A DNA stretch of 64,000 bases from Mariniphaga sp. Its GTDB lineage: Bacteria > Bacteroidota > Bacteroidia > Bacteroidales > Prolixibacteraceae. Numbering within the stretch: the stretch's first letter is position 1; each line of letters opens with the position of its first letter. Shown piece by piece: positions 1 to 64,000 of the stretch. The stretch covers positions 901 through 64,900 of the forward strand of contig JAAFHB010000003.1 in assembly GCA_010906965.1 (NCBI GenBank). Direction: 5' to 3'. Both the position numbers and the translations under genes were made by a program. The notes below the pieces were generated by a model, which had not been told where the DNA came from, ran no database searches, and saw only the letters and a program-made list of their open reading frames with translations.

Positions 1-924
1 GGCTTCGCATACGTAAAAAGCAGTGGCCAATGGCAATATGGTCGCCGAAAAAACAGAAGCGATAAAGAGTCCGAAAGCAAATGCCTGCGATGCAAATTCA
101 CCTGCAAGTGGCTTTAAAGCCAATGCCGCATCTTTGGCTTCGTTGATCTGAATCCCGTTTTCGTGCAAGGTGGAGGCACAAGCAACCATGATAAAGAATG
201 CCACCACTACCGTGGCAACACAGCCGACAACAATATCAATCAATGTATATTTATATTGCTTCATTTTCAGCCCTTTTTCAATGACTGAGGATTGCATGTA
301 AAACTGCATCCATGGTGCAATGGTCGTGCCTATAATCCCTATGATCATCGAAATGCTGTGTGTATTGATATTGAGCTGCGGGTGGATAATTGCTTGACCG
401 ATTTCGCCCCAATGTGGTTTACCCATCAGTGCCGAAACGACATACATCAAAAGCGAAACACTGAAAAGGAGAAAGATGCGTTCGGCAATTTTGTAGGTCC
501 CTTTCACAACAAGGAACCAGATCAGGAAGCCGACAATGGGTACTGAAATATATTTACTGACCCCGAAAACTTCCATGCTACCTGCCACTCCGGCAAATTC
601 GGTGGTCGTGTTACCAATGTCGGCAATCAGCAAGCCAATAAATATAAAGAAGGTGATTTTAACGCCAGCATTCTCGCGAATAAGATCCGCAAGACCTTTG
701 CCTGTTACAATTCCCATGCGGGCATTCATCTCCTGGATAACGATAAGAACAATAAAGGAGGGTATGAGTGTCCAGATCAGGTTATAACCATAAACGGCTG
801 CGGCAACTGAATACGTTGTTATCCCACCTGCATCATTATCAACACTTCCTGTGATTATTCCGGGACCCAGAATCGCTAAAAATATGCCAATCTGGCTAAA
901 CAGGGTTTTTTTATTTTTGAACAT
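1..924 (-). CDS. NRAMP/SLC11-family divalent cation transporter with NRMT-like (Mg2+-type) site residues; partial, 3' end beyond window start
   Basis: Absent from the ORF track because it runs off the window. Hand translation of the minus strand from ATG 924-922 gives MFKNKKTLFSQIGIFLAILGPGIITGSVDNDAGGITTYSVAAAVYGYNLIWTLIPSF...MIIGIIGTTIAPWMQFYMQSSVIEKG... The frame is open and TM-rich for all 308 codons down to position 1. NRAMP TM1- and TM6-type motifs are recognisable. Plus-strand ORFs 292-1087 are shadow ORFs. Confidence 0.8.
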   Translation of the reverse strand, partial: MFKNKKTLFSQIGIFLAILGPGIITGSVDNDAGGITTYSVAAAVYGYNLIWTLIPSFIVLIVIQEMNARMGIVTGKGLADLIRENAGVKITFFIFIGLLIADIGNTTTEFAGVAGSMEVFGVSKYISVPIVGFLIWFLVVKGTYKIAERIFLLFSVSLLMYVVSALMGKPHWGEIGQAIIHPQLNINTHSISMIIGIIGTTIAPWMQFYMQSSVIEKGLKMKQYKYTLIDIVVGCVATVVVAFFIMVACASTLHENGIQINEAKDAALALKPLAGEFASQAFAFGLFIASVFSATILPLATAFYVCEA

Positions 925-936
925 TACCAAAAGCCG

Positions 937-2211
937 CTATTTATTAGTTCTGCGTTTGCGAATTAAATCTTCGATCACATCATCAATGACAACCATCCCT
1001 TTCAAAACGTTCTTCTTGTCGACAACAGGTATGGCCAGCAGGTTGTATTTCGAAACAATTTCGGCTACTTCATTGATCTTTTGGTAATCGCGTAAATGAA
1101 CCGGCGAAGGTTTCATGATCTGATTAATCTTTACATCAGGCGAAGAAATTACAACATCACGTATCGAGAATGTGGCCAGTAATATTTCGTTCTCGTCGAT
1201 TACAAAAAGGTTGTAGAGTGTTTCAAACTCTGGCTTCTTTGTTCGAAGCTCAATAAGAACCTCCTCAATGGTCATGTTCTGATTGAATGACAAAACGTCG
1301 GACGACATGATGCTACCAACAGTATGGTCGGGATAAACGAGCAGCTCCCTTACTTCCTGGGAGGTGTCTTTTTCCATTTCATTAAGCAGTAATTCTGCTC
1401 TTTCGTCCTCGAGTGCATCGAGAATATCTGCAACCTCGTCGGCGGGCATCTTGTCTAAAACATCGGCTGCTTTTTCAATCGAAAGACTTTCAAGTATATG
1501 AACCTGTGTCTCTGTTTCGAGCTCTTCCATTACATCGGCAGCTCTTTCATTGTCGAGTGTCGAGAATACTTCAGCACTAGCCTTGCGACCTAAATCTTCG
1601 ATAATGTCGGCCAGATCGGAAGGGTGCAGCGTTTGAAGCTTTGAATAACTTTTCGAAAGCTTTATATTCAGGTTGGATGAATCAATCGTTTCGACATCTT
1701 CCCAAAGAATAAACTTGGCGGGAATGGTTGTATTAAAAACCGAGAATGCAAATTTCATGGGTTTTGCAATGCCAATTCTTCGCAGTAATCCCTCCATTCC
1801 GATATCGACGGCTACTGCAAAAGTGTCGTTGACGATTGTTACTAACCGCACATCATTTACGCGGACAAGTTTTCGGCCATTGATGTCAACGATTTGATTG
1901 TCGAGGACAGCCTCGACAAGGTATAAGTTACTATTTATTTGATCTGTCGATAATTCAATTAATTGGTCGCAGAAAACTTTTGTTTTACCATTCACTTTTT
2001 CGATGTGGAAAGTCTGAAAGGAATAGAATGTACTCTGATTATTCCGTTTGATCTTAATGCCGTTAACAACCGGATGTCCCGACGAATGCGTCGTAGATTC
2101 GGGATCAACCAGTAAATCTTTGACAACGCCAACGTATTGACGATGATTGTCGAAAACTTTTTGGCCGATGACGCGGCTTAAGTAAAATGTGGTTATTGAA
2201 TTCATAAACAC
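937..2211 (-). CDS. Soluble MgtE-N domain + CBS-pair protein with two N-terminal PRC-barrel-like segments (no transmembrane domain)
   Basis: 424-aa ORF. The acidic helical MgtE_N-like stretch reads LHPSDLADIIEDL...AADVMEELE...AADVLDKMPADEVADILDAL...ELLLNEM. It is followed by a CBS pair (TVGSIMSSDVLSF...LLAIPVVDKKNVLKGMVVIDDVIE). The N-terminal YLSRVIGQKVFD...GVVKDLLVD and LDNQIVDINGRKLVRVNDVRLV segments resemble PRC barrels. No hydrophobic helices are present. The stop lies 12 nt before the NRAMP start. Confidence 0.8.
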   Translation of the reverse strand: MFMNSITTFYLSRVIGQKVFDNHRQYVGVVKDLLVDPESTTHSSGHPVVNGIKIKRNNQSTFYSFQTFHIEKVNGKTKVFCDQLIELSTDQINSNLYLVEAVLDNQIVDINGRKLVRVNDVRLVTIVNDTFAVAVDIGMEGLLRRIGIAKPMKFAFSVFNTTIPAKFILWEDVETIDSSNLNIKLSKSYSKLQTLHPSDLADIIEDLGRKASAEVFSTLDNERAADVMEELETETQVHILESLSIEKAADVLDKMPADEVADILDALEDERAELLLNEMEKDTSQEVRELLVYPDHTVGSIMSSDVLSFNQNMTIEEVLIELRTKKPEFETLYNLFVIDENEILLATFSIRDVVISSPDVKINQIMKPSPVHLRDYQKINEVAEIVSKYNLLAIPVVDKKNVLKGMVVIDDVIEDLIRKRRTNK

Positions 2212-2585
2212 CTCCTTGCTTTTTGGTATAGCAAAGAGCGCAAACGATTGGGTTGGCTTTCCTGCTATATCAGGTTAATAATTAATGTACTCGCAGGCCC
2301 GTCGTCCATTGCTTTTAATAATATTGGTTTGCGGCGCAAAAGTATATTTTTTGCATCAGGAAAAAAACAATCAACAGTTTTTTATTGCTAACTTAAGGTT
2401 AAATTCTTGCAACCTTTTAGCACAGGAAAACCATTCCGGTGCTAAAGGCTAATTCTTACAAAATTTAGCTACCTTACACAAAAATTTATAGTACTATGGA
2501 TGACCATCCGGCGGAGATAAAAAATTTAAATTAAAGGGGCGATGATTTGCGTTTGCCTCTTTTAATATATTGGAGGAGAAGCGTT

Positions 2586-3509
2586 ATGATTACCTTTTTA
2601 AAAAATGACAAAGGATTCCGTCCTATCGAAGAATGGATCCCCAATTGCTGGATCAATGTTGAATGTCCCACGGAAGACGAAGTGGTAGTTCTTAGCGAGA
2701 AATACAATATTCCCGCCGAGTTTATCTCGGATATTGCGGATACAGATGAGCGGCCTCGTTCGGAGGTTGATGATGATTACCAATACCTGATTATTCGCAT
2801 CCCCCATTTTTCAGATAATGGCGCTCCATATATTACGGTCCCTTTTGGAATTATTTTTTCGAATGAAGTGATTCTAACACTCTGTTATTACCAAACACAT
2901 ATGCTCGCTGATTTTACTGTTTATACCCAACGGAAAAACATCAATGTAGCCAATAACTTCGACTTTGTGATGCGCCTGATTTTGTCGTCGTCCATTTGGT
3001 TCCTGAAATACCTTAAGCAGATCAATAACCAGATCAGACAGGCAGAAATTGAATTGGAAAGATCGATTAAAAATAAGGAGCTGCAAAGCCTTATGTCGAT
3101 CGAAAAATCATTGGTCTATTTTATTACCTCCTTGCGTGGAAATGGAATTCTTTTCTCCAAAACCAAAAATCTTAAATTCAGTAAGGAGTTTTTCGATGAA
3201 GACCTTTACGAAGATGCCGAAATCGAGTTGAGGCAGGCAATCGAAACGGCGACGATCTACAGCAATATTCTTAGCGGAATCAGGGATTCGTATGCTTCGG
3301 TGATCTCGAATAACCTGAATGTGATCATTAAGCAATTGACCAGCATCTCAATTATTTTGATGATGCCAACTGTGATTGCCAGTATTTTCGGGATGAATAT
3401 TCCTAATTTCCTCGAACACAATAGTTTTGCGTTTATGTGGGTTATTCTTGGGTCGTTCCTGATATCAATTGTTAGCGTGCTGTTATTTAAACGCCGTGAC
3501 TGGTTTTGA
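2586..3509 (+). CDS. corA: CorA-family magnesium/cobalt transporter
   Basis: The ORF track gives 2547-3509; I prefer ATG 2586 (MITFLKND), which is preceded by GGAGGAG. The C-terminus has two TM helices flanking the signature GMN motif (ASIFGMNIPNF). A cytoplasmic alpha/beta plus coiled-coil N-domain is present. Confidence 0.85.
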   Translation: MITFLKNDKGFRPIEEWIPNCWINVECPTEDEVVVLSEKYNIPAEFISDIADTDERPRSEVDDDYQYLIIRIPHFSDNGAPYITVPFGIIFSNEVILTLCYYQTHMLADFTVYTQRKNINVANNFDFVMRLILSSSIWFLKYLKQINNQIRQAEIELERSIKNKELQSLMSIEKSLVYFITSLRGNGILFSKTKNLKFSKEFFDEDLYEDAEIELRQAIETATIYSNILSGIRDSYASVISNNLNVIIKQLTSISIILMMPTVIASIFGMNIPNFLEHNSFAFMWVILGSFLISIVSVLLFKRRDWF

Positions 3510-3514
3510 AAAGC

Positions 3515-3694
3515 AGGGAGAAAAGGAGAGTGGGAGAGTGGGAGAATAGGAGAGTGAGAGAGTGGGAGAATGAGAGAAAAGGAGAATGGGAGAAAAGGAG
3601 AACGACTGTTTTATCCTGATTCTTTCTCTCTCTCCATCACCCATTCTCTCCATCATCACCCATTCTCCCCATCACCCTTTCTCCCTTCCCATCA
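3515..3694. repeat. Strand-asymmetric low-complexity imperfect inverted repeat (C-free GGGAGA-rich arm, then G-free TCTCCC-rich arm) between convergent corA and recG
   Basis: By direct reading, 3515-3602 contains no C (88 nt) and 3619-3694 contains no G (76 nt). The units TGGGAGAG/GGGAGAAAAGGAGA are mirrored by CATCACCCATTCTCYC. The core GGAGAATGGG is perfectly complementary to CCCATTCTCC. Confidence 0.85.
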
Positions 3695-5797
3695 GCTAAT
3701 CGATCCCCAGTTAATAAGATTCTTCTTCAGGGCGATTAACTGTTTCTTCAGAATATCGTTTTGAGGTTTTTCGAGCATCGGGTCTTCGGCGATAATGCTT
3801 GTTGCAATGTCCCGCGCGTATTGAAGAATCTGACCATCTTTCGCCAGGTTGCTAATTTTCAAATCGAAAGCAATTCCGCTCTGCTGTGTTCCTTCTATAT
3901 CGCCCGGTCCCCTGAGTCGCATATCGGCTTCTGCAATTTCGAATCCGTCGTTAGTTGCCACCATTGTTTCGATCCGTTTTCGGCTATCTACCCCAAGTTT
4001 GAATCCGCTCAGTAAAATGCAGAATGACTGTTCGGCACCACGCCCCACGCGACCACGCAACTGGTGAAGTTGCGACAACCCAAATCTTTCGGAACTTTCA
4101 ATAATCATTACCGAGGCATTCGGTACATCGACACCAACTTCGATAACGGTAGTTGCTACCAATATTTGAGTTTCGCCTTGTTTGAACCGCTGCATTTCAG
4201 CTTCTTTGGCGGCTGGTTTCATTTTTCCATGAACCATCCCGATCGAATATTGGGGTGAAGGGAAGAGCTTCTGAATATGCTCAAAACCCTCTTCGAGGTA
4301 TTTATAATCAAGCTTTTCCGATTCTGAAATCAGCGGATAGACCACATAAATCTGACGTCCGTTTGCAATCTCATTTCGGATAAAATCGTATAATTGGGCA
4401 CGCTTATTCTCGAAATAGTGCACTGTTTTGATCGGCTTCCGGCCCGGAGGCAGTTCATCTATCACCGAAACATCCAGATCGCCATAAACCGTCATGGCCA
4501 ATGTGCGTGGAATAGGGGTAGCGGTCATTACGAGGACATGTGGCGGGATAAAATTTTTGCGCCACATCTTCGCCCGCTGGCCTACCCCGAAGCGGTGCTG
4601 TTCGTCGATGACCACAATGCCAAGCGATTTAAACTGGACAATGTCCTCCAGTAAGGCATGGGTTCCTATTAAAATATGGAGTTTGCCGTTCAGCGATTCT
4701 TCGTGAATAATTAGCCGGTCCTTCTTTTTGGTCGATCCTGTCAATAAGCTGACCTTGACGGGCATGTCGCCCAGAAATTTCTGAAGCGAAACAAGGTGCT
4801 GTGTGGCAAGAATTTCTGTTGGAGCCATCATACAACATTGAAAACCGTTGTCCAGCGCAATAAGCATCGACATCAGTGCCACCATTGTTTTACCGCTGCC
4901 CACATCTCCCTGGAGGAGACGGTTCATTTGCCTGCCCGATCCCATGTCCTTGCGGATCTCCTTAACCACCCTTTTTTGTGCACCCGTCAGCTCGAAAGGA
5001 AGGTGTTTGTAAAAGAAGTCGTTGAAGAAATCGCCAACGTTGGAAAAGATGTGCCCCTTGAATTTTTTATGACGATCTTCTTTAAGATGGAGCAATTTAA
5101 GCTGGATGAAGAACAACTCCTCAAACTTCAAACGATATTCTGCTTTTCGAAGTAGTTGTGGATTCTCGGGAAAATGGATATTTACCAAAGCCGGTTCAAG
5201 TCCTAAAAGTCCCAGTTTTTGAACCAGCCATGCTGGCATCGATTCATAAATGTGCCCTTTTGCAAGCTGAAGCGCTGCATATTGAAGTTTAAGAATGACT
5301 TTTGAATGTAGAAAATTGGTTTTCAGCTTCTCCGAAGTGTTATAAAATGCCTGGATGTAGCCCTCATTTTTAGTCGATTCGGATTTGTTTTCATCCATCT
5401 CCGGATGAACAATACTGAATTGTCCGTTGAATTCGGCTGGTTTTCCGAAAACAATGTATTCGACAGTCGTTTTCAAAGTTGGTTTTACAAACTTTATCCC
5501 CTGGAACCAGATCAGTTCCAGAATACCGGTTCCATCAGTGAGGTAAGCCACTAATCGTTCGTTGCGACCCGTGCCAGCCATTTCCATTCCCGTGATGCGT
5601 CCTTTCACCTGAATGTGGGGTAAACTGCTGTTTATCTCACGGATGGTGTAAAATTTGGTCCGGTCGACATATTTATATGGAAAGTAGTAAATCAGATCGC
5701 CGATGGTAAATACCTTCAGCTCCTGATTGAGTATTACAGACTTTCGTGGTCCGACACCCGTAAGAAATTTAATATCCTGTGATAGTATTCCCGACAT
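3692..5797 (-). CDS. recG: ATP-dependent DNA helicase RecG
   Basis: 701 aa. It has an N-terminal wedge/OB region, Walker A GDVGSGKT, DEQHRFG (motif II), and helicase C motifs including QLHQLRGRVGRG. Confidence 0.95.
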   Translation of the reverse strand: MSGILSQDIKFLTGVGPRKSVILNQELKVFTIGDLIYYFPYKYVDRTKFYTIREINSSLPHIQVKGRITGMEMAGTGRNERLVAYLTDGTGILELIWFQGIKFVKPTLKTTVEYIVFGKPAEFNGQFSIVHPEMDENKSESTKNEGYIQAFYNTSEKLKTNFLHSKVILKLQYAALQLAKGHIYESMPAWLVQKLGLLGLEPALVNIHFPENPQLLRKAEYRLKFEELFFIQLKLLHLKEDRHKKFKGHIFSNVGDFFNDFFYKHLPFELTGAQKRVVKEIRKDMGSGRQMNRLLQGDVGSGKTMVALMSMLIALDNGFQCCMMAPTEILATQHLVSLQKFLGDMPVKVSLLTGSTKKKDRLIIHEESLNGKLHILIGTHALLEDIVQFKSLGIVVIDEQHRFGVGQRAKMWRKNFIPPHVLVMTATPIPRTLAMTVYGDLDVSVIDELPPGRKPIKTVHYFENKRAQLYDFIRNEIANGRQIYVVYPLISESEKLDYKYLEEGFEHIQKLFPSPQYSIGMVHGKMKPAAKEAEMQRFKQGETQILVATTVIEVGVDVPNASVMIIESSERFGLSQLHQLRGRVGRGAEQSFCILLSGFKLGVDSRKRIETMVATNDGFEIAEADMRLRGPGDIEGTQQSGIAFDLKISNLAKDGQILQYARDIATSIIAEDPMLEKPQNDILKKQLIALKKNLINWGSIS

Positions 5798-5861
5798 AAA
5801 GCAAACTTACACGAAAAAAGCATTTTTACAAACTGCTTACCACTGTTTCGTGATTCTTTGT

Positions 5862-5869
5862 TAGATTTG
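5862..5869 (+). promoter_or_regulatory. Candidate Bacteroidota -7 promoter box (TAGATTTG) upstream of the 5889 gene
   Basis: Exact match to TAnnTTTG, ending 20 nt before ATG 5889. No clear -33 TTTG was seen. Confidence 0.35.
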
Positions 5870-5888
5870 CCGCGACAATCCATAAAAA

Positions 5889-6650
5889 ATGAAGTTTCGA
5901 ATTATTCGCAGGATCATCTATTTGAAAAGTGCACGTCATCGTCGCGGGCACGGTATTCACTCCCCGTTTTTGTTTCGTCTGATCACCGAGGTTGTCGAGA
6001 ATAGAAGTAAACTTCCGGAATATAAGATTTTTAAGGATTTGAAGGAGCATTCAATGAATATATTGGAAGATTCTTCTGAGCCTTTATTGTCAGCTGTTTA
6101 TCATCAGTTTAACTTATCTCCCGCGAATCCCCACCGGCTTTATCGAAAAGTAGAATTGTCGCTCCGGTACGCAAAAGTAGTGTTCAGGCTTTTACGCGAA
6201 TTTAAACCATTGTCGGTCATTAATTATGGACCAACACTGGGAGCCAACCTGGCGCTCCTGGCAATGGCAAATAAGGATAGCCTGGTATATCAATACATAA
6301 ATGACGTTGCATACGAACAGATTAGCAACGATCTGCTCAAGTATCTGACGATCTCGAATGTCCGTTTTTTCAATGAAAGTTCAGTTTCTACAAATGACAC
6401 TGCGTTTTTAATAATTAACTATCCGTATAACCCTGCCGTATCGCGTGAAGTGGTGCGGAAACGTCTTGAAATGCATGGTGATGATGATGTTATGATTATG
6501 CGGGGAATACATGAATCGAAAGCAATGGAAGCGATCTGGAAGGAGACGATTGCCAGCGAAAGTGTGCGGGTGTCGCTCGATCTCTTCGAAATTGGAATCA
6601 CTCTTTTTCGCAAAGGATTGCAGAAAGAAAATTTTATTCAGCGATTTTGA
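5889..6650 (+). CDS. Conserved hypothetical protein, possibly a degenerate class I methyltransferase-like fold
   Basis: 253-aa ORF with clean coding appearance. The N-terminal GHGIHSPFLF motif and the overall size remind me of Bacteroidota O-methyltransferase-like proteins. No clear SAM-binding GxGxG was seen. Confidence 0.45.
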   Translation: MKFRIIRRIIYLKSARHRRGHGIHSPFLFRLITEVVENRSKLPEYKIFKDLKEHSMNILEDSSEPLLSAVYHQFNLSPANPHRLYRKVELSLRYAKVVFRLLREFKPLSVINYGPTLGANLALLAMANKDSLVYQYINDVAYEQISNDLLKYLTISNVRFFNESSVSTNDTAFLIINYPYNPAVSREVVRKRLEMHGDDDVMIMRGIHESKAMEAIWKETIASESVRVSLDLFEIGITLFRKGLQKENFIQRF

Positions 6651-6817
6651 TTTATTTTATTCTCTTCCGTTAACGTACAAGGTTGTTTTAACCATTTCTA
6701 TTCCTATCTTTACGATCTTTAATTTTAACCCAAACCAATTTTTTTCTTGATTTTAATATTCTGTAAACGAATAGTTTAACTAATTATTCGTTGAGAAAAG
6801 ATGTTAATTTGTTTATT

Positions 6818-8182
6818 ATGAATAAAAAAAGAGTATTAGTCATTCTGTGTGCGTTAATCGCTCTGTTAACGATCGTATTTTTCATTTGGAACCGAAATTC
6901 CGGCGAAGTGGTGATTACGTGTAAGGTAATGAAGGGACCGGTTGAGGTTAAGATTCATACATCGGGACAGTTGGAATCCGAAAATTCCGAAAATATTATT
7001 TTGCCTGCCGTGTTGTCGGGTCAGAACGTGCGGATTTATGAGATAAAGATTACCGATCTTATCGAAGAGGGCACTGTTGTCGATTCCGGGCAATATATTG
7101 CCACACTCGATCATAAAGTGATTGAAGAGGTGCTGACAGCCGCGCGTCTCGAATTGGAAGCCGCAGCCGCAGTGGTCGAAGATGCAAAACTGGATTCAAA
7201 TCTTAATTTAAGCAATTATCGCGACCTCATCGTGAATTCAAAGTCGGATGTTGAAGAACGCAAGATTGTTTTGGCGGAGTCGGTTTACGAATCTCCATCG
7301 GTTATAAAGAAAGCGGAAATGGATGTCAACAAAGCTGAAAGGAAACTCACACAGGATATTAAAGGTCTTGAGATGCGGAAACGGCAGTTGGGATCACAAA
7401 TGGAAAGACGAAAAATCGACTACAATCAAAAACAGCAACGGGTTGATGATCTGCTGAAATTGTATGATGCACTGATTATTAAAGCGCCAAAACCGGGGAT
7501 GGTGATTTACGCGAAAGACAGATTTGGAATTAAAATTCAGATAGGATCTGTGTTGACGCCCTGGAGTCCGATCATTGCAACTTTACCCGATATGACAAAG
7601 ATGATCTCCGAAACATATGTAAATGAGATTGATATCTCTAAAATTAAAGTCGGGCAGAAGGTTAGTTTAAGTATTGATGCATTTCCTGACAAGGAGTTGA
7701 AAGGTGACGTGATATCGGTTGCCAATATTGGGCAGCCAATGCCGAAGAGCGATTCGAAAGTTTTTGAGGTAAATATTCGAATTCATGGCAGCGACCGCGA
7801 TTTAAAACCTGCTATGACAACGGGAAATGTTATCCAGACAGGTTCGTATTCCGATAAAATATATGTCCCTTCCGAAGCCGTTTTTGAAACCGATTCAACA
7901 AAGTTTGTCTATGTGAAAAAGAAAGAAGTGGTTCGGCAAATTGTGGATACAGGCGATGAAAATGAAGATTATGTGATTGTAAATAAAGGTATTGCCGAAG
8001 GTGAAGTTTTGCTGCTAAACGAACCCGAAAAGCTGGATGATATTGAGACAAAAGGCTGGGAAATATACGATGAGCAGATCCGCAAACTGAAGGAAAATAA
8101 GCAAAACAACAATCAGCCAGCAATTTCGGCGAAGGCGGATACGGTCAGAAATGACGCTAAAGGCAAAAAGACGGAACGTTGA
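6818..8182 (+). CDS. HlyD/MacA-family periplasmic efflux adaptor (paralog 1)
   Basis: The ORF track gives 6791-8182; ATG 6818 (MNKKRVLVILCALIALL) provides a membrane anchor. A long coiled-coil middle region and a C-terminal beta-barrel segment (VSLSIDAFPDKELKGDVISVANIG) are present. Confidence 0.85.
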   Translation: MNKKRVLVILCALIALLTIVFFIWNRNSGEVVITCKVMKGPVEVKIHTSGQLESENSENIILPAVLSGQNVRIYEIKITDLIEEGTVVDSGQYIATLDHKVIEEVLTAARLELEAAAAVVEDAKLDSNLNLSNYRDLIVNSKSDVEERKIVLAESVYESPSVIKKAEMDVNKAERKLTQDIKGLEMRKRQLGSQMERRKIDYNQKQQRVDDLLKLYDALIIKAPKPGMVIYAKDRFGIKIQIGSVLTPWSPIIATLPDMTKMISETYVNEIDISKIKVGQKVSLSIDAFPDKELKGDVISVANIGQPMPKSDSKVFEVNIRIHGSDRDLKPAMTTGNVIQTGSYSDKIYVPSEAVFETDSTKFVYVKKKEVVRQIVDTGDENEDYVIVNKGIAEGEVLLLNEPEKLDDIETKGWEIYDEQIRKLKENKQNNNQPAISAKADTVRNDAKGKKTER

Positions 8183-8208
8183 TGATCATTGATTTATAAA
8201 GTACTGAA

Positions 8209-9573
8209 ATGAATATAAAAGCTTATTATAATCGCTATTCTTACAACGTCGTCATTGCTTTGGAGGCGATTGTAGCGAACAAGGTTAAATCACTTTTGAC
8301 CGGATTGGGTATTATTTTTGGAGTGGCAGCTGTTATCAGTATGTTGGCCATCGGGAATGGGGCTGAACAGGAGATTCTTGAGCAAATCAAGATGGTTGGC
8401 GTGAATAATATCATTGTTACGCCCATCTTGAAGAACGATCAGGCAGGTGCGAATGATCAAAATACCAGTGCTGCGACAGAGGGAAATCAGCTTGCCGGCA
8501 GTAAAAAGAAATTTTCAAAAGGTCTGACCCTTTTGGATGCGCAATCGATCAAAGAGATCATACCCACCGTTCAGGATGTTTGTCCGATAATTACGTTTAA
8601 CTATTCGGCCATCCTTAACGACATCAGCAGTCCGGTGAAACTCGACGGTACCGATAATACTTATTTTAACCTCTTCGATATCAAACTGGAAAGCGGAACG
8701 CTTTTCCATCAGCAACATTTAAAGGAAGGATACCCGGTTTGCATCATTGGCAATAATATAAAGAACGTTTTTTTTAACCAGGATGCACCTGTCGGAAAAT
8801 ACATTAAATGTGGTCAGATCTGGCTTCAGGTAATCGGTGTGATCGAAAAACGGAGCTTTGTGGGTACCGGAGGTGGAACAATGGCAATCAGCAGCACCGA
8901 CAACAGCATCGTTATTCCTGTAAAAACAATGCTTCTTCGGTTTCGCAACCGTGCGCTTATCAGGGGCGATCAGGTGAAACTGGCGGGCATGTCGCGTGAT
9001 AATACGGTATTGAAAATTGAAGATACCAATCAGTTGGATAAGATCATCATTCGTGTTAAAGAGACGGATCAACTTACGGCAACGGCAAAAATTGCAGGGA
9101 ATATGCTGATGCGAAAACACAATGATATCCGCGATTTTGATATCAGTATTCCTGAGCTTTTGTTGAAACAACAGCAAAAAACCAAAAATATCTTTAACAT
9201 CGTACTTGGGGCAATTGCCGGCATCTCGTTGATTGTTGGTGGAATAGGTATTATGAATATCATGCTTGCATCCGTGATGGAGCGAATCCGCGAGATCGGG
9301 ACGCGCCAGGCAATTGGCGCATCGAGGAAAGACATTGTTTTTCAGTTTCTATCTGAATCAACCTTAATCAGTGTAGTCGGTGGTTTAATCGGAATTATCC
9401 TGGGGGTGGTTCTGTCGAAAATAATTCAGACCATGTTCGATATAAAAACGATCATCTCTATATTCTCCATTTTTATCTCCTTTGGTGTTTCTGTTTTTAT
9501 CGGAATCACCTTTGGATATCTCCCTGCCAAAAAGGCTGCCGAAAAAGACCCTGTTGAATCATTAAGACAATAA
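8209..9573 (+). CDS. ABC transporter permease, MacB/FtsX family
   Basis: 454 aa. It has an N-terminal TM helix, a large periplasmic domain, and a C-terminal FtsX-type 3-TM bundle (GIGIMNIMLASVMERIREIGTRQAIGA). Confidence 0.9.
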   Translation: MNIKAYYNRYSYNVVIALEAIVANKVKSLLTGLGIIFGVAAVISMLAIGNGAEQEILEQIKMVGVNNIIVTPILKNDQAGANDQNTSAATEGNQLAGSKKKFSKGLTLLDAQSIKEIIPTVQDVCPIITFNYSAILNDISSPVKLDGTDNTYFNLFDIKLESGTLFHQQHLKEGYPVCIIGNNIKNVFFNQDAPVGKYIKCGQIWLQVIGVIEKRSFVGTGGGTMAISSTDNSIVIPVKTMLLRFRNRALIRGDQVKLAGMSRDNTVLKIEDTNQLDKIIIRVKETDQLTATAKIAGNMLMRKHNDIRDFDISIPELLLKQQQKTKNIFNIVLGAIAGISLIVGGIGIMNIMLASVMERIREIGTRQAIGASRKDIVFQFLSESTLISVVGGLIGIILGVVLSKIIQTMFDIKTIISIFSIFISFGVSVFIGITFGYLPAKKAAEKDPVESLRQ

Positions 9574-9582
9574 ACGTTCGTT

Positions 9583-11070
9583 ATGACACGCATTTTAATA
9601 TTAATCACTTTTATAGCCCTTTGTAAAGTTACCACAGCCAAAGAAGGCGTAATGATGCTGACGTTGCCTGAGGTGATTGACCTCGCTTCGAAGCAGTCGA
9701 TTGATGCTTTCAAACAGCAGAATATGTATCTTGCAAGCTACTGGGAATTTAAGTATTACCGGGCTGATAAACTTCCATTTTTATCAATTGGAGCTAACCC
9801 ATTTTCCTATAACAATTCTATCCGGCAGGATTACATCCCGCAGGATCAAAGCTGGCAATACAGTCAGCAGGAAAATATTACTTCAAACGCTTCATTGAGG
9901 GTGACGCAAAACATTGGCTTAACCGGGGGAAGATTTGATGTAAGTTCAGACCTTGGAATGTCCAGAAACTTTTTAGGCGATAAGCAGACCACGTTCTCTG
10001 CCAATCAGATCAGCATTGGTTACCGTCAAAAATTGAATGGTTATAACAGTCTGCGATGGAAATCGAAGATTGAACCGCTGAAATTTGAAACAGCCCGGAA
10101 AAACTTTATCCAATCGAAAGAAGATATTGCTGTAAAAGCGACGAGTAAATTTTTTGAACTTGTTGATGCGCAGATAGAAATAAACATTTCAACAACAAAT
10201 CTTGCCAACGCAGATACTTTGTATCAGATTGGTAAAGGCCGGTACCAGGTAGGAACGGTTACGCAAGATGAACTGCTAAACTTCGAATTGAATCTGATGA
10301 ATGCACGTCTTGCTTTGACACGTGCAAATCAGGGACTTTTAAGGGCACGTTCGGATCTTAACTCATTTTTAGGTCTTGATAAAAATGTGATGATTGAGTG
10401 CATTATGCCTGTAAAAATCACCTCCGCTTTGCAAGTAAATGTAGAAGATGCCATTCAAAAATCGATGACCAATAATCCGGATGTTCTTTCGCAGGATCAG
10501 CGCCTGCTCGAACAGGATAATATCGTCAGGTTGACAAAGGCTCAAAATGGACTGAGTGCCGATGTAAGCGCTTCAGCAGGTTTGAACCAAAAAGCATTGA
10601 CCATTTCGGATTCCTACCAGAATCCAAACCGGTTTCAGAATATTGCGATTATAGGTTTATCGGTGCCGATTATTGATTGGGGAAAAAGGAAAGGGCAACT
10701 TTTAATGGCGAAATCGAATCGGGAAGTTGTGGTGAATAGTGTGAAGCAGGAACGGATTGATTTTCAACAGTCTGTTTTGATGAGCGTATTGGAATTCAAT
10801 ATTCAGTCCGATCAGGTTATGAATTCAGCGCGTGCTGATACCATTGCACAACTTGGCTTTGATGTAACGATACGCCGTTTTAAAATTGGTAAACTTGATG
10901 TTACAAAACTCAACCTGGCCCGAAACGATCTCGAAAATGCGAGGCGGGCCTATATCAGTTCCTTGCGTAAGTATTGGGTTTCTTATTACCAGATCCGGCA
11001 ACTCACCTTATTCGATTTTGAAAATGGAACCGATCTGACTGCTGATTTTGATAAAATACTAAACCAATGA
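9583..11070 (+). CDS. TolC-family outer membrane efflux protein
   Basis: 495 aa with a signal peptide. It shows the duplicated OEP repeat architecture with coiled-coil segments. Its end overlaps the next gene by 4 nt. Confidence 0.9.
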   Translation: MTRILILITFIALCKVTTAKEGVMMLTLPEVIDLASKQSIDAFKQQNMYLASYWEFKYYRADKLPFLSIGANPFSYNNSIRQDYIPQDQSWQYSQQENITSNASLRVTQNIGLTGGRFDVSSDLGMSRNFLGDKQTTFSANQISIGYRQKLNGYNSLRWKSKIEPLKFETARKNFIQSKEDIAVKATSKFFELVDAQIEINISTTNLANADTLYQIGKGRYQVGTVTQDELLNFELNLMNARLALTRANQGLLRARSDLNSFLGLDKNVMIECIMPVKITSALQVNVEDAIQKSMTNNPDVLSQDQRLLEQDNIVRLTKAQNGLSADVSASAGLNQKALTISDSYQNPNRFQNIAIIGLSVPIIDWGKRKGQLLMAKSNREVVVNSVKQERIDFQQSVLMSVLEFNIQSDQVMNSARADTIAQLGFDVTIRRFKIGKLDVTKLNLARNDLENARRAYISSLRKYWVSYYQIRQLTLFDFENGTDLTADFDKILNQ

Positions 11071-12314
11071 GCCGTTTTATATTCAAACACAAAAAGTTAA
11101 TTCTGATCTCTTCCGGTGTCTTCGTTTTACTAATGGCCGGCGTCTATTTTATAGGCATAAATCCTTCTGCGAAAGTATACAAGGTCAAAAGGGAAAATTT
11201 CGAAGCGTTGATCTCATGCAAAGGTGAGATACAGAGCGAAAAAGCGGTGCTGATTACCATTCCCGATGTTTTCGGCGATCGGTCATTAGAAATATACGAC
11301 ACGCAGATCAAGGATCTCATTCCCGAAGGATCAATTATAAAAAAAGGCGACTTTGTTGGATTGCTCGATCAGGGAAGGGTAAAGCAGTTGAAACAGAACA
11401 ATGAAGAAGCCATGAAAAAATTACTTTTCAATATCAACGACGCTAAAATTGACAGTGCAGTTGAACTTGTTGCACTTCGCGATGGAATCGAACAATTTAG
11501 CTTTGATCTTCAATACAAGAAAGTAGAGCTGGAGCAGTCTGTTTTCGAATCACCTGCTTATCAGCGTACTTCGCAGATGGCCTATGACCGGGCGTTAAGA
11601 CAACTTGAATATAAAAGACGGGCTTACCAGATGACTCAAAAAGGGTTGCAAACTCATATTTTAAGGGATGAGAACCGATTGAAGTTACTTGTTGACAAGG
11701 ATAGAAAATATCAGATAGCCTTTGATGGAGCACGCATTGTTGCCCCTCAGGGTGGAATGCTGATATATGGCCGCACATTTGGACGGGGAGGAAGCCGAAA
11801 GCTGACCATTGGCTCGTGGGTAAGTATGCAAAATCCCGTAATAGCCACCTTACCGGACCTCTCTATTCTCGATTCCGAAACCTATGTTGAAGAGATTTAT
11901 ATTTCGAAAATTAAGTTGGGCGACAGCGCGAGGGTTTACATCGACGCGCTTAAAAATCAGGAGAATATCGGGGCGATTTCCAATATCTCGAACGTTGGGC
12001 AAGAAATGACGGGTTTCGATTCGAAGGTGTTCAAAGTGAATATCCGGATCGCCAGCGATAACGACAAAGTCAAACCATCCATGACCACAAACAACGAAAT
12101 CATAATCGCACGTGAGCAAAATGTAATCGTGATTCCGCGGTCAACATTGTTCTCTGATGAAGGGAAACAGTTCGTTTACCTCAGGGAGCTTGGAAAAATA
12201 ACCATTAAAGATGTTGAGTGCGGCAACCAGAGTGACAAGTTCGTTGTTATTAAAAAAGGATTAAAAGAAGGTGATAAAATACTGCTTAATAAACCCGAAA
12301 ACGGGGATAGTTAA
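11067..12314 (+). CDS. HlyD/MacA-family periplasmic efflux adaptor (paralog 2)
   Basis: 415 aa with the same layout as the 6818 gene: anchor helix, coiled coil, and ARVYIDALKNQENIGAISNISNVG. The tails are also similar (KVFKVNIRI...KPSMTTNNEI versus KVFEVNIRI...KPAMTTGNVI). Confidence 0.85.
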   Translation: MSRFIFKHKKLILISSGVFVLLMAGVYFIGINPSAKVYKVKRENFEALISCKGEIQSEKAVLITIPDVFGDRSLEIYDTQIKDLIPEGSIIKKGDFVGLLDQGRVKQLKQNNEEAMKKLLFNINDAKIDSAVELVALRDGIEQFSFDLQYKKVELEQSVFESPAYQRTSQMAYDRALRQLEYKRRAYQMTQKGLQTHILRDENRLKLLVDKDRKYQIAFDGARIVAPQGGMLIYGRTFGRGGSRKLTIGSWVSMQNPVIATLPDLSILDSETYVEEIYISKIKLGDSARVYIDALKNQENIGAISNISNVGQEMTGFDSKVFKVNIRIASDNDKVKPSMTTNNEIIIAREQNVIVIPRSTLFSDEGKQFVYLRELGKITIKDVECGNQSDKFVVIKKGLKEGDKILLNKPENGDS

Positions 12315-12363
12315 ACCGTTACCTAAATTTTTATCTAACAGTGATTTTCAGGATCTATTTATG

Positions 12364-12371
12364 TAAGTTTG
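12364..12371 (+). promoter_or_regulatory. Candidate internal -7 promoter box (TAAGTTTG) ahead of the ABC ATPase gene
   Basis: Exact TAnnTTTG match in the 76-nt gap, ending 20 nt before ATG 12391. Confidence 0.35.
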
Positions 12372-12390
12372 TAATTGAAAAATCTAAAGG

Positions 12391-13089
12391 ATGGAAAAAT
12401 TAATCATACTGCAGGATATTGTTAAAAACTATCAGGTAGGAACCCAGGCTGTTTTAGCATTGCGTTCGGTCTCGCTCGATATTTATAAGGGCGAATATGT
12501 TGCAATTATGGGTGCGTCAGGCTCTGGAAAATCAACACTGATGAATATCATCGGATGTCTCGATACCCCTACTTCTGGAAATTACCACCTTAACAATAAG
12601 GATGTTAGTAGTTTGGATGATGACAGGCTTGCCGAAATCAGAAATACCGAGATTGGATTTGTCTTTCAGACTTTCAACCTTTTACCACGATATACTGCAC
12701 TCGAAAATGTGATGCTCCCGTTGATATATGCCGGCGTTGGCAAGGATAAACGAATTGAACTTGCAACTGAAAAATTAACCAGTGTGGGATTAACCGACAG
12801 AATGGAACATCGGCCAAATGAGTTGTCGGGTGGTCAGCGTCAGCGTGTTGCTGTTGCTCGTGCGTTGATTAATACGCCTTCAATTCTTCTTGCTGATGAA
12901 CCTACGGGTAATCTTGATTCGAAAACGTCGGAAGAGATAATGAAACTTTTTGCTGCAATCCATGCCGCAGGTAATACGATTATTCTGGTTACTCACGAAG
13001 AGGAAATTGCCTTGCATGCACACCGAATCATCAAACTCAAGGATGGTCAGGTTGAGACCGACCATAAAAACGAAAAACCAATTTATTAA
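12391..13089 (+). CDS. ABC transporter ATP-binding protein (MacB/LolD-type ATPase)
   Basis: 232 aa with Walker [10 protein letters not shown], signature [15 protein letters not shown] and Walker B ILLADEPT. Confidence 0.95.
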
Positions 13090-13104
13090 CCAGTAATTTT
13101 TTTA

Positions 13105-13653
13105 ATGATGCGAGTTTATACCCGTACTGGCGATGATGGTACTACCGGATTAATCGGTGGCACCCGAGTTAAGAAATATGATTTGCGACTCGAAGCTTAT
13201 GGTACTGTTGATGAATTAAATTCATGGATAGGACTGATTCGCTCGCAGGAAATTAATCCGGATGATGTTCATGATTTGATTGAAATCCAAAATAAATTGT
13301 TTGTTATTGGAGCTCTTCTCGCAACCGATACCACGAAAGTTGAAAGCGCAGTTCAATTAACTTGTTGCGCAGAAGACATTTTGTTCCTCGAACAACGCAT
13401 GGATGTGATACTTGATAATTTGCCTCCGTTAACTAATTTTCTGCTCCCTGGCGGAAGTAATGCGGTATCATATTGCCACCTGGCACGTACAGTGTGCCGA
13501 CGTGCTGAACGTCGGACTTATCAGCTTTCTGCTGAAATGCAAGTTCCGGCAGAGGTGCTAAAATACCTGAATCGCTTGTCTGATTACCTTTATGTTTTGT
13601 CGCGGAAAGTGGCTGCAGATAGCGGGATTGAAGAAATTCCATGGAAATCATGA
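13105..13653 (+). CDS. PduO-type ATP:cob(I)alamin adenosyltransferase
   Basis: 182 aa. The N-terminus RVYTRTGDDGTTGL...AYGTVDELNSWIG and the later LPGG motif are typical of this family. Confidence 0.9.
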   Translation: MMRVYTRTGDDGTTGLIGGTRVKKYDLRLEAYGTVDELNSWIGLIRSQEINPDDVHDLIEIQNKLFVIGALLATDTTKVESAVQLTCCAEDILFLEQRMDVILDNLPPLTNFLLPGGSNAVSYCHLARTVCRRAERRTYQLSAEMQVPAEVLKYLNRLSDYLYVLSRKVAADSGIEEIPWKS

Positions 13654-13738
13654 AAAAAGTCATTTTGGACTTTTATTTCTGAGAAATAAGTATTAAAATC
13701 GCGCTTTATGGAAAAATCATTAATATCAAAGAAATAAT

Positions 13739-13960
13739 ATGTACTGGACATTAGAATTGGCTTCAAAACTGGAAGATGCACCATGGCCTGCAACGAAAGA
13801 TGAATTGATCGATTTCGCCATTCGATCGGGAGCGCCGCTCGAAGTAATCGAAAATCTGCAAGAGATGGAAGATGAAGGCGAAATTTATGAATCGATTGAG
13901 GACATCTGGCCCGATTATCCAAGCAAGGATGATTTCTTTTTCAACGAAGATGAATATTGA
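13739..13960 (+). CDS. Small acidic protein, DUF2795-like
   Basis: 73 aa. The WPATKDELIDFAIRSGAPLEVIENLQEM pattern matches my recollection of DUF2795. This needs an HMM check. Confidence 0.65.
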   Translation: MYWTLELASKLEDAPWPATKDELIDFAIRSGAPLEVIENLQEMEDEGEIYESIEDIWPDYPSKDDFFFNEDEY

Positions 13961-14114
13961 GGACCAATAGCGAATTTTGCAGTTGAAGTCAATCAGATGG
14001 AATGGCCGGTTACATAAGGTTAAAGGATAATGATTAATTTGAAGTGCGTCCGCACTTTATTCAACATCATTCAACCTTATGGTTTTCCATGTTAATTCCG
14101 CCTATAAAGTTTTG

Positions 14115-15731
14115 TTACAGAACCAACTTTTTAACTAATGCAGGTATCTTCGATGAGCCTGCATTTTTTTTGCGCTTTTCATCGATTGGATAAAGGTCGT
14201 ACTGGTTGACCGGCTTTTCACTTTCTCGCCAGCGAAATCCATCCAATTGGATATCTTCAGTCTGGAGTTCTTTTATCGGAATTACTTTACCTTCAGGCTT
14301 GGGATAAAACCTGATACTGTCGATCTTGTTTTCGGTGAGGTGAAGCCTGATTTTGCTGCTAAGCATTCGATTCATTCCTGAGTATTTATTCTTATCCTTT
14401 AAATAGTAAAGCGTTTGGGCATTTCCATTCACATCTGCAATCCGAAGTTTATTTTCAAAAATCTGACCGATAATATTCTTGCCCGAAATCTGGTTGAATT
14501 TCACCGAGTCCTCCACCATTACAATAAATGCGCTGTTATCCAGTCGGGCAATACCGGGATCAGGATTTTTTGCAGTATATTGAATCTTTTCAGCAGTCAT
14601 CTGGTTGCGTTCCGACCAAAGTACCGGATCGTAAAACATCAGCAAGGTCGAATCTTTCATCCGGTATCCCAGCGAATCGCATTGACCCTGTAAGTCAGGT
14701 TTATGAAATCTGACTTTCCGGTACGCCATGAAATATTTGTCGTCCTTCCGGTTTACATCCGCGGTGTCTGGTTTGGTCTGAAGCGTATCGGCATGCATGT
14801 ACATCGTATCTTTCTTTCCGTATTGAATAAACATTGCCGAGTCGGTGACAAAGGCTATTTTCGTATTCTCGTTGTAAACGCCAATTTTCCCTTTAATAAC
14901 TACTTTATTCGTGGTATCAGTAAGTGTTACCCGGTGTTTTCCGCGGCCGTTTCCACTTGCTCTGTCATAGAATAGTGTATCTGCTTCGAGCACCTGCGAT
15001 TTGTTGGTTATCTTCGAAGCTTTGTAAAGCTCCGCAACATTTTGCTTTGTATCGTACCACCCATTCTCCGAATAGAGAACACCGTCCTTATCAGTCCCTG
15101 TAATTGTTGTCGGTCCAACAATAAAAGCCCTTTCTGTCTTGCTATTGTATTTCAATGTATCGGCTCGCAGCACGAAGTCTTTATTCGTCAATACCACTGA
15201 ATCCTTGAAGAACAATAGGTCTTCATTCGAATAATACCTTCCGATCATGCTTGTTAAAACATTGGCAGTATCGACGATTTTTCCACCTGTATTGTAATAA
15301 CCAATATTGGTATTCATATCAAAATCCAGCGCTTCGGTAGTAAGTGTTATGGATTTATCGACCATTTTTACGTTGTGAAGGAATCGCGCTAACCTTAGAT
15401 CACCAATATATGTCATTTTGTCGCCATACAAGTTCAAGGTATCGCCCTGGATAATATGAACATTCCCAAAGGCTTCGAACCTATTGCTGTCGCTGTAGGA
15501 ATAAGCACTGTCGCAATACATCAGCGCATCATTGTGCCTGAACCGCACATTTCCTATTAACCGCTGGGCATTGGCGACGATCGCTGTATCGTATGTATAT
15601 AAATCGGCATTTTCAATATCGACCCGGCGCTTCTTTTTTAGGTCCTGTGGTTGAATCGCCTGAATAAATACAGAAACAATCACAACAAGAAAGATTAAAG
15701 GAAGATAAGCGGACTTTTTTTGATGGTTCAT
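14115..15731 (-). CDS. OstA-like (LptA/LptD N-terminal beta-jellyroll repeat) envelope protein
   Basis: 538 aa with an N-terminal anchor or signal. Repeated 'GNV.....D....CD.A.Y' style beta-strand repeats are typical of OstA-like proteins. The position upstream of SurA is common in Bacteroidota. Confidence 0.7.
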   Translation of the reverse strand: MNHQKKSAYLPLIFLVVIVSVFIQAIQPQDLKKKRRVDIENADLYTYDTAIVANAQRLIGNVRFRHNDALMYCDSAYSYSDSNRFEAFGNVHIIQGDTLNLYGDKMTYIGDLRLARFLHNVKMVDKSITLTTEALDFDMNTNIGYYNTGGKIVDTANVLTSMIGRYYSNEDLLFFKDSVVLTNKDFVLRADTLKYNSKTERAFIVGPTTITGTDKDGVLYSENGWYDTKQNVAELYKASKITNKSQVLEADTLFYDRASGNGRGKHRVTLTDTTNKVVIKGKIGVYNENTKIAFVTDSAMFIQYGKKDTMYMHADTLQTKPDTADVNRKDDKYFMAYRKVRFHKPDLQGQCDSLGYRMKDSTLLMFYDPVLWSERNQMTAEKIQYTAKNPDPGIARLDNSAFIVMVEDSVKFNQISGKNIIGQIFENKLRIADVNGNAQTLYYLKDKNKYSGMNRMLSSKIRLHLTENKIDSIRFYPKPEGKVIPIKELQTEDIQLDGFRWRESEKPVNQYDLYPIDEKRKKNAGSSKIPALVKKLVL

Positions 15732-15798
15732 ACTACTGCTTGAGAATCGTTCAGTAAATGTTGAAAGGATTCAGCTATTTTATAAATTCAGAATCGTT

Positions 15799-17154
15799 TT
15801 ATTTTTTCCAGGATTTCAGTTTGAAGTTGCAGTTTGCATAGGCATCATCAATACGGATATAAGTTTTTGCCTGTTGTTTTGCGATCCATTTCCTGTAAGT
15901 CTCCTCCTTTTTCTTGGCAAGAAACATTGTGCTCAGACTTTGATAATCCTCCTGCATATTGGCTTTGTGCGCAGTAGTTTTATTATTTAGTTTGACAATT
16001 TTATAGACTTGTCTTTGCTTGTCGTCAATGGTCATAAACGGATTGGAGGTTTCGCCAATGTTCATAACTGTGATTATTTTGCTCACATCGGGATCGAGTT
16101 CTGCAACTTCGAATTTTGATGAACCCGTACGTTGCGATGTTACTAATCCGCCATTGTTACGTGTGCTTTTGTCAGAAGAATACATGAAGGCTGCCTGTTC
16201 CCAGGTAATCTTTCCTTTGCGGATAAAATCTGCAATGCTGTCAATCCTGTTTTTCGCTTTTTCAAGTTCCATTGGATCGACCTTTGGCATAAGCAGAATA
16301 TGGCGGCATTTTATTTTTTCCCCTTTACGATCGATTAATTGGATAATATGATAGCCGTATTCGCTTTTTACAACTTTCGATATTTGATTGGGTTTAAGGT
16401 TAAATGCCTCGGTTGCAAAAGCAGGATCGAGCATTGCCCTTCCCACGTAATCCATTTCACCACCGTTTCGGGCCGATCCCGGATCTTCGGAATACATAAT
16501 GGCAAGTGTGGCAAAATTATCGCCGTTTTCAACACGTTTCTTGAAGTCACGTAATTTCGCTTTTACTTCAAGATCTTCCTTTTCTGTAATGGCAGGAAGT
16601 ATTGTAATCTGGGCGTATTCCAATTGTGAATCAATATCAGGGACATCTTTTGCCGGCAATTGTCTGAAGAATTGACGAACTTCTGAAGGAGTTGCAGTCA
16701 CCTTTTCAATAATTTTAGCCTGCATCTGTTCCGTTTTCAGTTGCTCTTTGATCGTTTCGCTCATTTCAGCTTTCAGCTGATTGATTGATTTGTTGAAATA
16801 CTTCTCAACCTCTTTTTCCGAACCGATGTTTTCGATGAAATAATTCATCCTCCGGTCCATCTGCTGATTGATTTGATTGTCGCTTACAATAATCATTGTA
16901 TCAAGATCTGCCTCAGCCAGCAGTAATTTTTGTTCAAGCAGCAGCTCCAGTATTTCGCATTTCGCGTCACCTTGGGTCGTTATTCCCTGCGCCTGATTTT
17001 GAATGGCTGTAGTTTCGATATCCGATTTGAGAATGGGGTTGCTTCCAACAACCGCCACAATCTGGTCAACAACTTTATCCTGAGCATTTGAGAGCTGTTG
17101 TGAAGAAATGATCGTCCCCAGCAAAAGGACACTTTTTATTACGTTTTTGAGCAT
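15799..17154 (-). CDS. surA: Peptidyl-prolyl isomerase / periplasmic chaperone SurA
   Basis: 451 aa with a signal peptide, a SurA N-domain and two parvulin domains (GGEMDYVGRAMLDPAF...GYHIIQL; NNGGLV...). Confidence 0.85.
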   Translation of the reverse strand: MLKNVIKSVLLLGTIISSQQLSNAQDKVVDQIVAVVGSNPILKSDIETTAIQNQAQGITTQGDAKCEILELLLEQKLLLAEADLDTMIIVSDNQINQQMDRRMNYFIENIGSEKEVEKYFNKSINQLKAEMSETIKEQLKTEQMQAKIIEKVTATPSEVRQFFRQLPAKDVPDIDSQLEYAQITILPAITEKEDLEVKAKLRDFKKRVENGDNFATLAIMYSEDPGSARNGGEMDYVGRAMLDPAFATEAFNLKPNQISKVVKSEYGYHIIQLIDRKGEKIKCRHILLMPKVDPMELEKAKNRIDSIADFIRKGKITWEQAAFMYSSDKSTRNNGGLVTSQRTGSSKFEVAELDPDVSKIITVMNIGETSNPFMTIDDKQRQVYKIVKLNNKTTAHKANMQEDYQSLSTMFLAKKKEETYRKWIAKQQAKTYIRIDDAYANCNFKLKSWKK

Positions 17155-17170
17155 GTTTTGTATCTAATTA

Positions 17171-18025
17171 TCAGTCTGTAATTTTAAATAGATTCTCTTT
17201 TTTTCCTTTTTGATAAATATTTTTTTGAAGTTCATCAATGAGCTCCATTTTCCGATTGTTCAGAATTAAATTGGCAATGCCGTCTTTTACAAATTCAAAA
17301 GGTGCTTTATCCCCTTTTAACCTGTAATCTTTAATGGCTGCAAGATAATACTTGTTGCCTTCGTAAGTTTCAATAAAACCTTTTCGATTAAGTGCATCAT
17401 CCGCATTGGTTAAACTAACTGGCATTCTCGACCTTATCTGGCTAAAATCAATCCACTGCTCGTCGAAATAGTCAAACTTTGTGGCGTACTGGAAACTGTA
17501 TTTTTCAAGTTCAGTGCGCGATTTGTCGTCCAGCGAATTCATCCATCTTTTAAGCTGATCTACTTTCGCCACGTTTTTGGGCACTTCAATATAAATTGCC
17601 TTTACAATATGCTGCTCAAGAATAAATCTTTCGGGATGCAAGTCATAAAACTGGCGGATATCTGAAGCGGTAAGCACTGTGTCGAGCTTTTGGCTGATCA
17701 ATTGTTGCTGGTATCTGTGAATAATAAGAGAAGTTCTGTATTCATCCAATTCGCGTTGAACATCTTTCTGATCGTCTGAAAGGTTTTCTTCTGCCATTAG
17801 GAGCATCAACTCCTGTTTGACCCAACGTTGAATGTAATCTTTTGCCTGATTTACACTGTCTGCTTTGGTTGTGCCTCCCGGAAGTGCACCGGCAAGTTCA
17901 CGTCGAAGTAAAAATTTGTCTCCGACTTTTGCAACGATACCATCTCCCTGCGATGATTTGGAGAAATAGGAACACCCAGATAAAAAGCTAAATATGAATA
18001 TAATAAGATAGAAATCTCTTTTCAT
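17171..18025 (-). CDS. Lipoprotein, SurA-N/PpiC-like chaperone-related hypothetical protein
   Basis: 284 aa with lipobox FLSGC. It is helical and resembles the SurA N-terminal chaperone domain. It lies co-directional and adjacent to surA. Confidence 0.5.
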   Translation of the reverse strand: MKRDFYLIIFIFSFLSGCSYFSKSSQGDGIVAKVGDKFLLRRELAGALPGGTTKADSVNQAKDYIQRWVKQELMLLMAEENLSDDQKDVQRELDEYRTSLIIHRYQQQLISQKLDTVLTASDIRQFYDLHPERFILEQHIVKAIYIEVPKNVAKVDQLKRWMNSLDDKSRTELEKYSFQYATKFDYFDEQWIDFSQIRSRMPVSLTNADDALNRKGFIETYEGNKYYLAAIKDYRLKGDKAPFEFVKDGIANLILNNRKMELIDELQKNIYQKGKKENLFKITD

Positions 18026-18169
18026 TTAAAATTAAATCGTTTTCTCACCCAACAGAATATAACAGACCATCTTTCCCTTAGATGCAATTTGATGCCCCTT
18101 GGTTGTCACAGGCGTCAAATTTACCTTAAATTCCTGAGAAAAAGATGATCCTTTTACAATTCAAGTTTT

Positions 18170-19741
<1,572 letters not shown>

Positions 19742-19784
19742 TTACCGTGCCTATTTTTAACATCCGATAAGTGAAGCGCATTCT

Positions 19785-21698
19785 ATGGACAGAATCCACG
19801 AGATATTAAAACAATACTGGGGATACGATGAATTTCGTCCGTTACAGGAGGAGATCATCCGCTCTGTGGCTGATCAAAAAGACACGCTTGGCCTGATGCC
19901 GACAGGTGGCGGAAAGTCGATCACTTTTCAGGTTTATTCGCTCTCTGTAGATGGTATTTGTTTGGTTGTTACGCCATTAATTGCATTAATTAAAGACCAG
20001 GTCGAAAACCTGCGGTCGAAGGGGATAAAAGTATTAGCCATTTATTCGGGAATGTCAGGTCGTGAGATCGATATAGCACTGAACAATGCCATCTATGGCG
20101 ATTACAAATTTTTGTATGTCTCGCCGGAGCGGTTGGGTTCTGAACACTTCAGGGAATTTTTGGTCAGGATGAAACTGAACCTGATCACGGTTGACGAGGC
20201 GCACTGTATTTCGCAATGGGGTTACGATTTCCGCCCTTCTTATCTTAAAATATCGGAATTGCGTGAACTATTTCCCCAAACTCCAATTCTGGCATTAACT
20301 GCAACCGCAACGAAGAAAGTAGTTGATGACATCCAGGAAAAATTGCTGTTTCGGGAGAAAAATGTACTTCAGAAAAGTTTTCGCCGGGCGAACCTTATCT
20401 ATCTGGTCCGCGACAAAGAAGACAAAATGGGCTACCTGACTGATACGATCAGGAAGTCGAAGGGGACAGGTATTGTGTATGTCAGAAGTCGTAAAAAAAC
20501 GCGTGAAATTGCACAAATGCTTCAGCAACATAAAATAGCAGCTGATTTTTATCATGCAGGACTTGCACCCGATTTGCGAAGTCATAAGCAGGATAAATGG
20601 ATGAGAGGCGAAATCAGGGTCATTGTCGCCACCAATGCATTTGGTATGGGGATTGACAAACCCGATGTACGGTTTGTGATCCATCTCGATTTACCCGATT
20701 CGCTGGAAGCCTATTTTCAGGAGGCGGGCAGGGGAGGGCGCGATGGGTTAAAATCGGTGGCAGTCCTTCTTTATAACAATACCGACAAGCGCCGGCTTCA
20801 TAAAATGGTTACCGACAGCTTTCCTGCAATTGAAATCATTCGTTCCGTTTATAATTCCGTTTGCAATTTTCTGATGATTGCAATCGGTAGCGGGAAATCG
20901 GGGATTTTCAGTTTCCGAATTGAAGATTTTTCAAAGCGATTTGGATTTCAGATTACAGCGGTTTATCATAGTCTGAAAATTTTAGAACGTCAGGGCTATG
21001 TGTCATATATTGAAAATGTTGACAATTATTCGCGCGTCATGTTTACAGTACGACGCGACGATCTTTATAAAATACAATTGCGAAATGCCGAGCTTGATTC
21101 ATTTATTAAATTGATTCTTCGGTCGTATACAGGTGTGTTTACCGATTTTGTAAACATCGACGAAGCGCTTCTTGCCCGGCGTTCGAATTTGACGGGTGAG
21201 CTTATCTATCTTCATTTGAAAACATTGGCGCAAAATAAGATAATCGATTACATACCTCAAAAGAAAACACCTGTGCTTGTGTTCGAAACCGAAAGGCTTG
21301 ACACGAATCGAATTCATATAAGTGCCGACAATTATCAACATCGCAAAGTAAAATATCAGCTACAGGTTGATTCCGTAATTGATTATGCAGTAAACGATAA
21401 CAAGTGCCGCAGTGTTGCTTTGCTTGAGTATTTCGGGCAATATGGATCTGAACCCTGCGGATCGTGTGATATTTGCAGGGGCGATCATGAATCGGGAATC
21501 AAATTCACAGATTTCAGCAGGATTTCGGGTAAGATTCACGAGATTTTGTGCACCGAAAGTCATTCGATTGATCAAATCGTAAAACAGATCAGCGAACCTG
21601 AGCCTGTTGTTATTAAAGTTTCGCGATGGCTGCTTGACAACGGAATGCTAATTGCTGCCTCAAACGGGTTGTTAACAAACGTTTCAAAGGCTCATTAA
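19785..21698 (+). CDS. RecQ-family ATP-dependent DNA helicase
   Basis: 637 aa with MPTGGGKS, VDEAHCISQWGYDFRPSY, a helicase C domain and a Zn-binding cluster CRSVALLEYFG...CGSCDIC. Confidence 0.9.
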   Translation: MDRIHEILKQYWGYDEFRPLQEEIIRSVADQKDTLGLMPTGGGKSITFQVYSLSVDGICLVVTPLIALIKDQVENLRSKGIKVLAIYSGMSGREIDIALNNAIYGDYKFLYVSPERLGSEHFREFLVRMKLNLITVDEAHCISQWGYDFRPSYLKISELRELFPQTPILALTATATKKVVDDIQEKLLFREKNVLQKSFRRANLIYLVRDKEDKMGYLTDTIRKSKGTGIVYVRSRKKTREIAQMLQQHKIAADFYHAGLAPDLRSHKQDKWMRGEIRVIVATNAFGMGIDKPDVRFVIHLDLPDSLEAYFQEAGRGGRDGLKSVAVLLYNNTDKRRLHKMVTDSFPAIEIIRSVYNSVCNFLMIAIGSGKSGIFSFRIEDFSKRFGFQITAVYHSLKILERQGYVSYIENVDNYSRVMFTVRRDDLYKIQLRNAELDSFIKLILRSYTGVFTDFVNIDEALLARRSNLTGELIYLHLKTLAQNKIIDYIPQKKTPVLVFETERLDTNRIHISADNYQHRKVKYQLQVDSVIDYAVNDNKCRSVALLEYFGQYGSEPCGSCDICRGDHESGIKFTDFSRISGKIHEILCTESHSIDQIVKQISEPEPVVIKVSRWLLDNGMLIAASNGLLTNVSKAH

Positions 21699-21771
21699 TG
21701 GGCGGAATATCCTCTGCTATCTGGATTTTGATTACCTTTGCCAGGAAATCTTAAAAACAAAAGGATTTTTA

Positions 21772-22344
21772 ATGAGTAAAGAGCCATTTTCGGAGGTGGT
21801 CTATTCGAAGAATGTAATCGAATTTGCCACAGTTGCCAATGAATACTGTTCTTTTATTGAAGCTGTTGATCAGTTTCAGCGAAAGGACTTTATTACAAGG
21901 GTACAAAAATTGTTTCCGCTGCTTTATCTGAAAGCAGTTTTGCTTCCTGAACCTGACATTGAGATGTCGGATGATGTTCCAGAGAAGTTTGTAGGTGAGG
22001 AAGATTACAATTTTATCTTGCATAAACTCGAAGTGAAATTCGGACAGTTTGATGCTTATCATGAGGTTTTCGATCCTTCGATGCAATACAGTGAAGTGGC
22101 AATCGAAGCAAGTATTTCGGAGAATATCGCTGATGTTTACCAGGATCTGAAAGATTTTATTTTGTCCTACCGGATCGGCACACTCGAAGTGATGAATGAT
22201 GCACTTTGGGAATGCCGCACAAATTTTGAACAGTATTGGGGTCAACGATTGGTCAATGGTTTACGGGCCGTTCACAGTCTGGTATATGGAACTTCAGATC
22301 TTGAAGAAACAGAAAAAGAGTCGGATAAAACTGACATTAATTAG
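21772..22344 (+). CDS. Hypothetical acidic protein, DUF5063-like
   Basis: 190-aa helical acidic ORF lying between the RecQ and exonuclease genes. The family name is from memory and unverified. Confidence 0.5.
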   Translation: MSKEPFSEVVYSKNVIEFATVANEYCSFIEAVDQFQRKDFITRVQKLFPLLYLKAVLLPEPDIEMSDDVPEKFVGEEDYNFILHKLEVKFGQFDAYHEVFDPSMQYSEVAIEASISENIADVYQDLKDFILSYRIGTLEVMNDALWECRTNFEQYWGQRLVNGLRAVHSLVYGTSDLEETEKESDKTDIN

Positions 22345-22403
22345 TGGTAATTCACGCCGTTTAAAATTAGATAGAATTAAATTATGAGTCAGGAGTTTAA
22401 ACA

Positions 22404-23027
22404 ATGAAGAAATGTATTTCCAACGACGAGTTAGCTGAATTACCGCTTTCTTCATTCGAGGGTATTATTCATGTTATCGAATACCCGGAAGATGTTGATT
22501 TGGCTTGCGAATATCTTAGTCGTCAAACTATTATTGGATTTGATACCGAAACTCGTCCTGCATTTAAAAAAGGCCAGGTCTATCCGGTTTCCTTACTTCA
22601 ACTTTCAACATCCGAACAGGCTTTTCTTTTCAGAATCAATAAAATAGGTTTGCCAATTGGTCTTATTAAAATTCTGGCATCTCCTAAAATTTTGAAAATG
22701 GGGGTGGCAATTCGTGATGACATTAAAATATTACAACGAATCGTTCCTTTTAAACCCGGAGGATTCATTGAATTACAGGATCTAGTCAAAAATTACGGAA
22801 TCGAGAATTTTAGCCTTAAAAAATTATCTGCAATCATTTTAGGTTTCAGAATTTCGAAATCAGCCCGGCTTTCAAATTGGGATGCACCCGAATTAACGGA
22901 GCAACAATTGATTTATGGCGCTACCGATGCGTGGGTTTCGTGCGAAATATATAAGAAATTATTGGTAACACCCATTGAGCCGGTGTTATTTGTACCCGAA
23001 ATAGCAGAAAGCACTCCAAAGGATTAA
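22404..23027 (+). CDS. 3'-5' exonuclease, DEDDy (RNase D / WRN-exo type) domain protein
   Basis: 207 aa with ExoI IGFDTET, ExoII MGVAIRDDIKIL and ExoIII YGATDAW. Confidence 0.85.
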   Translation: MKKCISNDELAELPLSSFEGIIHVIEYPEDVDLACEYLSRQTIIGFDTETRPAFKKGQVYPVSLLQLSTSEQAFLFRINKIGLPIGLIKILASPKILKMGVAIRDDIKILQRIVPFKPGGFIELQDLVKNYGIENFSLKKLSAIILGFRISKSARLSNWDAPELTEQQLIYGATDAWVSCEIYKKLLVTPIEPVLFVPEIAESTPKD

Positions 23028-23063
23028 TTCATCCGCAGTGTTCTGCAAGAATTTTAATTTAGT

Positions 23064-24251
23064 ATGTCGAATTTCAGTAAGGTTATTTTAAAAAAGGGGA
23101 AGGAAGAATCTATTCTCCGGTTTCATCCCTGGGTTTTTTCAGGAGCGATCGATCGCATTGACGGAAGTGTTGAAGAGGGAGATATCGTTACGGTTCACGC
23201 CAGTGATGACCGTTTTTTAGGAATTGGCCATAGTTCAATTGGTTCTATTGCAGTGAGAATCTTCTCGTTTAAGGATGTGGTTCCAGACCTGACTTTTTGG
23301 TGCGATAAAATGCAATCAGCTTTTAACCTGCGTCAAAGAATCGGGTTGACTACGCGTAAAGAAACCAATGTTTTCAGACTGGTACATGGCGAAGGCGACG
23401 GAATGCCAGGATTGATTGTTGATTTTTACAATGGAACGGCGGTTTTCCAGGCTCACACGGTGGGAATGTGGTTAATGCGTAATTTGTTAGCAGAAGCAAT
23501 GAAGATGGTGCTTGGTGACTTACTTACCGCGGTTTATGATAAAAGTGCCAAAACACTTCCTTTTAAAGCATCCATTGATTCAGTTGACGGATATTTATTG
23601 GGTGAACTGACCAATCGCGAGGTCATGGAAGATGGCAACCGTTTTATTGTTGATTGGGAAGAAGGCCAGAAGACCGGTTTTTTTGTTGATCAGCGTGAGA
23701 ACAGAAAATTGTTAAGCGAATATTCCTTTGGAAAAGATGTTCTGAATATGTTTTGTTATACAGGCGGTTTTTCTTTCTCCGCAATGCAGGGTGGTGCTCA
23801 ACTGGTTCATTCTGTCGATTCTTCAGCCAAAGCGATTGAACTCACCAACCAGAATGTTGAACTCAATTTTCCAGGCGATACCCGGCATGAAGCTTTTGCA
23901 GCCGATGCTTTTGATTTCATGAAGGATATCAACAATAAGTACGATTTGATTGTCCTTGATCCACCTGCTTTTGCGAAACATCGAAGCGCGCTGAATCAGG
24001 CACTTCAGGGATATAAAAAATTAAATGCACGGGCAATTCAGCAGATTCGGCCCGGCGGTGTTTTGTTTACCTTCTCCTGTTCGCAGGTGGTGACCAGAAC
24101 TAATTTCCGCGAAGCTGTGTTTTCGGCTGCCGCTATTTCGAAGCGAAATGTGCGCATTTTGCATCAGTTATCGCAGCCTGGAGATCATCCGATTAGTATA
24201 TATCATCCCGAGGGTGAATATCTGAAAGGATTGGTCTTATACATTGAATAA
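23064..24251 (+). CDS. Class I SAM-dependent rRNA (cytosine-C5) methyltransferase, RlmI-like
   Basis: 395 aa with a PUA-like N-terminus (ILKKGKEESILRFHPWVFSGAI), an FFVDQRENR motif and a catalytic LDPPAFAK motif. Confidence 0.85.
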   Translation: MSNFSKVILKKGKEESILRFHPWVFSGAIDRIDGSVEEGDIVTVHASDDRFLGIGHSSIGSIAVRIFSFKDVVPDLTFWCDKMQSAFNLRQRIGLTTRKETNVFRLVHGEGDGMPGLIVDFYNGTAVFQAHTVGMWLMRNLLAEAMKMVLGDLLTAVYDKSAKTLPFKASIDSVDGYLLGELTNREVMEDGNRFIVDWEEGQKTGFFVDQRENRKLLSEYSFGKDVLNMFCYTGGFSFSAMQGGAQLVHSVDSSAKAIELTNQNVELNFPGDTRHEAFAADAFDFMKDINNKYDLIVLDPPAFAKHRSALNQALQGYKKLNARAIQQIRPGGVLFTFSCSQVVTRTNFREAVFSAAAISKRNVRILHQLSQPGDHPISIYHPEGEYLKGLVLYIE

Positions 24252-24281
24252 AAAGTGATTACAATTTAAAGAGATAAAAAC

Positions 24282-25565
24282 TTGAAATTTAAAGAGTTTG
24301 ATTTTGTTCCCGAAATCATGGAAGGTCTTGAATCCATGGGTTTTGAGGAATGTACCCCCGTTCAGGAATTGGCAATGCCGGTGATCTGGAAAGGAAACGA
24401 CCTGATTGCATGTGCACAGACGGGTACTGGAAAAACAGCCGCTTACTTGTTGCCTGTTTTGAACCGTATTACAAGGACAAAAAGTCAAGGTATTAATACA
24501 TTGATCATTGCTCCAACACGCGAATTGGTCTTACAGATCGACCAGCAAATCGAGGGGTTCTCCTATTTCTGCGGGGCGACTTCGCTGGCAGTTTATGGTG
24601 GGGGAGAAGGTGCCGCTTTTGATCAGCAAAAAGCTGCCTTGATTCAGGGTGCCGATATTATTGTGGCAACGCCGGGTCGGTTATTGTCGCATATCAACCT
24701 TAAATATTCTGATTTTAGCACCATTAAGCATCTGATTCTTGATGAAGCTGACCGTATGTTGGATATGGGCTTTTTCGATGATATCATGCGTATTGTTCGC
24801 GAACTTCCTGCTGCAAGGCAGACATTGATGTTTTCGGCTACAATGCCTTCAAAGATCAGAAAATTAGCTGAAGGTATTTTGAATAAGCCTGAAAGTGTGA
24901 GTATTGCTATTTCGAAGCCGGCTGAAAATATTATACAGGCAGCCTATATGGTCTATGAAAATCAGAAAGTCGCACTTGTAAAATCTTTGCTCAAAGGGAA
25001 GACCGACTACAAGAGTGTACTGATTTTCACTTCACGAAAGATCAATGTAAATGGTCTTGTTCGCGAATTGCGGAGGATGGGCTTTTCAGCTGACGGAATG
25101 CTTTCGGATCTTGAACAGAAGGAACGCGAAGAAGTGATGCTTCGGTTTAAGAATCGTGAAACACAGATCCTTGTGGCTACCGATATCGTTGCCCGCGGAA
25201 TTGATATTGACGGAATTGATCTTGTGATGAACTACGATGTTCCACGCGATCCGGAAGATTATGTGCATCGTATCGGACGTACTGCCCGTGCCCAGAGTTC
25301 GGGAGTTGCCATTACATTGATCTCTGATGTTGACCAGCATAACTTCAAGAAAATTGAGGAACTCATTGAAAGGGATATCATTAAAATTCCACTTCCACCT
25401 GACTTTGCCGAGGGTCCGCTTTACAATCCTGTAGCCGGAAGGCAATTTGGCCGCCGACCCTTTGGTAATAAACCCAATAATAACCCGCGATCTGGTTCTA
25501 TCACTAAGAAAAAGGACTTTCGTCACCGCGACCGTGGTACCCATCAGGGACATCAGGCTGAATAG
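24282..25565 (+). CDS. DEAD-box ATP-dependent RNA helicase
   Basis: 427 aa with a TTG start per the ORF track. It carries a Q-motif, AQTGTGKT, DEAD, SAT and HRIGRTAR, plus a basic C-terminal tail. Confidence 0.95.
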   Translation: MKFKEFDFVPEIMEGLESMGFEECTPVQELAMPVIWKGNDLIACAQTGTGKTAAYLLPVLNRITRTKSQGINTLIIAPTRELVLQIDQQIEGFSYFCGATSLAVYGGGEGAAFDQQKAALIQGADIIVATPGRLLSHINLKYSDFSTIKHLILDEADRMLDMGFFDDIMRIVRELPAARQTLMFSATMPSKIRKLAEGILNKPESVSIAISKPAENIIQAAYMVYENQKVALVKSLLKGKTDYKSVLIFTSRKINVNGLVRELRRMGFSADGMLSDLEQKEREEVMLRFKNRETQILVATDIVARGIDIDGIDLVMNYDVPRDPEDYVHRIGRTARAQSSGVAITLISDVDQHNFKKIEELIERDIIKIPLPPDFAEGPLYNPVAGRQFGRRPFGNKPNNNPRSGSITKKKDFRHRDRGTHQGHQAE

Positions 25566-25954
25566 TCAATCGGCAATTTAATAGCAATAAAAGCACCTTG
25601 TCACTCTTTTTTTAGTTCCTGTTTGATCAGGGCTTCAATAGCGCCAAGCTGATTTAGCGGTACAGAATTCAGCAGCTGGCTTAGCTGGCCGATGCTACCC
25701 GTTCTTCGGAGCGAAACAATTCAATGTCGTATTTTCCTCCAATGTTTTGTAAGAAATATCCTGTTGTTCTTTGTAAACATGAAAGACATAATGGGCAATT
25801 TAAGACTAGAACCTTAGGCTCGGGACATATTTTGAGGCTTCCGCACGTGCGGGATCAGTCTGGTCAATAAAGCCGACTTATCCATCCTCACGAGAGCCAT
25901 GGGATCGAGGCATATAATATGCACAGCATTATTGCTATATTATCCATATGTTTC

Positions 25955-26041
25955 GTACCTACGGTACTCCGGTTTTTTGATTTCGTCTTTTTTTGGCCGG
26001 ATTAAAATCCGGCGTTACAAAATGATCCGTTCCTACGGAAC
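25955..26041. repeat. Cluster of REP-like short stem-loops (5-bp stem, TAC triloop; one 8-bp stem)
   Basis: The hairpins are GTACC-TAC-GGTAC (25955-25967), GCCGGATT-AA-AATCCGGC (25996-26013) and GTTCC-TAC-GGAAC (26029-26041). The last is preceded by TTACAAAATGAT. The same composite motif occurs at 51520-51545. Confidence 0.6.
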
Positions 26042-26099
26042 TAAACATCATTAAAATAAATACATTAAATTGTCCCCGTTACTTAACTGCTTTCAGTTG

Positions 26100-26641
26100 A
26101 TGAGATATTTGTGTCTTACTTTCTTTTTGTTTGCAGTGATCATCCGGCTCCACTACCCTATCCGAGGGTTTATTAAGCTTCGCTGATGATCGAAGCCGGG
26201 AAAACGGTTATTTACGTCGATCCTGTTTCACGTGAAGCCGATTATTCCGTCCTTCCCAAAGGAGATCTGGTGCTGATTACGCATGAACATGGTGATCATC
26301 TTGATAAAAAAGCACTGGCCATGTTTACTAAACCACAAACGAATACAATTGTAAGTAAAAGTTACAACGGGAAGGTTGACAACGCAATTGTGCTAAATAA
26401 CGGCGAAACACATTCTTTTGAAGACATCTCAATTAAAGCTGTACCTGCGTATAATATTGTCAACCAGCGCGAGGGAAATCCTTATCACCCGAAAGGAAAC
26501 GGAAACGGTTATGTGATCACTTATTGCGGAAAGAAAATCTACGTTAGCGGCGATTCGGAAAATATACCCGAAATGGCTGATCTGAAGGACATCGATACAA
26601 TGGATCAAATAACATTCTTTTCACATCGGGGATTGACCTGA
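26100..26641 (+). pseudogene. MBL-fold metallo-hydrolase, apparently disrupted (broken N-terminus, truncated C-terminus)
   Basis: ORF 26186-26641 encodes the core GKTVIYVDP...LVLITHEHGDHLD...AVPAYN...HPKGNGNGYVI...VSGDSENIPEM. A signal-peptide-like start (MRYLCLTFFLFAVI, ATG 26100) sits in another frame, and an in-frame TAA precedes ASLMIEAGK. The last ~15 codons do not resemble the family, and GH127 starts 80 nt later. Confidence 0.5.
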
Positions 26642-26722
26642 AAAGATGAAAGTATTTACTACTTTTATTGCAAAATAACCTTGCTTTTAAGGTGTCAATG
26701 CTCAAAACTAATTAGTGACTAT

Positions 26723-28657
26723 ATGAACTCAACGCGGAAATTATTCATTTCGTTTTTGCTTTGCTCTGGTTTTTTTCTGATCAGCTCCTATTCGAATGGT
26801 CAGGTTAATCCATCGAAGGATTATCCTATTCAGCCTGTTAGCTTTACGGATGTAAAAGTTACAGATCATTTCTGGGCGCCACGCATTGAACTGAATCAAA
26901 AAGTGACGATTCCTATCGCCTTGGATCAGTGTTACAAAACAGGAAGGGTCGAGAATTTTAAGATTGCCGCCAAACTTACCAAGGGGAAGTTTCAGTCGGA
27001 GTTTCCATTCGATGATTCTGATATTTATAAAATTATTGAGGGTGCGAGTTATTCACTTCAGACAAACCCTGATGCGCAACTGGCGAAAAGGATCGATTCG
27101 CTGATTTATTACATTGGGAAAGCGCAGGAACCTGATGGCTATCTATATACCAACCGGACAATTGATTCACTTCATATGCACCCCTGGGTTGGAAAGAAAC
27201 GGTGGGAAAAAGATCCTGAACTAAGTCATGAGTTATATAACCTTGGTCATCTGTACGAAGCGGCCTATGCTCACTTTCTGGCAACCGGTAAGCGAACGTT
27301 GCTTGATGTGGCTATAAAAAGCGCTAACCTTGTGGATCACGATTTTGGACCAGGTAAATTGGCCTATTATCCCGGACATCAGGTGATTGAAATGGGATTA
27401 TCGAAACTTTACCGGATAACCGGCGATGAAAAGTATTTGAAACTCGCGAAGTTCTTTCTCGATTGCCGTAAAGGGGGAAATGAATACAACCAGGCGCATA
27501 TACCCGTTATTGAGCAGGATAAAATTGTCGGTCACGCTGTTAGGGCAACCTACATGTATGCTGGAATGGCAGACGTTTCAGCACTCACGGGTGACAATTC
27601 TTATAAAATTGCGATCGATAAAATCTGGAACGACCTTGTAAGTACAAAATACTATATCACCGGAGGAATTGGCTCGGGAGGAAGTAATGAAGGTTTCAGT
27701 GATCCCTATTTCTTACCCAATATGTCTGCATATTGCGAAACCTGTGCCTCTATCAGCAATGTGATGTGGAATCAACGAATGTTCTTGCTTGAAGGCGATT
27801 CTAAATTTTATGATGTCCTTGAGCGTACACTTTATAATGGGCTACTATCTGGTATTTCTTTGAGTGCCGACCGGTTTTTCTATCCGAATCCGCTTGAATC
27901 GCGGGGACAGCATTCGCGCAGTGCATGGTTTGGCTGTGCCTGTTGTCCAAGTAATATCTGCCGGTTTATCCCCTCCGTTCCGGGATATGTTTATGCACAT
28001 AAGGGTAACGATTTATATGTCAATCTCTTTATGAATAATTCTGCAACAGTTGAGCTGAATGGCGGGCGTATAAATATTGAGCAGACGACTGATTATCCAT
28101 GGAATGGGAAAATCGCAATAAGCGTAGAACCTGCGAAACAGCAATTATTTAATATGATGATCCGAATCCCCGGATGGGCAAATAACCAGGCCGTACCTTC
28201 TGATTTGTATCGCTTTAAATCAACTGACAACTCCACTGTTCTTATCAAAGTTAACGGGAAGGATTTCAAGTATGATGTTAAGAATGGTTACGCGGTGATC
28301 TCGAGGGAGTGGAAAAAAGGTGATCAGTTAGAGATCGATTTACCCATGCCGGTCAGGGAAATTAAAGCAAATGAGGCGGTTCAGGAAGATAAGGGCAAAG
28401 TCGCCTTACAACGTGGGCCTTTGGTTTATTGCGCTGAATGGCCGGATAACAAAGACGGACATGTCTTGAATCTTTCGCTAAACAATAAAAACACTTATTC
28501 AACCGAATTTCTTCCTGGTCTTTTAAATGGCGTGACAATCATCAAAACAACCGTCAATGAATCGAAACAACTATTTATCGCGATTCCATATTACGCATGG
28601 GCAAATCGTGGAGCGGGTGAAATGATGGTATGGATTCCTCAGTATGCGCCTAAATGA
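26723..28657 (+). CDS. GH127 beta-L-arabinofuranosidase (DUF1680/HypBA1-like)
   Basis: The ORF track gives 26681; ATG 26723 provides the signal peptide MNSTRKLFISFLLCSGFFLISS. Cys/Glu metal-site motifs are AYCETCAS and WFGCACCPSN. Confidence 0.9.
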   Translation: MNSTRKLFISFLLCSGFFLISSYSNGQVNPSKDYPIQPVSFTDVKVTDHFWAPRIELNQKVTIPIALDQCYKTGRVENFKIAAKLTKGKFQSEFPFDDSDIYKIIEGASYSLQTNPDAQLAKRIDSLIYYIGKAQEPDGYLYTNRTIDSLHMHPWVGKKRWEKDPELSHELYNLGHLYEAAYAHFLATGKRTLLDVAIKSANLVDHDFGPGKLAYYPGHQVIEMGLSKLYRITGDEKYLKLAKFFLDCRKGGNEYNQAHIPVIEQDKIVGHAVRATYMYAGMADVSALTGDNSYKIAIDKIWNDLVSTKYYITGGIGSGGSNEGFSDPYFLPNMSAYCETCASISNVMWNQRMFLLEGDSKFYDVLERTLYNGLLSGISLSADRFFYPNPLESRGQHSRSAWFGCACCPSNICRFIPSVPGYVYAHKGNDLYVNLFMNNSATVELNGGRINIEQTTDYPWNGKIAISVEPAKQQLFNMMIRIPGWANNQAVPSDLYRFKSTDNSTVLIKVNGKDFKYDVKNGYAVISREWKKGDQLEIDLPMPVREIKANEAVQEDKGKVALQRGPLVYCAEWPDNKDGHVLNLSLNNKNTYSTEFLPGLLNGVTIIKTTVNESKQLFIAIPYYAWANRGAGEMMVWIPQYAPK

Positions 28658-28818
28658 TGATGTTGATTTATAGACATATGGCGTACGTCTAAACGAATCT
28701 ATCAAAAATTGAACACGTAATCTATTGCAGATATGAGGGGTGAAGGAGTAAATGAATTGAAAAACGTTATAAACTAATCAGCTATGTTTCAAAAAGGTCT
28801 ATTTAATTTGATGATGCT

Positions 28819-30762
28819 ATGCCTGTTATTGTTAGTAACATACAGGCACAGAAGGTCAGCGAAATTACAGTCAGAGTCAATCAGCGCATTAATACTGTTC
28901 CCGCTTCGATGTGGGGAATCTTCTTCGAGGACATCAACTTTGCTGCCGATGGAGGAATTTATGCCGAACTGGTGAAGAACCGTTCCTTTAGTTTTAATGA
29001 TCCGTTGATGGGATGGAAATGGATCAGCAAGGATGAAGGCAAAGGCGACGGTCGGCTCTATAATTCCGGCGATCTGTTGCGACCCGATAAAAGGTATGTC
29101 AGGATACAATCTACCAGCGATAACGGTTCCTACGGACTTTCAAATGAAGGTTTCCGTGGTATGGGTGTAAAAAAGGATGCCGGGTATCGTCTTTCAGTTA
29201 CCGCCCGTAATGTTGATTCAGATATTGCTGCCAATCTTGTTGTTGAATTGGTTGATTCAACAGGGAAAGTGTTGGCTGAAAATCAACTGTCCGGTCTCAC
29301 AAAAGATTGGGAAAAATATGAAGTCATTCTCAAACCTGTAAAAACGGAAGCCAAGGCTCAACTGAATGTGTTTGTAAAGGGAAAAGGTTTGGTGGAAATC
29401 GAAACCGTTTCGCTGTTTCCGGTTGATACCTGGAAAGGGCGGAAAAATGGTCTCCGAAGTGATCTGGTTCAATTATTGGCGGATATGAAACCCGGATTTG
29501 TCCGTTTTCCGGGTGGATGTATTGTCGAAGGACGTGAATTGGCGACACGCTATCAATGGAAAAAGACTGTGGGCGATCCCGCAGAACGCGAGTTGATTGT
29601 GAATCGGTGGAATACGGAGTTCAAACATCGTTCGACACCTGATTATTTTCAATCATTTGGCCTCGGCTTTTATGAGTATTTCTTGCTGGCGGAAGATATC
29701 GGTGCCGAGCCGTTACCCATTCTTAACTGTGGAATGGCTTGCCAGTACAACACAAGTGAATTGGTGGATATGAAAGATCTTGATCCCTATATCCAGGATG
29801 CGCTCGACCTGATTGAATTTGCCAATGGTGCAGTTACGACGCAATGGGGAAAACTTAGGGCCTCGATGGGTCATTCAGAACCTTTTAATCTTAAGATGAT
29901 GGGTGTTGGAAATGAGCAATGGGGACCTCAGTATATTGAGCGTTTCAAAAAATTTAACAGTGCGTTAAAAGAAAAACATCCTGAAATAAAATTAATTACA
30001 AGTGCAGGTCCTGGTCCGGATGGAGATCGGTTTACCTATCTTTGGGATGAGCTCGTAAAACTGAATGCTGATATTGTCGATGAACATTACTATCAGTCAC
30101 CTACATGGTTTTTGAAGAATGCCAGTCGTTACGACGCTTATCCACGGAAAGGGCCAAAAGTATTTGCCGGAGAGTATGCGGCCCATTCGAAGGGTCAAGC
30201 CGATCCGACTTCCCGGAATAACTGGGAAAGTGCGCTTGCAGAAGCTGCCTTTATGACCGGACTTGAACGGAATTGCGACGTGGTACAAATGTGTTCGTAT
30301 GCTCCGTTGCTGGCCCATAAGGATGCCTGGCAATGGAACCCCGATCTCATCTGGTTCGACAACCTCAAAGCGGTACCAACGCCCAACTATTTTGTTCAGA
30401 AATTATTTGCAGCGAACAAGGGAAGTTATACGGTTTCAGTTTTGAAAGATAAGGAAGTAATTGCAGGGAAGGATAGTGTTTATGCTTCGGCTACTATCGA
30501 TGAAACATCCAAGGAGCTGATCTTGAAATTGGTTAATATTTCCCAAAAGTCTGTTCCACTGAAATTCTCTTTTACCGGTGGATCCGTTAAAAGTCAGAAT
30601 GCCAATATGGAGGTACTGAAGAATAAAGATTTGAGTGCCTGGAATAGTTTTTCAACCCCTTTAAATATAGGAATCGAGTCGATGAAAGTGAAAGTTTCGG
30701 GTCGGTCGTTAATGCTTAGTCTTGACGGAAACTCAGTGAATGTATTGAGAATTAAGCTGTAA
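28819..30762 (+). CDS. GH51-type alpha-L-arabinofuranosidase with N-terminal CBM-like domain; signal peptide appears split by a frameshift
   Basis: 647 aa with PASMWGIFFEDINFAADGG, an acid/base-type GVGNEQWG motif and AGEYAAH. The upstream ORF at 28784 in another frame encodes the missing signal peptide h-region. Confidence 0.85.
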   Translation: MPVIVSNIQAQKVSEITVRVNQRINTVPASMWGIFFEDINFAADGGIYAELVKNRSFSFNDPLMGWKWISKDEGKGDGRLYNSGDLLRPDKRYVRIQSTSDNGSYGLSNEGFRGMGVKKDAGYRLSVTARNVDSDIAANLVVELVDSTGKVLAENQLSGLTKDWEKYEVILKPVKTEAKAQLNVFVKGKGLVEIETVSLFPVDTWKGRKNGLRSDLVQLLADMKPGFVRFPGGCIVEGRELATRYQWKKTVGDPAERELIVNRWNTEFKHRSTPDYFQSFGLGFYEYFLLAEDIGAEPLPILNCGMACQYNTSELVDMKDLDPYIQDALDLIEFANGAVTTQWGKLRASMGHSEPFNLKMMGVGNEQWGPQYIERFKKFNSALKEKHPEIKLITSAGPGPDGDRFTYLWDELVKLNADIVDEHYYQSPTWFLKNASRYDAYPRKGPKVFAGEYAAHSKGQADPTSRNNWESALAEAAFMTGLERNCDVVQMCSYAPLLAHKDAWQWNPDLIWFDNLKAVPTPNYFVQKLFAANKGSYTVSVLKDKEVIAGKDSVYASATIDETSKELILKLVNISQKSVPLKFSFTGGSVKSQNANMEVLKNKDLSAWNSFSTPLNIGIESMKVKVSGRSLMLSLDGNSVNVLRIKL

Positions 30763-30770
30763 TTGTAAGA

Positions 30771-30801
30771 GACCTTCAAGGTTCTCGAAACCTTGAAGGT
30801 C
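30771..30801. terminator. 13-bp-stem hairpin between convergent GH51 and GyrI-like genes (putative bidirectional terminator)
   Basis: GACCTTCAAGGTT-ctcga-AACCTTGAAGGTC has perfect arms. No T-run is present on either side. Confidence 0.55.
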
Positions 30802-30824
30802 TTAACTATCTGTAATGAAGTTTT

Positions 30825-31292
30825 TTATTCCGTTGCAATGAAGATTTCGACTTCCGAGTTGTCAGGATCCTGCGATTTCTTTCCATAGACTTCAAAGTCA
30901 GCCGTGTATTTTCGGTTTAACTCTTTGTCCTTGACCCATATTTCCTGCCATGTATTGAAAACGGATAATGGCCGTGTCCCTTTGGCTTTAATTTCGAGAT
31001 AATTACCACCATCGAATGCTCTTCCTTCCAGCCCTTCCGGAAGATTGTCGATCGAACTTACACGATATCCGAGAATAGTGGTATAGTCAGCCGTATAGTC
31101 CGATTTGTAGTCGGTATAAACCGAATAAATATCATCGTTGATTTTATTTGGGATCATAGACGAAATATTTTCGGAGTAGAACCGCTGCCACAATTCCATG
31201 ATGTCTTTTGCTGATTTTCCGTTTTGGTTGGTGGTTTGTACCGCAATGCCTACAATTTTAAAACTTTCTAAGTTAACTTTTTGGCTCTTCAT
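30825..31292 (-). CDS. GyrI-like small-molecule (effector) binding domain protein
   Basis: 155 aa. FKIVGIAVQTTNQNGKSAKDIMELWQRFYSE and the C-terminal ADFEVY are typical of stand-alone GyrI-like/Cass2-type proteins. Confidence 0.7.
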   Translation of the reverse strand: MKSQKVNLESFKIVGIAVQTTNQNGKSAKDIMELWQRFYSENISSMIPNKINDDIYSVYTDYKSDYTADYTTILGYRVSSIDNLPEGLEGRAFDGGNYLEIKAKGTRPLSVFNTWQEIWVKDKELNRKYTADFEVYGKKSQDPDNSEVEIFIATE

Positions 31293-31404
31293 ATTTATAT
31301 CATTTTTTTCAAAAATACGAAAGATTACTACATCGCAGCGAAAATCACCTGGTTTTATCTATGGAAAGTCTGGTTTTAAATAATGGCCGGTTTCCGTCCT
31401 GTAA

Positions 31405-32511
31405 TCAGTTGAATATCTTTCCAACCCATGGAATTTGCCGGATCAGCCACGATACGAGCAATGAGGCCACAATTGTCAGGAAAGCAATGATAAAGAATTT
31501 GGGTATTATTCCGGGATGGATATCTTTGGTAAGAATTGAAAGTCCAATTAATATAGGTGCATGGAAGACATAAACACCGAAGGTATTTTCAGATAGAAAT
31601 TTCATGGTTTTACCTTGATCGTTCCATTTTGCTTTCGCAATTCCCAATAATGCAATAATAATGGAGACGCAGAAAAACGATTCCCAGAAGGCATAAAGAA
31701 ATGCACCGGCATTAAATCCTCCAAGGATCAGCATTTTTCCTTCTGATACTTTTCCGAAAAATCCTGCGATAAACCATAATGGAATCCCGATTCCAAAGGC
31801 GATGTACAGCCATTTTTTACCTTGCTGCAAGGTAATCTTCTCTATAATATTGATTCGCTGTGCCTGGGTACCTAAGTAAAAGAACACAATGTATGCTGCA
31901 AAATAGCAAAACTGGAAGTTGTAGAATGATGTACCAATAGGAGCGACAAGGCGGAAGCCAAATGCAAGCAAGGTGATTAAACCAATGATTGCCATGATTT
32001 TGAGATTGGAAACCCCAACGTTTGATTTTGCCGAAGGAAGGTATTTATGCACAACCGCATAAAGCACAGAGAAAATCAGAAGGGCAAAAGCAAACCAAAG
32101 AGGCCCCGTATGGCCCAGAAAATCAAGATTGTGAAAACCTTTCAATGTAAATTCCGCAATATTCAATTGAGGGTACACCAATTTCACGCATATTGGATGA
32201 ATAATGAAAATGTAAATCAATACTGGTATTCCAAGACGTTTTAAGCGTTCGAGAATAAAGGTTCTTGTTCCTTTCCGTTCAAGAGAGGCAGGTATAAAGT
32301 AGCCGGAAACAAAAAAGAAAAGCGACATGCTGAAAGCTTGTGCATGTGATTGGAAAAGAAAGAAAAATAGTTTTTCAAGGTCACCAAGCGGCATCGGTTC
32401 GTTATAATACCAGCTTCCAATACAACTGTAGGTTACAGCGCTGTGAATCATTACCACGATTACAATACAAAATACACGTAAGTTGTCGATATAAGGCAAT
32501 CTGACTGTCAT
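31405..32511 (-). CDS. Acyltransferase family 3 (membrane O-acyltransferase) protein
   Basis: 368 aa with about 10 TM helices. The N-terminal YIDNLRVFCIVIVVMIHSAVTY motif is characteristic of Acyl_transf_3. No SGNH domain is present. Confidence 0.8.
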   Translation of the reverse strand: MTVRLPYIDNLRVFCIVIVVMIHSAVTYSCIGSWYYNEPMPLGDLEKLFFFLFQSHAQAFSMSLFFFVSGYFIPASLERKGTRTFILERLKRLGIPVLIYIFIIHPICVKLVYPQLNIAEFTLKGFHNLDFLGHTGPLWFAFALLIFSVLYAVVHKYLPSAKSNVGVSNLKIMAIIGLITLLAFGFRLVAPIGTSFYNFQFCYFAAYIVFFYLGTQAQRINIIEKITLQQGKKWLYIAFGIGIPLWFIAGFFGKVSEGKMLILGGFNAGAFLYAFWESFFCVSIIIALLGIAKAKWNDQGKTMKFLSENTFGVYVFHAPILIGLSILTKDIHPGIIPKFFIIAFLTIVASLLVSWLIRQIPWVGKIFN

Positions 32512-32589
32512 GGGATTTTTTATTAGTTCTAAACAATATCTATATGTCGATTAAGTCCCTGGAATGTTACACACTTTTCGATTTATGAG

Positions 32590-32621
32590 ACAAAAAAGAG
32601 GTGCAACGCAAATTACACCTC
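32590..32621 (-). terminator. Intrinsic-terminator-like hairpin plus T6 on the minus strand, inside the 5' leader region of the acyltransferase gene
   Basis: The minus strand reads GAGGTGTAA-tttgcg-TTGCACCTC followed by TTTTTTG. It lies about 80 nt upstream of ATG 32511, and no upstream minus-strand gene is available for it to terminate. Confidence 0.5.
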
Positions 32622-32783
32622 AAACTAGCAAACGCAGTAACTGTTCTTTATTTCACCATTTGTGAAAAAATCATTGTATCTGCACAATTATTTTAGGTTT
32701 TAAAAAATAATAAAATTGAGTGACCCTTCTGAATTTTAAATAACTTTACTAATCGAACGCTGAACATTAAACATTCCGAATTT

Positions 32784-33890
32784 ATGAATAAACTACTTGT
32801 TCTTTTGGCAATTTTCCTTTCACTTTTTATTGGAAAAACATCCTTTTCGCAAGATGTATTGCCGGTCAGGGGATTTTGTATTGGCGCACCGAAAACGGTT
32901 GAAGTTGATGCTTTTATCAAATTTATTGCTGAAGAATTGGCGCCAAGGAAGGTGAATGCTTTGATTCTCAGAATTGATTACAATTATCAGTTCGAAAGTC
33001 ATCCCGAGTTGCGCGATGAATCGGCGCTGAGCAAAGCAGAAGTAAAAAAGATGGTTGATATTTGCCGCAAAAACCAAATTCGTTTGATTCCTCAAATCAA
33101 TTTACTTGGCCATCAGTCATGGGCAGAGAAAGTAACCAATCTTTTGCGTGTTTATCCACAGTTTGACGAAACACCTCAGGCCGAAATGCCACAAAAATAC
33201 AAATGGCCCAATTCAGATTCACTTTATTGTAAAAGTTATTGTCCACTTCATCCTGATGTTCATAAGATTGTTTTTGCTTTGGTTGATGAGATTTGCGATG
33301 CATTTGAAACTGATGCTTTTCACGCCGGCATGGATGAGGTTTTTTACATTGGTGATGATAAATGTCCACGCTGTTCAGGCAAAGATAAAGCCGAATTATT
33401 TGCCGGTGAAGTGAACCTGATCCGTAATCATCTTGCTATGAAAAATCGCCAGCTCTGGATCTGGGGTGACCGACTCCTTGATGGAAAAACCACTGGGATG
33501 GGAATGTGGGAAGCGAGTTTTAACAATACACACCGTGCAATTGATTTGATATCCAAAGATGTGATGATTTGCGACTGGCATTATGAACGGCCCGATCAGT
33601 CTGCGGTCTATTTTGCGACCAAAGGCTTTAGTGTTGTTACTTGTCCATGGAGAATGCCGGAAATCGCAGTCCGGCAAACGCAGGATATGTTTCGGTTCAG
33701 GGCTTCGGTAACTCCGGAAATGAAAGTGCGTTTTCAGGGAATGATGCAAACAGTCTGGTCGGGCGCCGGACAATTTATGGATGAATTCTACGGACGGAAA
33801 ACCAATAATAAGGACAATGCAAACACGCCAACCAATTGTTTTAAAGCAATGTTTGATGAGATTCAGAAACAAAATACAATAAAGAACTAA
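32784..33890 (+). CDS. GH20-like (beta-N-acetylhexosaminidase catalytic TIM-barrel only) protein
   Basis: 368 aa with a signal peptide. It has INLLGHQSW and FHAGMDEVF (an H-x-G-x-D-E catalytic pair pattern). The usual GH20b N-domain is absent. Confidence 0.65.
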   Translation: MNKLLVLLAIFLSLFIGKTSFSQDVLPVRGFCIGAPKTVEVDAFIKFIAEELAPRKVNALILRIDYNYQFESHPELRDESALSKAEVKKMVDICRKNQIRLIPQINLLGHQSWAEKVTNLLRVYPQFDETPQAEMPQKYKWPNSDSLYCKSYCPLHPDVHKIVFALVDEICDAFETDAFHAGMDEVFYIGDDKCPRCSGKDKAELFAGEVNLIRNHLAMKNRQLWIWGDRLLDGKTTGMGMWEASFNNTHRAIDLISKDVMICDWHYERPDQSAVYFATKGFSVVTCPWRMPEIAVRQTQDMFRFRASVTPEMKVRFQGMMQTVWSGAGQFMDEFYGRKTNNKDNANTPTNCFKAMFDEIQKQNTIKN

Positions 33891-33987
33891 ATCTTTTTGT
33901 CAATAATATTTATCTGAATATCTGCCAGGCGCCAGCTGCTAACTGCCAGTCGCATTATTCTTTAACGTAGTCAATAACTATCAAACA

Positions 33988-35154
33988 ATGTCTATTCAGC
34001 AAAACCGTATTTTTTCAATTGATGTTTTTAGGGCAATCACCATGTTGCTGATGATTTTTGTAAACGATCTTTGGTCGTTAACTGGTGTACCGCTTTGGCT
34101 TGAACATGCTCGGGCAGATCAGGATTTTCTGGGATTTTCGGATATTGTTTTTCCCTGTTTCCTGTTTATTGTTGGAATGTCGATACCCTATGCGATGCGT
34201 AACAGGTTAGCGAAAGGGGAAAACTACTTTCAGGTTCTGCGTCATATTGCACTGCGATCGCTGGCACTGCTGGTGATGGGATTTTTCACGGTTAATATAG
34301 GTGATCTGAATGTTGAAGCATCGGGTTTAAGCAGGGAATGGTTTCAAATAATAATGGTCGCCGGATTTTTCCTGATCTGGAATGTGTACCCAAAATCGGA
34401 AGACTGGAAAAAATACCTTTTCAACGGATTGCAACTGGTTGGTATACTTACATTGATTTTGCTGGTTTTTCTTTTTAAAGGTGATAAGGATGGCACAGAA
34501 CAAATGACGCCTCAATGGTGGGGGATCCTGGGGCTCATTGGCTGGACTTACCTGATTTGTGCACCTATTTACCTGTTTGCCCGCAAATCTCTGGTCTTGC
34601 TGCTGCTCTTCTGGTTCCTATTTACAATGCTAAACATCGCTGACCATGCCGGTTGGCTACATACACCAATTCCGGGTGGTGGCGCTTTCCAGGGATTTGC
34701 TTTTGCCGGAATTGCCGCAAGCCTGCTGACTGATCGGGCCAATACGCCTGAAAAACGTCGGAAACTGCCGTTGTTTTACATCGGAATTGGCATTCTATTG
34801 TTGCTAACCGGTTTTGCATTGCGTAACTTTTTTATTATTTCGAAGATTCAGGCAACTCCGACATGGGTCTTTCTGTGCAACGCAATTGCCTTTGGGTTTT
34901 TTGCAGTAATTTATTTTGTGGTCGATCTGAAAGGGAAAGGCAGTTGGTTTAGCCTGATCAAACCTGCAGGAACAAGCACCCTCACCTGTTACCTGATTCC
35001 ATACGTTTATTATAGTATTGCCACCTTTGCTTTTACGCTTCCTTTATTTTTGAAAACGGGAGTGGTGGGTTTGTTAAAATCGTTTGTTTATGCACTGATC
35101 ATCATTGGAATTACAGCACTTCTGGGTAAATTGAAGATAAAGCTTAAAATTTAG
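33988..35154 (+). CDS. NagX / HGSNAT-like transmembrane protein (DUF5009/DUF1624)
   Basis: 388 aa with about 11 TM helices. The N-terminal RIFSIDVFRAITMLLMIFVND motif is typical of the heparan-alpha-glucosaminide N-acetyltransferase-like family. Confidence 0.75.
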   Translation: MSIQQNRIFSIDVFRAITMLLMIFVNDLWSLTGVPLWLEHARADQDFLGFSDIVFPCFLFIVGMSIPYAMRNRLAKGENYFQVLRHIALRSLALLVMGFFTVNIGDLNVEASGLSREWFQIIMVAGFFLIWNVYPKSEDWKKYLFNGLQLVGILTLILLVFLFKGDKDGTEQMTPQWWGILGLIGWTYLICAPIYLFARKSLVLLLLFWFLFTMLNIADHAGWLHTPIPGGGAFQGFAFAGIAASLLTDRANTPEKRRKLPLFYIGIGILLLLTGFALRNFFIISKIQATPTWVFLCNAIAFGFFAVIYFVVDLKGKGSWFSLIKPAGTSTLTCYLIPYVYYSIATFAFTLPLFLKTGVVGLLKSFVYALIIIGITALLGKLKIKLKI

Positions 35155-35251
35155 GGTCATGTAACGAAACGAAATGATTTTTTTATTGCTATTTTGTGAT
35201 GTTATACCAAAGTAAGAAACCTGGAAATCTCTATTCTTAAGTTTTGTTCAT

Positions 35252-36733
35252 ATGTTTGAAAATCATATTTTTATAAAGAGTCTTTATTTAGTAATTATTC
35301 TTTTCCTTTTGTTTAGTTGCAACGATCAGCCTGATGGTAACATCCTAAATATTGAAAAAACGGCCATTATTGAACCTGATTATTCCGAAGTTACAATACC
35401 TCCAAATATCGCCCCCCTGAACTTAATTATTAAGGAACCCGGATCAGCCTATTTTGTGAAATTTTCATCTGCTAAAGGAACTGAAATAGACGTTTATTCA
35501 AGTGATGGGAAAATCCAAATTCCGGAAAACAAATGGCGGAAAATGCTGCAAGACAATACTGGGAAGGAGATCAAAATTGAAATTTATTCAAAGATGCCGG
35601 ATGGTAAGTGGTCAATATTCAAGACAATTACCAATAAGATTGCGTCCGAAAAAATTGATCCTTATTTATATTACCGGCTCGTATATCCAGGTTATGAAAG
35701 TTGGACAGAACTGAGTATCAACCGGCGTAATCTTGAAAGCTTTGAATCGGAGTCGCTGATCGAAAATAGTGTTGTCGATGAGAATTGTGTGAACTGTCAC
35801 TCGTTTAACAACAGGAGAACGGATGATTTTGTCTTTCATATGAGGGGAAATATGGGTGGCACTTATTTTTATTCAGGAGGCGAATTCAAAAAGATCAACC
35901 TGAAAACTCAGGAGATGAAGAATGGAGCAGTTTACCCGCGTTGGCATCCTTCCGGTAAATTTGTCGCCTTTTCATCCAATAAAATCACGCAACGATTTCA
36001 TGCTGCGGACAACAAGAAGGTTGAAGTAACCGATCTTGAATCTTCGCTGGTTCTGTATGATGTTGCGAAAAATGAGATAATGGATATACAATTGACCAAC
36101 CGCGAAAAATTTATGGATACTTATCCCGAATGGTCTCCTGATGGTAAGTATCTCTATTTCTGCCGGGCTGATCAAATTGGGAAAGATTACGATTACAAGC
36201 AGATCAGGTACAATTTGTGTCGTGCTTCCTTTGATGCAGGGAAACGAACCTTCGGGGAGGTTGAAATGATATTTGATGCTGCACAAATCAATAAAAGTAT
36301 CTCTTTCCCAAGAATTTCACCCGATGGGCGGTTTCTTATTGTGACCTTGGCTGATTACGGATGTTTCCCGATCTGGCATAAAGAGGCTGACCTGTATTCT
36401 ATTGATCTTGATAATTTTAAAGCGAGCCGGCTCGATCTGAATAGCGACGAAACCGACAGTTATCATTCGTGGTCATCGGATAGCAGATGGCTGATATTTA
36501 GCAGTAAGCGTGGGGATGGTTTGACGGCAAGGCCTTATATCGCCTACATTGACAAAAACGGTATTTCGGGTAAACCATTTATTCTGCCACAGGAGGATCC
36601 TGAATTCTATCAGCGGTTTTTAAAGAGCTTTAATATCCCTGAATTTTCAACGGTTGAAATCAAGCTGAATCCCGGAGATATCCGGAAGTTATCCAAAACA
36701 GAAGCGACACCAGCCAAATGGTCTAATAATTAA
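35252..36733 (+). CDS. Lipoprotein with a single CxxCH motif and a TolB/PD40-like beta-propeller
   Basis: 493 aa with lipobox LFSC (aa 20-23) and CVNCH at aa 179-183 (nt 35786-35800). PD40-like repeats are YPRWHPSGKFVAFSS, YPEWSPDGKYLYFCR, FPRISPDGRFLIVTL and YHSWSSDSRWLIFSSKR. Confidence 0.6.
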   Translation: MFENHIFIKSLYLVIILFLLFSCNDQPDGNILNIEKTAIIEPDYSEVTIPPNIAPLNLIIKEPGSAYFVKFSSAKGTEIDVYSSDGKIQIPENKWRKMLQDNTGKEIKIEIYSKMPDGKWSIFKTITNKIASEKIDPYLYYRLVYPGYESWTELSINRRNLESFESESLIENSVVDENCVNCHSFNNRRTDDFVFHMRGNMGGTYFYSGGEFKKINLKTQEMKNGAVYPRWHPSGKFVAFSSNKITQRFHAADNKKVEVTDLESSLVLYDVAKNEIMDIQLTNREKFMDTYPEWSPDGKYLYFCRADQIGKDYDYKQIRYNLCRASFDAGKRTFGEVEMIFDAAQINKSISFPRISPDGRFLIVTLADYGCFPIWHKEADLYSIDLDNFKASRLDLNSDETDSYHSWSSDSRWLIFSSKRGDGLTARPYIAYIDKNGISGKPFILPQEDPEFYQRFLKSFNIPEFSTVEIKLNPGDIRKLSKTEATPAKWSNN

Positions 36734-36751
36734 TTTTTTACTGAAATATTC

Positions 36752-38533
36752 ATGCAATCGAATCTAAACCGAATTACGATAAAAAAAAATCTTGTTTTTT
36801 CCATGCTGCCATACATGGTGTTCTTTATAGGTTCATTTATTTATTTTGGATTTTTTGTCAGCTACATCTTCTTTTACCAGGAAAAATCGACCCTTTTTAT
36901 CTCTTCATCCGATTTTCTGATTGAAAATCTTCACCAACCGGGTGGACTACTCATATACCTTGGGAAGTTTCTTTCAACATTTTTTTATTATCCGCTTGCC
37001 GGTGCAGCAATCGTTTCGACCTGCCTCACCCTGATTGTATTAACCGTTTCAAAAATTATCGGTTTTGTCGCCGGGAAGCGTGCAATGATTGTTCCGTTTA
37101 TAATCGGAATCCTGCTGTTTTATCTTCAGGCAGATTATCGTTTTCTGCTTTTCAATACCCTTGGAGTTTTGCTTCAGCTTGCTCTCTTTTACCTGTCAAT
37201 TAGATTTATGGCATCATGGAGAATATGGATACCTGTTTTAATCACCCCGTTTTTGTATTTTGTAACAGGTAGTTTTGCATGGCTTTTCTGCGTCATGCTT
37301 ACATTCCATCTGGTTATTAATAACGAAAAGAAGGACAGGATAAAAATTATCACTTTGTGGGCACTGACTTTGATAACGATCTATATTTCAAAAGAATTTC
37401 TTTTCTTTCAAACCGAAGAAGTGCTCCTGAAGTTCCCTTTTTCGGATATAAATACCGGTGAGCAGCAGTTACTTTTTCTTGCAGGCATTCTTTCACTTCT
37501 GCCACTAATTGCCAGTATTAAGTTCAGTATGCCCGGTAAATTCAGAATTTCGGATCATGCGAAAGGACTTATCACAATATTTGTAGTGGTTATGGCTCTT
37601 TCCTCAATTGGATTTCAACGTTTTGATATTAAATTAAAGCAGTACTTCCATGTTGAAAAATTGTTTTATCAAAATAAATTTGAGGAAGTAATTGCTTATA
37701 ATATAGCAAATCCATCTTCCAATTCTTTGACGATCTTTTTGAATAATATAGCGTTATGTGAAACGGATCAACTGAACGATTTGCTCTTTCATTTCAGGCA
37801 AAGTACAGATGGTAATACGCTATTTCTGAAATGGGAGATGGAAGGAGAGGTACTTAAACGAGGTGGGTATTTTTATTACACAATTGGAATGGTGAATGAG
37901 GCACACCGCTGGGCTTTCGAGAATATGGTGATGAAGGGTCATTCACCCGAAGGGTTAAAAATGCTGATCAGGACCGAATTGATTAATGGTAATTATAAGA
38001 TGGCATCCAAGTATATTGCATTACTAAAGAATACCTTTTTCTATGCAACGGAAGCTAAAGCATTTGAAAATCTACTGTTTAATGATAAGGCCATTGAGGA
38101 AAACATGGAGTTTGGTGAAAAAAGACGAGGCCGGATTGAAACAGATTTTTTCGCAATCACTGATAATGCAAATGTCAATATTGAAAGAATACTGGCTAAT
38201 GATTCGCTGAACAGAAAGGCTTTTGAATATAAAATGGCATTTCTTCTGCTAAAAAAGGATTATCAGCATATTACAGATTTCCTTCCTCAATTTGAAAGGC
38301 TTGGATTTAATAAAATTCCCGTGCATATCGGAGAAGCAGCGATTGCATTTGCGACCTTAAACAGCAAACCTTTACCCGTGTTAAGAAGACTTTCGATCGA
38401 TCCTCAAACAGAACCCCGGTGGACGCAGTTTCTTCAGACTTTTCAGGCAAAGGGCAATAACCTTAAAGCGGCAGAGCCTGCCTTGCGAACTAATTTCAGT
38501 AATACCTTTTGGTATTACTCGTTTTATATGTAA
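36752..38533 (+). CDS. Large polytopic membrane protein with soluble helical C-terminal domain (DUF6057-like)
   Basis: 593 aa. Roughly 8-10 hydrophobic helices occupy the first ~280 aa, followed by a TPR-like helical region (GYFYYTIGMVNEAHRWAFENM...INGNYKMASKYIALL). It starts 18 nt after the previous gene. The family name is from memory. Confidence 0.6.
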   Translation: MQSNLNRITIKKNLVFSMLPYMVFFIGSFIYFGFFVSYIFFYQEKSTLFISSSDFLIENLHQPGGLLIYLGKFLSTFFYYPLAGAAIVSTCLTLIVLTVSKIIGFVAGKRAMIVPFIIGILLFYLQADYRFLLFNTLGVLLQLALFYLSIRFMASWRIWIPVLITPFLYFVTGSFAWLFCVMLTFHLVINNEKKDRIKIITLWALTLITIYISKEFLFFQTEEVLLKFPFSDINTGEQQLLFLAGILSLLPLIASIKFSMPGKFRISDHAKGLITIFVVVMALSSIGFQRFDIKLKQYFHVEKLFYQNKFEEVIAYNIANPSSNSLTIFLNNIALCETDQLNDLLFHFRQSTDGNTLFLKWEMEGEVLKRGGYFYYTIGMVNEAHRWAFENMVMKGHSPEGLKMLIRTELINGNYKMASKYIALLKNTFFYATEAKAFENLLFNDKAIEENMEFGEKRRGRIETDFFAITDNANVNIERILANDSLNRKAFEYKMAFLLLKKDYQHITDFLPQFERLGFNKIPVHIGEAAIAFATLNSKPLPVLRRLSIDPQTEPRWTQFLQTFQAKGNNLKAAEPALRTNFSNTFWYYSFYM

Positions 38534-38830
38534 CCTGATTTCCAAATAGGGGAGTGCGCAAATATATTGGGGATAGTGTGGCTCAATACCGGTTAACGTC
38601 CCGGAAAGCTGAATGTAAAATAAGTTACACTGGGTTTCACAGGGTATAGCACAGATTTTCATAGTTTAGTTTTACTTTACAGCGTCAAATCGGTTGCCGA
38701 AAAACATTGTGTAACACTGCATGAACTCTATGAAACATTGTGTAGCTTTTTCTTTAAATTATATAAAACCAATAAATGATTGTATTTCCTTGTCATATGG
38801 CATGTCATTTATGATTTTAAAACGCAAAGA

Positions 38831-38857
38831 AAACCCCTCCGTTTTGCAGAGGGGTTT
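38831..38857 (-). terminator. Rho-independent terminator downstream of susD-like gene
   Basis: AAACCCCTC-cgttttgca-GAGGGGTTT. On the minus strand the hairpin is followed by a T-rich tract (TTTTCTTTGCGTTTT). Confidence 0.7.
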
Positions 38858-38883
38858 TAAGATTGTATAAACTTTGAATTATA

Positions 38884-40734
38884 TTAATATCCAGGATTCT
38901 GAACAAGCTGAGTATTTTTGTTCATCTCATCACGCATAATTGGGAAGAAATAGCATTTGTTATTCCATGCCCTTGCATCACCAGGTGTTTCTTTTTTGGC
39001 AAAAGTCGGAACACTCCAGGTTGAACCATCAGGTTGTCTGTAAGCGGCAACAGTTGCTGAAGATGTATTGTAACTTACATCGACAGAGGAAGTCTGTTTA
39101 TAAGCGACTGATCCAATCAACCAACGGCGAACATCCCAGAAACGTTGATCTTCGAAAGCCATTTCAACACGACGTTCGTGACGGTAAGCCTGACGTAACG
39201 CATCACCGGCTAAAGCTGGCAAATCGGGTTGACCAGCACGTTTGCGTATCATGTTAATGTAAGTGCGCGCTTCAGCATCCTGACCCAGTTCAATACAAGC
39301 CTCGGCGTAGTTTAATAGGACTTCACCATATCTGAGGTGTTTAAACGGAACATCCTGCTTTACATACTGAGGATCAACCGAAGGATCAACATATTTACGT
39401 AAATAATAACCTGTTTTACCACCGTTCCAGTCTTCAATTGGGCCTGAACGTGTATCCAAGCCAGCTTTTATCATAGTTGTACCATTATAAACGTATCCTA
39501 CCTGAATTTTGCTGAAGGGATCAATCTTTAATGCGTCGTCCGGACGTTTTCTCCATTGTACGCCTTCGTAAAGAATAGAAGCATATAAACGGGCATCGCG
39601 TTTGAGATAAGGATTCGCCTTTTGAACAGGATTAGTCCAGTCGAATTTGCTTCCGTCTTTCATTTCATAGTCGTCAACGAGATCACCAAGTGGTGTATTG
39701 TTACCCCAGTTATGGTAGCCATTAGGCCCGCAATACAATGCAGGATTGTATCCATCCCAGTCCTCATCTGTTTTTGGCGTAAAGAATTGCAAAAGGATAT
39801 CTTCGCTTGATCCTTTGGAGGTAAACAATTCAACAAAGTTTTGAGCTACAGAATCAGTTGAAGCAGGAGATGCTTTATATAAACTGTAAGTTCCCAGATC
39901 AATAACAGCTTTAGCAGCAGTCTTGGCAGCTGTCCACCGGGCAGTTGCATCGCCTCCAACGTAACCTAGTAATTCAGGTTTAGCAAATCCGGCAGTCGCA
40001 ACACTGTTTTTTGCAGAATTATGCAAATCGCTTGCGGCATAGAGTAAAACTCTCGCTTTAAATGCCAAAGCAGCCCCTTTTGTTACACGACCATTATCCG
40101 TAGCATCGGCATAACTTGCGGGTAAATTCATGGCAGCTGAATCGATCTGTCCTACTACATATTTAATGCACTCATCGTATGTATTTCTTGGAACTGTGAA
40201 CTCGTCTTTTAATCCGTAAGCTTTCGTAATAATCGGAACGCCACCATAAAGATTCGTCAGATAGAAATAGGTCCATGCACGCATAAAATAAGCTTCACCC
40301 TTTAATCTGGGCACCATGGCCTGTGGATCATCCACCACATTTTTAATATTGGCAAAGAAGATGTTAGCGCGCCGAACATTCATATACAAAGGCGCCCAAC
40401 GATAATGCAATGTATGCGGTGTAGCCCAGTCTACTTGCCAGCCATAAAGACCATCGGAGGTCATCAAGCTCTTATTGAAGTTAAGTACATCCCAGTCGGG
40501 AGTGAAAAAAGATTCGTCTGAGTAATCCGACAGGCGCTCGATAGAAAACGGGAAACCCAATGCATTACGATACATGCTGTTCACAAACGTTTCAGCAAGG
40601 GAAGGATCAGTCCAAACTGCAGTTTCGGAGTAGTCTCCAAGTGGTTGTTTATCCAAAAAATCGGCTGATTTTGTACAGGAGAACAGTGTTGAGATGATTG
40701 TTGCAATCATCAATAGATTGAATATCTTTTTCAT
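38884..40734 (-). CDS. susD: SusD/RagB-family outer-membrane glycan-binding lipoprotein
   Basis: 616 aa with lipobox LFSC. It shows the TPR-like SusD layout (WTDPSLAETFVNSMY...RAWTYFYLTNLYGGVPI...VLLNYAEACIELG) and sits directly downstream of susC. Confidence 0.95.
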   Translation of the reverse strand: MKKIFNLLMIATIISTLFSCTKSADFLDKQPLGDYSETAVWTDPSLAETFVNSMYRNALGFPFSIERLSDYSDESFFTPDWDVLNFNKSLMTSDGLYGWQVDWATPHTLHYRWAPLYMNVRRANIFFANIKNVVDDPQAMVPRLKGEAYFMRAWTYFYLTNLYGGVPIITKAYGLKDEFTVPRNTYDECIKYVVGQIDSAAMNLPASYADATDNGRVTKGAALAFKARVLLYAASDLHNSAKNSVATAGFAKPELLGYVGGDATARWTAAKTAAKAVIDLGTYSLYKASPASTDSVAQNFVELFTSKGSSEDILLQFFTPKTDEDWDGYNPALYCGPNGYHNWGNNTPLGDLVDDYEMKDGSKFDWTNPVQKANPYLKRDARLYASILYEGVQWRKRPDDALKIDPFSKIQVGYVYNGTTMIKAGLDTRSGPIEDWNGGKTGYYLRKYVDPSVDPQYVKQDVPFKHLRYGEVLLNYAEACIELGQDAEARTYINMIRKRAGQPDLPALAGDALRQAYRHERRVEMAFEDQRFWDVRRWLIGSVAYKQTSSVDVSYNTSSATVAAYRQPDGSTWSVPTFAKKETPGDARAWNNKCYFFPIMRDEMNKNTQLVQNPGY

Positions 40735-40745
40735 TTTAATTCTTT

Positions 40746-43700
40746 TTAGAATGTTAAAGTTAAACCACCGGTAATAACTCTTTGCGGAGCATATGAAGTT
40801 CCTCCTTCTACTTCAGGGTCGATCAATTTTTGTTTCGACAAGGTAAGTAAATTTGATCCGTTAACATATAAACGAAGGCCTTCAATACCAAGGGATTTAT
40901 TAACACTGGATGGTAAATTATATCCCAGTTCAAAGTTCTTCAAACGGGCATAATTCATGTTCTGAAGCCAAAAGGTATTTTGCTGACTTCTCCAGTATTC
41001 TTCGTCGCGGTTCCATGTTCTTGGGAAAGCAGAGACCGTGTTTTCAGGTGTCCAGCGATTGTCTGCATATAATTTGTAGTAGTTACCGATTTCACCCGAT
41101 TCCGGGTTGACATACTGGACAGATCCCGTTGAACCCTGGAAAAGCATAGACACATCGAACTGCTTAAATCTCAGGTTAATCGTAAGACCACCAACAAATC
41201 TTGGAAAGTTATTCTTCTCATTCATAACTTTGTCTAACCCGTCGATTACCTTATCGTCATTTACATCTTTAAAAATAACATCGCCAGGCTGTGCACCTGC
41301 CCAATGAGGATACGCAGCGACAGCTGCCGCATCTTTAAAAATACCGATTGCCTGATAATACAAGGATGAACCCATTGGTCTTCCTGTAGATTGTTGATAA
41401 TCAGGAATACCTGGTGTTTCATCCCAGAATACAATTTTGTTTTTCGAATAACTACCATTTACAGAAACATCATATTGAAAATCGCCCGACTTGCCGTTGT
41501 AACCTATTGTCGCTTCAATTCCGCGGTTTTGAACCTTTCCGATATTTTCAGGAGGCAAAGTAAGACCTGTAGAACTTGGAATTGAGGCATTCCGTTTAAT
41601 AAGGATCTGAGAACGGATATTGTTGAAATAATCAGCCGAAATTGACAATTTACTATTAAACAAAAGCGCGTCAAATCCAATGTTGGCCTGATTGGCTACT
41701 TCCCATGTAACATTCGGGTTTGGTATTTTTGTCTCATTTAAGAGCTTGGAATCTGTTGAGCCAAATACATAAGTTTTGCCACTAAGATATCCGTAAGTTG
41801 CGAGATATTGATACTCATCAATCCGGTCATTCCCGGTTTGACCCCACGATCCACGAATTTTGAAGTCATTAATAAGGGAAATATTTTCTTTCCAGAAAGC
41901 TTCTTCCGAAATACGCCATCCGGCAGAAACGCCCGGGAAGAAACCAAATTGCTTTGTTGTCGGGAATTTATAAGAACCATCGTATCTCCAAACAAATTCG
42001 ACCATATACTTCTTGCTTAGGTCGTAATTAACGCGGCCAAAATAACTCAGAATAGCACTCTGGCTTGCCGAACCACTATTTGACATATATTGATCCTCAG
42101 CACCGGCAAATAATTGATCAACAGCAGGAGAGATGTAATTTTTTCGGAATGCGTTGAAAATATCTCTTTGTCCGTTTCGTCTTTCTGTACCTGCCATTAC
42201 TTTAATGGTGTGTTTCTCTGCAAATGTTTTATCATAAGAAGCATAGGCATTTATAGTAATTGTCTGTCCGTCAGCCATGTCTTCTGATAGCTGTGGAGCG
42301 TCCAGACCTCTTTTCCCTTTCGTAGTAACATGGTCAGCATTTCCATCCCATGTGTAAAGGTACCAGGGAGTTTCGAATTTTTTATGAAACTGAAATGCTT
42401 TGTCAAAAGAGGCGTTAGCGGTAACTGATAGGCCACTTACCCATGGAATCACAATAACGGTGCGTAAATTACTTTCGAGAATATATCTTTTATCCATGTC
42501 ATATCCTGTAGCTGCAGTTGATGTAACGGCTGGGTTATCACCATATTCAATATCTGGACCCGGATCACCATTGGGCCAGTAAGCAGGCATATTTGGTTTA
42601 CCACGCATCAGCATTCTGAAAATAGAACTGGCTGAACGCGTAGGATAATTCCTCAATTCTTCTCTTCCTGAAACATCAAACGCAATATTGATGTATTTAT
42701 TTATCTTGCCATCGATGTTAGTACGGAAATTGTATTGTTTATAATTGGTTGCACTGTTTTTATAATTGGCATCCTGGTACTGTGCACCTAAAGCAATGAA
42801 ATATTTCATATTTTCAGTTCCACCCGAAATAGAAGCATTTTGCTGATTTTGGCTCGACCAAGGTTTAAATACTTCATTAAACCAATTGGTATTTGGATGT
42901 CCCCAGGGGTCTGATCCATCGGTGTATTTCGTCAGATCGTCCGCTGAATACTTTTGAAAACGACCAAGTGATGGGGTCTTATAATAGGCAATTTCGTTCA
43001 GCATGGTAGAATACTGGGTCGCGTCAGCCATTTCAGGTACACGTGTAGGTTGGTTGAAACCCGTGTTCATGTTTATTGTAACTTTGGGTTTTCCAAGTGC
43101 ACCACGTTTGGTGGTTATCAAAATTACACCATTGGCAGCTTCGGCGCCATAAATAGCGGCTGAAGCATCTTTTAAAATGGTAACACTTTCGATATCCGCC
43201 GAGTTGATACGTTCCATACTACGGTTTGCAATACCATCAACTACAATCAGTGGATTGTTATCTCCCAGTGTATTACCGCCCCGAATTCGCAGCGTAGAGC
43301 CATCATTACCAGGTTCACCGCTTCTTGTAACAGAAGTCAAACCAGGCAGACGACCTACAAGGCTATTGGTTAAATTGACTGCGGGCGATTTCTGTATTTC
43401 AGCACCTTTGGCTGAAACGGCTGAACCAGTTGCGGTTACTTTCTTCTGTGTGCCATAACCAACAACAATAACCTCTTCCACACCCAAAATCTCTGTTTTC
43501 ATCGTCACATCGATCACCTTTTTCTGTCCGATCGCGACTTCCTGTGGTATCATACCCACAAATGAAAAGATCAAAAGTTGTAAATTTGCAGGAACATTAA
43601 GACTGTACTTTCCATCCATGTCAGTAACAGTTCCGGTAGTAGTTCCTTTTACAACAACTGAAACCCCGGGAACAGAGGCTCCACTTTCGTCAGAAACTTT

Positions 43701-43823
43701 TCCGGATACTAACTTTTGTTGGGCAAAGGCCATACCGGTCATGAAAAACATAAGAAGTACCAGAGATAGTAACTTTCTGGTAAATTTCCCCTTAGGTAGA
43801 AAAATCTGATTTTTTAGTTTCAT
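40746..43823 (-). CDS. susC: SusC/RagA-family TonB-dependent transporter
   Basis: 1025 aa with a signal peptide. It has a carboxypeptidase-regulatory-like domain (VSGKVSDESGASVPGVSVVVKGTTTGTVTDMDGKYSL), a plug (NPLIVVDGI) and a C-terminal beta-barrel ending GGLTLTF. No STN/anti-sigma domain is present. Confidence 0.95.
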   Translation of the reverse strand: MKLKNQIFLPKGKFTRKLLSLVLLMFFMTGMAFAQQKLVSGKVSDESGASVPGVSVVVKGTTTGTVTDMDGKYSLNVPANLQLLIFSFVGMIPQEVAIGQKKVIDVTMKTEILGVEEVIVVGYGTQKKVTATGSAVSAKGAEIQKSPAVNLTNSLVGRLPGLTSVTRSGEPGNDGSTLRIRGGNTLGDNNPLIVVDGIANRSMERINSADIESVTILKDASAAIYGAEAANGVILITTKRGALGKPKVTINMNTGFNQPTRVPEMADATQYSTMLNEIAYYKTPSLGRFQKYSADDLTKYTDGSDPWGHPNTNWFNEVFKPWSSQNQQNASISGGTENMKYFIALGAQYQDANYKNSATNYKQYNFRTNIDGKINKYINIAFDVSGREELRNYPTRSASSIFRMLMRGKPNMPAYWPNGDPGPDIEYGDNPAVTSTAATGYDMDKRYILESNLRTVIVIPWVSGLSVTANASFDKAFQFHKKFETPWYLYTWDGNADHVTTKGKRGLDAPQLSEDMADGQTITINAYASYDKTFAEKHTIKVMAGTERRNGQRDIFNAFRKNYISPAVDQLFAGAEDQYMSNSGSASQSAILSYFGRVNYDLSKKYMVEFVWRYDGSYKFPTTKQFGFFPGVSAGWRISEEAFWKENISLINDFKIRGSWGQTGNDRIDEYQYLATYGYLSGKTYVFGSTDSKLLNETKIPNPNVTWEVANQANIGFDALLFNSKLSISADYFNNIRSQILIKRNASIPSSTGLTLPPENIGKVQNRGIEATIGYNGKSGDFQYDVSVNGSYSKNKIVFWDETPGIPDYQQSTGRPMGSSLYYQAIGIFKDAAAVAAYPHWAGAQPGDVIFKDVNDDKVIDGLDKVMNEKNNFPRFVGGLTINLRFKQFDVSMLFQGSTGSVQYVNPESGEIGNYYKLYADNRWTPENTVSAFPRTWNRDEEYWRSQQNTFWLQNMNYARLKNFELGYNLPSSVNKSLGIEGLRLYVNGSNLLTLSKQKLIDPEVEGGTSYAPQRVITGGLTLTF

Positions 43824-44260
43824 AAATACATAAACTTTAAGATTAGTAAATAAAATGATAAGAACGCTTGTTTGTTTGTCTTATTGTTACTTTGTTGAAT
43901 TGATGTGTTAAATGCTTATGGTTTAGTGTTTAGTAGTAATGTTTTCCTTGTATTGCCATATGCATTTTAGTAGTAAGCATCAAAACAATTATTTATAGAA
44001 ATCTTTGAGGTTCAGGATCATCAACAGTTTCAATAATGCTGTTAATGTTTATCCGGTATTTCTCAACACAGCTACTCAATCTTACTAAAGCGTGGTGGCT
44101 GCTCCCTGATACAGGTGAGATTTACACCTGTATTTAAAAGTTTAAAGGGTATGCTCAGTTCATTTACTGCATTTTTAATGGTTTTGTAGGTTCTTAATAA
44201 TTATAGCATTGAAATCCATTTTTAAAAAGTGCTTTTTCATTTTTTTTCATTCTTTCTTTA

Positions 44261-44282
44261 ACTGGTTGGTACTGGTTGGTAC
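44261..44282. repeat. Perfect 10-bp tandem direct repeat ACTGGTTGGT x2 (+AC)
   Basis: Read directly at 44261-44270 and 44271-44280. It abuts the candidate minus-strand -7 box at 44282-44289. Confidence 0.8.
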
Positions 44283-44289
44283 AAATGTA
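44282..44289 (-). promoter_or_regulatory. Candidate -7 promoter box (TACATTTG on minus strand) in the 578-bp gap upstream of susC
   Basis: The plus strand reads CAAATGTA, an exact TAnnTTTG match on the minus strand. It would give a ~450-nt leader before susC ATG 43823. Confidence 0.3.
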
Positions 44290-44401
44290 TACTAAATAGA
44301 TTTCTTTGGTATAGAAAAGGAAATGTTTTACAACATGTTTTTTAACACATTGTAACATTTTTTCATACTAAGATTAAAAGTTAAAATCAAAAAGAAGATT
44401 C

Positions 44402-46570
44402 TTACTTTGCTTCGGTAATTTCGATAACAGCACTCGTTAAATCGCTGTTGTTTGGCAACGTAAGGCCTATTTTCATCAGGTAATCTCCTGAAAAAGTTTT
44501 GCCTTCTGCCATAAAACGACTCCTTCCATTGGGCATTTTGTTGATTTCTTCCATCCGGTAATTTTTGTTGGCGTCTAAGCCCATTAAACGTACCGGACTA
44601 AACTGTCCGAATGCGCGAGGATGAAGCGAATAAGCGAAAAGTATCGATTTACTCTTATCCACAGAGGTGTACATCAGGACGGCCCGCTCTTCTTCGTATG
44701 GTGAAACGAGGCGGTACAAATCTCCCTTCCAGATAAGATCCTTCAGCCGGTTGTAATTTTGCACAGCCTCTTTGCTGAATTTTAATTCGGCCTCTGTCAT
44801 CTCTTTTACGCGGATATCGTACCCCATTTTGCCCATCATGGCCACATCAGTTCTGAATTTCAGGGACTGCTTGCCCATTGACGTGATGTGATTACAGGAG
44901 GTGATACTCGGGAAGAAATAGGAATATCCCCATTGGATAAAAACGCGTTCGTAAGCATCGGTATTGTCACTTGGCCAGAATTCGGTGAAATATTTCAGCG
45001 CTCCGTAGTCGGTTCTGCCACCACCACCAGAACAAAGCATAATTGGTAATTTCGGATATTTAGCGCGCAGACGTTCCATTACCCGGTAAAAACTGCGTAC
45101 ATATTCAATCTGAACATGCGACTGATTGTCTTTGAGATAGGCTGAATAGGTATTGGTCATCATCCGGTTGCAATCCCATTTGATAAAAGAAATTTTAGGA
45201 TTTTTGGTCAGCATGTCATCTACCAATTTATATACAAACTCTTGAACTTCTGGATTTGTTAAGTCGAGTACAAGCTGATTGCGGTAATAATGTTCATCGC
45301 GGTTTGGAAGTTTAAGAATCCAGTCAGGGTGTTTTTCGTATAATTCACTTTTGGGATTTACCATTTCGGGTTCGATCCAGATACCGAATTTTACCCCTTT
45401 TGCTTCCGCCTGTTCAACCAGATATCCCAGTCCGTGTGGCAATTTAGTGGCAGTTTCCTGCCAGTCACCCAAACCTGCGCGATCATCTTTACGGGGATAC
45501 TTGTTTCCAAACCAGCCGTCATCAAGCAGGAAGAGATCAACGCCTAATTCTTTTGCCCCTCCGAATAATTCGGTTAGTTTACTTTCGTCAAAATCAAAAT
45601 AGGTTGCCTCCCAGTTGTTTAGAAGCGTTAACCTGCTTCCGTTGCCATCGAGCACCCCATAATTTCTTGCCCAGGAGTGGAAATTGCGGCTTGCCTGTCC
45701 TTTCCCCATGTTACTGAAAGTGAACAGAAATTCGGGCGTCACAAAATTCTCGTTTGGATTCAGATGATATTCGGATGCAAAAGGATTTATACCTGAGATC
45801 ATCCTCAAAGAGTTGCTGTTATCGATCTCGAAAAGCATTTGAAAGCTTCCTGTCCAACCCAATGTTCCGGCAATTACTTCGCCTGAATTTTCATCGGCAG
45901 GTTTATTTTTGGCAAGGAAAAATACCGGCGTCTGGTACATATTTGCCCGTGTTCCGAGTTTGCTGTCGATGGTTTTGATACCGCTCGTAAGTTGGCTTTC
46001 TTCCATGCGCATCTCCTTTGCCCAGTCGCCGTGAAACTGTGTAAGCCAGTATTTATCAGCATCGAGATGTAGCATTGAAGAGGCGAAATTGCTTATAATC
46101 ACCGGTTTCTTTTCCTGGTGTTTAATCTCTGTCCAGGTTTTAATAATGTTCTCCTTCTGGAATGCCGTGAAGTTCAAACGAACCTCAACCGGATATTTGG
46201 GATCTTTCAGAAGGATTGAAGTTGTGATCAGATTTCCATCTGTGGTTACCTTCTCATCTGCAAACAACAATTCGAGCGATTGATTTCCATCATTATGCAA
46301 CATTTTTATTGCTGGTTCAAACAGATTATCTGTTCCTGAAGGTATATATGCTTCGTGCAGAGTGGGCAATAATTTGTAGTCTTCTGAATTTTTAAGTTTC
46401 TCACCCAGGTAGACCTGATATAATTTATGATTGTTTGCAACTGAAAGGACCAATGCTGTATTTTCAGTCTCGATTATCAATTGCTTTTGATTAACAGGAG
46501 GTTGCGGAAATTGTGCCGATGCATTCAGAAATAAACGGATGAATACTAATACAAATAAAATCTTTTTCAT
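44402..46570 (-). CDS. GH36 alpha-galactosidase
   Basis: The ORF track starts at 46630; ATG 46570 provides the signal peptide MKKILFVLVFIRLFLNASAQ. Motifs are LLDDGWF, IKWDCN and CSGGGGR. Confidence 0.9.
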   Translation of the reverse strand: MKKILFVLVFIRLFLNASAQFPQPPVNQKQLIIETENTALVLSVANNHKLYQVYLGEKLKNSEDYKLLPTLHEAYIPSGTDNLFEPAIKMLHNDGNQSLELLFADEKVTTDGNLITTSILLKDPKYPVEVRLNFTAFQKENIIKTWTEIKHQEKKPVIISNFASSMLHLDADKYWLTQFHGDWAKEMRMEESQLTSGIKTIDSKLGTRANMYQTPVFFLAKNKPADENSGEVIAGTLGWTGSFQMLFEIDNSNSLRMISGINPFASEYHLNPNENFVTPEFLFTFSNMGKGQASRNFHSWARNYGVLDGNGSRLTLLNNWEATYFDFDESKLTELFGGAKELGVDLFLLDDGWFGNKYPRKDDRAGLGDWQETATKLPHGLGYLVEQAEAKGVKFGIWIEPEMVNPKSELYEKHPDWILKLPNRDEHYYRNQLVLDLTNPEVQEFVYKLVDDMLTKNPKISFIKWDCNRMMTNTYSAYLKDNQSHVQIEYVRSFYRVMERLRAKYPKLPIMLCSGGGGRTDYGALKYFTEFWPSDNTDAYERVFIQWGYSYFFPSITSCNHITSMGKQSLKFRTDVAMMGKMGYDIRVKEMTEAELKFSKEAVQNYNRLKDLIWKGDLYRLVSPYEEERAVLMYTSVDKSKSILFAYSLHPRAFGQFSPVRLMGLDANKNYRMEEINKMPNGRSRFMAEGKTFSGDYLMKIGLTLPNNSDLTSAVIEITEAK

Positions 46571-46654
46571 AGCTGGGGCATTAAAGTATGATTTAATTAG
46601 AGATGATAAAGGTATTGTAATATTTTTCAAATTGCCGAATTTTTAATATGTATT

Positions 46655-49600
46655 TTAAGGTTTCAGAGGCACCGCAGGTTTTTTAATTCCAGGAAAGTCC
46701 GGAATTACTTCTGTCTTATTTTCTTTTACGTCCTTTTGTTGCTCAGGCGTTTTAGTGTACATTTTTAGTACACCACTGGCATGTCGGTAATAATGTCCCC
46801 TGAGATCTTTGGAATAATTGGTCAGAATTTCCTTCCCCAATCCGTTGACATCACCACAACGGAACAGTGCCCTGGCAAGGATCAATTCGCGTAGTGAATT
46901 ATTTCGTGTACTCGTGTCGGTATCGCCGGCAGGAGTCAATCGTTTAGCTGTCTGAATATCCGGCATCGAATGACCCGTTATGCCAGGAAGTTGCAGCAGA
47001 TCATAAAGAATTAAAGCGCCCCTGTTATCTCCGATGGTTTCGAGTGCCATCGCAACTGCCCTGAAATGTGAAAATTCGCTTGTAGTGGTTAGTCTCTTAG
47101 ACATCTTCTCAAGAACTGGAATTGCCTCTGCTCTTTTGGTTCTTCCAAGTGCAATGATTAATCCATCAAGATAGCTGATGCTTTTGCCAAATTGTCCCAT
47201 TCCGGTGTAATTCCAGCCTCCATCCCAGTTGCCGGCATTTTCAACGGCCTCCTGCAATACTTCTCCGCCGGCCGCATTTCCCAGCATACCGAGAATTCTG
47301 GCATAGGTCAACTGATCTTCGGGAGTTTTGGTTTGATTAAATGCGTCAACCATCAATGGCATTGAACGCGTTTTGTCCCAAAGCAGAATTTCGAGCCCAT
47401 CGAGGTTATGGGTAACCGTGGAGGCTGCCTGCCTGATCATTTCATCTGTCGGCGGAAAATTATCCTTGTCGGTAAGCACCGACTCCGGAAGACTTTCAAT
47501 CTTAACAAGTTCCTTTTGGAGTGATGGCAGATCGATATTGCGGATCATCTGATTGTTTTTCGCTGCTATTGCTGCAGCCCATCCTACCGCATAGCCCTGA
47601 TTTTGCAGACAGGGTTGCATCCTGATCACAGGCATTGCATCGCGGTCGGCACTTGCCCCGAGACCAGTCACTGCAATTCCTTCGATTCCCTTTGGTAAAA
47701 GGGCGCGGAAAGGGACATACGCTGTTACGTCGGCTCCGCTGTGTTCGGGTGGCTTCAGATAAAAGAACGAATCTTCCGTGAAACCATGGGTGTCGAATGA
47801 ACTTACATGTATCGAGATAACATCGGGATAGGTCCGGCCATTGTAAATATCCAGTGCTGATATTGTGAAATCCCCAACCATCCGGCGACGTTCGCGTGTT
47901 TGCGATAATTTTCCGATGTCGTACTGGTCCGAAAATTTATCTTTAGCAACAATAAAGGTCCACCAAATGTCGAGCATATCGGTGTCATCGGTAAAAGTCC
48001 AGTCGCTGTTGTTGTAAAAATCGTTTGGGTTTTTAAACGGCATTCCGGCTCCCTGAACGGCCACTGAATTGCCATCTGTGTATATAAATCCTGCTCCTGC
48101 GGCAATTGCAATATCAGAACTTCCTGACGAATCGATCACCGTATGCGCCAGAATTACCCCTTTACCAAATGGAGTTGCTACAATAACCCCTTTCACTTTT
48201 CCCTTGTCAATATAAGCGCCACAACCTAATACGCCGAACCAGATTTCTCCACCGGCATTTCGAATTTCGCGTCTGAAATATTCTGTTTTCCAGTCGAATA
48301 CCCATTCGTCGAGCCTGTTCTTTTGTCGCACATTTCCTTCGCCAATCGCTTTTACACCGTTATCAACCACATTTGTATATCCTTTCCGGTAACCGTGATA
48401 ATAGCGACCTACCATACCCAAAGTTCCGATTCCGCCTAATCCATGCAAATACTCAATTACCATCGTTTTTGCGCCATGGCGTGCAGCACCTACCGCTGCG
48501 GGGGCACCGGCAGTTCCTCCTCCCATTACAACAACATCGTAACGACCAAGAACCGGAAGAGTCGTCGCTTCTGACAGGATCGTACCCTGGCTTAATGAAG
48601 GACGGATTCCGGCAAGTAACTCACCAACATCACCTTTTACGGAATTCGAATGCCGGTTTCCTTTAATCTTCACGGAATTTGACATCGAAGTTGCAGACGC
48701 CATATTTGCTGCTTCTTTTCCGATTCTTTCCCCGATTCGGATCATTCCTCCGGGTTGCAAAAGGTTTGCAGCGATGGTCCGTGAAACATCAGCCATTCCG
48801 TTTAATAAAAAGATGCGACTGACTTTTTGTGGTTGAAAGGGGGTAAGAACAATCTCTTCACTATTGGTCGCTGCTTTGTCAAAGCTACTTTTTCCGATGA
48901 TATGATCGGGTGGAACCTGGAAAAGCAGATCTCCCGATTCAACCTGATTGGAATCCCAGGTGAGATCACGGGCTATTTGCTCTGCATTCGCGAACGACTC
49001 GTAAGCGCCATTTTTCATTTCAATATCCAGCGAATATTCAATGGCTTTATACTCTTTCTCTTTCACAACCACGGGTTGAGGCATCAGCTGTGAAGATCCG
49101 TTTGCAAGCTTTTTCTCATTATTTCCCAATACAATGAACCGGAAATTCTGTTTGCCGGCAGGATAGGGCGTAAACGAGGCCGAAGTAAGGCGTGAAACCA
49201 TTGCCCTCGGCGTTGCATCGATAATGATCTTCGCCTTTATAGCCTGTCTTCCGGAACGGTTGGCGATCACAACACCGGCAGGATTACCCTGGGCATCTGT
49301 CAGCAGATCGGTGACGTAACTTGAGAATAGAAATTCTATTTTATTGTTGATTAATTCATTATCGAGTGTCTGTTTAAACTTTAACGGAACCGGAAGTCCG
49401 TTGCTGAAGAGTTTTTTGCCAAGTGAAGTTTTTAAAGCCTCCTTATGAATGTTCCAGTAACGATAAGTACCACAGACATCTTCACCAAGATAGGTCTCCT
49501 GCGCAACAAGAAAAACCTTTGCTCCGCTTTGTGCTGCACTTACAGCAGCTGCTACTGCTGCCGTTGATCCACCAACCACGACCACATCAACAGTATATGC

Positions 49601-49744
49601 CACAGGTATTTTGCGTTCAGACTGGTAACAAAATTTAGCTGTAATGTTTTCGTTAGCAGGAGCTTCGGGGAAAGCAAACAGATTGCCGGTAGCGAGAACC
49701 GCTGAACCTGTTGCCGTTGATAGAATAAAATCTCTTCGTTTCAT
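46655..49744 (-). CDS. Tat-signal, tandem FAD-dependent-oxidoreductase-domain protein with C-terminal HEAT-like repeats
   Basis: 1029 aa. MKRRDFILSTATGSAVLATG is a twin-arginine signal. Two dinucleotide-binding motifs are present: VDVVVVGGSTAAVAAAVSAAQSGAKV (aa ~52-76) and YDVVVMGGGTAGAPAAVGAARHGAKT (aa ~402-427). The C-terminal ~250 aa is helical and repeat-like (ARILGMLGN..., AIPVLEKMSKRL, AVAMALETIGDNRG). Confidence 0.8.
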   Translation of the reverse strand: MKRRDFILSTATGSAVLATGNLFAFPEAPANENITAKFCYQSERKIPVAYTVDVVVVGGSTAAVAAAVSAAQSGAKVFLVAQETYLGEDVCGTYRYWNIHKEALKTSLGKKLFSNGLPVPLKFKQTLDNELINNKIEFLFSSYVTDLLTDAQGNPAGVVIANRSGRQAIKAKIIIDATPRAMVSRLTSASFTPYPAGKQNFRFIVLGNNEKKLANGSSQLMPQPVVVKEKEYKAIEYSLDIEMKNGAYESFANAEQIARDLTWDSNQVESGDLLFQVPPDHIIGKSSFDKAATNSEEIVLTPFQPQKVSRIFLLNGMADVSRTIAANLLQPGGMIRIGERIGKEAANMASATSMSNSVKIKGNRHSNSVKGDVGELLAGIRPSLSQGTILSEATTLPVLGRYDVVVMGGGTAGAPAAVGAARHGAKTMVIEYLHGLGGIGTLGMVGRYYHGYRKGYTNVVDNGVKAIGEGNVRQKNRLDEWVFDWKTEYFRREIRNAGGEIWFGVLGCGAYIDKGKVKGVIVATPFGKGVILAHTVIDSSGSSDIAIAAGAGFIYTDGNSVAVQGAGMPFKNPNDFYNNSDWTFTDDTDMLDIWWTFIVAKDKFSDQYDIGKLSQTRERRRMVGDFTISALDIYNGRTYPDVISIHVSSFDTHGFTEDSFFYLKPPEHSGADVTAYVPFRALLPKGIEGIAVTGLGASADRDAMPVIRMQPCLQNQGYAVGWAAAIAAKNNQMIRNIDLPSLQKELVKIESLPESVLTDKDNFPPTDEMIRQAASTVTHNLDGLEILLWDKTRSMPLMVDAFNQTKTPEDQLTYARILGMLGNAAGGEVLQEAVENAGNWDGGWNYTGMGQFGKSISYLDGLIIALGRTKRAEAIPVLEKMSKRLTTTSEFSHFRAVAMALETIGDNRGALILYDLLQLPGITGHSMPDIQTAKRLTPAGDTDTSTRNNSLRELILARALFRCGDVNGLGKEILTNYSKDLRGHYYRHASGVLKMYTKTPEQQKDVKENKTEVIPDFPGIKKPAVPLKP

Positions 49745-49829
49745 CAGTAGATAATTTGTTTTTTAATTGCCTTATGGATCACCCGTATCATCTTCATTCG
49801 TGAATGTGAAGGGAAGAATCAAGGGTGTT

Positions 49830-51275
49830 TCATGAAATAAGTTTATCAGGTTGTTCTCTTAATTTTCTCCGGTAAAGTTCGAATACTGTAAATGCTACGA
49901 TAGCGACAATAAAGCCGATTGAAAGTGAAATATTGTAGGACAAGTTAAACCCTTCGGGAGCAAAAAATAAATAGGAAGTTATTACGATGGTCATGAAAAG
50001 GGCAGGAAGGAGCGTTACAAAGTGGGTCTTATGCTCTCTGACCAGATAAACGGTTATCGTCCATAGTACTACGGCTGCAAGGGTTTGGTTCGACCAGGCA
50101 AAATACCGCCAAATGATGGCGAAATCAACTTGTGTGAGGACATATCCAGCCATAAAAAGCGGAATACTGATGAGCAATCTGTTTTTTATCGGGCCTTGCT
50201 TAAAATTCAGAAAATCAGCAACAATCAGACGGGCGCTCCTAAATGCGGTATCGCCTGAAGTGATAGGTGCTGCAACTACGCCAAGTAAAGCCAATGCTCC
50301 GCCAACACGTCCCAGCAACGAGTTTGATATTTCGTTGACTAAAAAAGCAGCGTTCCCTTTTTCTGCCAGCATCACTTCATTTAACTGACCAACACCGCCA
50401 TAAAATGCCATTCCGATAGCAGCCCAAATCAGCGCGACAATACCCTCTGTAATCATCGCACCATAAAATACGCGCCGCCCCAGTTTTTCATTTGTAATAC
50501 ATCGGGCCATCAACGGTGATTGTGTGGCGTGAAATCCTGATATAGCACCACAAGCGATCGTAATGAACATCATTGGGAAGATGGGAAATTGTTCGGGCTG
50601 ATCGTGAAAGTTCGTCAGGTTACTCATCGTCAGTTCAGGAATATGGTAGCCTCCGACAAACAGCGCGGTAATTAATCCTATCGCCATAAACAGTAGGGCA
50701 AAGCCAAAAACCGGATAAATCTTACCGATGATTTTATCAATCGGAAGCAGTGTGGCTAATACATAATAAAAGAAGACCACCCATACCCAAAAATTCATTG
50801 TAAGGTAATCAGGCGTCAGACTGGCAAGGATTTTTGCGGGTCCCATAATAAAAACAGCACCTACAATAATCATTAAAATCACCGTAAATCCTCTCATTAT
50901 CTGTTTGGTATTTCTGCCAAGATAAATACCGACAATTTCGGTGATGCTTAAGCCGTTGTGTTTAATTGAGAGCATCCCGGAAAAATAATCATGAACGCCA
51001 CCAGCAAATATTGACCCTAATACAATCCATAAAAAGGCAACTGGCCCCCACATGGCACCTGCAACTGCGCCAAAAATAGGACCCAATCCTGCAATATTAA
51101 GAAACTGAATCAAAAATACCCTCCACCAAGGCATTGGTACATAGTCGACACCATCAGTCAGTTTGTAGGCTGGAGTCTCACGTTTCGGGTCAATACCGGC
51201 AATTTTTTCCAGGTACCTTGAATAAAAGAAATACCCCAGGAGAAGTACAAGGATTGATAAAGTAAATGTAATCAT
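49830..51275 (-). CDS. cstA: CstA-family (carbon starvation protein A; peptide/pyruvate) transporter
   Basis: 481 aa, polytopic. It carries the conserved N-terminal CstA block FLNIAGLGPIFGAVAGAMWGPVAFLWIVLGSIFAGGVHDY. Confidence 0.85.
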   Translation of the reverse strand: MITFTLSILVLLLGYFFYSRYLEKIAGIDPKRETPAYKLTDGVDYVPMPWWRVFLIQFLNIAGLGPIFGAVAGAMWGPVAFLWIVLGSIFAGGVHDYFSGMLSIKHNGLSITEIVGIYLGRNTKQIMRGFTVILMIIVGAVFIMGPAKILASLTPDYLTMNFWVWVVFFYYVLATLLPIDKIIGKIYPVFGFALLFMAIGLITALFVGGYHIPELTMSNLTNFHDQPEQFPIFPMMFITIACGAISGFHATQSPLMARCITNEKLGRRVFYGAMITEGIVALIWAAIGMAFYGGVGQLNEVMLAEKGNAAFLVNEISNSLLGRVGGALALLGVVAAPITSGDTAFRSARLIVADFLNFKQGPIKNRLLISIPLFMAGYVLTQVDFAIIWRYFAWSNQTLAAVVLWTITVYLVREHKTHFVTLLPALFMTIVITSYLFFAPEGFNLSYNISLSIGFIVAIVAFTVFELYRRKLREQPDKLIS

Positions 51276-51482
51276 ATTGTGAAAGTTAGCTGATTAATTT
51301 TTATGTAACTGTGGATAAGTTTATGCTTTGAAACGGTTTGATAATTGATTAAAAGCGGATGGCAGCTGGATTGTGGCATATTGACTGATTTGTATTTTAA
51401 TTTATATAATAAAATTTTTTATTTGGTATATTTTAATTAAGTCTATTTAAGCTGCTATATTTTAATTGATTACAGTTATATC

Positions 51483-51631
51483 GCCACGAAGTGGCTTGTT
51501 TCCTTGATTACGATTATTGCTACAAAGATTCAGCTGCTACGCAGCCATTTTCGATGCAATGTAGTTGCAATCCCGCATATACGGGATTGTAGATTAATGT
51601 ATTGTGTCTATTTCGAAAGCAACGTAGTTGC
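51483..51631. repeat. Cluster of REP-like short stem-loops, same family as 25955-26041
   Basis: The hairpins are GCCAC-GAA-GTGGC (51483-51495), GCTGC-TAC-GCAGC (51533-51545, preceded by CTACAAAGAT), CAATCCCG-catata-CGGGATTG (51568-51589) and GCAAC-GTA-GTTGC (51619-51631). Confidence 0.6.
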
Positions 51632-51688
51632 GACATTTTCATTTTTCAAATTTTTACCAGACAACATTGAATTTTTTTATTTTCCTTG

Positions 51689-52828
51689 TTATTGTATTTT
51701 CTTTTGATACCGATTGAGTTGTTTTTTAAGATCGGATGATTGAACGGGTAAATTTAGCAGAAAATAGTAAACCCTGTTTGCTACATTTTCATTTTTACTG
51801 TCCAGCAGTGTGCAGAGTTTAAGTTGATCCTCGTAATCAAAATTGTATCGTTTTTCAAGTAACAAAAGTATCACATTCACAAGGTAATAATTGTCATTGT
51901 TGATCAGTTTCATTAGCTCTTGCGCAACTGGTCTGGTTAATTTTTCAGATTCGCGGATATATTCAATGGCCAGGTTTTTGATTCTGAATTCTTCGCTTTC
52001 GAGCAATTTAATTACCTCTATTTGCAAATGCTCCTTGTCTATTAGGCTGCAATGTTTTAAGAATTTCAGGGCTTGCCTGGAAGATTGGTAATTTTCACTG
52101 TGCAGCATGGTAATGGCTGGTTCAATGAATTGTCTGTTGTCCATGTCGGATTCGCTGATCCAACGAAGTGCAATTATTTGATTGTATGGATCCATATTCT
52201 GTAAGGTATTGGTCAGTAATTGATTTGATAGCAAGTGTTTTTTTGTGTAATTCATTATGCTATCCCTGGTAACGCCATAGGTAAGGTGCCAAATCGTGTA
52301 GGAAGTATAGGCTGCTTCGGGTACGATCCATGGCGAGAGATCGGGAAGGGTAGCTCCTGTAATTCCATCGGATTTTTTAACGACTTGTTTTTTAGGATGA
52401 ATTTCTTCCGGCGAGTAGAATCCGAGTTGAGAGGTGGAATCGGAAAGTATCTCACTAAGTCTTTTATAGTCGCTTTCCAAAAATGGGACATGTTCCCTTT
52501 TGGTTAGCTCTTCACCCGGAGGAAGTGAATATCCAATGTATTTTCCGGTCACTTCCCAATACAGCGTGATATCAACAGGGCGACACAGGCTATCGATGCA
52601 AACGGCAGTATAAATATTCCGGCTGAATGCCTCCGGCTGGCTTGTGGCTGAGAAATAGATTGTCAGTGTATCATCAGGGACAGAGTCCATGAAATTGATC
52701 AATACTTTGGTCGTTTTAGCAGCTGCGTCAGGACGGAAGGGTGCATCTATAAACATCCGGCCCTTTTCGTCAGGCCGGATGCTTCCCATTAAAAGCAGGG
52801 CAAAAAATGTAATAAAGCCTTTGCTCAT
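51689..52828 (-). CDS. Secreted hypothetical protein: FMN_bind-like N-domain (DGITGAT motif) plus HEAT-like helical repeats
   Basis: 379 aa with signal-like FITFFALLLMGS. DGITGAT at aa 154-160 (nt 52349-52369) fits the [S/T]GA[S/T] flavinylation motif. The C-terminal half is repetitive and helical. Confidence 0.55.
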   Translation of the reverse strand: MSKGFITFFALLLMGSIRPDEKGRMFIDAPFRPDAAAKTTKVLINFMDSVPDDTLTIYFSATSQPEAFSRNIYTAVCIDSLCRPVDITLYWEVTGKYIGYSLPPGEELTKREHVPFLESDYKRLSEILSDSTSQLGFYSPEEIHPKKQVVKKSDGITGATLPDLSPWIVPEAAYTSYTIWHLTYGVTRDSIMNYTKKHLLSNQLLTNTLQNMDPYNQIIALRWISESDMDNRQFIEPAITMLHSENYQSSRQALKFLKHCSLIDKEHLQIEVIKLLESEEFRIKNLAIEYIRESEKLTRPVAQELMKLINNDNYYLVNVILLLLEKRYNFDYEDQLKLCTLLDSKNENVANRVYYFLLNLPVQSSDLKKQLNRYQKKIQ

Positions 52829-52831
52829 TTG

Positions 52832-54013
52832 TTATTTCATTTCTGCCAGCGTGCCCCATATTTCGACCAGACTTGCCTGATCGAGCAACCATTTGTACTG
52901 ATCATCTTTTTGCCCTTTCCAGTCTTTGCTGAACAGACCATTCTTATCGCGGATGTGACTCCACAATTGATCCATATTATCCCTGAAAATACCGAGATAT
53001 TCAGCATTTCCATCTAAACGGTACAACTCCATATAACCTCTAAACAGGATTGCATTGAACCAGTTTCCTGTATTTTTAAACAGCCTGATCTTTTTTCCTT
53101 CTGCAGTCGCGAATTCTTCTGTAAAATAATTTATCGCAGACCTGGCAATATTCTGTGCATCTTTCAGATACGCTTTTTTCCCGGTTAGCTTGTAAATCAT
53201 AGCGGCAGCTTGCAACATTTGTCCACTGTTGTAGGTGTATTTTGCGCGACCTATTTTTCCTGAAAGGTTTTTATTGTCGAAATACAGGTAATCGGTCGAA
53301 TCCTGCAAGTTGGCTTTTGTCCAGTTGTAAATCCGAAGTCCCCAGTTAAAATAGGCGCTGTCTTTGGTTGCTTCGAAAAGTTTGAAAGCCAGCACAGAGG
53401 CAGGTGCATTTGAACAGGTATTCTTCGACTGTTTTTTCTGCTCACACCAGTAAATGCCACCTCCAAGTTGTTCATCCCAGCCACTAAGCACGAATTGCCA
53501 CGTTTCGATGGATTTTTTCAGGTATTCAGGTTTTTTTGTCAGCATGTAGGATTCACAGAAATCGAGTGCCAACCAAACATTGTCGTCGTAAAACCGATCG
53601 GATTTACCAGCTGAAGTGATATATGACTGGTAACATGCTGGCTTGCGAATAGAATCGAAATATTGATCAAGGCCGGGCAAAATATCTGTTTCAAGTAGTT
53701 GACGATAATGTTTGTCCCCGGTAGTTTTCAGCAGCGCATTTACACCTGAGAATACTCCTGAAGTTGGCCACAGATAAGCCACGCGACGACCGGTCAGCGT
53801 ATCATCTCCGGTGAGGTAGCTTGCTTTGTTGTCCTGCTTATATGGGTAAGTTTCATTCAAGAGGCGATGGTGACCTGCACCATACAAACTGAAAATTTGT
53901 TGAAGCGTCGCTTTTGCCCGGATTAAATCTTTTTCTGCTGACTTCCCACGGAAACCGGATAAAACCAGAAATCCAACAAGTGTAACGAAGGCTAGTTTTG
54001 TTTTATTACTCAT
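52832..54013 (-). CDS. GH76-family (alpha-1,6-mannanase-type) glycoside hydrolase
   Basis: 393 aa with a signal peptide. Motifs are RFYDDNVWLALDF, LGGGIYWCEQKKQSKNTCSNAPA and YTYNSGQMLQAAAMIY. Confidence 0.8.
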   Translation of the reverse strand: MSNKTKLAFVTLVGFLVLSGFRGKSAEKDLIRAKATLQQIFSLYGAGHHRLLNETYPYKQDNKASYLTGDDTLTGRRVAYLWPTSGVFSGVNALLKTTGDKHYRQLLETDILPGLDQYFDSIRKPACYQSYITSAGKSDRFYDDNVWLALDFCESYMLTKKPEYLKKSIETWQFVLSGWDEQLGGGIYWCEQKKQSKNTCSNAPASVLAFKLFEATKDSAYFNWGLRIYNWTKANLQDSTDYLYFDNKNLSGKIGRAKYTYNSGQMLQAAAMIYKLTGKKAYLKDAQNIARSAINYFTEEFATAEGKKIRLFKNTGNWFNAILFRGYMELYRLDGNAEYLGIFRDNMDQLWSHIRDKNGLFSKDWKGQKDDQYKWLLDQASLVEIWGTLAEMK

Positions 54014-54085
54014 ATTCAGTTTTTTAATCTTCCTAAATCAGGCAAAAGTGTTTTTAGTTTTTAGAATATTAACCTTCTCCTTAAA

Positions 54086-55948
54086 CTATTCGGAAGTTTT
54101 CAGCAACGTTCCACCTTCATTGTACTTTTGAGTATTCGGAATATCTAATTTTCCTGTACCTTTTGCCATTAATATTTGTAGTTCAGAAAGATACGATTCA
54201 TAAACCTTTCGGGGAAGTGCACCATGATTTTTACAAACTGCCGCAGCCATACCAACGACTTCACCCATCATCCCCGTTGTACGCATAACCCTTACTGTAC
54301 CAAGTGCAACGTGCGTTACACTGATATTTCTGCCTGCCATAAACAGATTGTTGACATTGCGGGAATAGAGACAACGATAAGGAATCGCGTAAGGGTAAAT
54401 CGGTTTGTGTTTTGCAATAGAGAGAAACTCCTCCCCTGGAAAATACTGCGTATTTTTTGGATCCGGATAGTGCAGGTCAACTGTCCAGGAAGTGGGAGCA
54501 GTGCCATCAGGATATTTTATCTGATCTGTTAAGTCCTGTTCTTTAAGCACTAAATCCCCGGTCAATCGGCGCGATTCGCGCTTTCCGGCAACATAGGCCA
54601 CCCAACTTAGTTTGCTATTTTTGAAATTCTGATTTTCAGTAAATCTGTTTTTCAAATAGGACCAGTTAGAGAATACAACCATCATCCCGTAATCACGGAT
54701 CCGTTCAAAATCATTTACCTGATCATAATTCATTCCGGTTTCCCATTGCCAGTCCCCCTTTTTTATAGCCTGAGCATTTTTCTCATTGAAATTCAAACCC
54801 CAGGGTATAACAGGGAAAAATTCGGATCCGGAGGATTCCTCCGAATACCATTGCACAGATGATCCCATGGTCATTTTGTCTTTTACTTTGGGTGCTGTTG
54901 GTTCACCATATTCACTTTGACCTTCACGTCCCATCATAAAATCGGCCCCGGCCAGTGCTCCAATTGTTGCGTCACCTGTACAATCGGCGAAGAGCGGCGA
55001 TTCAAACCGAAGTTCTTTGGAATTTTCGATGTTTACGGCACGTACTGATTTGATAAGTTCCCCTTCTTTCTCAACACTGTTTGCACGATAATTTAGAAAA
55101 AGCGTAATGTTTTTCTCCGATGTAACAGCATCCAGTTTTTTCTGATCTTCGTAAAACGAGGCCGGTTGTGCATTGCCACCCTTGTCTGGTCCAATCTCGT
55201 TGACCAGATTTCCCAGGGCTGGGTACGGATTCAGGTTGATCCGACCACCCAGATGAACACGTACTTCGGAACTGTTATTTCCGCCCAGAACCGGACGATC
55301 CTGAATCAGTGCCACTTTCACACCAAGACGGGCAGCTGAAAGTGCTGCACAGGTTCCTGCCATTCCTCCACCAATAACTACGAGATCAAATTTTCCGGCC
55401 GATTCAGGTACTTCAGGCAAACCCAATGCTTTTTTTCTGAAAGCAGCCAGTTTTTCGGGTGAGTTTTCAGGGCGAAAGGTTGGATCACTGCTAAACAGAA
55501 TTGCATCGCAACGACCGTTAAAACCCGTCAGATCGTGCAGCGAAATTGTCGATTCTCCGGCTTTAATCTTTACTGAACCACCATTTTGCCAGTTCCATTC
55601 TGTATCCTGGGTTCCAAAAATGGCTTTCAGTGGTTTGTTATTAATGATGACATTAAATCTTCCGGGCGTCTCTTTGTCAGACCAATAGCCTACCCAGTTG
55701 CGTGTTCTTACAAAAATATTATAGGTCCCGGTTTTCGGAAAAATTACTTTGGTTGATGCGTCTGCGACGGGTTTCCCAAGTCCGTGTGCCATCAGGAAAG
55801 GCGATCCCATCTGATCCATAAATTGTTGGTCGACGACCCACCCGCCTTTGTTCGTGAAACTCTCGGCTTCGACCAAAACCTGTGAAAACAGCGTAGATGG
55901 CAGGCTGCAGATGAATGTAAAAAATAGTAGTATCCTTAAATTCTTCAT
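54086..55948 (-). CDS. Secreted FAD-dependent oxidoreductase (PF12831-like) with N-terminal CBM-like beta-sandwich
   Basis: The ORF track starts at 55996; ATG 55948 provides the signal peptide MKNLRILLFFTFICSLPSTLFSQ. An N-terminal ~170-aa beta-rich domain (VEAESFTNKGGWVVDQQFMDQMGSPFL) is followed by FDLVVIGGGMAGTCAALSAARLGVKVALI. Confidence 0.8.
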   Translation of the reverse strand: MKNLRILLFFTFICSLPSTLFSQVLVEAESFTNKGGWVVDQQFMDQMGSPFLMAHGLGKPVADASTKVIFPKTGTYNIFVRTRNWVGYWSDKETPGRFNVIINNKPLKAIFGTQDTEWNWQNGGSVKIKAGESTISLHDLTGFNGRCDAILFSSDPTFRPENSPEKLAAFRKKALGLPEVPESAGKFDLVVIGGGMAGTCAALSAARLGVKVALIQDRPVLGGNNSSEVRVHLGGRINLNPYPALGNLVNEIGPDKGGNAQPASFYEDQKKLDAVTSEKNITLFLNYRANSVEKEGELIKSVRAVNIENSKELRFESPLFADCTGDATIGALAGADFMMGREGQSEYGEPTAPKVKDKMTMGSSVQWYSEESSGSEFFPVIPWGLNFNEKNAQAIKKGDWQWETGMNYDQVNDFERIRDYGMMVVFSNWSYLKNRFTENQNFKNSKLSWVAYVAGKRESRRLTGDLVLKEQDLTDQIKYPDGTAPTSWTVDLHYPDPKNTQYFPGEEFLSIAKHKPIYPYAIPYRCLYSRNVNNLFMAGRNISVTHVALGTVRVMRTTGMMGEVVGMAAAVCKNHGALPRKVYESYLSELQILMAKGTGKLDIPNTQKYNEGGTLLKTSE

Positions 55949-55953
55949 ATAAT

Positions 55954-58383
55954 TTATTCTGTAACGTTGATGGTAACATTCGTTTCTTTTAGCCATGGGG
56001 CTGCAAATTTCAGGGTTACTGTACCAGTTTTGCCTGTTGCCTGCACATAAGCCAACAGCCGTCCATGATATACACGCTGTACATTATCGTTGTAATCGCC
56101 CATGTCTGAATTGTTGCTTGCTTCGAGGCCCAAAAGAGTAGCAGGTCCTTCGATTGTGCACGTAACTTCGTCTTCTGAAATCATAACCGGAACCCCCTTT
56201 TCGTCAACCACCTGCAACACAACCTGGGCAAGTCCCCGGTTTTTGCTGACAGATGAAACATCCGACTGAGCTGTTAAAGCATATGGCCTGTCAGACGATT
56301 GCAATGCGTAATTACAGATTGCTTTTTCATCCTTATCCAATCCGATAACTTCCAGTTTTCCTTCATGGAAAGGAATATCCCAATAGATGATACCCTTGAT
56401 GTCGTCATATTTCTTAACTTCTCCAACCTGCATGCCGTTTAACATCAGTCGGGATTTTGCCGTATTGGTATAACAAACAACCCGAATCATCTCTCCCTCT
56501 TTGTAGTTCCAGACAGGCCATGCGTCCATTGAAAGATGATTGTTTTTCGCAGGCTGATGGTAGGTTCCGATATAGGTAACTGGTTTTACGCTCCACAATG
56601 CCTGGCGGAAATGACCCCTTGGTTTAATAAATCCCCCAAAATCGAGGAATCCTGAATAGAATCCCCTTGATGGCCAGGCGCCCGATTCACCCAGGTAATC
56701 AATACCTGTCCAGATAAACTGACCGAAAATATATTCTGTATCCCTCACAACCTTCCACGACTCCATGCTGTGTCCGTTTTCACTTCCAAATATGACCCGT
56801 TTCGGATATTTTGCATGATCCTGGGCATAACGATCTTCCGTATAATTATATCCTGTGATGTCAAGCGTTCCGGGATAATCTGTTTCGTTCGACATGACGA
56901 CTCCTGCCAATCCGGCAGTAACCGGGCGGGATGAATCAAGACTACGAACAATGGCGGCCAGTCGTTTGGCGATACCACCTAACCGTTCGGCTTTGGGGTT
57001 ATTGGGCAAATAGCCTCCCTGCACTGGCTGGTTGATATTGGCATGATCGAGTACCGGATGTGTATACGGGTCATTGGGATAATCGACCTCGTTACCAATG
57101 CTCCACATAATTATTGAAGCATGGTTCCGGTCGCGCCGGACCATATCCGCAAGATCCCTGTCGCTCCATTCATTAAAATACGAAGCTGCTCCCTGAAATC
57201 CGGGTATGCCTTTATTCCATCCTTTTATCCATTTTTTCTTTGCAAATTCCCATTCGTCAAAAGCTTCATCCATAACAAGAATGCCTAATTCATCACACAA
57301 TTCGTACACATCGGAGGCTTGCGGATTATGGGTCATTCGGATGCCATTGCAACCCATATCTTTCAGCGTAAGCAACCTTCTTCTCCAGACTTCGCGGGGA
57401 ACAGCCGAGCCTAAACATCCGGCATCGTGATGAATACATACACCTTTCACCTTTGTCCATACACCATTTATTGCAAGACCTTTATCTGGATCGAAAGTCA
57501 ATTCACGCAACCCAAGTTGCTGCTCATTCTGGTCAATTACTTTCCCATTTTGCTGAACGACTGTCTTTAATGTATAGAGATTAGGCTGTTCCAACGACCA
57601 GCGTTTAGGCGAATGAACAGTGATTGTTTGTTTGATTATTCCTTTAAGTTTAGCGCCAACCTCCAGATTTTTTGACCCTTTGGCGACCACTTTCCCTGAT
57701 GCAGGATCAATGATCTCGTGTAAGATTTTGACAGTAGCACCAGATGCAAGACTATTGTTTATCGTAGTTTCGACTGAAACCTCCGCCTTTTTATCTGTAA
57801 TGTTGCTGGCGTTGAAGTAAACTCCCCATAAATCGATATGCACCGGAGAAGAATAAACAAGATAAGCATCTCTGTAAATTCCCGATCCGGAATACCAGCG
57901 GGAGTCAGCATCCAAAGAATGATCGACGCGTACTGATATCAGATTCTCCTCCCCATATTTTAAAAAGGGTGTCAGATCGTACATAAACGCGATGTAGCCA
58001 TTTGGACGTTTACCAACCGATTGCACATTGATGAAGACTTCACTTTGGTTATAAACGCCTTCGAAATAGATAAAGACACTATTCCCTTTTTCAGTCGCGG
58101 GTACTGTGAAAGTTTTTCGGTACCAGGCAATTCCACCCGGAAGATATCCGGTCGCGCTGGCTTTGTCGGGACTATAAACCCCTTCCACGCTCCAGTCGTG
58201 AGGCAGATTGAGTTGTCTCCACTTCGAATCGTCTAAGCCAGTCTGAGCCCCATCTTTTAAATCAGACAGGTTAAACCGCCAACCTTCGTTAAAAAGGACT
58301 GCTTTGCCAAACTGTGGCTTTGCCTGAAGTGCACTTCCCATGAGAAAAAATATGGCAGCGCATAAAATACCTTTTAGTTTCAT
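55954..58383 (-). CDS. GH2-family glycoside hydrolase (beta-galactosidase-like)
   Basis: 809 aa with a signal peptide. It has the sugar-binding domain motif NLPHDWSVEG, the acid/base region MWSIGNEV and C-terminal Ig-like domains. Confidence 0.9.
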   Translation of the reverse strand: MKLKGILCAAIFFLMGSALQAKPQFGKAVLFNEGWRFNLSDLKDGAQTGLDDSKWRQLNLPHDWSVEGVYSPDKASATGYLPGGIAWYRKTFTVPATEKGNSVFIYFEGVYNQSEVFINVQSVGKRPNGYIAFMYDLTPFLKYGEENLISVRVDHSLDADSRWYSGSGIYRDAYLVYSSPVHIDLWGVYFNASNITDKKAEVSVETTINNSLASGATVKILHEIIDPASGKVVAKGSKNLEVGAKLKGIIKQTITVHSPKRWSLEQPNLYTLKTVVQQNGKVIDQNEQQLGLRELTFDPDKGLAINGVWTKVKGVCIHHDAGCLGSAVPREVWRRRLLTLKDMGCNGIRMTHNPQASDVYELCDELGILVMDEAFDEWEFAKKKWIKGWNKGIPGFQGAASYFNEWSDRDLADMVRRDRNHASIIMWSIGNEVDYPNDPYTHPVLDHANINQPVQGGYLPNNPKAERLGGIAKRLAAIVRSLDSSRPVTAGLAGVVMSNETDYPGTLDITGYNYTEDRYAQDHAKYPKRVIFGSENGHSMESWKVVRDTEYIFGQFIWTGIDYLGESGAWPSRGFYSGFLDFGGFIKPRGHFRQALWSVKPVTYIGTYHQPAKNNHLSMDAWPVWNYKEGEMIRVVCYTNTAKSRLMLNGMQVGEVKKYDDIKGIIYWDIPFHEGKLEVIGLDKDEKAICNYALQSSDRPYALTAQSDVSSVSKNRGLAQVVLQVVDEKGVPVMISEDEVTCTIEGPATLLGLEASNNSDMGDYNDNVQRVYHGRLLAYVQATGKTGTVTLKFAAPWLKETNVTINVTE

Positions 58384-58394
58384 TCGTCGATGTT

Positions 58395-59615
58395 TTAAAT
58401 CTTTAAATATATTCTTCGAAAAAAATTCTCATCAAAAGGATATAACCAGAAAAATTGAAGCGGAATATCAGGATAATTTTCTGTAAATATCTTGTATTTA
58501 TTTAAATTCACCTGGTTATTATCATATTTCACTTCAATGGCTTTTAATTGTTCATTTTCCGAAAGTACAAAATCAACTTCATTCCCTGCACTCGTGCGCC
58601 AATATTGAATTGCGTCTGTGCCAATTTTATCGGCAAGAATTCTGAAAACAGTATTTTCCCATAATTCACCTTTGTCTGTTCTTACAGCCATTGGTTGAAA
58701 ATTGTTCAACAAACAGTTTCTTAATCCGGTGTCAAGCATAAAAACTTTGGGCATCTTCACCAGTTCTTTTCGCAGATTCCGGAAAAATGGTTTTATAAGT
58801 GCGATGTGAAAGCACTTCTGCATGATGGTGAGAAAATTATCTACCGTTTCATTCTTTATGCGCAAGGTTGATGAAAGTTCATTTATATTTACCATATTGC
58901 CTGTCTGACCAGCCAGAATCCTAAACAGGTTGTAAAAGGCTGTTTCGCTGACAACACCCGACTCCAAAATGTCCCGTTTTACAAATGAGTCCCTGATCTC
59001 CTTTAGTCGATTTATCTTTTCCTGCTTATCGGGTTCTGTTACTATTGCCGGATAACCACCATAGATCATATACGATTCCCATTCAACACGAAGGTAATCG
59101 ATAAGTGTACTTTTGAAGTCTCCGTTTTTAAGCAGTTGATCTCTTTCTTCTTTGAGATCTGTTTTACCGCTTAATTCGAGATATTCATCAAACGAACAAG
59201 TGTACAATTGAAATATTTTTTTTCTGCCTGCCAGCGAATCCCTAAACTGATTATCGATGTAAAAAGCGCTGCTTCCTGTTGCCACCACCTTAATTTGTTC
59301 TGAATGTTCATCATATAAGAGCTTCAGAAAATTGGAGGGATCATCCAGGTATTGAATCTCATCGACCAGTGCAACTGTTCTTTTGTTTGGTTCTGGCATG
59401 AATTTCAATAAGTTCAGGGGATTTTCGTTCAATTCAGCAAGTATGGTTTTGTTTTCAAGATTCAGAAAAACAACCGGAATCTCCATTTCTTTGCAATAAA
59501 CCTCCAGCTGTTTCAACAAGGTTGATTTCCCGGTTTGCCGTGCCCCCGTGATGATGGTAAATTCTTTTTTCAAAAGGTGAGCCTGTAAATCTTCGAATAG
59601 CTTCCTGCGTATCAT
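58395..59615 (-). CDS. AAA+ ATPase (AAA_14) with C-terminal DUF4143 / PD-(D/E)xK-like domain
   Basis: 406 aa with Walker A GARQTGKST and Walker B VALVDEIQ. The C-terminal GNEVDFVL...AIEVKY pattern resembles a restriction-endonuclease-like motif. The gene is visibly AT-rich. Confidence 0.85.
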   Translation of the reverse strand: MIRRKLFEDLQAHLLKKEFTIITGARQTGKSTLLKQLEVYCKEMEIPVVFLNLENKTILAELNENPLNLLKFMPEPNKRTVALVDEIQYLDDPSNFLKLLYDEHSEQIKVVATGSSAFYIDNQFRDSLAGRKKIFQLYTCSFDEYLELSGKTDLKEERDQLLKNGDFKSTLIDYLRVEWESYMIYGGYPAIVTEPDKQEKINRLKEIRDSFVKRDILESGVVSETAFYNLFRILAGQTGNMVNINELSSTLRIKNETVDNFLTIMQKCFHIALIKPFFRNLRKELVKMPKVFMLDTGLRNCLLNNFQPMAVRTDKGELWENTVFRILADKIGTDAIQYWRTSAGNEVDFVLSENEQLKAIEVKYDNNQVNLNKYKIFTENYPDIPLQFFWLYPFDENFFRRIYLKI

Positions 59616-59667
59616 GGCATTTAGTTTTGTAACAAAAATAAGAAGTTTTTATTTGATTTACAAGCGA

Positions 59668-59748
59668 GGGGGTAAATTATCGGATATTTTACCCCCTGCA
59701 TAGGGTAAATTATCGGATATTTTACCCCCTTCATAGGGTAAATTATCC
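59668..59748. repeat. 33-bp tandem repeat (2.4 copies), each unit containing an inverted repeat GGGTAAA-N13-TTTACCC
   Basis: The three copies are GGGGGTAAATTATCGGATATTTTACCCCCTGCATA, then GGGTAAATTATCGGATATTTTACCCCCTTCATA, then the partial GGGTAAATTATCC. The array lies 53-133 nt upstream of the ATPase start codon. Confidence 0.85.
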
Positions 59749-59896
59749 CAAATGCTTAAAAATAATTGTGAAATATATGTTAAAACATTGTGTATGAGCT
59801 ATATTTGCAATTTTAAATTTTTGAAACTGAATTTTGTTTGATAACATCGAATAAAATTGGATGCTAATTGGCAACAATATTTAAAGTCTCAGAATA

Positions 59897-62392
59897 TTAT
59901 TCATATTTCAGCCAGGCTGTTGCGTTGCAATCCTTATCGGCAGCAAAACGAATCCAGCGCGACTGGAACGTTTCGGGAAAGCTGTATTCAAAAGTTTCTC
60001 CCGGCTTAACAGTCACCACCTTGTAATTCATCCACGGACCATGGCCAATCGGTTCTACTTCGATGGTGAAAGTAACAGTCTCTTTCGAATCGTGCGAAAG
60101 TTTCAAACTGCGTTTGTCGTAAAAGCCAATCAGGTAAGGGTCTGAAGCTATTCCGGCTTTCACAGCCGAGTTTTTCCAGGGGCCACCTTCGCCAACTGGT
60201 TTGCCCATTTGCCATAAATCGTCAATCACACCCGCCCAAACAGCCGCTTTGCCATCGGCTGAAGTTACCACATGTGGGTTCCCTTTTGAAGCGACAGCGT
60301 CCAATCCTGTCATAATCAACATTCCGCGGTACGAGGCGTAATCGAAAATGCGGAAGTTGTGAGAGGCAACCGGACGGATTTTGGCAAAACCATCCGCATT
60401 TTCTGCAGGAAGTTCATATAAAGTTCCTGAACAATTTAGCAAATCACGTTCGGTTGCTACTTCGCGACAAACGCGCAAAACGGAGCTGTTGGTCAGATTG
60501 GCATATTTCGCATTTCCTTTTGGAAGCCTCCAGCGACGACCCGATTCATCGGTAATAAGTACCGAGGCATCATCGATGGTAATTACATTTTGCGGAATGG
60601 CAAATTTTTCTCTGATAAAGGAAGCGGTCTCCTGATCCTCTTTTTTTACGAGGTTCATCAATGAATCGAGCTCATAATAACCACTTTCATTAAATGACTG
60701 ATCGGAAACAGTTCCTGCCAGAACACCCAGTTTACGGCGGTTATTGCCCAATCCCCAGAGTAATCCGGCATTAGTTTCGGTTTCAGAAACATTGGCCAGG
60801 CCAGCGAACATTGGATCGGCAGCAGCAGCGCGTTTGTCTTTTTGTGCATACGAAAAATGAACCGTGGCTTTTGTGGCTTTATCCACTTTTACACGAACCC
60901 ATTCGCCAGTTTCTGTAGCAATAAAAAGTGCATCAGCTGATTGGTTAGGATTAACAGAAACCGATTTCAAGGTTTTCCAGTTATTGTCACCTTTTTGGTC
61001 CACTTCAAAAGAAAACGATACGGCTTGCTTTCCTTCATTTTTGATCCACGCAGAGCGAACATCCCATCCTGCAAAGAGGAATGGTTCAGATACCTCGCCA
61101 GCTTTAATTTCTTCTGAAATCCACACTGCACCTTCGGCGGTGTTTGGTCCTAACTGATCAGGTTTTTCCGTTGATGTGAACCACAGGTTAGAATTAGATT
61201 GTCCAGGTCCTTCAATATTGCCCTTCACTTTTCGCTTATTGAGAAACTCCTTTTGAGCTGAATCATCGCAGCCGAAAACGAGTTGGTCGTTCCATCGGGC
61301 AAAGTCGCCAATTACTTTAAGGTAGGCTGAGCGTGGACGAATACCTGCGGAATTACCGGACGTGAATGACACCGGAAAACGCCAAAACATGCCATGCATG
61401 GTCATCAGGTAATCCGGTTTTTCGGCAGTGCCAATGTCGCGGATACGCGGCCATTCGGTGTTCCAGCCGTGGGCGCCATCGTAACTGTGGCTCGCTTTTG
61501 GTAAACGGTAAAAACTCCATTTCCCGTTGCCTCTGACCCCAACCAATACAGATTTATGATCCCAGCCGTTCACCCAGATTGGATCGGTTTCAGGATTTGA
61601 GTTGCCATAGATTCCTCCGGGACCGGTAACTTCGGTAAACTGGTTTCTTCTGATCACTTTCCACTCTTTCCCGTTCCATTCGGCCAAGACGCCCGACTTA
61701 ATATCAAATTTTTTCAACGCTTCGGGAGATGGCTCTCCGTTGTTGCTGTACACCATTACTCCCTGGCCGGAATAGAAGCCTTTCCCGTGCGCCCCTGGCA
61801 TCAGAGTTCCCTCCAAATTACCGTCCGTATCTTTACTCTTTTTTCTGGTAACATTGAGATCTTCGAATAACATCCTGGAATGAAGCGTCTTCACATCTAA
61901 TTCATAAAAACCCTCCTCCATGGTGCCATAGTAGATTTTATTTGCCGGATCGGTTAAATGCCGGGCATTCCCGGTATGACGACCTGGCATATCTTTGTAT
62001 GAGATCACGCGGACATTTCGGGCAGAATCGATGGCATACGGACCAACAAACAATTGATTGCTTTCCTTGTGAATCATGCGGTTAGCCGGAGTACCCCCGA
62101 TACTTTCAGGCCGGACAATTTTTTGAAAATCGGGTGTGATTTCATAGAGTTTATCCGATGATCCAAATGGAAGGTGAGGGCCGTAAGTGATTACCCATAA
62201 ACGATCTGCCCAAGGAACTACTGCACCTGTTCCGCATTCACCTTCGTTGTTGTAGTAGGCCAGTGTTGGATGGATGCCGCTGAATGAGGATGCTGTTTGC
62301 TTTTGTTTTTCCTGAACGGTACATCCGGTAAAAAGTATTACGGCCATCAACGAAATTAACGATCGTATGTTCATTAAATTATTTTTCTTCAT
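59897..62392 (-). CDS. Orphan 831-aa lipoprotein of unknown function in PUL (candidate novel glycan-active enzyme or binding protein)
   Basis: The ORF track starts at 62431; ATG 62392 gives MKKNNLMNIRSLISLMAVILFTGC with a lipobox. It has good coding character (about 50% GC). I recognised no family motif. The C-terminus is beta-sandwich-like. Confidence 0.7.
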   Translation of the reverse strand: MKKNNLMNIRSLISLMAVILFTGCTVQEKQKQTASSFSGIHPTLAYYNNEGECGTGAVVPWADRLWVITYGPHLPFGSSDKLYEITPDFQKIVRPESIGGTPANRMIHKESNQLFVGPYAIDSARNVRVISYKDMPGRHTGNARHLTDPANKIYYGTMEEGFYELDVKTLHSRMLFEDLNVTRKKSKDTDGNLEGTLMPGAHGKGFYSGQGVMVYSNNGEPSPEALKKFDIKSGVLAEWNGKEWKVIRRNQFTEVTGPGGIYGNSNPETDPIWVNGWDHKSVLVGVRGNGKWSFYRLPKASHSYDGAHGWNTEWPRIRDIGTAEKPDYLMTMHGMFWRFPVSFTSGNSAGIRPRSAYLKVIGDFARWNDQLVFGCDDSAQKEFLNKRKVKGNIEGPGQSNSNLWFTSTEKPDQLGPNTAEGAVWISEEIKAGEVSEPFLFAGWDVRSAWIKNEGKQAVSFSFEVDQKGDNNWKTLKSVSVNPNQSADALFIATETGEWVRVKVDKATKATVHFSYAQKDKRAAAADPMFAGLANVSETETNAGLLWGLGNNRRKLGVLAGTVSDQSFNESGYYELDSLMNLVKKEDQETASFIREKFAIPQNVITIDDASVLITDESGRRWRLPKGNAKYANLTNSSVLRVCREVATERDLLNCSGTLYELPAENADGFAKIRPVASHNFRIFDYASYRGMLIMTGLDAVASKGNPHVVTSADGKAAVWAGVIDDLWQMGKPVGEGGPWKNSAVKAGIASDPYLIGFYDKRSLKLSHDSKETVTFTIEVEPIGHGPWMNYKVVTVKPGETFEYSFPETFQSRWIRFAADKDCNATAWLKYE

Positions 62393-62488
62393 GGTAAATT
62401 GATATTTATTGGTTCTAAAAAAGGGTGACAATAAGCCACCCTTTTAATTCGATCAGAAAATTCCTGATTATGGGTTTATTGGTCTTGT

Positions 62489-62521
62489 AATGACCGGAAG
62501 ATTTCTGAACTCCCGGTCATT
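62489..62521 (-). other. Intercistronic 9-bp-stem hairpin between susD-like gene and the orphan lipoprotein gene
   Basis: AATGACCGG-N15-CCGGTCATT. No T-run follows it. Confidence 0.5.
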
Positions 62522-62534
62522 AAACCTTTAATTG

Positions 62535-64000
62535 TTAATATCCTGAGTTCTGCTTCAGGTTTGTGTTGATCAAAACTTCCTTTGATGGAATTGGCCACAA
62601 GTATTGTTTGGTGGCATCAAAATTTCGGATAGCGCCCCGTTTGACCAAACCGGCACTGTACATCGGCGCAAAATCAGCGACTCCATCGTCATCAATTTCT
62701 GGTACTTGAGGGAAAAACCACAAACCTGGTTTTACGACTTTCGTGCGTAAATCGGCAGGATCCAGCATATTGTAATTAGGAATGTTCAACACTTTAGCCG
62801 CCAATTTCCAGCGGATCAAATCCATGTAGCGTATACCTTCAAGGGCAAACTCCATGTGTCGCTCGACGCGAACAATTTTACGAAGTTCTGTTTTTGCAGT
62901 TGATGTTACTGCGGGATACAACGATGTTTGTGTAGCGGATACTTTATAAGCACGTGCACGAACTTTATTGATGGCATCAGGTACCGTTTGATCAATTTCT
63001 CCGAGCTCAATCTTAGCCTCGGCGTATATGAGCAAAACATCAGCATAACGAATAATTATCTTATCAGGTTCTGGCTGAAAAGAGTTCAGCAACCAATCGC
63101 CGTCGATCCCTTTTTTCCAGAGAAGCGCATTATACGAAGCGTACTGAGCAACCGAACGGGTATCTTTGTTATCCACTCTAGTATTTGTTGAGATTTTCAA
63201 TACTTTAAGAGAATCGGGATGTGGCTGATAGATGAAGTCTAAATGCGGCGTCTGAAATTCAACAATGGTAGCGGTACAACGTGGGTCACGGTTTTTGAAC
63301 GGTGAATGGGGGTCAAATAGAGGAGATTCGTCGATCGGCAGACCATCTTTACAAAGGAAAGCGCAAAATAATTCCCATGTTGGGAATTTGGCACCCCAGC
63401 CACCTGCGTTACGATTAATATAGTCCTGACAACCTCCCAACGTAACTTTTAGGACGACAGATCGAGGCAAGGCAAATATAGTTTCAGCTGAATTTTTCGT
63501 TTTAGACAGAAATAAGGTTGAAAAATCGGTATATAAACTGTAATTGCCCATATCGATGCATGCCTTAGCTGCATCGCGTGCAACTGCAAAATCACCCATA
63601 TACAAGGCGATACGCGCTTTCATAGCCAGTGCCGCGCCTTTGGTGGCCCGTTTTAATTCATTCGATCCATAACTGACCGGCAGATTAGCTGTGGCAAAAT
63701 CATAATCATCATAAATTGCCTTCAGAATTGTAGCTTTCGGCGTTTGAGATAATGCAAATGACTCTTCCAAAGTCATTACTTCGGTAAAATACACCACATC
63801 ACCAAAATGGGCAATAAGTGTTGAGTACTGTGCAGCGCGAACAAACCGGGCTTCAGCTTTAAATTTATTCAGGGTTGCATCAGGAATTGTACCTGCAACT
63901 TTATCGACATTTGCCAATATGGTATTTGTTCGTGAAATTGCTTTATAGGAATTGGTCCAGAGCGTATTGACAAAGTCTGTCTGCCCATTAATTGTTGCAC
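62535..64000 (-). CDS. susD: SusD/RagB-family lipoprotein (partial; 5' end beyond window end)
   Basis: The ORF track starts at 63917, but the frame stays open to 64000 (hand translation ...ATINGQTDFVNTLWTNSYKAISRTNTILANVDKV...). Typical SusD blocks are ARFVRAAQYSTLIAHFGDV and LLIYAEAKIELGE. Confidence 0.9.
   Translation of the reverse strand, partial: ATINGQTDFVNTLWTNSYKAISRTNTILANVDKVAGTIPDATLNKFKAEARFVRAAQYSTLIAHFGDVVYFTEVMTLEESFALSQTPKATILKAIYDDYDFATANLPVSYGSNELKRATKGAALAMKARIALYMGDFAVARDAAKACIDMGNYSLYTDFSTLFLSKTKNSAETIFALPRSVVLKVTLGGCQDYINRNAGGWGAKFPTWELFCAFLCKDGLPIDESPLFDPHSPFKNRDPRCTATIVEFQTPHLDFIYQPHPDSLKVLKISTNTRVDNKDTRSVAQYASYNALLWKKGIDGDWLLNSFQPEPDKIIIRYADVLLIYAEAKIELGEIDQTVPDAINKVRARAYKVSATQTSLYPAVTSTAKTELRKIVRVERHMEFALEGIRYMDLIRWKLAAKVLNIPNYNMLDPADLRTKVVKPGLWFFPQVPEIDDDGVADFAPMYSAGLVKRGAIRNFDATKQYLWPIPSKEVLINTNLKQNSGY

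Follow-up and report, generated by a model that had tools for sequence, protein, structure and literature searches.

A conserved set of exported flavoproteins in a Mariniphaga SusC/SusD locus: a candidate periplasmic sugar dehydrogenase module

Gene content of the locus

The stretch studied originates from an uncultured Mariniphaga sp. (GCA_010906965.1, contig JAAFHB010000003.1) and comprises 64,000 nt, hereafter called the window. Based on open reading frames and Pfam matches, the gene order that a first-pass annotation had given for positions 44402-64000 is real, and all listed genes are encoded on the minus strand. The most upstream one is a SusD-family lipoprotein (62535..64000; Pfam SusD_RagB, E 2e-39), whose frame is open to the window end. 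Orthologues that are 64-87% identical stand behind a SusC gene; in Aquipluma and Sunxiuqinia, ECF sigma and FecR genes precede them as well. The 5' end of the Mariniphaga gene, the upstream SusC and probable sigma/anti-sigma genes are located beyond the window. A second pair, identified by Pfam on the same strand (38884..43823; SusC 40746-43823, SusD 38884-40734), is separated by a 579-nt gap from the GH36 side of the locus. In three related loci (L003, L006, L007) this pair is absent and FAD2 (see below) abuts a DUF5009-GH20 gene; the pair is probably a separate transcription unit.

Next to SusD lies the gene of a lipoprotein of ~825-831 aa (orf844; 59897..62374), with a signal ending in ILFTGC and the lipobox LFTGC. 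It gave no match in Pfam, NCBIfam or, by sequence, in the PDB, and its AF2 model is all-beta (pLDDT 67) without a specific fold match. The label 'orphan', which it had received before, does not hold, as at least 7,490 homologues were found at E<=1e-5, all of them unnamed; the best 120 are 73-85% identical. A fusion to a GH43-like domain is seen in one homologue. The gene is located between SusD and FAD1 in nine loci (L009, L016, L018, L021, L034, L035, L044, L065, L090), and in Prolixibacteraceae the lipoprotein belongs to the core partners of the module.

Two genes encode flavoproteins of the family PF12831. FAD1 (54086..55948) covers the full profile (E 6e-73), carries the motif GGGMAG and starts with the signal peptide MKNLRILLFFTFICSLPSTLFSQ. 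The first-pass annotation had described it as CBM-like: an extra N-terminal beta domain of ~160 aa is indeed present, while the CBM label goes back solely to a sub-threshold match to Golvesin_C (E 0.0033; 17.9 bits, cut-off 31.6). The domain is possibly CBM-like, and a module resembling it occurs three times in one GH141-like enzyme. FAD2 (46655..49744; 1029 aa; E 2e-61) comprises two PF12831 modules with the GxGxxG/A motifs GGSTAA and GGGTAG, followed by a C-terminal HEAT-like region with HEAT_2/HEAT_PBS matches below cut-off. It begins with the Tat motif MKRRDFIL, and a Tat motif is present in the paralogue FAD447 as well. FAD1 is consequently predicted to be exported by Sec and FAD2 by Tat. 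In agreement with what had been stated for this family, no PF12831 member with an established reaction was found, neither in the literature searched nor in the PDB by sequence. None of the relatives examined bore the source name xanthan lyase, under which the family had been said to be often mislabelled.

Between both flavoprotein genes, two further conserved genes are located. One encodes a CstA-family inner-membrane transporter of 481 aa (49830..51275; Pfam CstA, E 8e-65), which reaches 112 bits, below cut-off, against the NCBIfam model of the pyruvate/H+ symporter CstA. The other, protein X (51689..52828), is an exported protein of 379 aa with a signal peptide, the motif SDGITGATL and a helical-repeat C-terminal half. 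The 413-nt gap between them (51276..51688) contains about five short hairpins, one of which is terminator-like (51547-51531). Since the 13-mer GCAACTACRTTGC occurs twice in this gap and nowhere else in the window, and since the gap measures 43 nt in the closest relative (L025), a dispersed REP family is not demonstrated for what had been named a 'REP cluster'. The hairpin cluster rather seems to be a window-specific insertion and a passenger, possibly acting as terminator or RNA-stability element.

Three glycoside hydrolases and an ATPase complete the locus: a beta-galactosidase-like GH2 (55954..58383; Pfam GH2 domains; ~545 bits against NCBIfam GalA/GalB, cut-off 900), a GH76 of the alpha-1,6-mannanase family (52832..54013; Pfam E 5e-44; YDDN motif), a GH36 of the alpha-galactosidase family (44402..46570; Pfam Melibiase, E 9e-106) and an AAA_14/DUF4143 ATPase (58395..59615; Pfam).

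Protein X as candidate flavin carrier

Protein X has no match in Pfam, FMN_bind included. It consists of a beta N-domain bearing the motif and a HEAT/ARM-like C-domain; its AF2 model (pLDDT 81.7) gave HEAT-like fold matches. For ApbE, the target motif [S/T]GA[S/T] has been published (PMC8238504). The ApbE-type flavinylation motif of X reads D-x-x-[ST]-x-A-T, with Thr160 in SDGITGAT as predicted site. In an alignment of 81 sequences with 27% mean identity, only seven columns are invariant, among them D154, A159 and T160, and Dxx[ST]xAT is found in 137 of 154 representatives of a family that comprises 1,158 clusters at 50% identity. By hhalign, the motif aligns with T225 of NqrC, at a probability of 16% and over the motif and next helix only.

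The neighbours of distant X genes point in the same direction. ApbE adjoins X in two loci only (L031, L068), in the former together with a FAD2 orthologue of 36% identity, and a NapH-like PF12801 Fe-S membrane protein adjoins X in five non-redundant loci. Distant members were furthermore found twice fused to, and once beside, a MATE protein (MatE); Bfe, a MATE protein of Shewanella, is an FAD exporter (PMC3551548). Taken together with the invariant D/A/T residues, it is plausible that X serves as an FMN electron relay, as the first-pass annotation had suggested. X represents a new family that combines a beta N-domain, an invariant ApbE-type motif and a HEAT-like C-domain, and we predict that it is a previously unrecognised flavin carrier. 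Since neither ApbE nor a NapH-like protein nor a cytochrome is encoded within the window, the membrane link is missing here.

Conservation among related loci

For comparison, 93 non-redundant related loci were collected, 37 of which are well-flanked X loci with >=5 kb upstream and >=3 kb downstream. Neighbour genes were detected by phmmer with a limited query set, so that all counts are lower bounds, given raw and without a background rate. Among these 37 loci, a PF12831 gene is located <=10 kb from X in 33, and in 27 it is the immediate upstream neighbour in the same orientation. SusC/SusD was detected in 17-18, CstA in 15 and sulfatases in 8. A setting of PUL and glycan genes, with GHs, lyases or sulfatases in the vicinity, is thus a general one. 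The order FAD1-X-FAD2 is kept in L003, L004, L006, L009, L013, L015, L017, L018 and L025, and in most Prolixibacteraceae loci X has a FAD2 orthologue of 82-93% identity on its downstream side. Hence the conserved unit is a PF12831 flavoenzyme followed by X, often accompanied by FAD2 and CstA; it frequently stands behind SusC/SusD and, in Prolixibacteraceae, also behind the 825-aa lipoprotein. The notion that three flavin proteins form a functional unit is borne out by this co-conservation of FAD1, X and FAD2, while CstA and the lipoprotein, both conserved, had been missed as partners.

The glycoside hydrolases behave differently. GH76 is present only where X is >=80% identical and in none of the 52 more distant loci with >=3 kb upstream, and in L025 and L026, the nearest relatives, part of its interior is deleted. 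It is a recent insertion between FAD1 and X. GH2 orthologues are likewise confined to loci with X >=80% identical, and a GH36 orthologue follows FAD2 in L025, L026 and L043 only; in Sunxiuqinia an unrelated GH36 follows CstA. Both GH36 and GH2 are lineage-specific accessory enzymes. The AAA_14/DUF4143 ATPase is probably a passenger travelling with GH2, as the two were found together in no loci other than those of the closest relatives (L001, L025, L044). Judged from these distributions, all four genes are recent additions to the locus. Other loci contain GH97, GH3, GH78, GH88, lyases or sulfatases in their place, and across the X loci the enzymes range over GH97, GH3, GH78, GH5, GH88, GH2, PLs and sulfatases.

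This bears on the initial interpretation of the locus as a PUL for galactose-decorated alpha-1,6-mannan, in which keto-sugars formed by the flavoproteins would unlock resistant linkages for GH76, GH36 and GH2. The three genes are apparently intact and co-directional with the flavoprotein genes, the closest relatives (L025, L040-L044) show the same gene arrangement, and galactosidase-type GH35, GH2, GH36 and GH97 recur in several related loci. However, the flavoprotein genes are not co-conserved with GH76, GH36 and GH2, a comparison that had been set beforehand as a refuting test. Since the GH36 and GH2 orthologues are as restricted as GH76, the guess of a galactomannan-like substrate lacks comparative support. 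Elsewhere the module sits with sulfatases, rhamnosidase, GH3, GH97 and lyases, and three recently added genes cannot reveal the substrate of this single locus. We therefore consider the mannan interpretation quite unlikely. Evolution seems to have kept the flavoprotein set and X together, not the three adjacent sugar-cutting enzymes.

Proposed function

With modest confidence, we favor a flavin-based module for sugar dehydrogenation in the periplasm, which is built into PULs of differing specificity. The electron relay has good support. Since the searches yielded no PF12831 member of known reaction, we infer the substrate, the reaction, the site of oxidation and the direction in which electrons flow. 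Glycan fragments would enter via SusC/SusD, perhaps after being bound or cleaved by the surface lipoprotein. In the periplasm, the PF12831 enzymes would act as dehydrogenases on one of the sugar hydroxyls or on the reducing end; oxidation at C3 would yield a keto-sugar, at C1 or C6 a sugar acid. Electrons would pass from FAD to an FMN held covalently by Thr160 of X and installed by an ApbE encoded elsewhere in the genome, while the HEAT regions of X and FAD2 might provide docking surfaces. From X, they would reach the quinone pool through a membrane partner, which is NapH-like in some relatives and absent from the genes of this window. The oxidised product, probably acidic, would be taken in by CstA, and interchangeable GH, PL and sulfatase genes would decide which glycan is handled at each locus. 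The frequent CstA, together with a GntP permease after X in L080, gives a hint toward an acidic product. Keto-sugar formation, as proposed earlier, receives no more than contextual hints, from DUF1080 (3keto-disac_hyd), AP_endonuc_2 and Gfo/Idh/MocA genes beside X or a FAD1 homologue in about eight loci, including that of a Petrimonas FAD1 homologue with 66% identity; in contrast, none of these 3-keto lyase/hydratase families is encoded in the window.

Not all cassettes are found in a glycan context. A stand-alone cassette CstA-FAD1-X-FAD2 (L004) and the cassette of L011 lack any CAZyme or SusC/SusD nearby, and because of this the substrate may be a small molecule. One might thus envision a module for peptides or for glycated or otherwise modified small molecules, imported via SusC/SusD or porins; CstA would then do what it is classically known for, the transport of peptides or pyruvate. 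Such a role would fit CstA as a conserved partner, the neighbours in L011 (PEPCK, aminotransferase, glycerate-kinase) and, in L018 and L064, peptidase genes that adjoin X or the cassette. However, roughly every second well-flanked locus combines SusC/SusD with GHs, lyases or sulfatases, and both the resemblance of the FAD1 N-domain to the repeated module of the GH141-like enzyme and the GH43-like fusion of the lipoprotein family speak for carbohydrates. A non-carbohydrate function is therefore very improbable in our view.

The dehydrogenase module might also run in the opposite direction. In this case, the PF12831 enzymes would act as reductases in the periplasm, and a compound derived from the glycan would be their respiratory electron acceptor; the group reduced could be the C=C of 4,5-unsaturated uronates, some other enoate or a keto group. 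Menaquinol would supply the electrons by way of a NapH-like protein and the FMN of X, as in flavinylated fumarate/urocanate reductases. NapH-like or NapGH-like proteins do lie next to X in the five loci mentioned, and the NapH-type systems characterised so far feed mostly reductases, yet they serve oxidases too (PMC8238504). In three loci (L027, L030, L034) the cassette adjoins polysaccharide-lyase genes (Hepar_II_III/Ulvan_lyaseC, PF14099) or GH88, and the hosts are mostly anaerobic or facultative Prolixibacteraceae. Both are in line with reduction as well, but a lyase is absent from most loci, the window included. Furthermore, PF12831 is distinct from the FAD_binding_2 reductase family and resembles fumarate reductases in the Rossmann motif only, and the CstA/GntP importers fit product uptake better than a respiratory dead end. 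Thus we regard reduction as unlikely, albeit worth keeping in mind, and retain the dehydrogenase module. The joint conservation of the exported flavoproteins and X suggests that bacteria break down carbohydrates with a redox step that has so far gone unstudied.

Comparison with known systems

The ApbE-flavinylated extracytosolic systems of the 'NapH-like' class (Meheust et al., 2021, eLife, PMC8238504) resemble the module in their exported protein with an [S/T]GA[S/T]-type motif, in the ApbE or PF12801 Fe-S membrane protein encoded alongside in some members and in their modular relay with various periplasmic oxidoreductases. In contrast, X is unmatched by the FMN_bind, DUF2271 and DUF3570 models, possesses a HEAT-like C-domain, has a fixed PF12831 flavoenzyme partner and stands in a SusC/SusD setting; no mention of PF12831, HEAT or Bacteroidetes was found in that article as searched.

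The oxidation-elimination-hydration ('3-keto-glycoside') pathway of Bacteroides and Alistipes (BT2157-2160/AL1-AL4; bioRxiv 10.1101/2024.03.25.586180; PMC8121099) likewise employs periplasmic Tat-exported oxidoreductases acting on glycosides, and its DUF1080, AP_endonuc_2 and Gfo/Idh/MocA families are those found near X or FAD1 homologues in the relatives mentioned above. That work left open how the periplasmic oxidoreductase is reoxidised. Its oxidase is an NAD-bound Gfo/Idh/MocA enzyme instead of a PF12831 flavoprotein, and the pathway was described without a flavin relay; its three families are those absent from the window.

GMC-type periplasmic FAD sugar dehydrogenases comprise glucoside 3-dehydrogenase, FAD-glucose dehydrogenase and gluconate 2-dehydrogenase. 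In these complexes, a Tat-dependent periplasmic FAD subunit delivers its electrons to the respiratory chain through a second subunit dedicated to this transfer, and the resulting keto-sugars or sugar acids are then imported. The periplasmic FAD catalytic subunit with its dedicated electron-transfer protein is the common trait, whereas GMC fold, cytochrome c relay and a location outside PULs differ from PF12831 and the predicted flavinylated X. Flavinylated periplasmic fumarate/urocanate reductases (FAD_binding_2 plus FMN_bind) share an envelope FAD enzyme and an ApbE-installed FMN entry point. However, their FMN domain is fused to an enzyme of family PF00890, while X is separate from FAD1 and FAD2, whose similarity to these reductases is limited to the dinucleotide-binding motif.

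Finally, canonical Bacteroidota PULs under ECF sigma/anti-sigma control show the same succession of SusC(STN)-SusD, surface lipoprotein and periplasmic enzymes, a likeness extended by the sigma and FecR genes upstream in Aquipluma and Sunxiuqinia. Here, in contrast, flavoproteins and an unknown lipoprotein take the place of glycoside hydrolases as the conserved 'enzymes', and transport across the inner membrane falls to CstA, where those PULs have an MFS or SSS sugar permease.

Results

By ORF call, the minus strand carries every gene between 38884 and 64000 of the window, which represents nearly all of a 65,226-bp, metagenome-assembled contig of 'Mariniphaga sp.' (Prolixibacteraceae). In order of transcription, these genes encode SusD, an 825-aa lipoprotein (59897-62374), an AAA_14/DUF4143 protein, GH2, a secreted PF12831 flavoprotein (FAD1, 54086-55948), GH76 and a 379-aa exported protein, here called X (51689-52828). 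After a gap of 413 nt follow CstA, the 1029-aa tandem PF12831/HEAT protein FAD2 (46655-49744) and GH36 and, beyond a further 579 nt, a second and complete SusC/SusD pair (38884-43823, minus strand, identified by Pfam). The gene list of the first-pass annotation was confirmed by Pfam, including its order. Identical database proteins exist for FAD1 (NEW80891.1), X (NEW80889.1), FAD2 (NEW80887.1) and the lipoprotein (NEW80894.1). The reading frame of the first SusD is still open where the window ends and its SusC lies beyond; in the orthologous loci L021, L034 and L035 (L numbers denote related loci collected for comparison) SusC is located immediately upstream of SusD. GH2, GH76 and GH36 are co-directional and all score above Pfam cut-offs, giving the locus the carbohydrate-active enzymes of a PUL. 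CstA belongs to its family by Pfam (220 bits), while it reaches 112 bits against the NCBIfam pyruvate/H+ symporter equivalog with its cut-off of 1188. Otherwise, the NCBIfam search of the window proteins added no specific function. Genes for ApbE, cytochromes or a NapH-like PF12801 protein were not detected within the 64-kb window, neither in the same cluster nor elsewhere.

Outside this region, a MacAB/TolC-like efflux operon (6791-13089) comprises HlyD, MacB/FtsX, OEP, an unknown 415-aa protein and an ABC ATPase, and the ORFs at 5889-6650, 11067-12314 and 17171-18025 lack a Pfam match. Upstream, on the plus strand, GH127, a GH51-like protein, GH20 and DUF5009/HGSNAT are encoded at 26681-35154. 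Since GH20 and DUF5009 adjoin FAD2 directly in the relatives L003, L006 and L007, as does GH127 in L003, the intervening GH36, second SusC/SusD pair, PD40 protein and DUF6057 look like an insertion between FAD2 and GH20/DUF5009 in the window.

Both flavoproteins are predicted to bind FAD, based on profile and dinucleotide motif. FAD1 matches PF12831 with 246.9 bits over profile positions 1-413 of 416 and contains the motif GGGMAG, and FAD2 (208.9 bits) comprises two modules with the motifs GGSTAA and GGGTAG, the second module being 19% identical to FAD1. Signal peptides are present on FAD1 and X. The N-terminus of FAD2, MKRRDFILSTATGSAVLATGNLFA, combines a Tat-type motif with a hydrophobic stretch, and a Tat-type motif is found at the N-terminus of the FAD447 paralogue as well (MKRRDFFTKAALAGGALALG). 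With its two dinucleotide-binding modules and weak C-terminal HEAT_2/HEAT_PBS matches, all below cut-off, FAD2 agrees with its earlier description as a Tat-exported tandem-FAD/HEAT protein. PDB sequence searches with FAD1 and FAD2 delivered Rossmann-motif matches only, and no characterised PF12831 member was found in the literature searched. The family is abundant in PULs and the FAD1 search yielded at least 8,000 scored candidates. PF12831 proteins had been said to be often mislabelled as xanthan lyase; none of the relatives found here is so named. Tracing this label to Paenibacillus XalA as a PF12831 protein was dropped, as a review has XalA as PL8. The N-terminal domain of FAD1 matched Golvesin_C only (E 0.0033, below cut-off). 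Because a GH141-like secreted (T9SS) protein of L113 contains three copies of a domain matching Golvesin_C, the designation 'CBM-like' is plausible for the FAD1 domain.

Protein X belongs to a large family without a name. A word-based search gave 90 relatives, none of them named, and an exhaustive profile search gave 1,158 clusters (50% identity, E<=1e-3), 479 of these at E<=1e-30. Across 81 X representatives with a mean identity of 27%, no more than seven columns are invariant. D154, A159 and T160 are among these and fall into the motif DGITGAT of the window's X; they are invariant in the family alignments A1, A3 and A4, and D-x-x-[ST]-x-A-T is present in 137 of 154 X representatives. The target motif of ApbE is [S/T]GA[S/T] (PMC8238504). 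The exported X is thus predicted to carry a flavinylation motif of the ApbE target type. Using hhalign, this motif and the next helix align with VDGLSGAT, the flavinylated motif of Vibrio NqrC, with a probability of only 16% over 32 columns. X matched neither FMN_bind (PF04205) nor any other Pfam family, also when its N-domain was searched by itself at E<=10; a PDB profile search with X found neither NqrC nor RnfG, and PDB searches with the X profile and motif segment gave nothing relevant. Given the low hhalign probability and the missing Pfam match, we do not call X a proven FMN_bind member and treat it as FMN-carrier-like in function.

In the AlphaFold model of X (pLDDT 81.7), a beta N-domain is followed by a disordered loop, where the motif is located, and by a helical-repeat C-domain of high confidence. 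In this model, residues 190-379 are helical (pLDDT ~90) and form hairpin repeats of the HEAT/ARM type, with alphaRep/HEAT and armadillo designs as best Foldseek matches; this search used the whole model, and its matches were confined to the HEAT half. The beta N-domain harbors a VCxDxxC cysteine pair (columns C77 and C82, window 52583-52600), invariant or nearly so and found in 101 of 154 X representatives. This pair could be a disulfide, metal or redox site and falls outside all explanations offered here.

Homologues of the 825-aa lipoprotein, which itself matched no family, number at least 7,490, none of them named; the best 120 are 73-85% identical, and one carries a fused GH43-like domain. 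The lipoprotein was modelled as an all-beta protein with a pLDDT of 67, and Foldseek revealed generic beta-propeller/beta-sandwich matches only (GH43/GH32, HTCS sensor, phage tails) at TM-scores of 0.1-0.25. Consequently, no fold was assigned. A PDB sequence search with the lipoprotein gave nothing. In some loci, a shorter lipoprotein paralogue (485 aa, 36% identical) and a second FAD1 paralogue (45-47% identical) occur in tandem (L009, 4550-6007 and 6095-7969; L018, 218-2050).

To compare gene neighborhoods, related loci were gathered by exact-protein look-ups, by using an X alignment to scan a single genome for each species and by a metagenome scan that employed a narrower X alignment than the most diverse one. 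The window proteins and a chosen query set of neighbour proteins were mapped onto these loci with phmmer. Clustering X at 95% identity led to 93 loci, of which 37 had flanks of 5 kb or more upstream and 3 kb or more downstream. Counted as raw lower bounds, without background frequencies, a PF12831 gene is located within 10 kb of X in 33 of the 37 well-flanked loci, and in 27 it lies immediately upstream on the same strand. On the same terms, SusC and SusD are near X in 17 and 18 of the 37, CstA in 15, sulfatases in 8 and the lipoprotein in 7.

The glycoside hydrolases behave differently. GH76 is confined to loci whose X shares 80% identity or more with that of the window (4/4 such loci); the 52 more distant loci (X below 80% identity) with 3 kb or more upstream all lack it. 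The orthologues of GH36 and GH2 are limited to the same clade. Even in the nearest relatives, L025 (9164-9997) and L026 (4973-5806), GH76 measures 277 aa vs 393 aa in the window and lacks about 75 internal residues (~200-273 of the window GH76), so that it may be decaying there. Elsewhere, the positions are taken by GH97 (L021), GH3 (L016), GH78 and GH5 (L068), GH88 (Aquipluma), an unrelated GH36 (Sunxiuqinia), polysaccharide lyases (L027, L030), sulfatases (L031 and many marine loci) or a sialidase-like BNR protein (L022). Because the three hydrolases are restricted to one clade and replaced outside of it, the flavoproteins are not co-conserved with GH76, GH36 and GH2, a test that the first-pass annotation had itself set for its proposal. 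Instead, their tight linkage is among themselves and with genes it had taken for bystanders.

Two cultured species, Aquipluma nitroreducens and Sunxiuqinia dokdonensis, possess a tidy form of the locus, in the order ECF sigma, FecR, SusC, SusD, lipoprotein, FAD1, X-like, (PF12831), CstA and one GH, while L004 is a bare cassette of CstA-FAD1-X-FAD2 with no CAZymes. The flavoproteins are associated generally, not universally, with TonB-dependent glycan import and variable glycan-cleaving enzymes, and stand-alone cassettes may act on a non-carbohydrate substrate. The FAD1/X and X/FAD2 junctions are hot spots of insertion. Depending on the lineage (L006, 11141-12280; L013/L027, 6595-7482; L015, 2391-7392; L030, 6803-8272), they accommodate a lipoprotein that resembles GHL10 by eye, a Bro-N protein, a DNA methylase with helicase or a polysaccharide lyase. 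The second 379-aa ORF of L006 was considered as a duplicate of X. An hhalign probability of 0.2% shows it to be unrelated, and on visual inspection it resembles a lipoprotein of the GHL10 type.

Several neighbours of X relate to flavins or electron transfer. ApbE adjoins X in L031, following a 1171-aa FAD2 orthologue, and in L068, which is rare (2/93 non-redundant loci). In 5/93 non-redundant loci, for example L019, L027 and L050, X is adjoined by a NapH-like PF12801 Fe-S membrane protein, whose sequence comprises transmembrane segments, CX3CP motifs and four ferredoxin motifs. In L027 (8825-9970) an internal GRRLFIGSAVGAAAA segment precedes the ferredoxin motifs and the protein resembles a NapH-NapG fusion; from this layout, its Fe-S domain may face the periplasm. 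CstA and NapH-like proteins never occurred together in the loci seen, and the numbers are too small to claim that they are alternative modules. MATE (MatE) transporters are fused to X in two family representatives (P0406, P0454) and once encoded next to it (L105, 6238-7545, X right after). The FAD exporter of Shewanella, Bfe, is a MATE-family protein (PMC3551548). The link of X to MATE transporters may reflect FAD export supplying the periplasmic flavoproteins. In L080, X is followed by a GntP-family (gluconate-type) permease (5742-7088), which adds another type of carboxylate importer to CstA.

The gap between X and CstA (51276-51688, 413 nt) had been annotated as a REP cluster. It does contain about five short hairpins. 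However, their 13-mer occurs twice within the window, both times inside this gap, so that dispersal over many intergenic sites is not seen at the scale of the window; in the closest relative the gap measures only 43 nt. A terminator-like stem was observed at 51547-51531. The contig-specific hairpin cluster might uncouple transcription of CstA-FAD2-GH36 from the genes upstream. A sigma-70 promoter/terminator scan was dropped as uninformative: its counts equalled the shuffled expectation and its consensus is not that of Bacteroidota.

Discussion

The locus encodes exported flavoproteins with a dedicated partner, X, that bears a conserved flavinylation motif. In this light, the earlier interpretation holds in part: the redox module is supported, and the role of the FMN-motif protein as electron relay is supported by the invariant motif and the links to ApbE, NapH-like proteins and MATE transporters, while a galactomannan unit specific to GH76/GH36/GH2 is not supported. 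Since the PF12831 proteins have a dedicated and probably flavinylated partner, real electron transfer is much likelier than a non-redox role.

Regarding the direction of this transfer, we favor periplasmic dehydrogenation of imported sugars, where FAD would hand electrons to the FMN of X, and a membrane partner would relay them to quinone. Two kinds of neighbours give hints toward the products. Single DUF1080, AP_endonuc_2 or Gfo/Idh/MocA genes near X or FAD1 homologues (L023, L030, L037, L057-L060, L091, L092, L116) hint at a 3-keto route. The FAD1 homologue (66% identical) of L037 (Petrimonas sulfuriphila CP073276.1, 3365-21902), for example, is encoded behind SusC/SusD among three Gfo/Idh/MocA genes, AP_endonuc_2, GH2, GH123, a sulfatase and a 1128-aa HEAT protein with double DUF1080; X was not found within 10 kb of it. 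The frequent CstA and the one GntP permease, in turn, hint at an acidic product. Pyruvate from lactyl-ether sugars was considered as feed for CstA and set aside, with nothing beyond the transporter family pointing to it. A serious rival is the reverse direction, in which the module reduces a glycan-derived acceptor: NapH-type systems mostly feed reductases (PMC8238504), and lyases or GH88 accompany some cassettes. If dehydrogenation is nevertheless the correct reading, respiration in anoxic sediments and guts would receive electrons from glycan breakdown already in the periplasm.

The system is testable, with ApbE, X, FAD1 and FAD2 as its components and A. nitroreducens and S. dokdonensis as cultured hosts. 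Furthermore, X, the 825-aa lipoprotein and the short CstA represent three large unnamed families that we flag for annotation.

Taken together, the system joins a PUL with extracytosolic electron transfer of the ApbE type, a combination we did not find described. The oxidation-elimination-hydration pathway, to which the DUF1080, AP_endonuc_2 and Gfo/Idh/MocA families belong, differs from the window, which encodes none of the three (Gfo/Idh/MocA oxidoreductase, AP_endonuc_2 lyase, DUF1080 lyase/hydratase). In that pathway, reoxidation of the periplasmic oxidoreductase is unexplained (bioRxiv 10.1101/2024.03.25.586180; PMC8121099), and an oxidative module would be a candidate answer to how periplasmic sugar oxidoreductases are recycled. 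One might speculate, and we consider this possible rather than probable, that PF12831 proteins and flavinylated X constitute a widespread, undescribed coupling of periplasmic glycan oxidation to membrane electron transport in Bacteroidota and some Planctomycetota, with an acidic product taken up by CstA/GntP-type carriers. X would then be a new class of ApbE substrate, and the module either a flavin-wired counterpart of 3-keto oxidation-elimination or its missing electron sink.

Follow-up and report, generated by a model that had tools for sequence, protein, structure and literature searches.

An exported tandem PF12831 flavoprotein with a HEAT-like tail in a SusC/SusD locus of Mariniphaga: a possible periplasmic FAD dehydrogenase with a candidate FMN-carrying neighbor

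Few unexplained genes are as common in the glycan-uptake loci of Bacteroidota, Planctomycetota, and Verrucomicrobiota as those annotated as PF12831 "FAD-dependent oxidoreductases," and a locus of Mariniphaga sp. raises the question of what a large member of this group does beside an outer-membrane uptake system. We analyzed 64,000 nucleotides of contig JAAFHB010000003.1 (positions 901 to 64,900; here called the window), in which an open reading frame on the minus strand (46655..49744, ATG start) encodes a protein of 1029 aa. This exported protein begins with a twin-arginine leader, continues with two PF12831 domains, of which the first is diverged and the second complete, and ends in a HEAT-like helical tail; scanned entire, it scores 208.9 bits against PF12831 (Pfam; cutoff, 27 bits) and is thus a member of that family.

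The leader (aa 1 to 25, MKRRDFILSTATGSAVLATGNLFAF; 49670..49744, minus strand) is a signal peptide of the twin-arginine type without a lipobox cysteine. The preliminary description had read a Tat signal from the N-terminal MKRRDFIL, and this was borne out: K-R-R-D-F-I-L at aa 2 to 8, with RRDFI at aa 3 to 7, fits an S/T-R-R-x-F-L-K-like Tat motif and precedes a weakly hydrophobic core (hydropathy, about 0.9 to 1.5). In close homologs R3 and F6 are invariant, and conservation of R4 reaches at least 90%. Of the close homologs, which form a Prolixibacteraceae clade, 114/116 have the RR motif, versus 12/72 distant ones, and 60 of these 72 distant family members carry Sec-type leaders; the twin-arginine type is specific to the close clade. 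The accompanying claim, that a Tat leader implies export of a cofactor-loaded protein, is consistent with the retention of the RR leader within the clade, but because distant members are mostly of the Sec type, "Tat because cofactor-loaded" is no rule for the family. In the Prolixibacteraceae clade, the protein probably acquires its fold and its FAD in the cytoplasm before Tat exports it; the Sec leaders of most distant members mean that the family as a whole does not load flavin ahead of export. A scan of the window ORFs of 150 aa or more revealed no tat genes. Related genomes hold other proteins with RR leaders, of the Gfo/Idh/MocA type.

Both Rossmann dinucleotide motifs that had been proposed are present. 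The complete copy is the second domain (aa 395 to 748; 47501..48562, minus strand), presumed catalytic from its Pfam match and invariant glycines: with the second half scanned alone, aa 403 to 746 match PF12831 over its full length (positions 1 to 416; 159.4 bits). Its GGGTAG (aa 408 to 413, within VVVMGGGTAG at aa 404 to 413; 48506..48523, minus strand) is a canonical GxGxxG, and G408, G410, and G413 are invariant in diverse homologs. The PF12831 hallmark RERRR lies at aa 617 to 621 (47882..47896, minus strand) and its partner motif FDTHG at aa 650 to 654; across homologs R619 is invariant and R617, D651, and H653 are at least 90% conserved, and RERRR recurs in the 636-aa and ~565-aa single-domain PF12831 paralogs. 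The AF2 model has low confidence in the cap region at aa 556 to 619. From its retention of RERRR and DxH, the second domain is likely to be the catalytic flavin site.

The first PF12831-like domain (aa 44 to 350; 48695..49615, minus strand) is a diverged copy of the full fold, and the first half scanned alone matches PF12831 positions 1 to 158 through aa 53 to 192 (64.3 bits). The RExRR and DxH cap motifs occur in the second domain only. The dinucleotide-binding motif of the first domain, GGSTAA (aa 58 to 63, within VVVVGGSTAA at aa 54 to 63; 49556..49573, minus strand), lacks the canonical second glycine, with G58 invariant and G59 at least 90% conserved in diverse homologs. Its earlier characterization as slightly degenerate is right in that the motif departs from the canonical form, but small PF12831 paralogs show YGGTSAG or YGGTSAA, and the motif is thus better described as a family variant than as simple decay. 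Compared directly, the two halves share 27% identity over 164 aa by BLASTP (E 0.008), and a comparison of their family profiles aligns 294 columns (hhalign probability, 99.5%; E 4.5e-22); the two domains thus arose, as had been suggested, via internal duplication, and the N-terminal half is no unrelated fold. The suggestion that one copy may be non-catalytic also finds support, since the first copy is without the PF12831 cap motifs. Having kept the dinucleotide-binding skeleton and not the cap, the first domain may bind a second flavin or help to recognize the substrate. It bears an inserted F5/8-type-C domain, a sugar-binding type, in a sister subgroup of ~1150-aa proteins.

The C-terminal helical-repeat domain (aa 754 to 990; 46775..47485, minus strand) is recognized from AF2 helices and family-level HEAT_2 matches. 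The tail is all-helical in the AF2 model, with 14 short helices at aa 739 to 990, mostly at high pLDDT. The HEAT-like repeats noted earlier are thus supported by structure prediction and by HEAT_2 (PF13646) matches in 18/48 diverse homologs (best E, 1e-6; HEAT_PBS [PF03130], 4/48), yet in the 1029-aa protein itself both profiles fall below threshold (HEAT_2, 21.0 bits against a cutoff of 27.7; HEAT_PBS, 19.3 bits against 20.9).

The architecture had been called unusual, and it is not rare: the large-flavoprotein family comprises 7255 representative matches, 781 clusters (50% identity) at E≤1e-30, and the best 150 matches are mostly full length, so that the whole tandem architecture is conserved throughout a large family. 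A dockerin was found in one member. No characterized member was found among the 781 clusters, and the searchable literature yielded neither a substrate nor biochemistry for any member, nor a function for PF12831/FAD_oxidored in polysaccharide utilization loci (PULs) or with CstA. Sequence and profile searches of the PDB returned nothing nearer than generic Rossmann/two-domain flavoproteins, and Foldseek with the full-length AF2 model gave generic flavoprotein matches (TM 0.27 to 0.47 against the target), among them, weak and unspecific, pyranose 2-oxidase (TM about 0.3). Pfam matched neither the GMC domains (PF00732, PF05199) nor the Gfo/Idh/MocA domain (PF01408) in the 1029-aa protein.

The gene clusters on the same strand with a SusC-like/SusD-like outer-membrane pair lying directly downstream of it (38884..43823, minus strand; SusC, 40746 to 43823; SusD, 38884 to 40734, from their translations), in keeping with its earlier description as a PUL component; SusC/SusD homologs lie near homologs of the 1029-aa protein in 22 to 26 loci. 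The most conserved neighbor is a short, 481-aa membrane transporter of the CstA family (49830..51275, minus strand; Pfam CstA, 220 bits), which adjoins a homolog of the 1029-aa protein in 39/82 loci and whose cluster occurs in 40 loci. Against the NCBIfam model "pyruvate/proton symporter CstA" it scores 111.7 bits, far under the equivalog cutoff of 1188. The idea that the large protein corresponds to XalA, the pyruvated-mannose-specific xanthan lyase of Paenibacillus alginolyticus, would have explained a pyruvate-type transporter and was rejected, as XalA is classed as PL8 (PMC10881899, PMC5673643). A 636-aa single-domain PF12831 protein (54086..55996, minus strand; 246.9 bits at aa 204 to 607), which has a Sec-type leader and, ahead of PF12831, an unassigned domain of ~160 aa, co-occurs with the 1029-aa protein in 11 to 12 loci, and a 379-aa protein accompanies it in 13 to 16 of about 85 loci. 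The glycosidases of the window are rarely kept near homologs (GH36, 1/82 loci; GH76, 0/82; GH2, 7/82), and in Maribellus the core module is free of glycosidases; in other lineages, sulfatase, GH2, GH141, and DUF1080 genes adjoin homologs. The conserved partners are therefore the CstA-like transporter, SusC/D, further PF12831 proteins, and, in a subset of loci, the 379-aa protein, not glycosidases. The preliminary description had overlooked the transporter, the further PF12831 partners, and a flavinylation motif in the 379-aa protein. No Rfam family matched the window, not even in the 413-nt gap that lies upstream of the CstA gene, and a promoter and terminator scan did no better than shuffles.

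The 379-aa protein (51689..52828, minus strand) carries a hydrophobic N-terminal leader, an N-terminal beta domain, a flavinylation-type motif, and a HEAT-like solenoid. The motif, DGITGAT (aa 154 to 160; 52349..52369, minus strand), is of the ApbE type, [S/T]GA[S/T], with an Asp at −6, a trait of NqrC/RnfG-type sites. Within the family D154, A159, and T160 do not vary, and conservation of G158 is at least 90%; the motif occurs in 14/16 family ORFs versus 1 other match in 720,861 aa. Written as D..[ST]xAT, the invariant family motif has a chance expectation of about 5e-4. [S/T]GA[S/T] is the target motif of ApbE (PMC8238504). The protein is, on this evidence, a candidate FMN carrier and a predicted ApbE substrate. 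Pfam returned no match to it at E≤10, so that no FMN_bind (PF04205), DUF2271, or DUF3570 model matches, and none of the three was found among 33 homologs at E≤1; a PDB profile search gave no match to NqrC/RnfG. FMN_bind membership was accordingly rejected, being detected by none of the Pfam, NCBIfam, and PDB profile searches. The C-terminal half is an alpha-solenoid in the AF2 model (pLDDT 86.5), with HEAT_2 matches in 12/33 homologs, as the preliminary description of HEAT-like repeats in this neighbor would predict. The top Foldseek matches were alphaRep HEAT-like and designed armadillo proteins, a result dominated by the solenoid half that says little about the N-terminal domain. Homology between this solenoid and the tail of the 1029-aa protein was considered and found no support (BLASTP E 0.025 over 62 aa; hhalign probability, 0.1%). 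A complex of the two proteins, at which the preliminary description had hinted, is conjectural.

A link to flavinylation was found in three other loci (L087, L089, and L092), where a 1029-aa homolog, apbE, and a 379-aa homolog follow one another in this order with gaps of 1 to 17 nt or none; these loci represent one related, distant lineage, with ApbE proteins 69 to 79% identical, and the ApbE identity is confirmed by precomputed Pfam PF02424 matches and by NCBIfam. In this lineage the motif of the 379-aa homolog reads DG[VK]S[RK]AT, its glycine lost, and the large flavoprotein bears a KDSGAT of its own in an extra C-terminal domain; the large flavoprotein could therefore be the ApbE target there instead of the 379-aa homolog. 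After the triplet in L092 comes a gene for a PF06439 3-keto-disaccharide hydrolase. In L090, the neighbors of a 379-aa homolog are a PF12831 gene, one with a faint PF06439/lyase-like match, and one for a xylose-isomerase-like TIM barrel; in L091 the gene for the 379-aa homolog is not clustered with apbE. Among the scanned ORFs of the window there is no apbE, DUF1080, or membrane redox partner gene, and BLASTP of the fetched loci found no apbE, DUF1080, or xylose-isomerase-like genes near Prolixibacteraceae homologs. A Bacteroides DUF1080 protein hydrolyzes 3-keto-trehalose downstream of a Tat-exported periplasmic oxidoreductase (PMC8121099).

From the gene context, we tentatively favor, at somewhat short of an even chance, a reading in which the 1029-aa protein oxidizes imported glycosides in the periplasm as an FAD dehydrogenase and has an FMN relay partner. 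SusC/D would admit an oligosaccharide or glycoside; the enzyme would oxidize a secondary hydroxyl in the periplasm to give a keto-glycoside, whose glycosidic bond would become labile to hydrolysis or elimination. Electrons would leave FAD via an FMN placed by ApbE on Thr160 of the 379-aa protein and would pass from there to a membrane acceptor, and the CstA-like transporter would import a product. Redox chemistry is proposed because the motif of the 379-aa family matches the ApbE target motif and apbE adjoins homologs in L087, L089, and L092; a carbohydrate substrate, because of SusC/D, the F5/8-type-C insertion, the dockerin, and the sulfatases and glycosidases near homologs; and the keto-glycoside direction, because of the PF06439 gene in L092, the faint PF06439-like gene in L090, and the precedent in Bacteroides (PMC8121099). 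Counting against the dehydrogenase reading, the apbE and DUF1080 links come from a single lineage and the 379-aa protein is present in 13 to 16 of ~85 loci. The fuller proposal, a new periplasmic flavin relay in which a tandem-FAD dehydrogenase and a HEAT-repeat protein with a fourth class of ApbE substrate couple glycoside oxidation to the respiratory chain, is possible but doubtful; the fourth class would be the N-terminal domain of the 379-aa protein, the earlier ones being FMN_bind, DUF2271, and DUF3570.

The same redox module could run in reverse, as a periplasmic reductase passing electrons from the quinol pool through the flavinylated 379-aa protein and FAD to an imported substrate such as a sugar derivative bearing a C=C or keto group; flavinylated fumarate and urocanate reductases work in this way. 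Anaerobic or facultative growth is frequent in Prolixibacteraceae, which would suit such a role, and flavocytochrome c3 fumarate reductase is among the best sequence and fold matches of the 1029-aa protein. Fumarate and urocanate reductases are also the known extracytosolic enzymes that combine an ApbE-flavinylated site with a two-domain FAD fold (PMC8238504). However, the fumarate reductase matches are confined to the dinucleotide motif (aa 49 to 114), only positions 1 to 36 of 414 of PF00890 (FAD_binding_2) are matched, with no full-length match that takes in the capping domain, no membrane electron-input module was found adjoining the gene in the examined loci, and oxidation better fits the PUL context and the DUF1080 neighbor; we consider a reductase unlikely. 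It is distinctly unlikely that the core of SusC/D, PF12831 proteins, and CstA acts on something other than carbohydrate, be it peptides, amino acids, or a different small compound of nitrogenous or keto-acid type, with a periplasmic flavin oxidase or deaminase producing a keto acid, such as pyruvate, for import by the CstA-family transporter. The annotation of CstA-family members points to pyruvate or peptide transport (NCBIfam "pyruvate/proton symporter CstA"), and the low conservation of the window glycosidases and the glycosidase-free module in Maribellus also speak for this reading, but the transporter is far from the equivalog cutoff, matches to amine-oxidase or DAO families stop at the Rossmann motif, and both the F5/8-type-C insertion in the ~1150-aa subgroup and the sulfatase, GH2, GH141, and DUF1080 genes of other lineages speak for carbohydrate.

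We also weighed a fold without redox turnover, that is, a glycan-binding or glycan-cleaving protein (hydrolase or lyase) whose flavin, if there is any, is structural and whose first domain is a pseudoenzyme scaffold. Most distant members and all small PF12831 paralogs seen have Sec or lipoprotein leaders, a route that would deliver the protein unfolded and cofactor-free, and the first domain is missing its canonical second glycine. Against this, GxGxxG is invariant in the second domain, the links to apbE and to a protein with a flavinylation motif argue for electron transfer, and the Tat leader of the Prolixibacteraceae clade fits cofactor loading before export; moreover, ApbE itself needs FAD outside the cytoplasm (PMC8238504), so that Sec-exported members could load flavin there. 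This makes the absence of redox turnover quite improbable.

Set beside known systems, the dehydrogenase reading has partial parallels. The single-domain PF12831 proteins (the 636-aa neighbor and the ~565-aa lipoproteins) are exported members of the same family with the RExRR/DxH motifs and in the same gene clusters, but they have a single domain, carry leaders of the Sec or lipoprotein type where ours has Tat, and lack the HEAT-like tail; as they are uncharacterized, the comparison yields no function. With the glycoside 3-dehydrogenases (FAD-dependent G3DH of the LacABC and ThuAB types; BT2158/BT2157), our proposal has in common a periplasmic, cofactor-loaded oxidoreductase acting on imported glycosides. 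BT2158 is a Tat-exported Gfo/Idh/MocA enzyme and BT2157 a DUF1080 hydrolase (PMC8121099); the 1029-aa protein is also Tat-leadered, and a DUF1080 3-keto-disaccharide hydrolase gene likewise lies beside a homolog in L092. The 1029-aa protein has neither GMC nor Gfo/Idh/MocA domains, and the window holds no DUF1080 gene; the likeness lies in gene context and in the chemistry proposed and does not make it a member of those families. A further parallel is with ApbE-dependent electron-transfer modules, among them the extracytosolic flavinylated fumarate and urocanate reductases: an exported two-domain FAD fold works with a flavinylation site, which in our case is predicted, and apbE is clustered here in one lineage. 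Those reductases join an FMN-binding site to FAD_binding_2 (PF00890), whereas here PF12831 stands in tandem and the FMN site would lie on a separate protein without FMN_bind, DUF2271, or DUF3570.

These results offer several handles on the PF12831 family: a duplicated fold with cap motifs kept in one copy; a core gene set of SusC/D, small PF12831 proteins, a CstA-like transporter, and the large protein; and, with its flavin-attachment motif and its link to apbE in one lineage, a candidate electron partner. Should the redox reading hold, periplasmic oxidative preactivation of glycosides would be far more widespread than the few NAD- or GMC-dependent cases, and the known list of ApbE substrate domains would be incomplete. 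If the relay is true, flavin-based oxidative glycan breakdown would stand beside hydrolases and lyases in Bacteroidota, Verrucomicrobiota, and Planctomycetota.

The minus strand at 46655-49744 of the window holds a single open reading frame of 1,029 amino acids (aa), and its product is a predicted exported flavoenzyme, with a fold duplicated in tandem and a solenoid-like tail; its family is populous but uncharacterised. The leader begins MKRRDFILSTATGSAVLATGNLFAF, in which a twin-arginine motif (RRDFI) is followed by a weakly hydrophobic core; a lipobox cysteine is absent. The structural reading in the preliminary description was largely right and the observation is confirmed: both dinucleotide motifs it claimed, GGSTAA and GGGTAG, lie where it placed them, within VVVVGGSTAA (aa 54-63) and VVVMGGGTAG (aa 404-413). 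The protein is a member of Pfam family PF12831 (FAD_oxidored), scoring 208.9 bits as a whole; aa 53-192 alone match profile positions 1-158 at 64 bits, and aa 403-746 alone match the full-length profile at 159 bits.

By BLASTP, the two halves of the protein are 27% identical over 164 aa (E 0.008). For profile comparison, 82 diverse homologs were aligned with the target and the alignment was cut at query aa 36-392 and 393-760; hhalign of the two half-profiles gave a probability of 99.5% (E 4.5e-22, 294 columns), with the match beginning at the first beta-strand of each half and ending at its last long helix. By this match, the N-terminal half is an entire, diverged copy of the two-domain flavoprotein fold; the suspected internal duplication is thus borne out, and the N-terminal half does not have an unrelated fold. 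In the second domain (aa 395-748) the canonical GxGxxG survives, its G408, G410, and G413 being invariant, as does the LGG turn. Also retained are the cap motifs of PF12831: T-R-E-R-R-R-x-x-G-D spans aa 616-625 and F-D-T-H-G spans aa 650-654. These motifs are shared by single-domain PF12831 paralogs. The first domain (aa 44-350) retains G58, G59, G74, G87, D89, and the C-terminal G-x-helix skeleton, and its cap-motif positions are empty both in hhalign and in conservation across homologs. GGSTAA is more than simple decay: in related loci, YGGTSAG or YGGTSAA is found in small PF12831 paralogs.

An AF2 model made from 40 homologs (mean pLDDT 73.5, pTM 0.77) contains two sheets of Rossmann type; confidence is low in the cap segment (aa 556-619), and aa 739-990 hold 14 short helices. 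Foldseek against the PDB returned generic two-domain flavoproteins only (TM 0.27-0.47 against the target), including class A monooxygenases, flavocytochrome c3, and pyranose 2-oxidase; PDB sequence and profile searches matched the dinucleotide motif alone, and none of these searches found a solved structure of a close relative. At aa ~860-920 of the tail, Pfam scores in the target itself lie slightly under the cut-offs for HEAT_2 (21.0 bits, cut-off 27.7) and HEAT_PBS (19.3 bits, cut-off 20.9); the HEAT-like repeats proposed there are supported by HEAT_2 matches in 18 of 48 diverse family members (best E 1e-6).

A word-indexed search returned 1,950 relatives, the best 120 of which are 62-94% identical to the target and 994-1,052 aa long, save one of 878 aa; they come, where an organism is named, from Mariniphaga, Draconibacterium, Maribellus, and Bacteroidota, and are annotated merely as "FAD-dependent oxidoreductase" or similar. 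Exhaustive searching of 1.84 billion representatives gave 7,255 hits, 781 of them at E≤1e-30, and most of the best 150 of the 7,255 clusters (35-50% identity) cover query aa ~45-995. Such broad full-length conservation means that the three-part architecture, which had been called unusual, is old and common. The twin-arginine leader is a trait of the close clade, present in the target and 114 of 116 close homologs, whereas only 12 of 72 distant representatives having a leader carry the motif; in the others, the signal peptide is of the ordinary Sec type. One member of the family has a dockerin, and in a subgroup of ~1,130-1,160 aa a ~150-aa insert near query aa 117 is an F5/8-type-C domain. This discoidin domain lies inside the first flavoprotein domain of the ~1,150-aa sister proteins (among them P0127, at 10001-13480 in loci L085 and L086), which have Sec-type leaders; a DUF5696/DUF6259 protein adjoins the family member in both loci.

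On the minus strand of the window, the gene order is GH2, a 636-aa PF12831 protein (54086-55996), GH76, a 379-aa protein (51689-52828), a 481-aa CstA-like transporter (49830-51275), the target, GH36, SusC, and SusD. Among about 85 loci fetched for target homologs, the ~480-aa CstA-like transporter occurs in 39-40, ~565-aa PF12831 lipoproteins in 35 (often in 2-3 copies), SusC in 24-25, SusD in 22-26, the 379-aa protein in 13-16, the 636-aa type of PF12831 protein in 11-12, and an 844-aa protein without an assigned family in 6-7. The glycosidases do not travel with the target: GH36 occurs in 1 locus, GH76 in none, and GH2 in 7. Eight loci have another full-length paralog of the target (39-41% identical) alongside, and a bare core of SusC, SusD, three PF12831 genes, CstA, and the target is found in Maribellus comscasis.

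Several other features of the region were recorded. The sole long gap in the cluster is 413 nt of non-coding sequence (51276-51688) between the 379-aa and CstA-like genes; it has no Rfam match, and a promoter/terminator scan did no better than on shuffled sequences. The listed ATG of the 636-aa gene overlaps GH2 by 43 nt, and its leader, read from a later Met (MKNLRILLFF...), is of the usual Sec type; its N-terminal ~160-aa domain (VLVEAESFTNKGGWVVDQQF...) has no Pfam hit and looks like a beta-sandwich sugar-binding module. The exported 844-aa protein (59897-62431, minus strand) has an internal repeat (second BLASTP segment at 29% identity), has no match in Pfam, NCBIfam, or the PDB, and may represent an undescribed glycan-active family; a 485-aa single-module relative adjoins its gene in one related locus (L083). 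An AAA_14/DUF4143 ATPase gene (58395-59615, minus strand) between the GH2 and 844-aa genes interrupts an otherwise glycan-related run, and similar genes occur in just 3 related loci. At the window edge, a further SusD-family gene (62535-63917, minus strand) points to another SusC/D pair lying upstream of the flavoprotein cluster. The plus strand at 26681-38533 carries a second glycan-related set, comprising GH127, a GH51-type arabinofuranosidase, and a GH20-like protein together with an acetyltransferase-like membrane protein (HGSNAT/DUF5009), a PD40 beta-propeller protein, and DUF6057; among these genes, the minus strand has an Acyl_transf_3 gene.

The 379-aa protein has no hit in Pfam or NCBIfam, and thus falls outside the ApbE substrate families FMN_bind, DUF2271, and DUF3570. 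In its AF2 model (pLDDT 86.5), a beta-rich N-terminal domain (aa 24-111) is followed by a loop of low confidence and, beginning at aa 170, by an alpha-solenoid that Foldseek relates to designed armadillo and alphaRep HEAT-like proteins; together with HEAT_2 matches in 12 of 33 homologs, this supports its description as HEAT-like. The N-terminal domain contains a nearly invariant C-x4-C pair (C77, C82), and K110, H113, and F116 are invariant; these residues might be disulfide-bonded or might bind a metal or a cofactor. Within the loop lies DGITGAT (aa 154-160). Homologs down to 23% identity invariably have D154, A159, and T160, and in them G158 is at least 90% conserved; the variants DAVSGAT, DAVSSAT, and DAITSAT occur. 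An Asp at -6 is also a feature of NqrC/RnfG-type sites. The pattern was found in 14 of 16 family ORFs and the window protein, with one further occurrence in 720,861 aa of locus ORFs (chance expectation about 5e-4 per 379-aa protein). Motif and location both agree with an ApbE substrate, and DGITGAT fits the [S/T]GA[S/T] motif targeted by this flavin transferase (PMC8238504).

In three loci (L087, L089, and L092) a target homolog, apbE (confirmed by Pfam PF02424 and NCBIfam), and a 379-aa homolog follow one another on one strand with gaps of ≤17 nt. The target homologs are 37% (L087) and 35% (L089) identical, and the 379-aa homologs of these two loci 26-27%; the three loci represent one lineage (ApbE 69-79% identical), and the motif reads DG[VK]S[RK]AT. 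The large flavoprotein of this lineage (L087 5465-8995, L092 3439-6999) is extended at its C-terminus by additional sequence in which an Ig-like segment bears KDSGAT, followed by an EF-hand-like DTNSDGKVTEEEY in L087, for which the whole sequence was read. With KDSGAT in this extra domain, the large flavoprotein, instead of the 379-aa homolog, could be the ApbE target there; its SGAT could act as another flavinylation site or be an Ig-domain motif that arose by chance. A PF06439 3-keto-disaccharide hydrolase gene comes next after the triplet in L092. In L090, a 379-aa homolog with DGITGAT is accompanied by a PF12831 gene, CstA, a xylose-isomerase-like TIM-barrel gene, and a faint PF06439/lyase-like gene; in L091 the 379-aa homolog stands alone. 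We found no apbE in the 64-kb window or the fetched Prolixibacteraceae loci, and PF12831 is unmentioned in the text and a portion of the supplement of the eLife flavinylation survey (PMC8238504).

Beyond the observed architecture, duplication, family, and gene associations, we infer that in the close clade the target binds FAD in the cytoplasm and then leaves through Tat in its folded state. Catalysis probably takes place in the second domain, and the first is probably a recognition module or another flavin site. Relatives exported by Sec could take up their FAD after export, given that ApbE too uses FAD outside the cytoplasm. The target would oxidise a glycoside imported via SusC/D to a keto-glycoside, electrons would pass to the FMN carried by the 379-aa protein and from it to a membrane acceptor, and the CstA-like protein would bring in a product; we put the chances of this whole scheme slightly short of even. 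The route would parallel Bacteroides thetaiotaomicron, where a Tat-exported periplasmic oxidoreductase is paired with a DUF1080 3-keto-disaccharide hydrolase (PMC8121099).

That the same flavin module is run as a reductase seems unlikely. The target is not a PF00890 fumarate-reductase-type enzyme, nor a GMC glycoside dehydrogenase or a Gfo/Idh/MocA enzyme, and its likeness to these systems is one of function and context, not of family. A non-carbohydrate substrate we rate as somewhat less probable than the reductase reading. Least probable is a non-redox use of the flavoprotein fold. The 379-aa protein is a candidate flavinylated electron carrier that would tie these PUL flavoproteins to real periplasmic redox chemistry.
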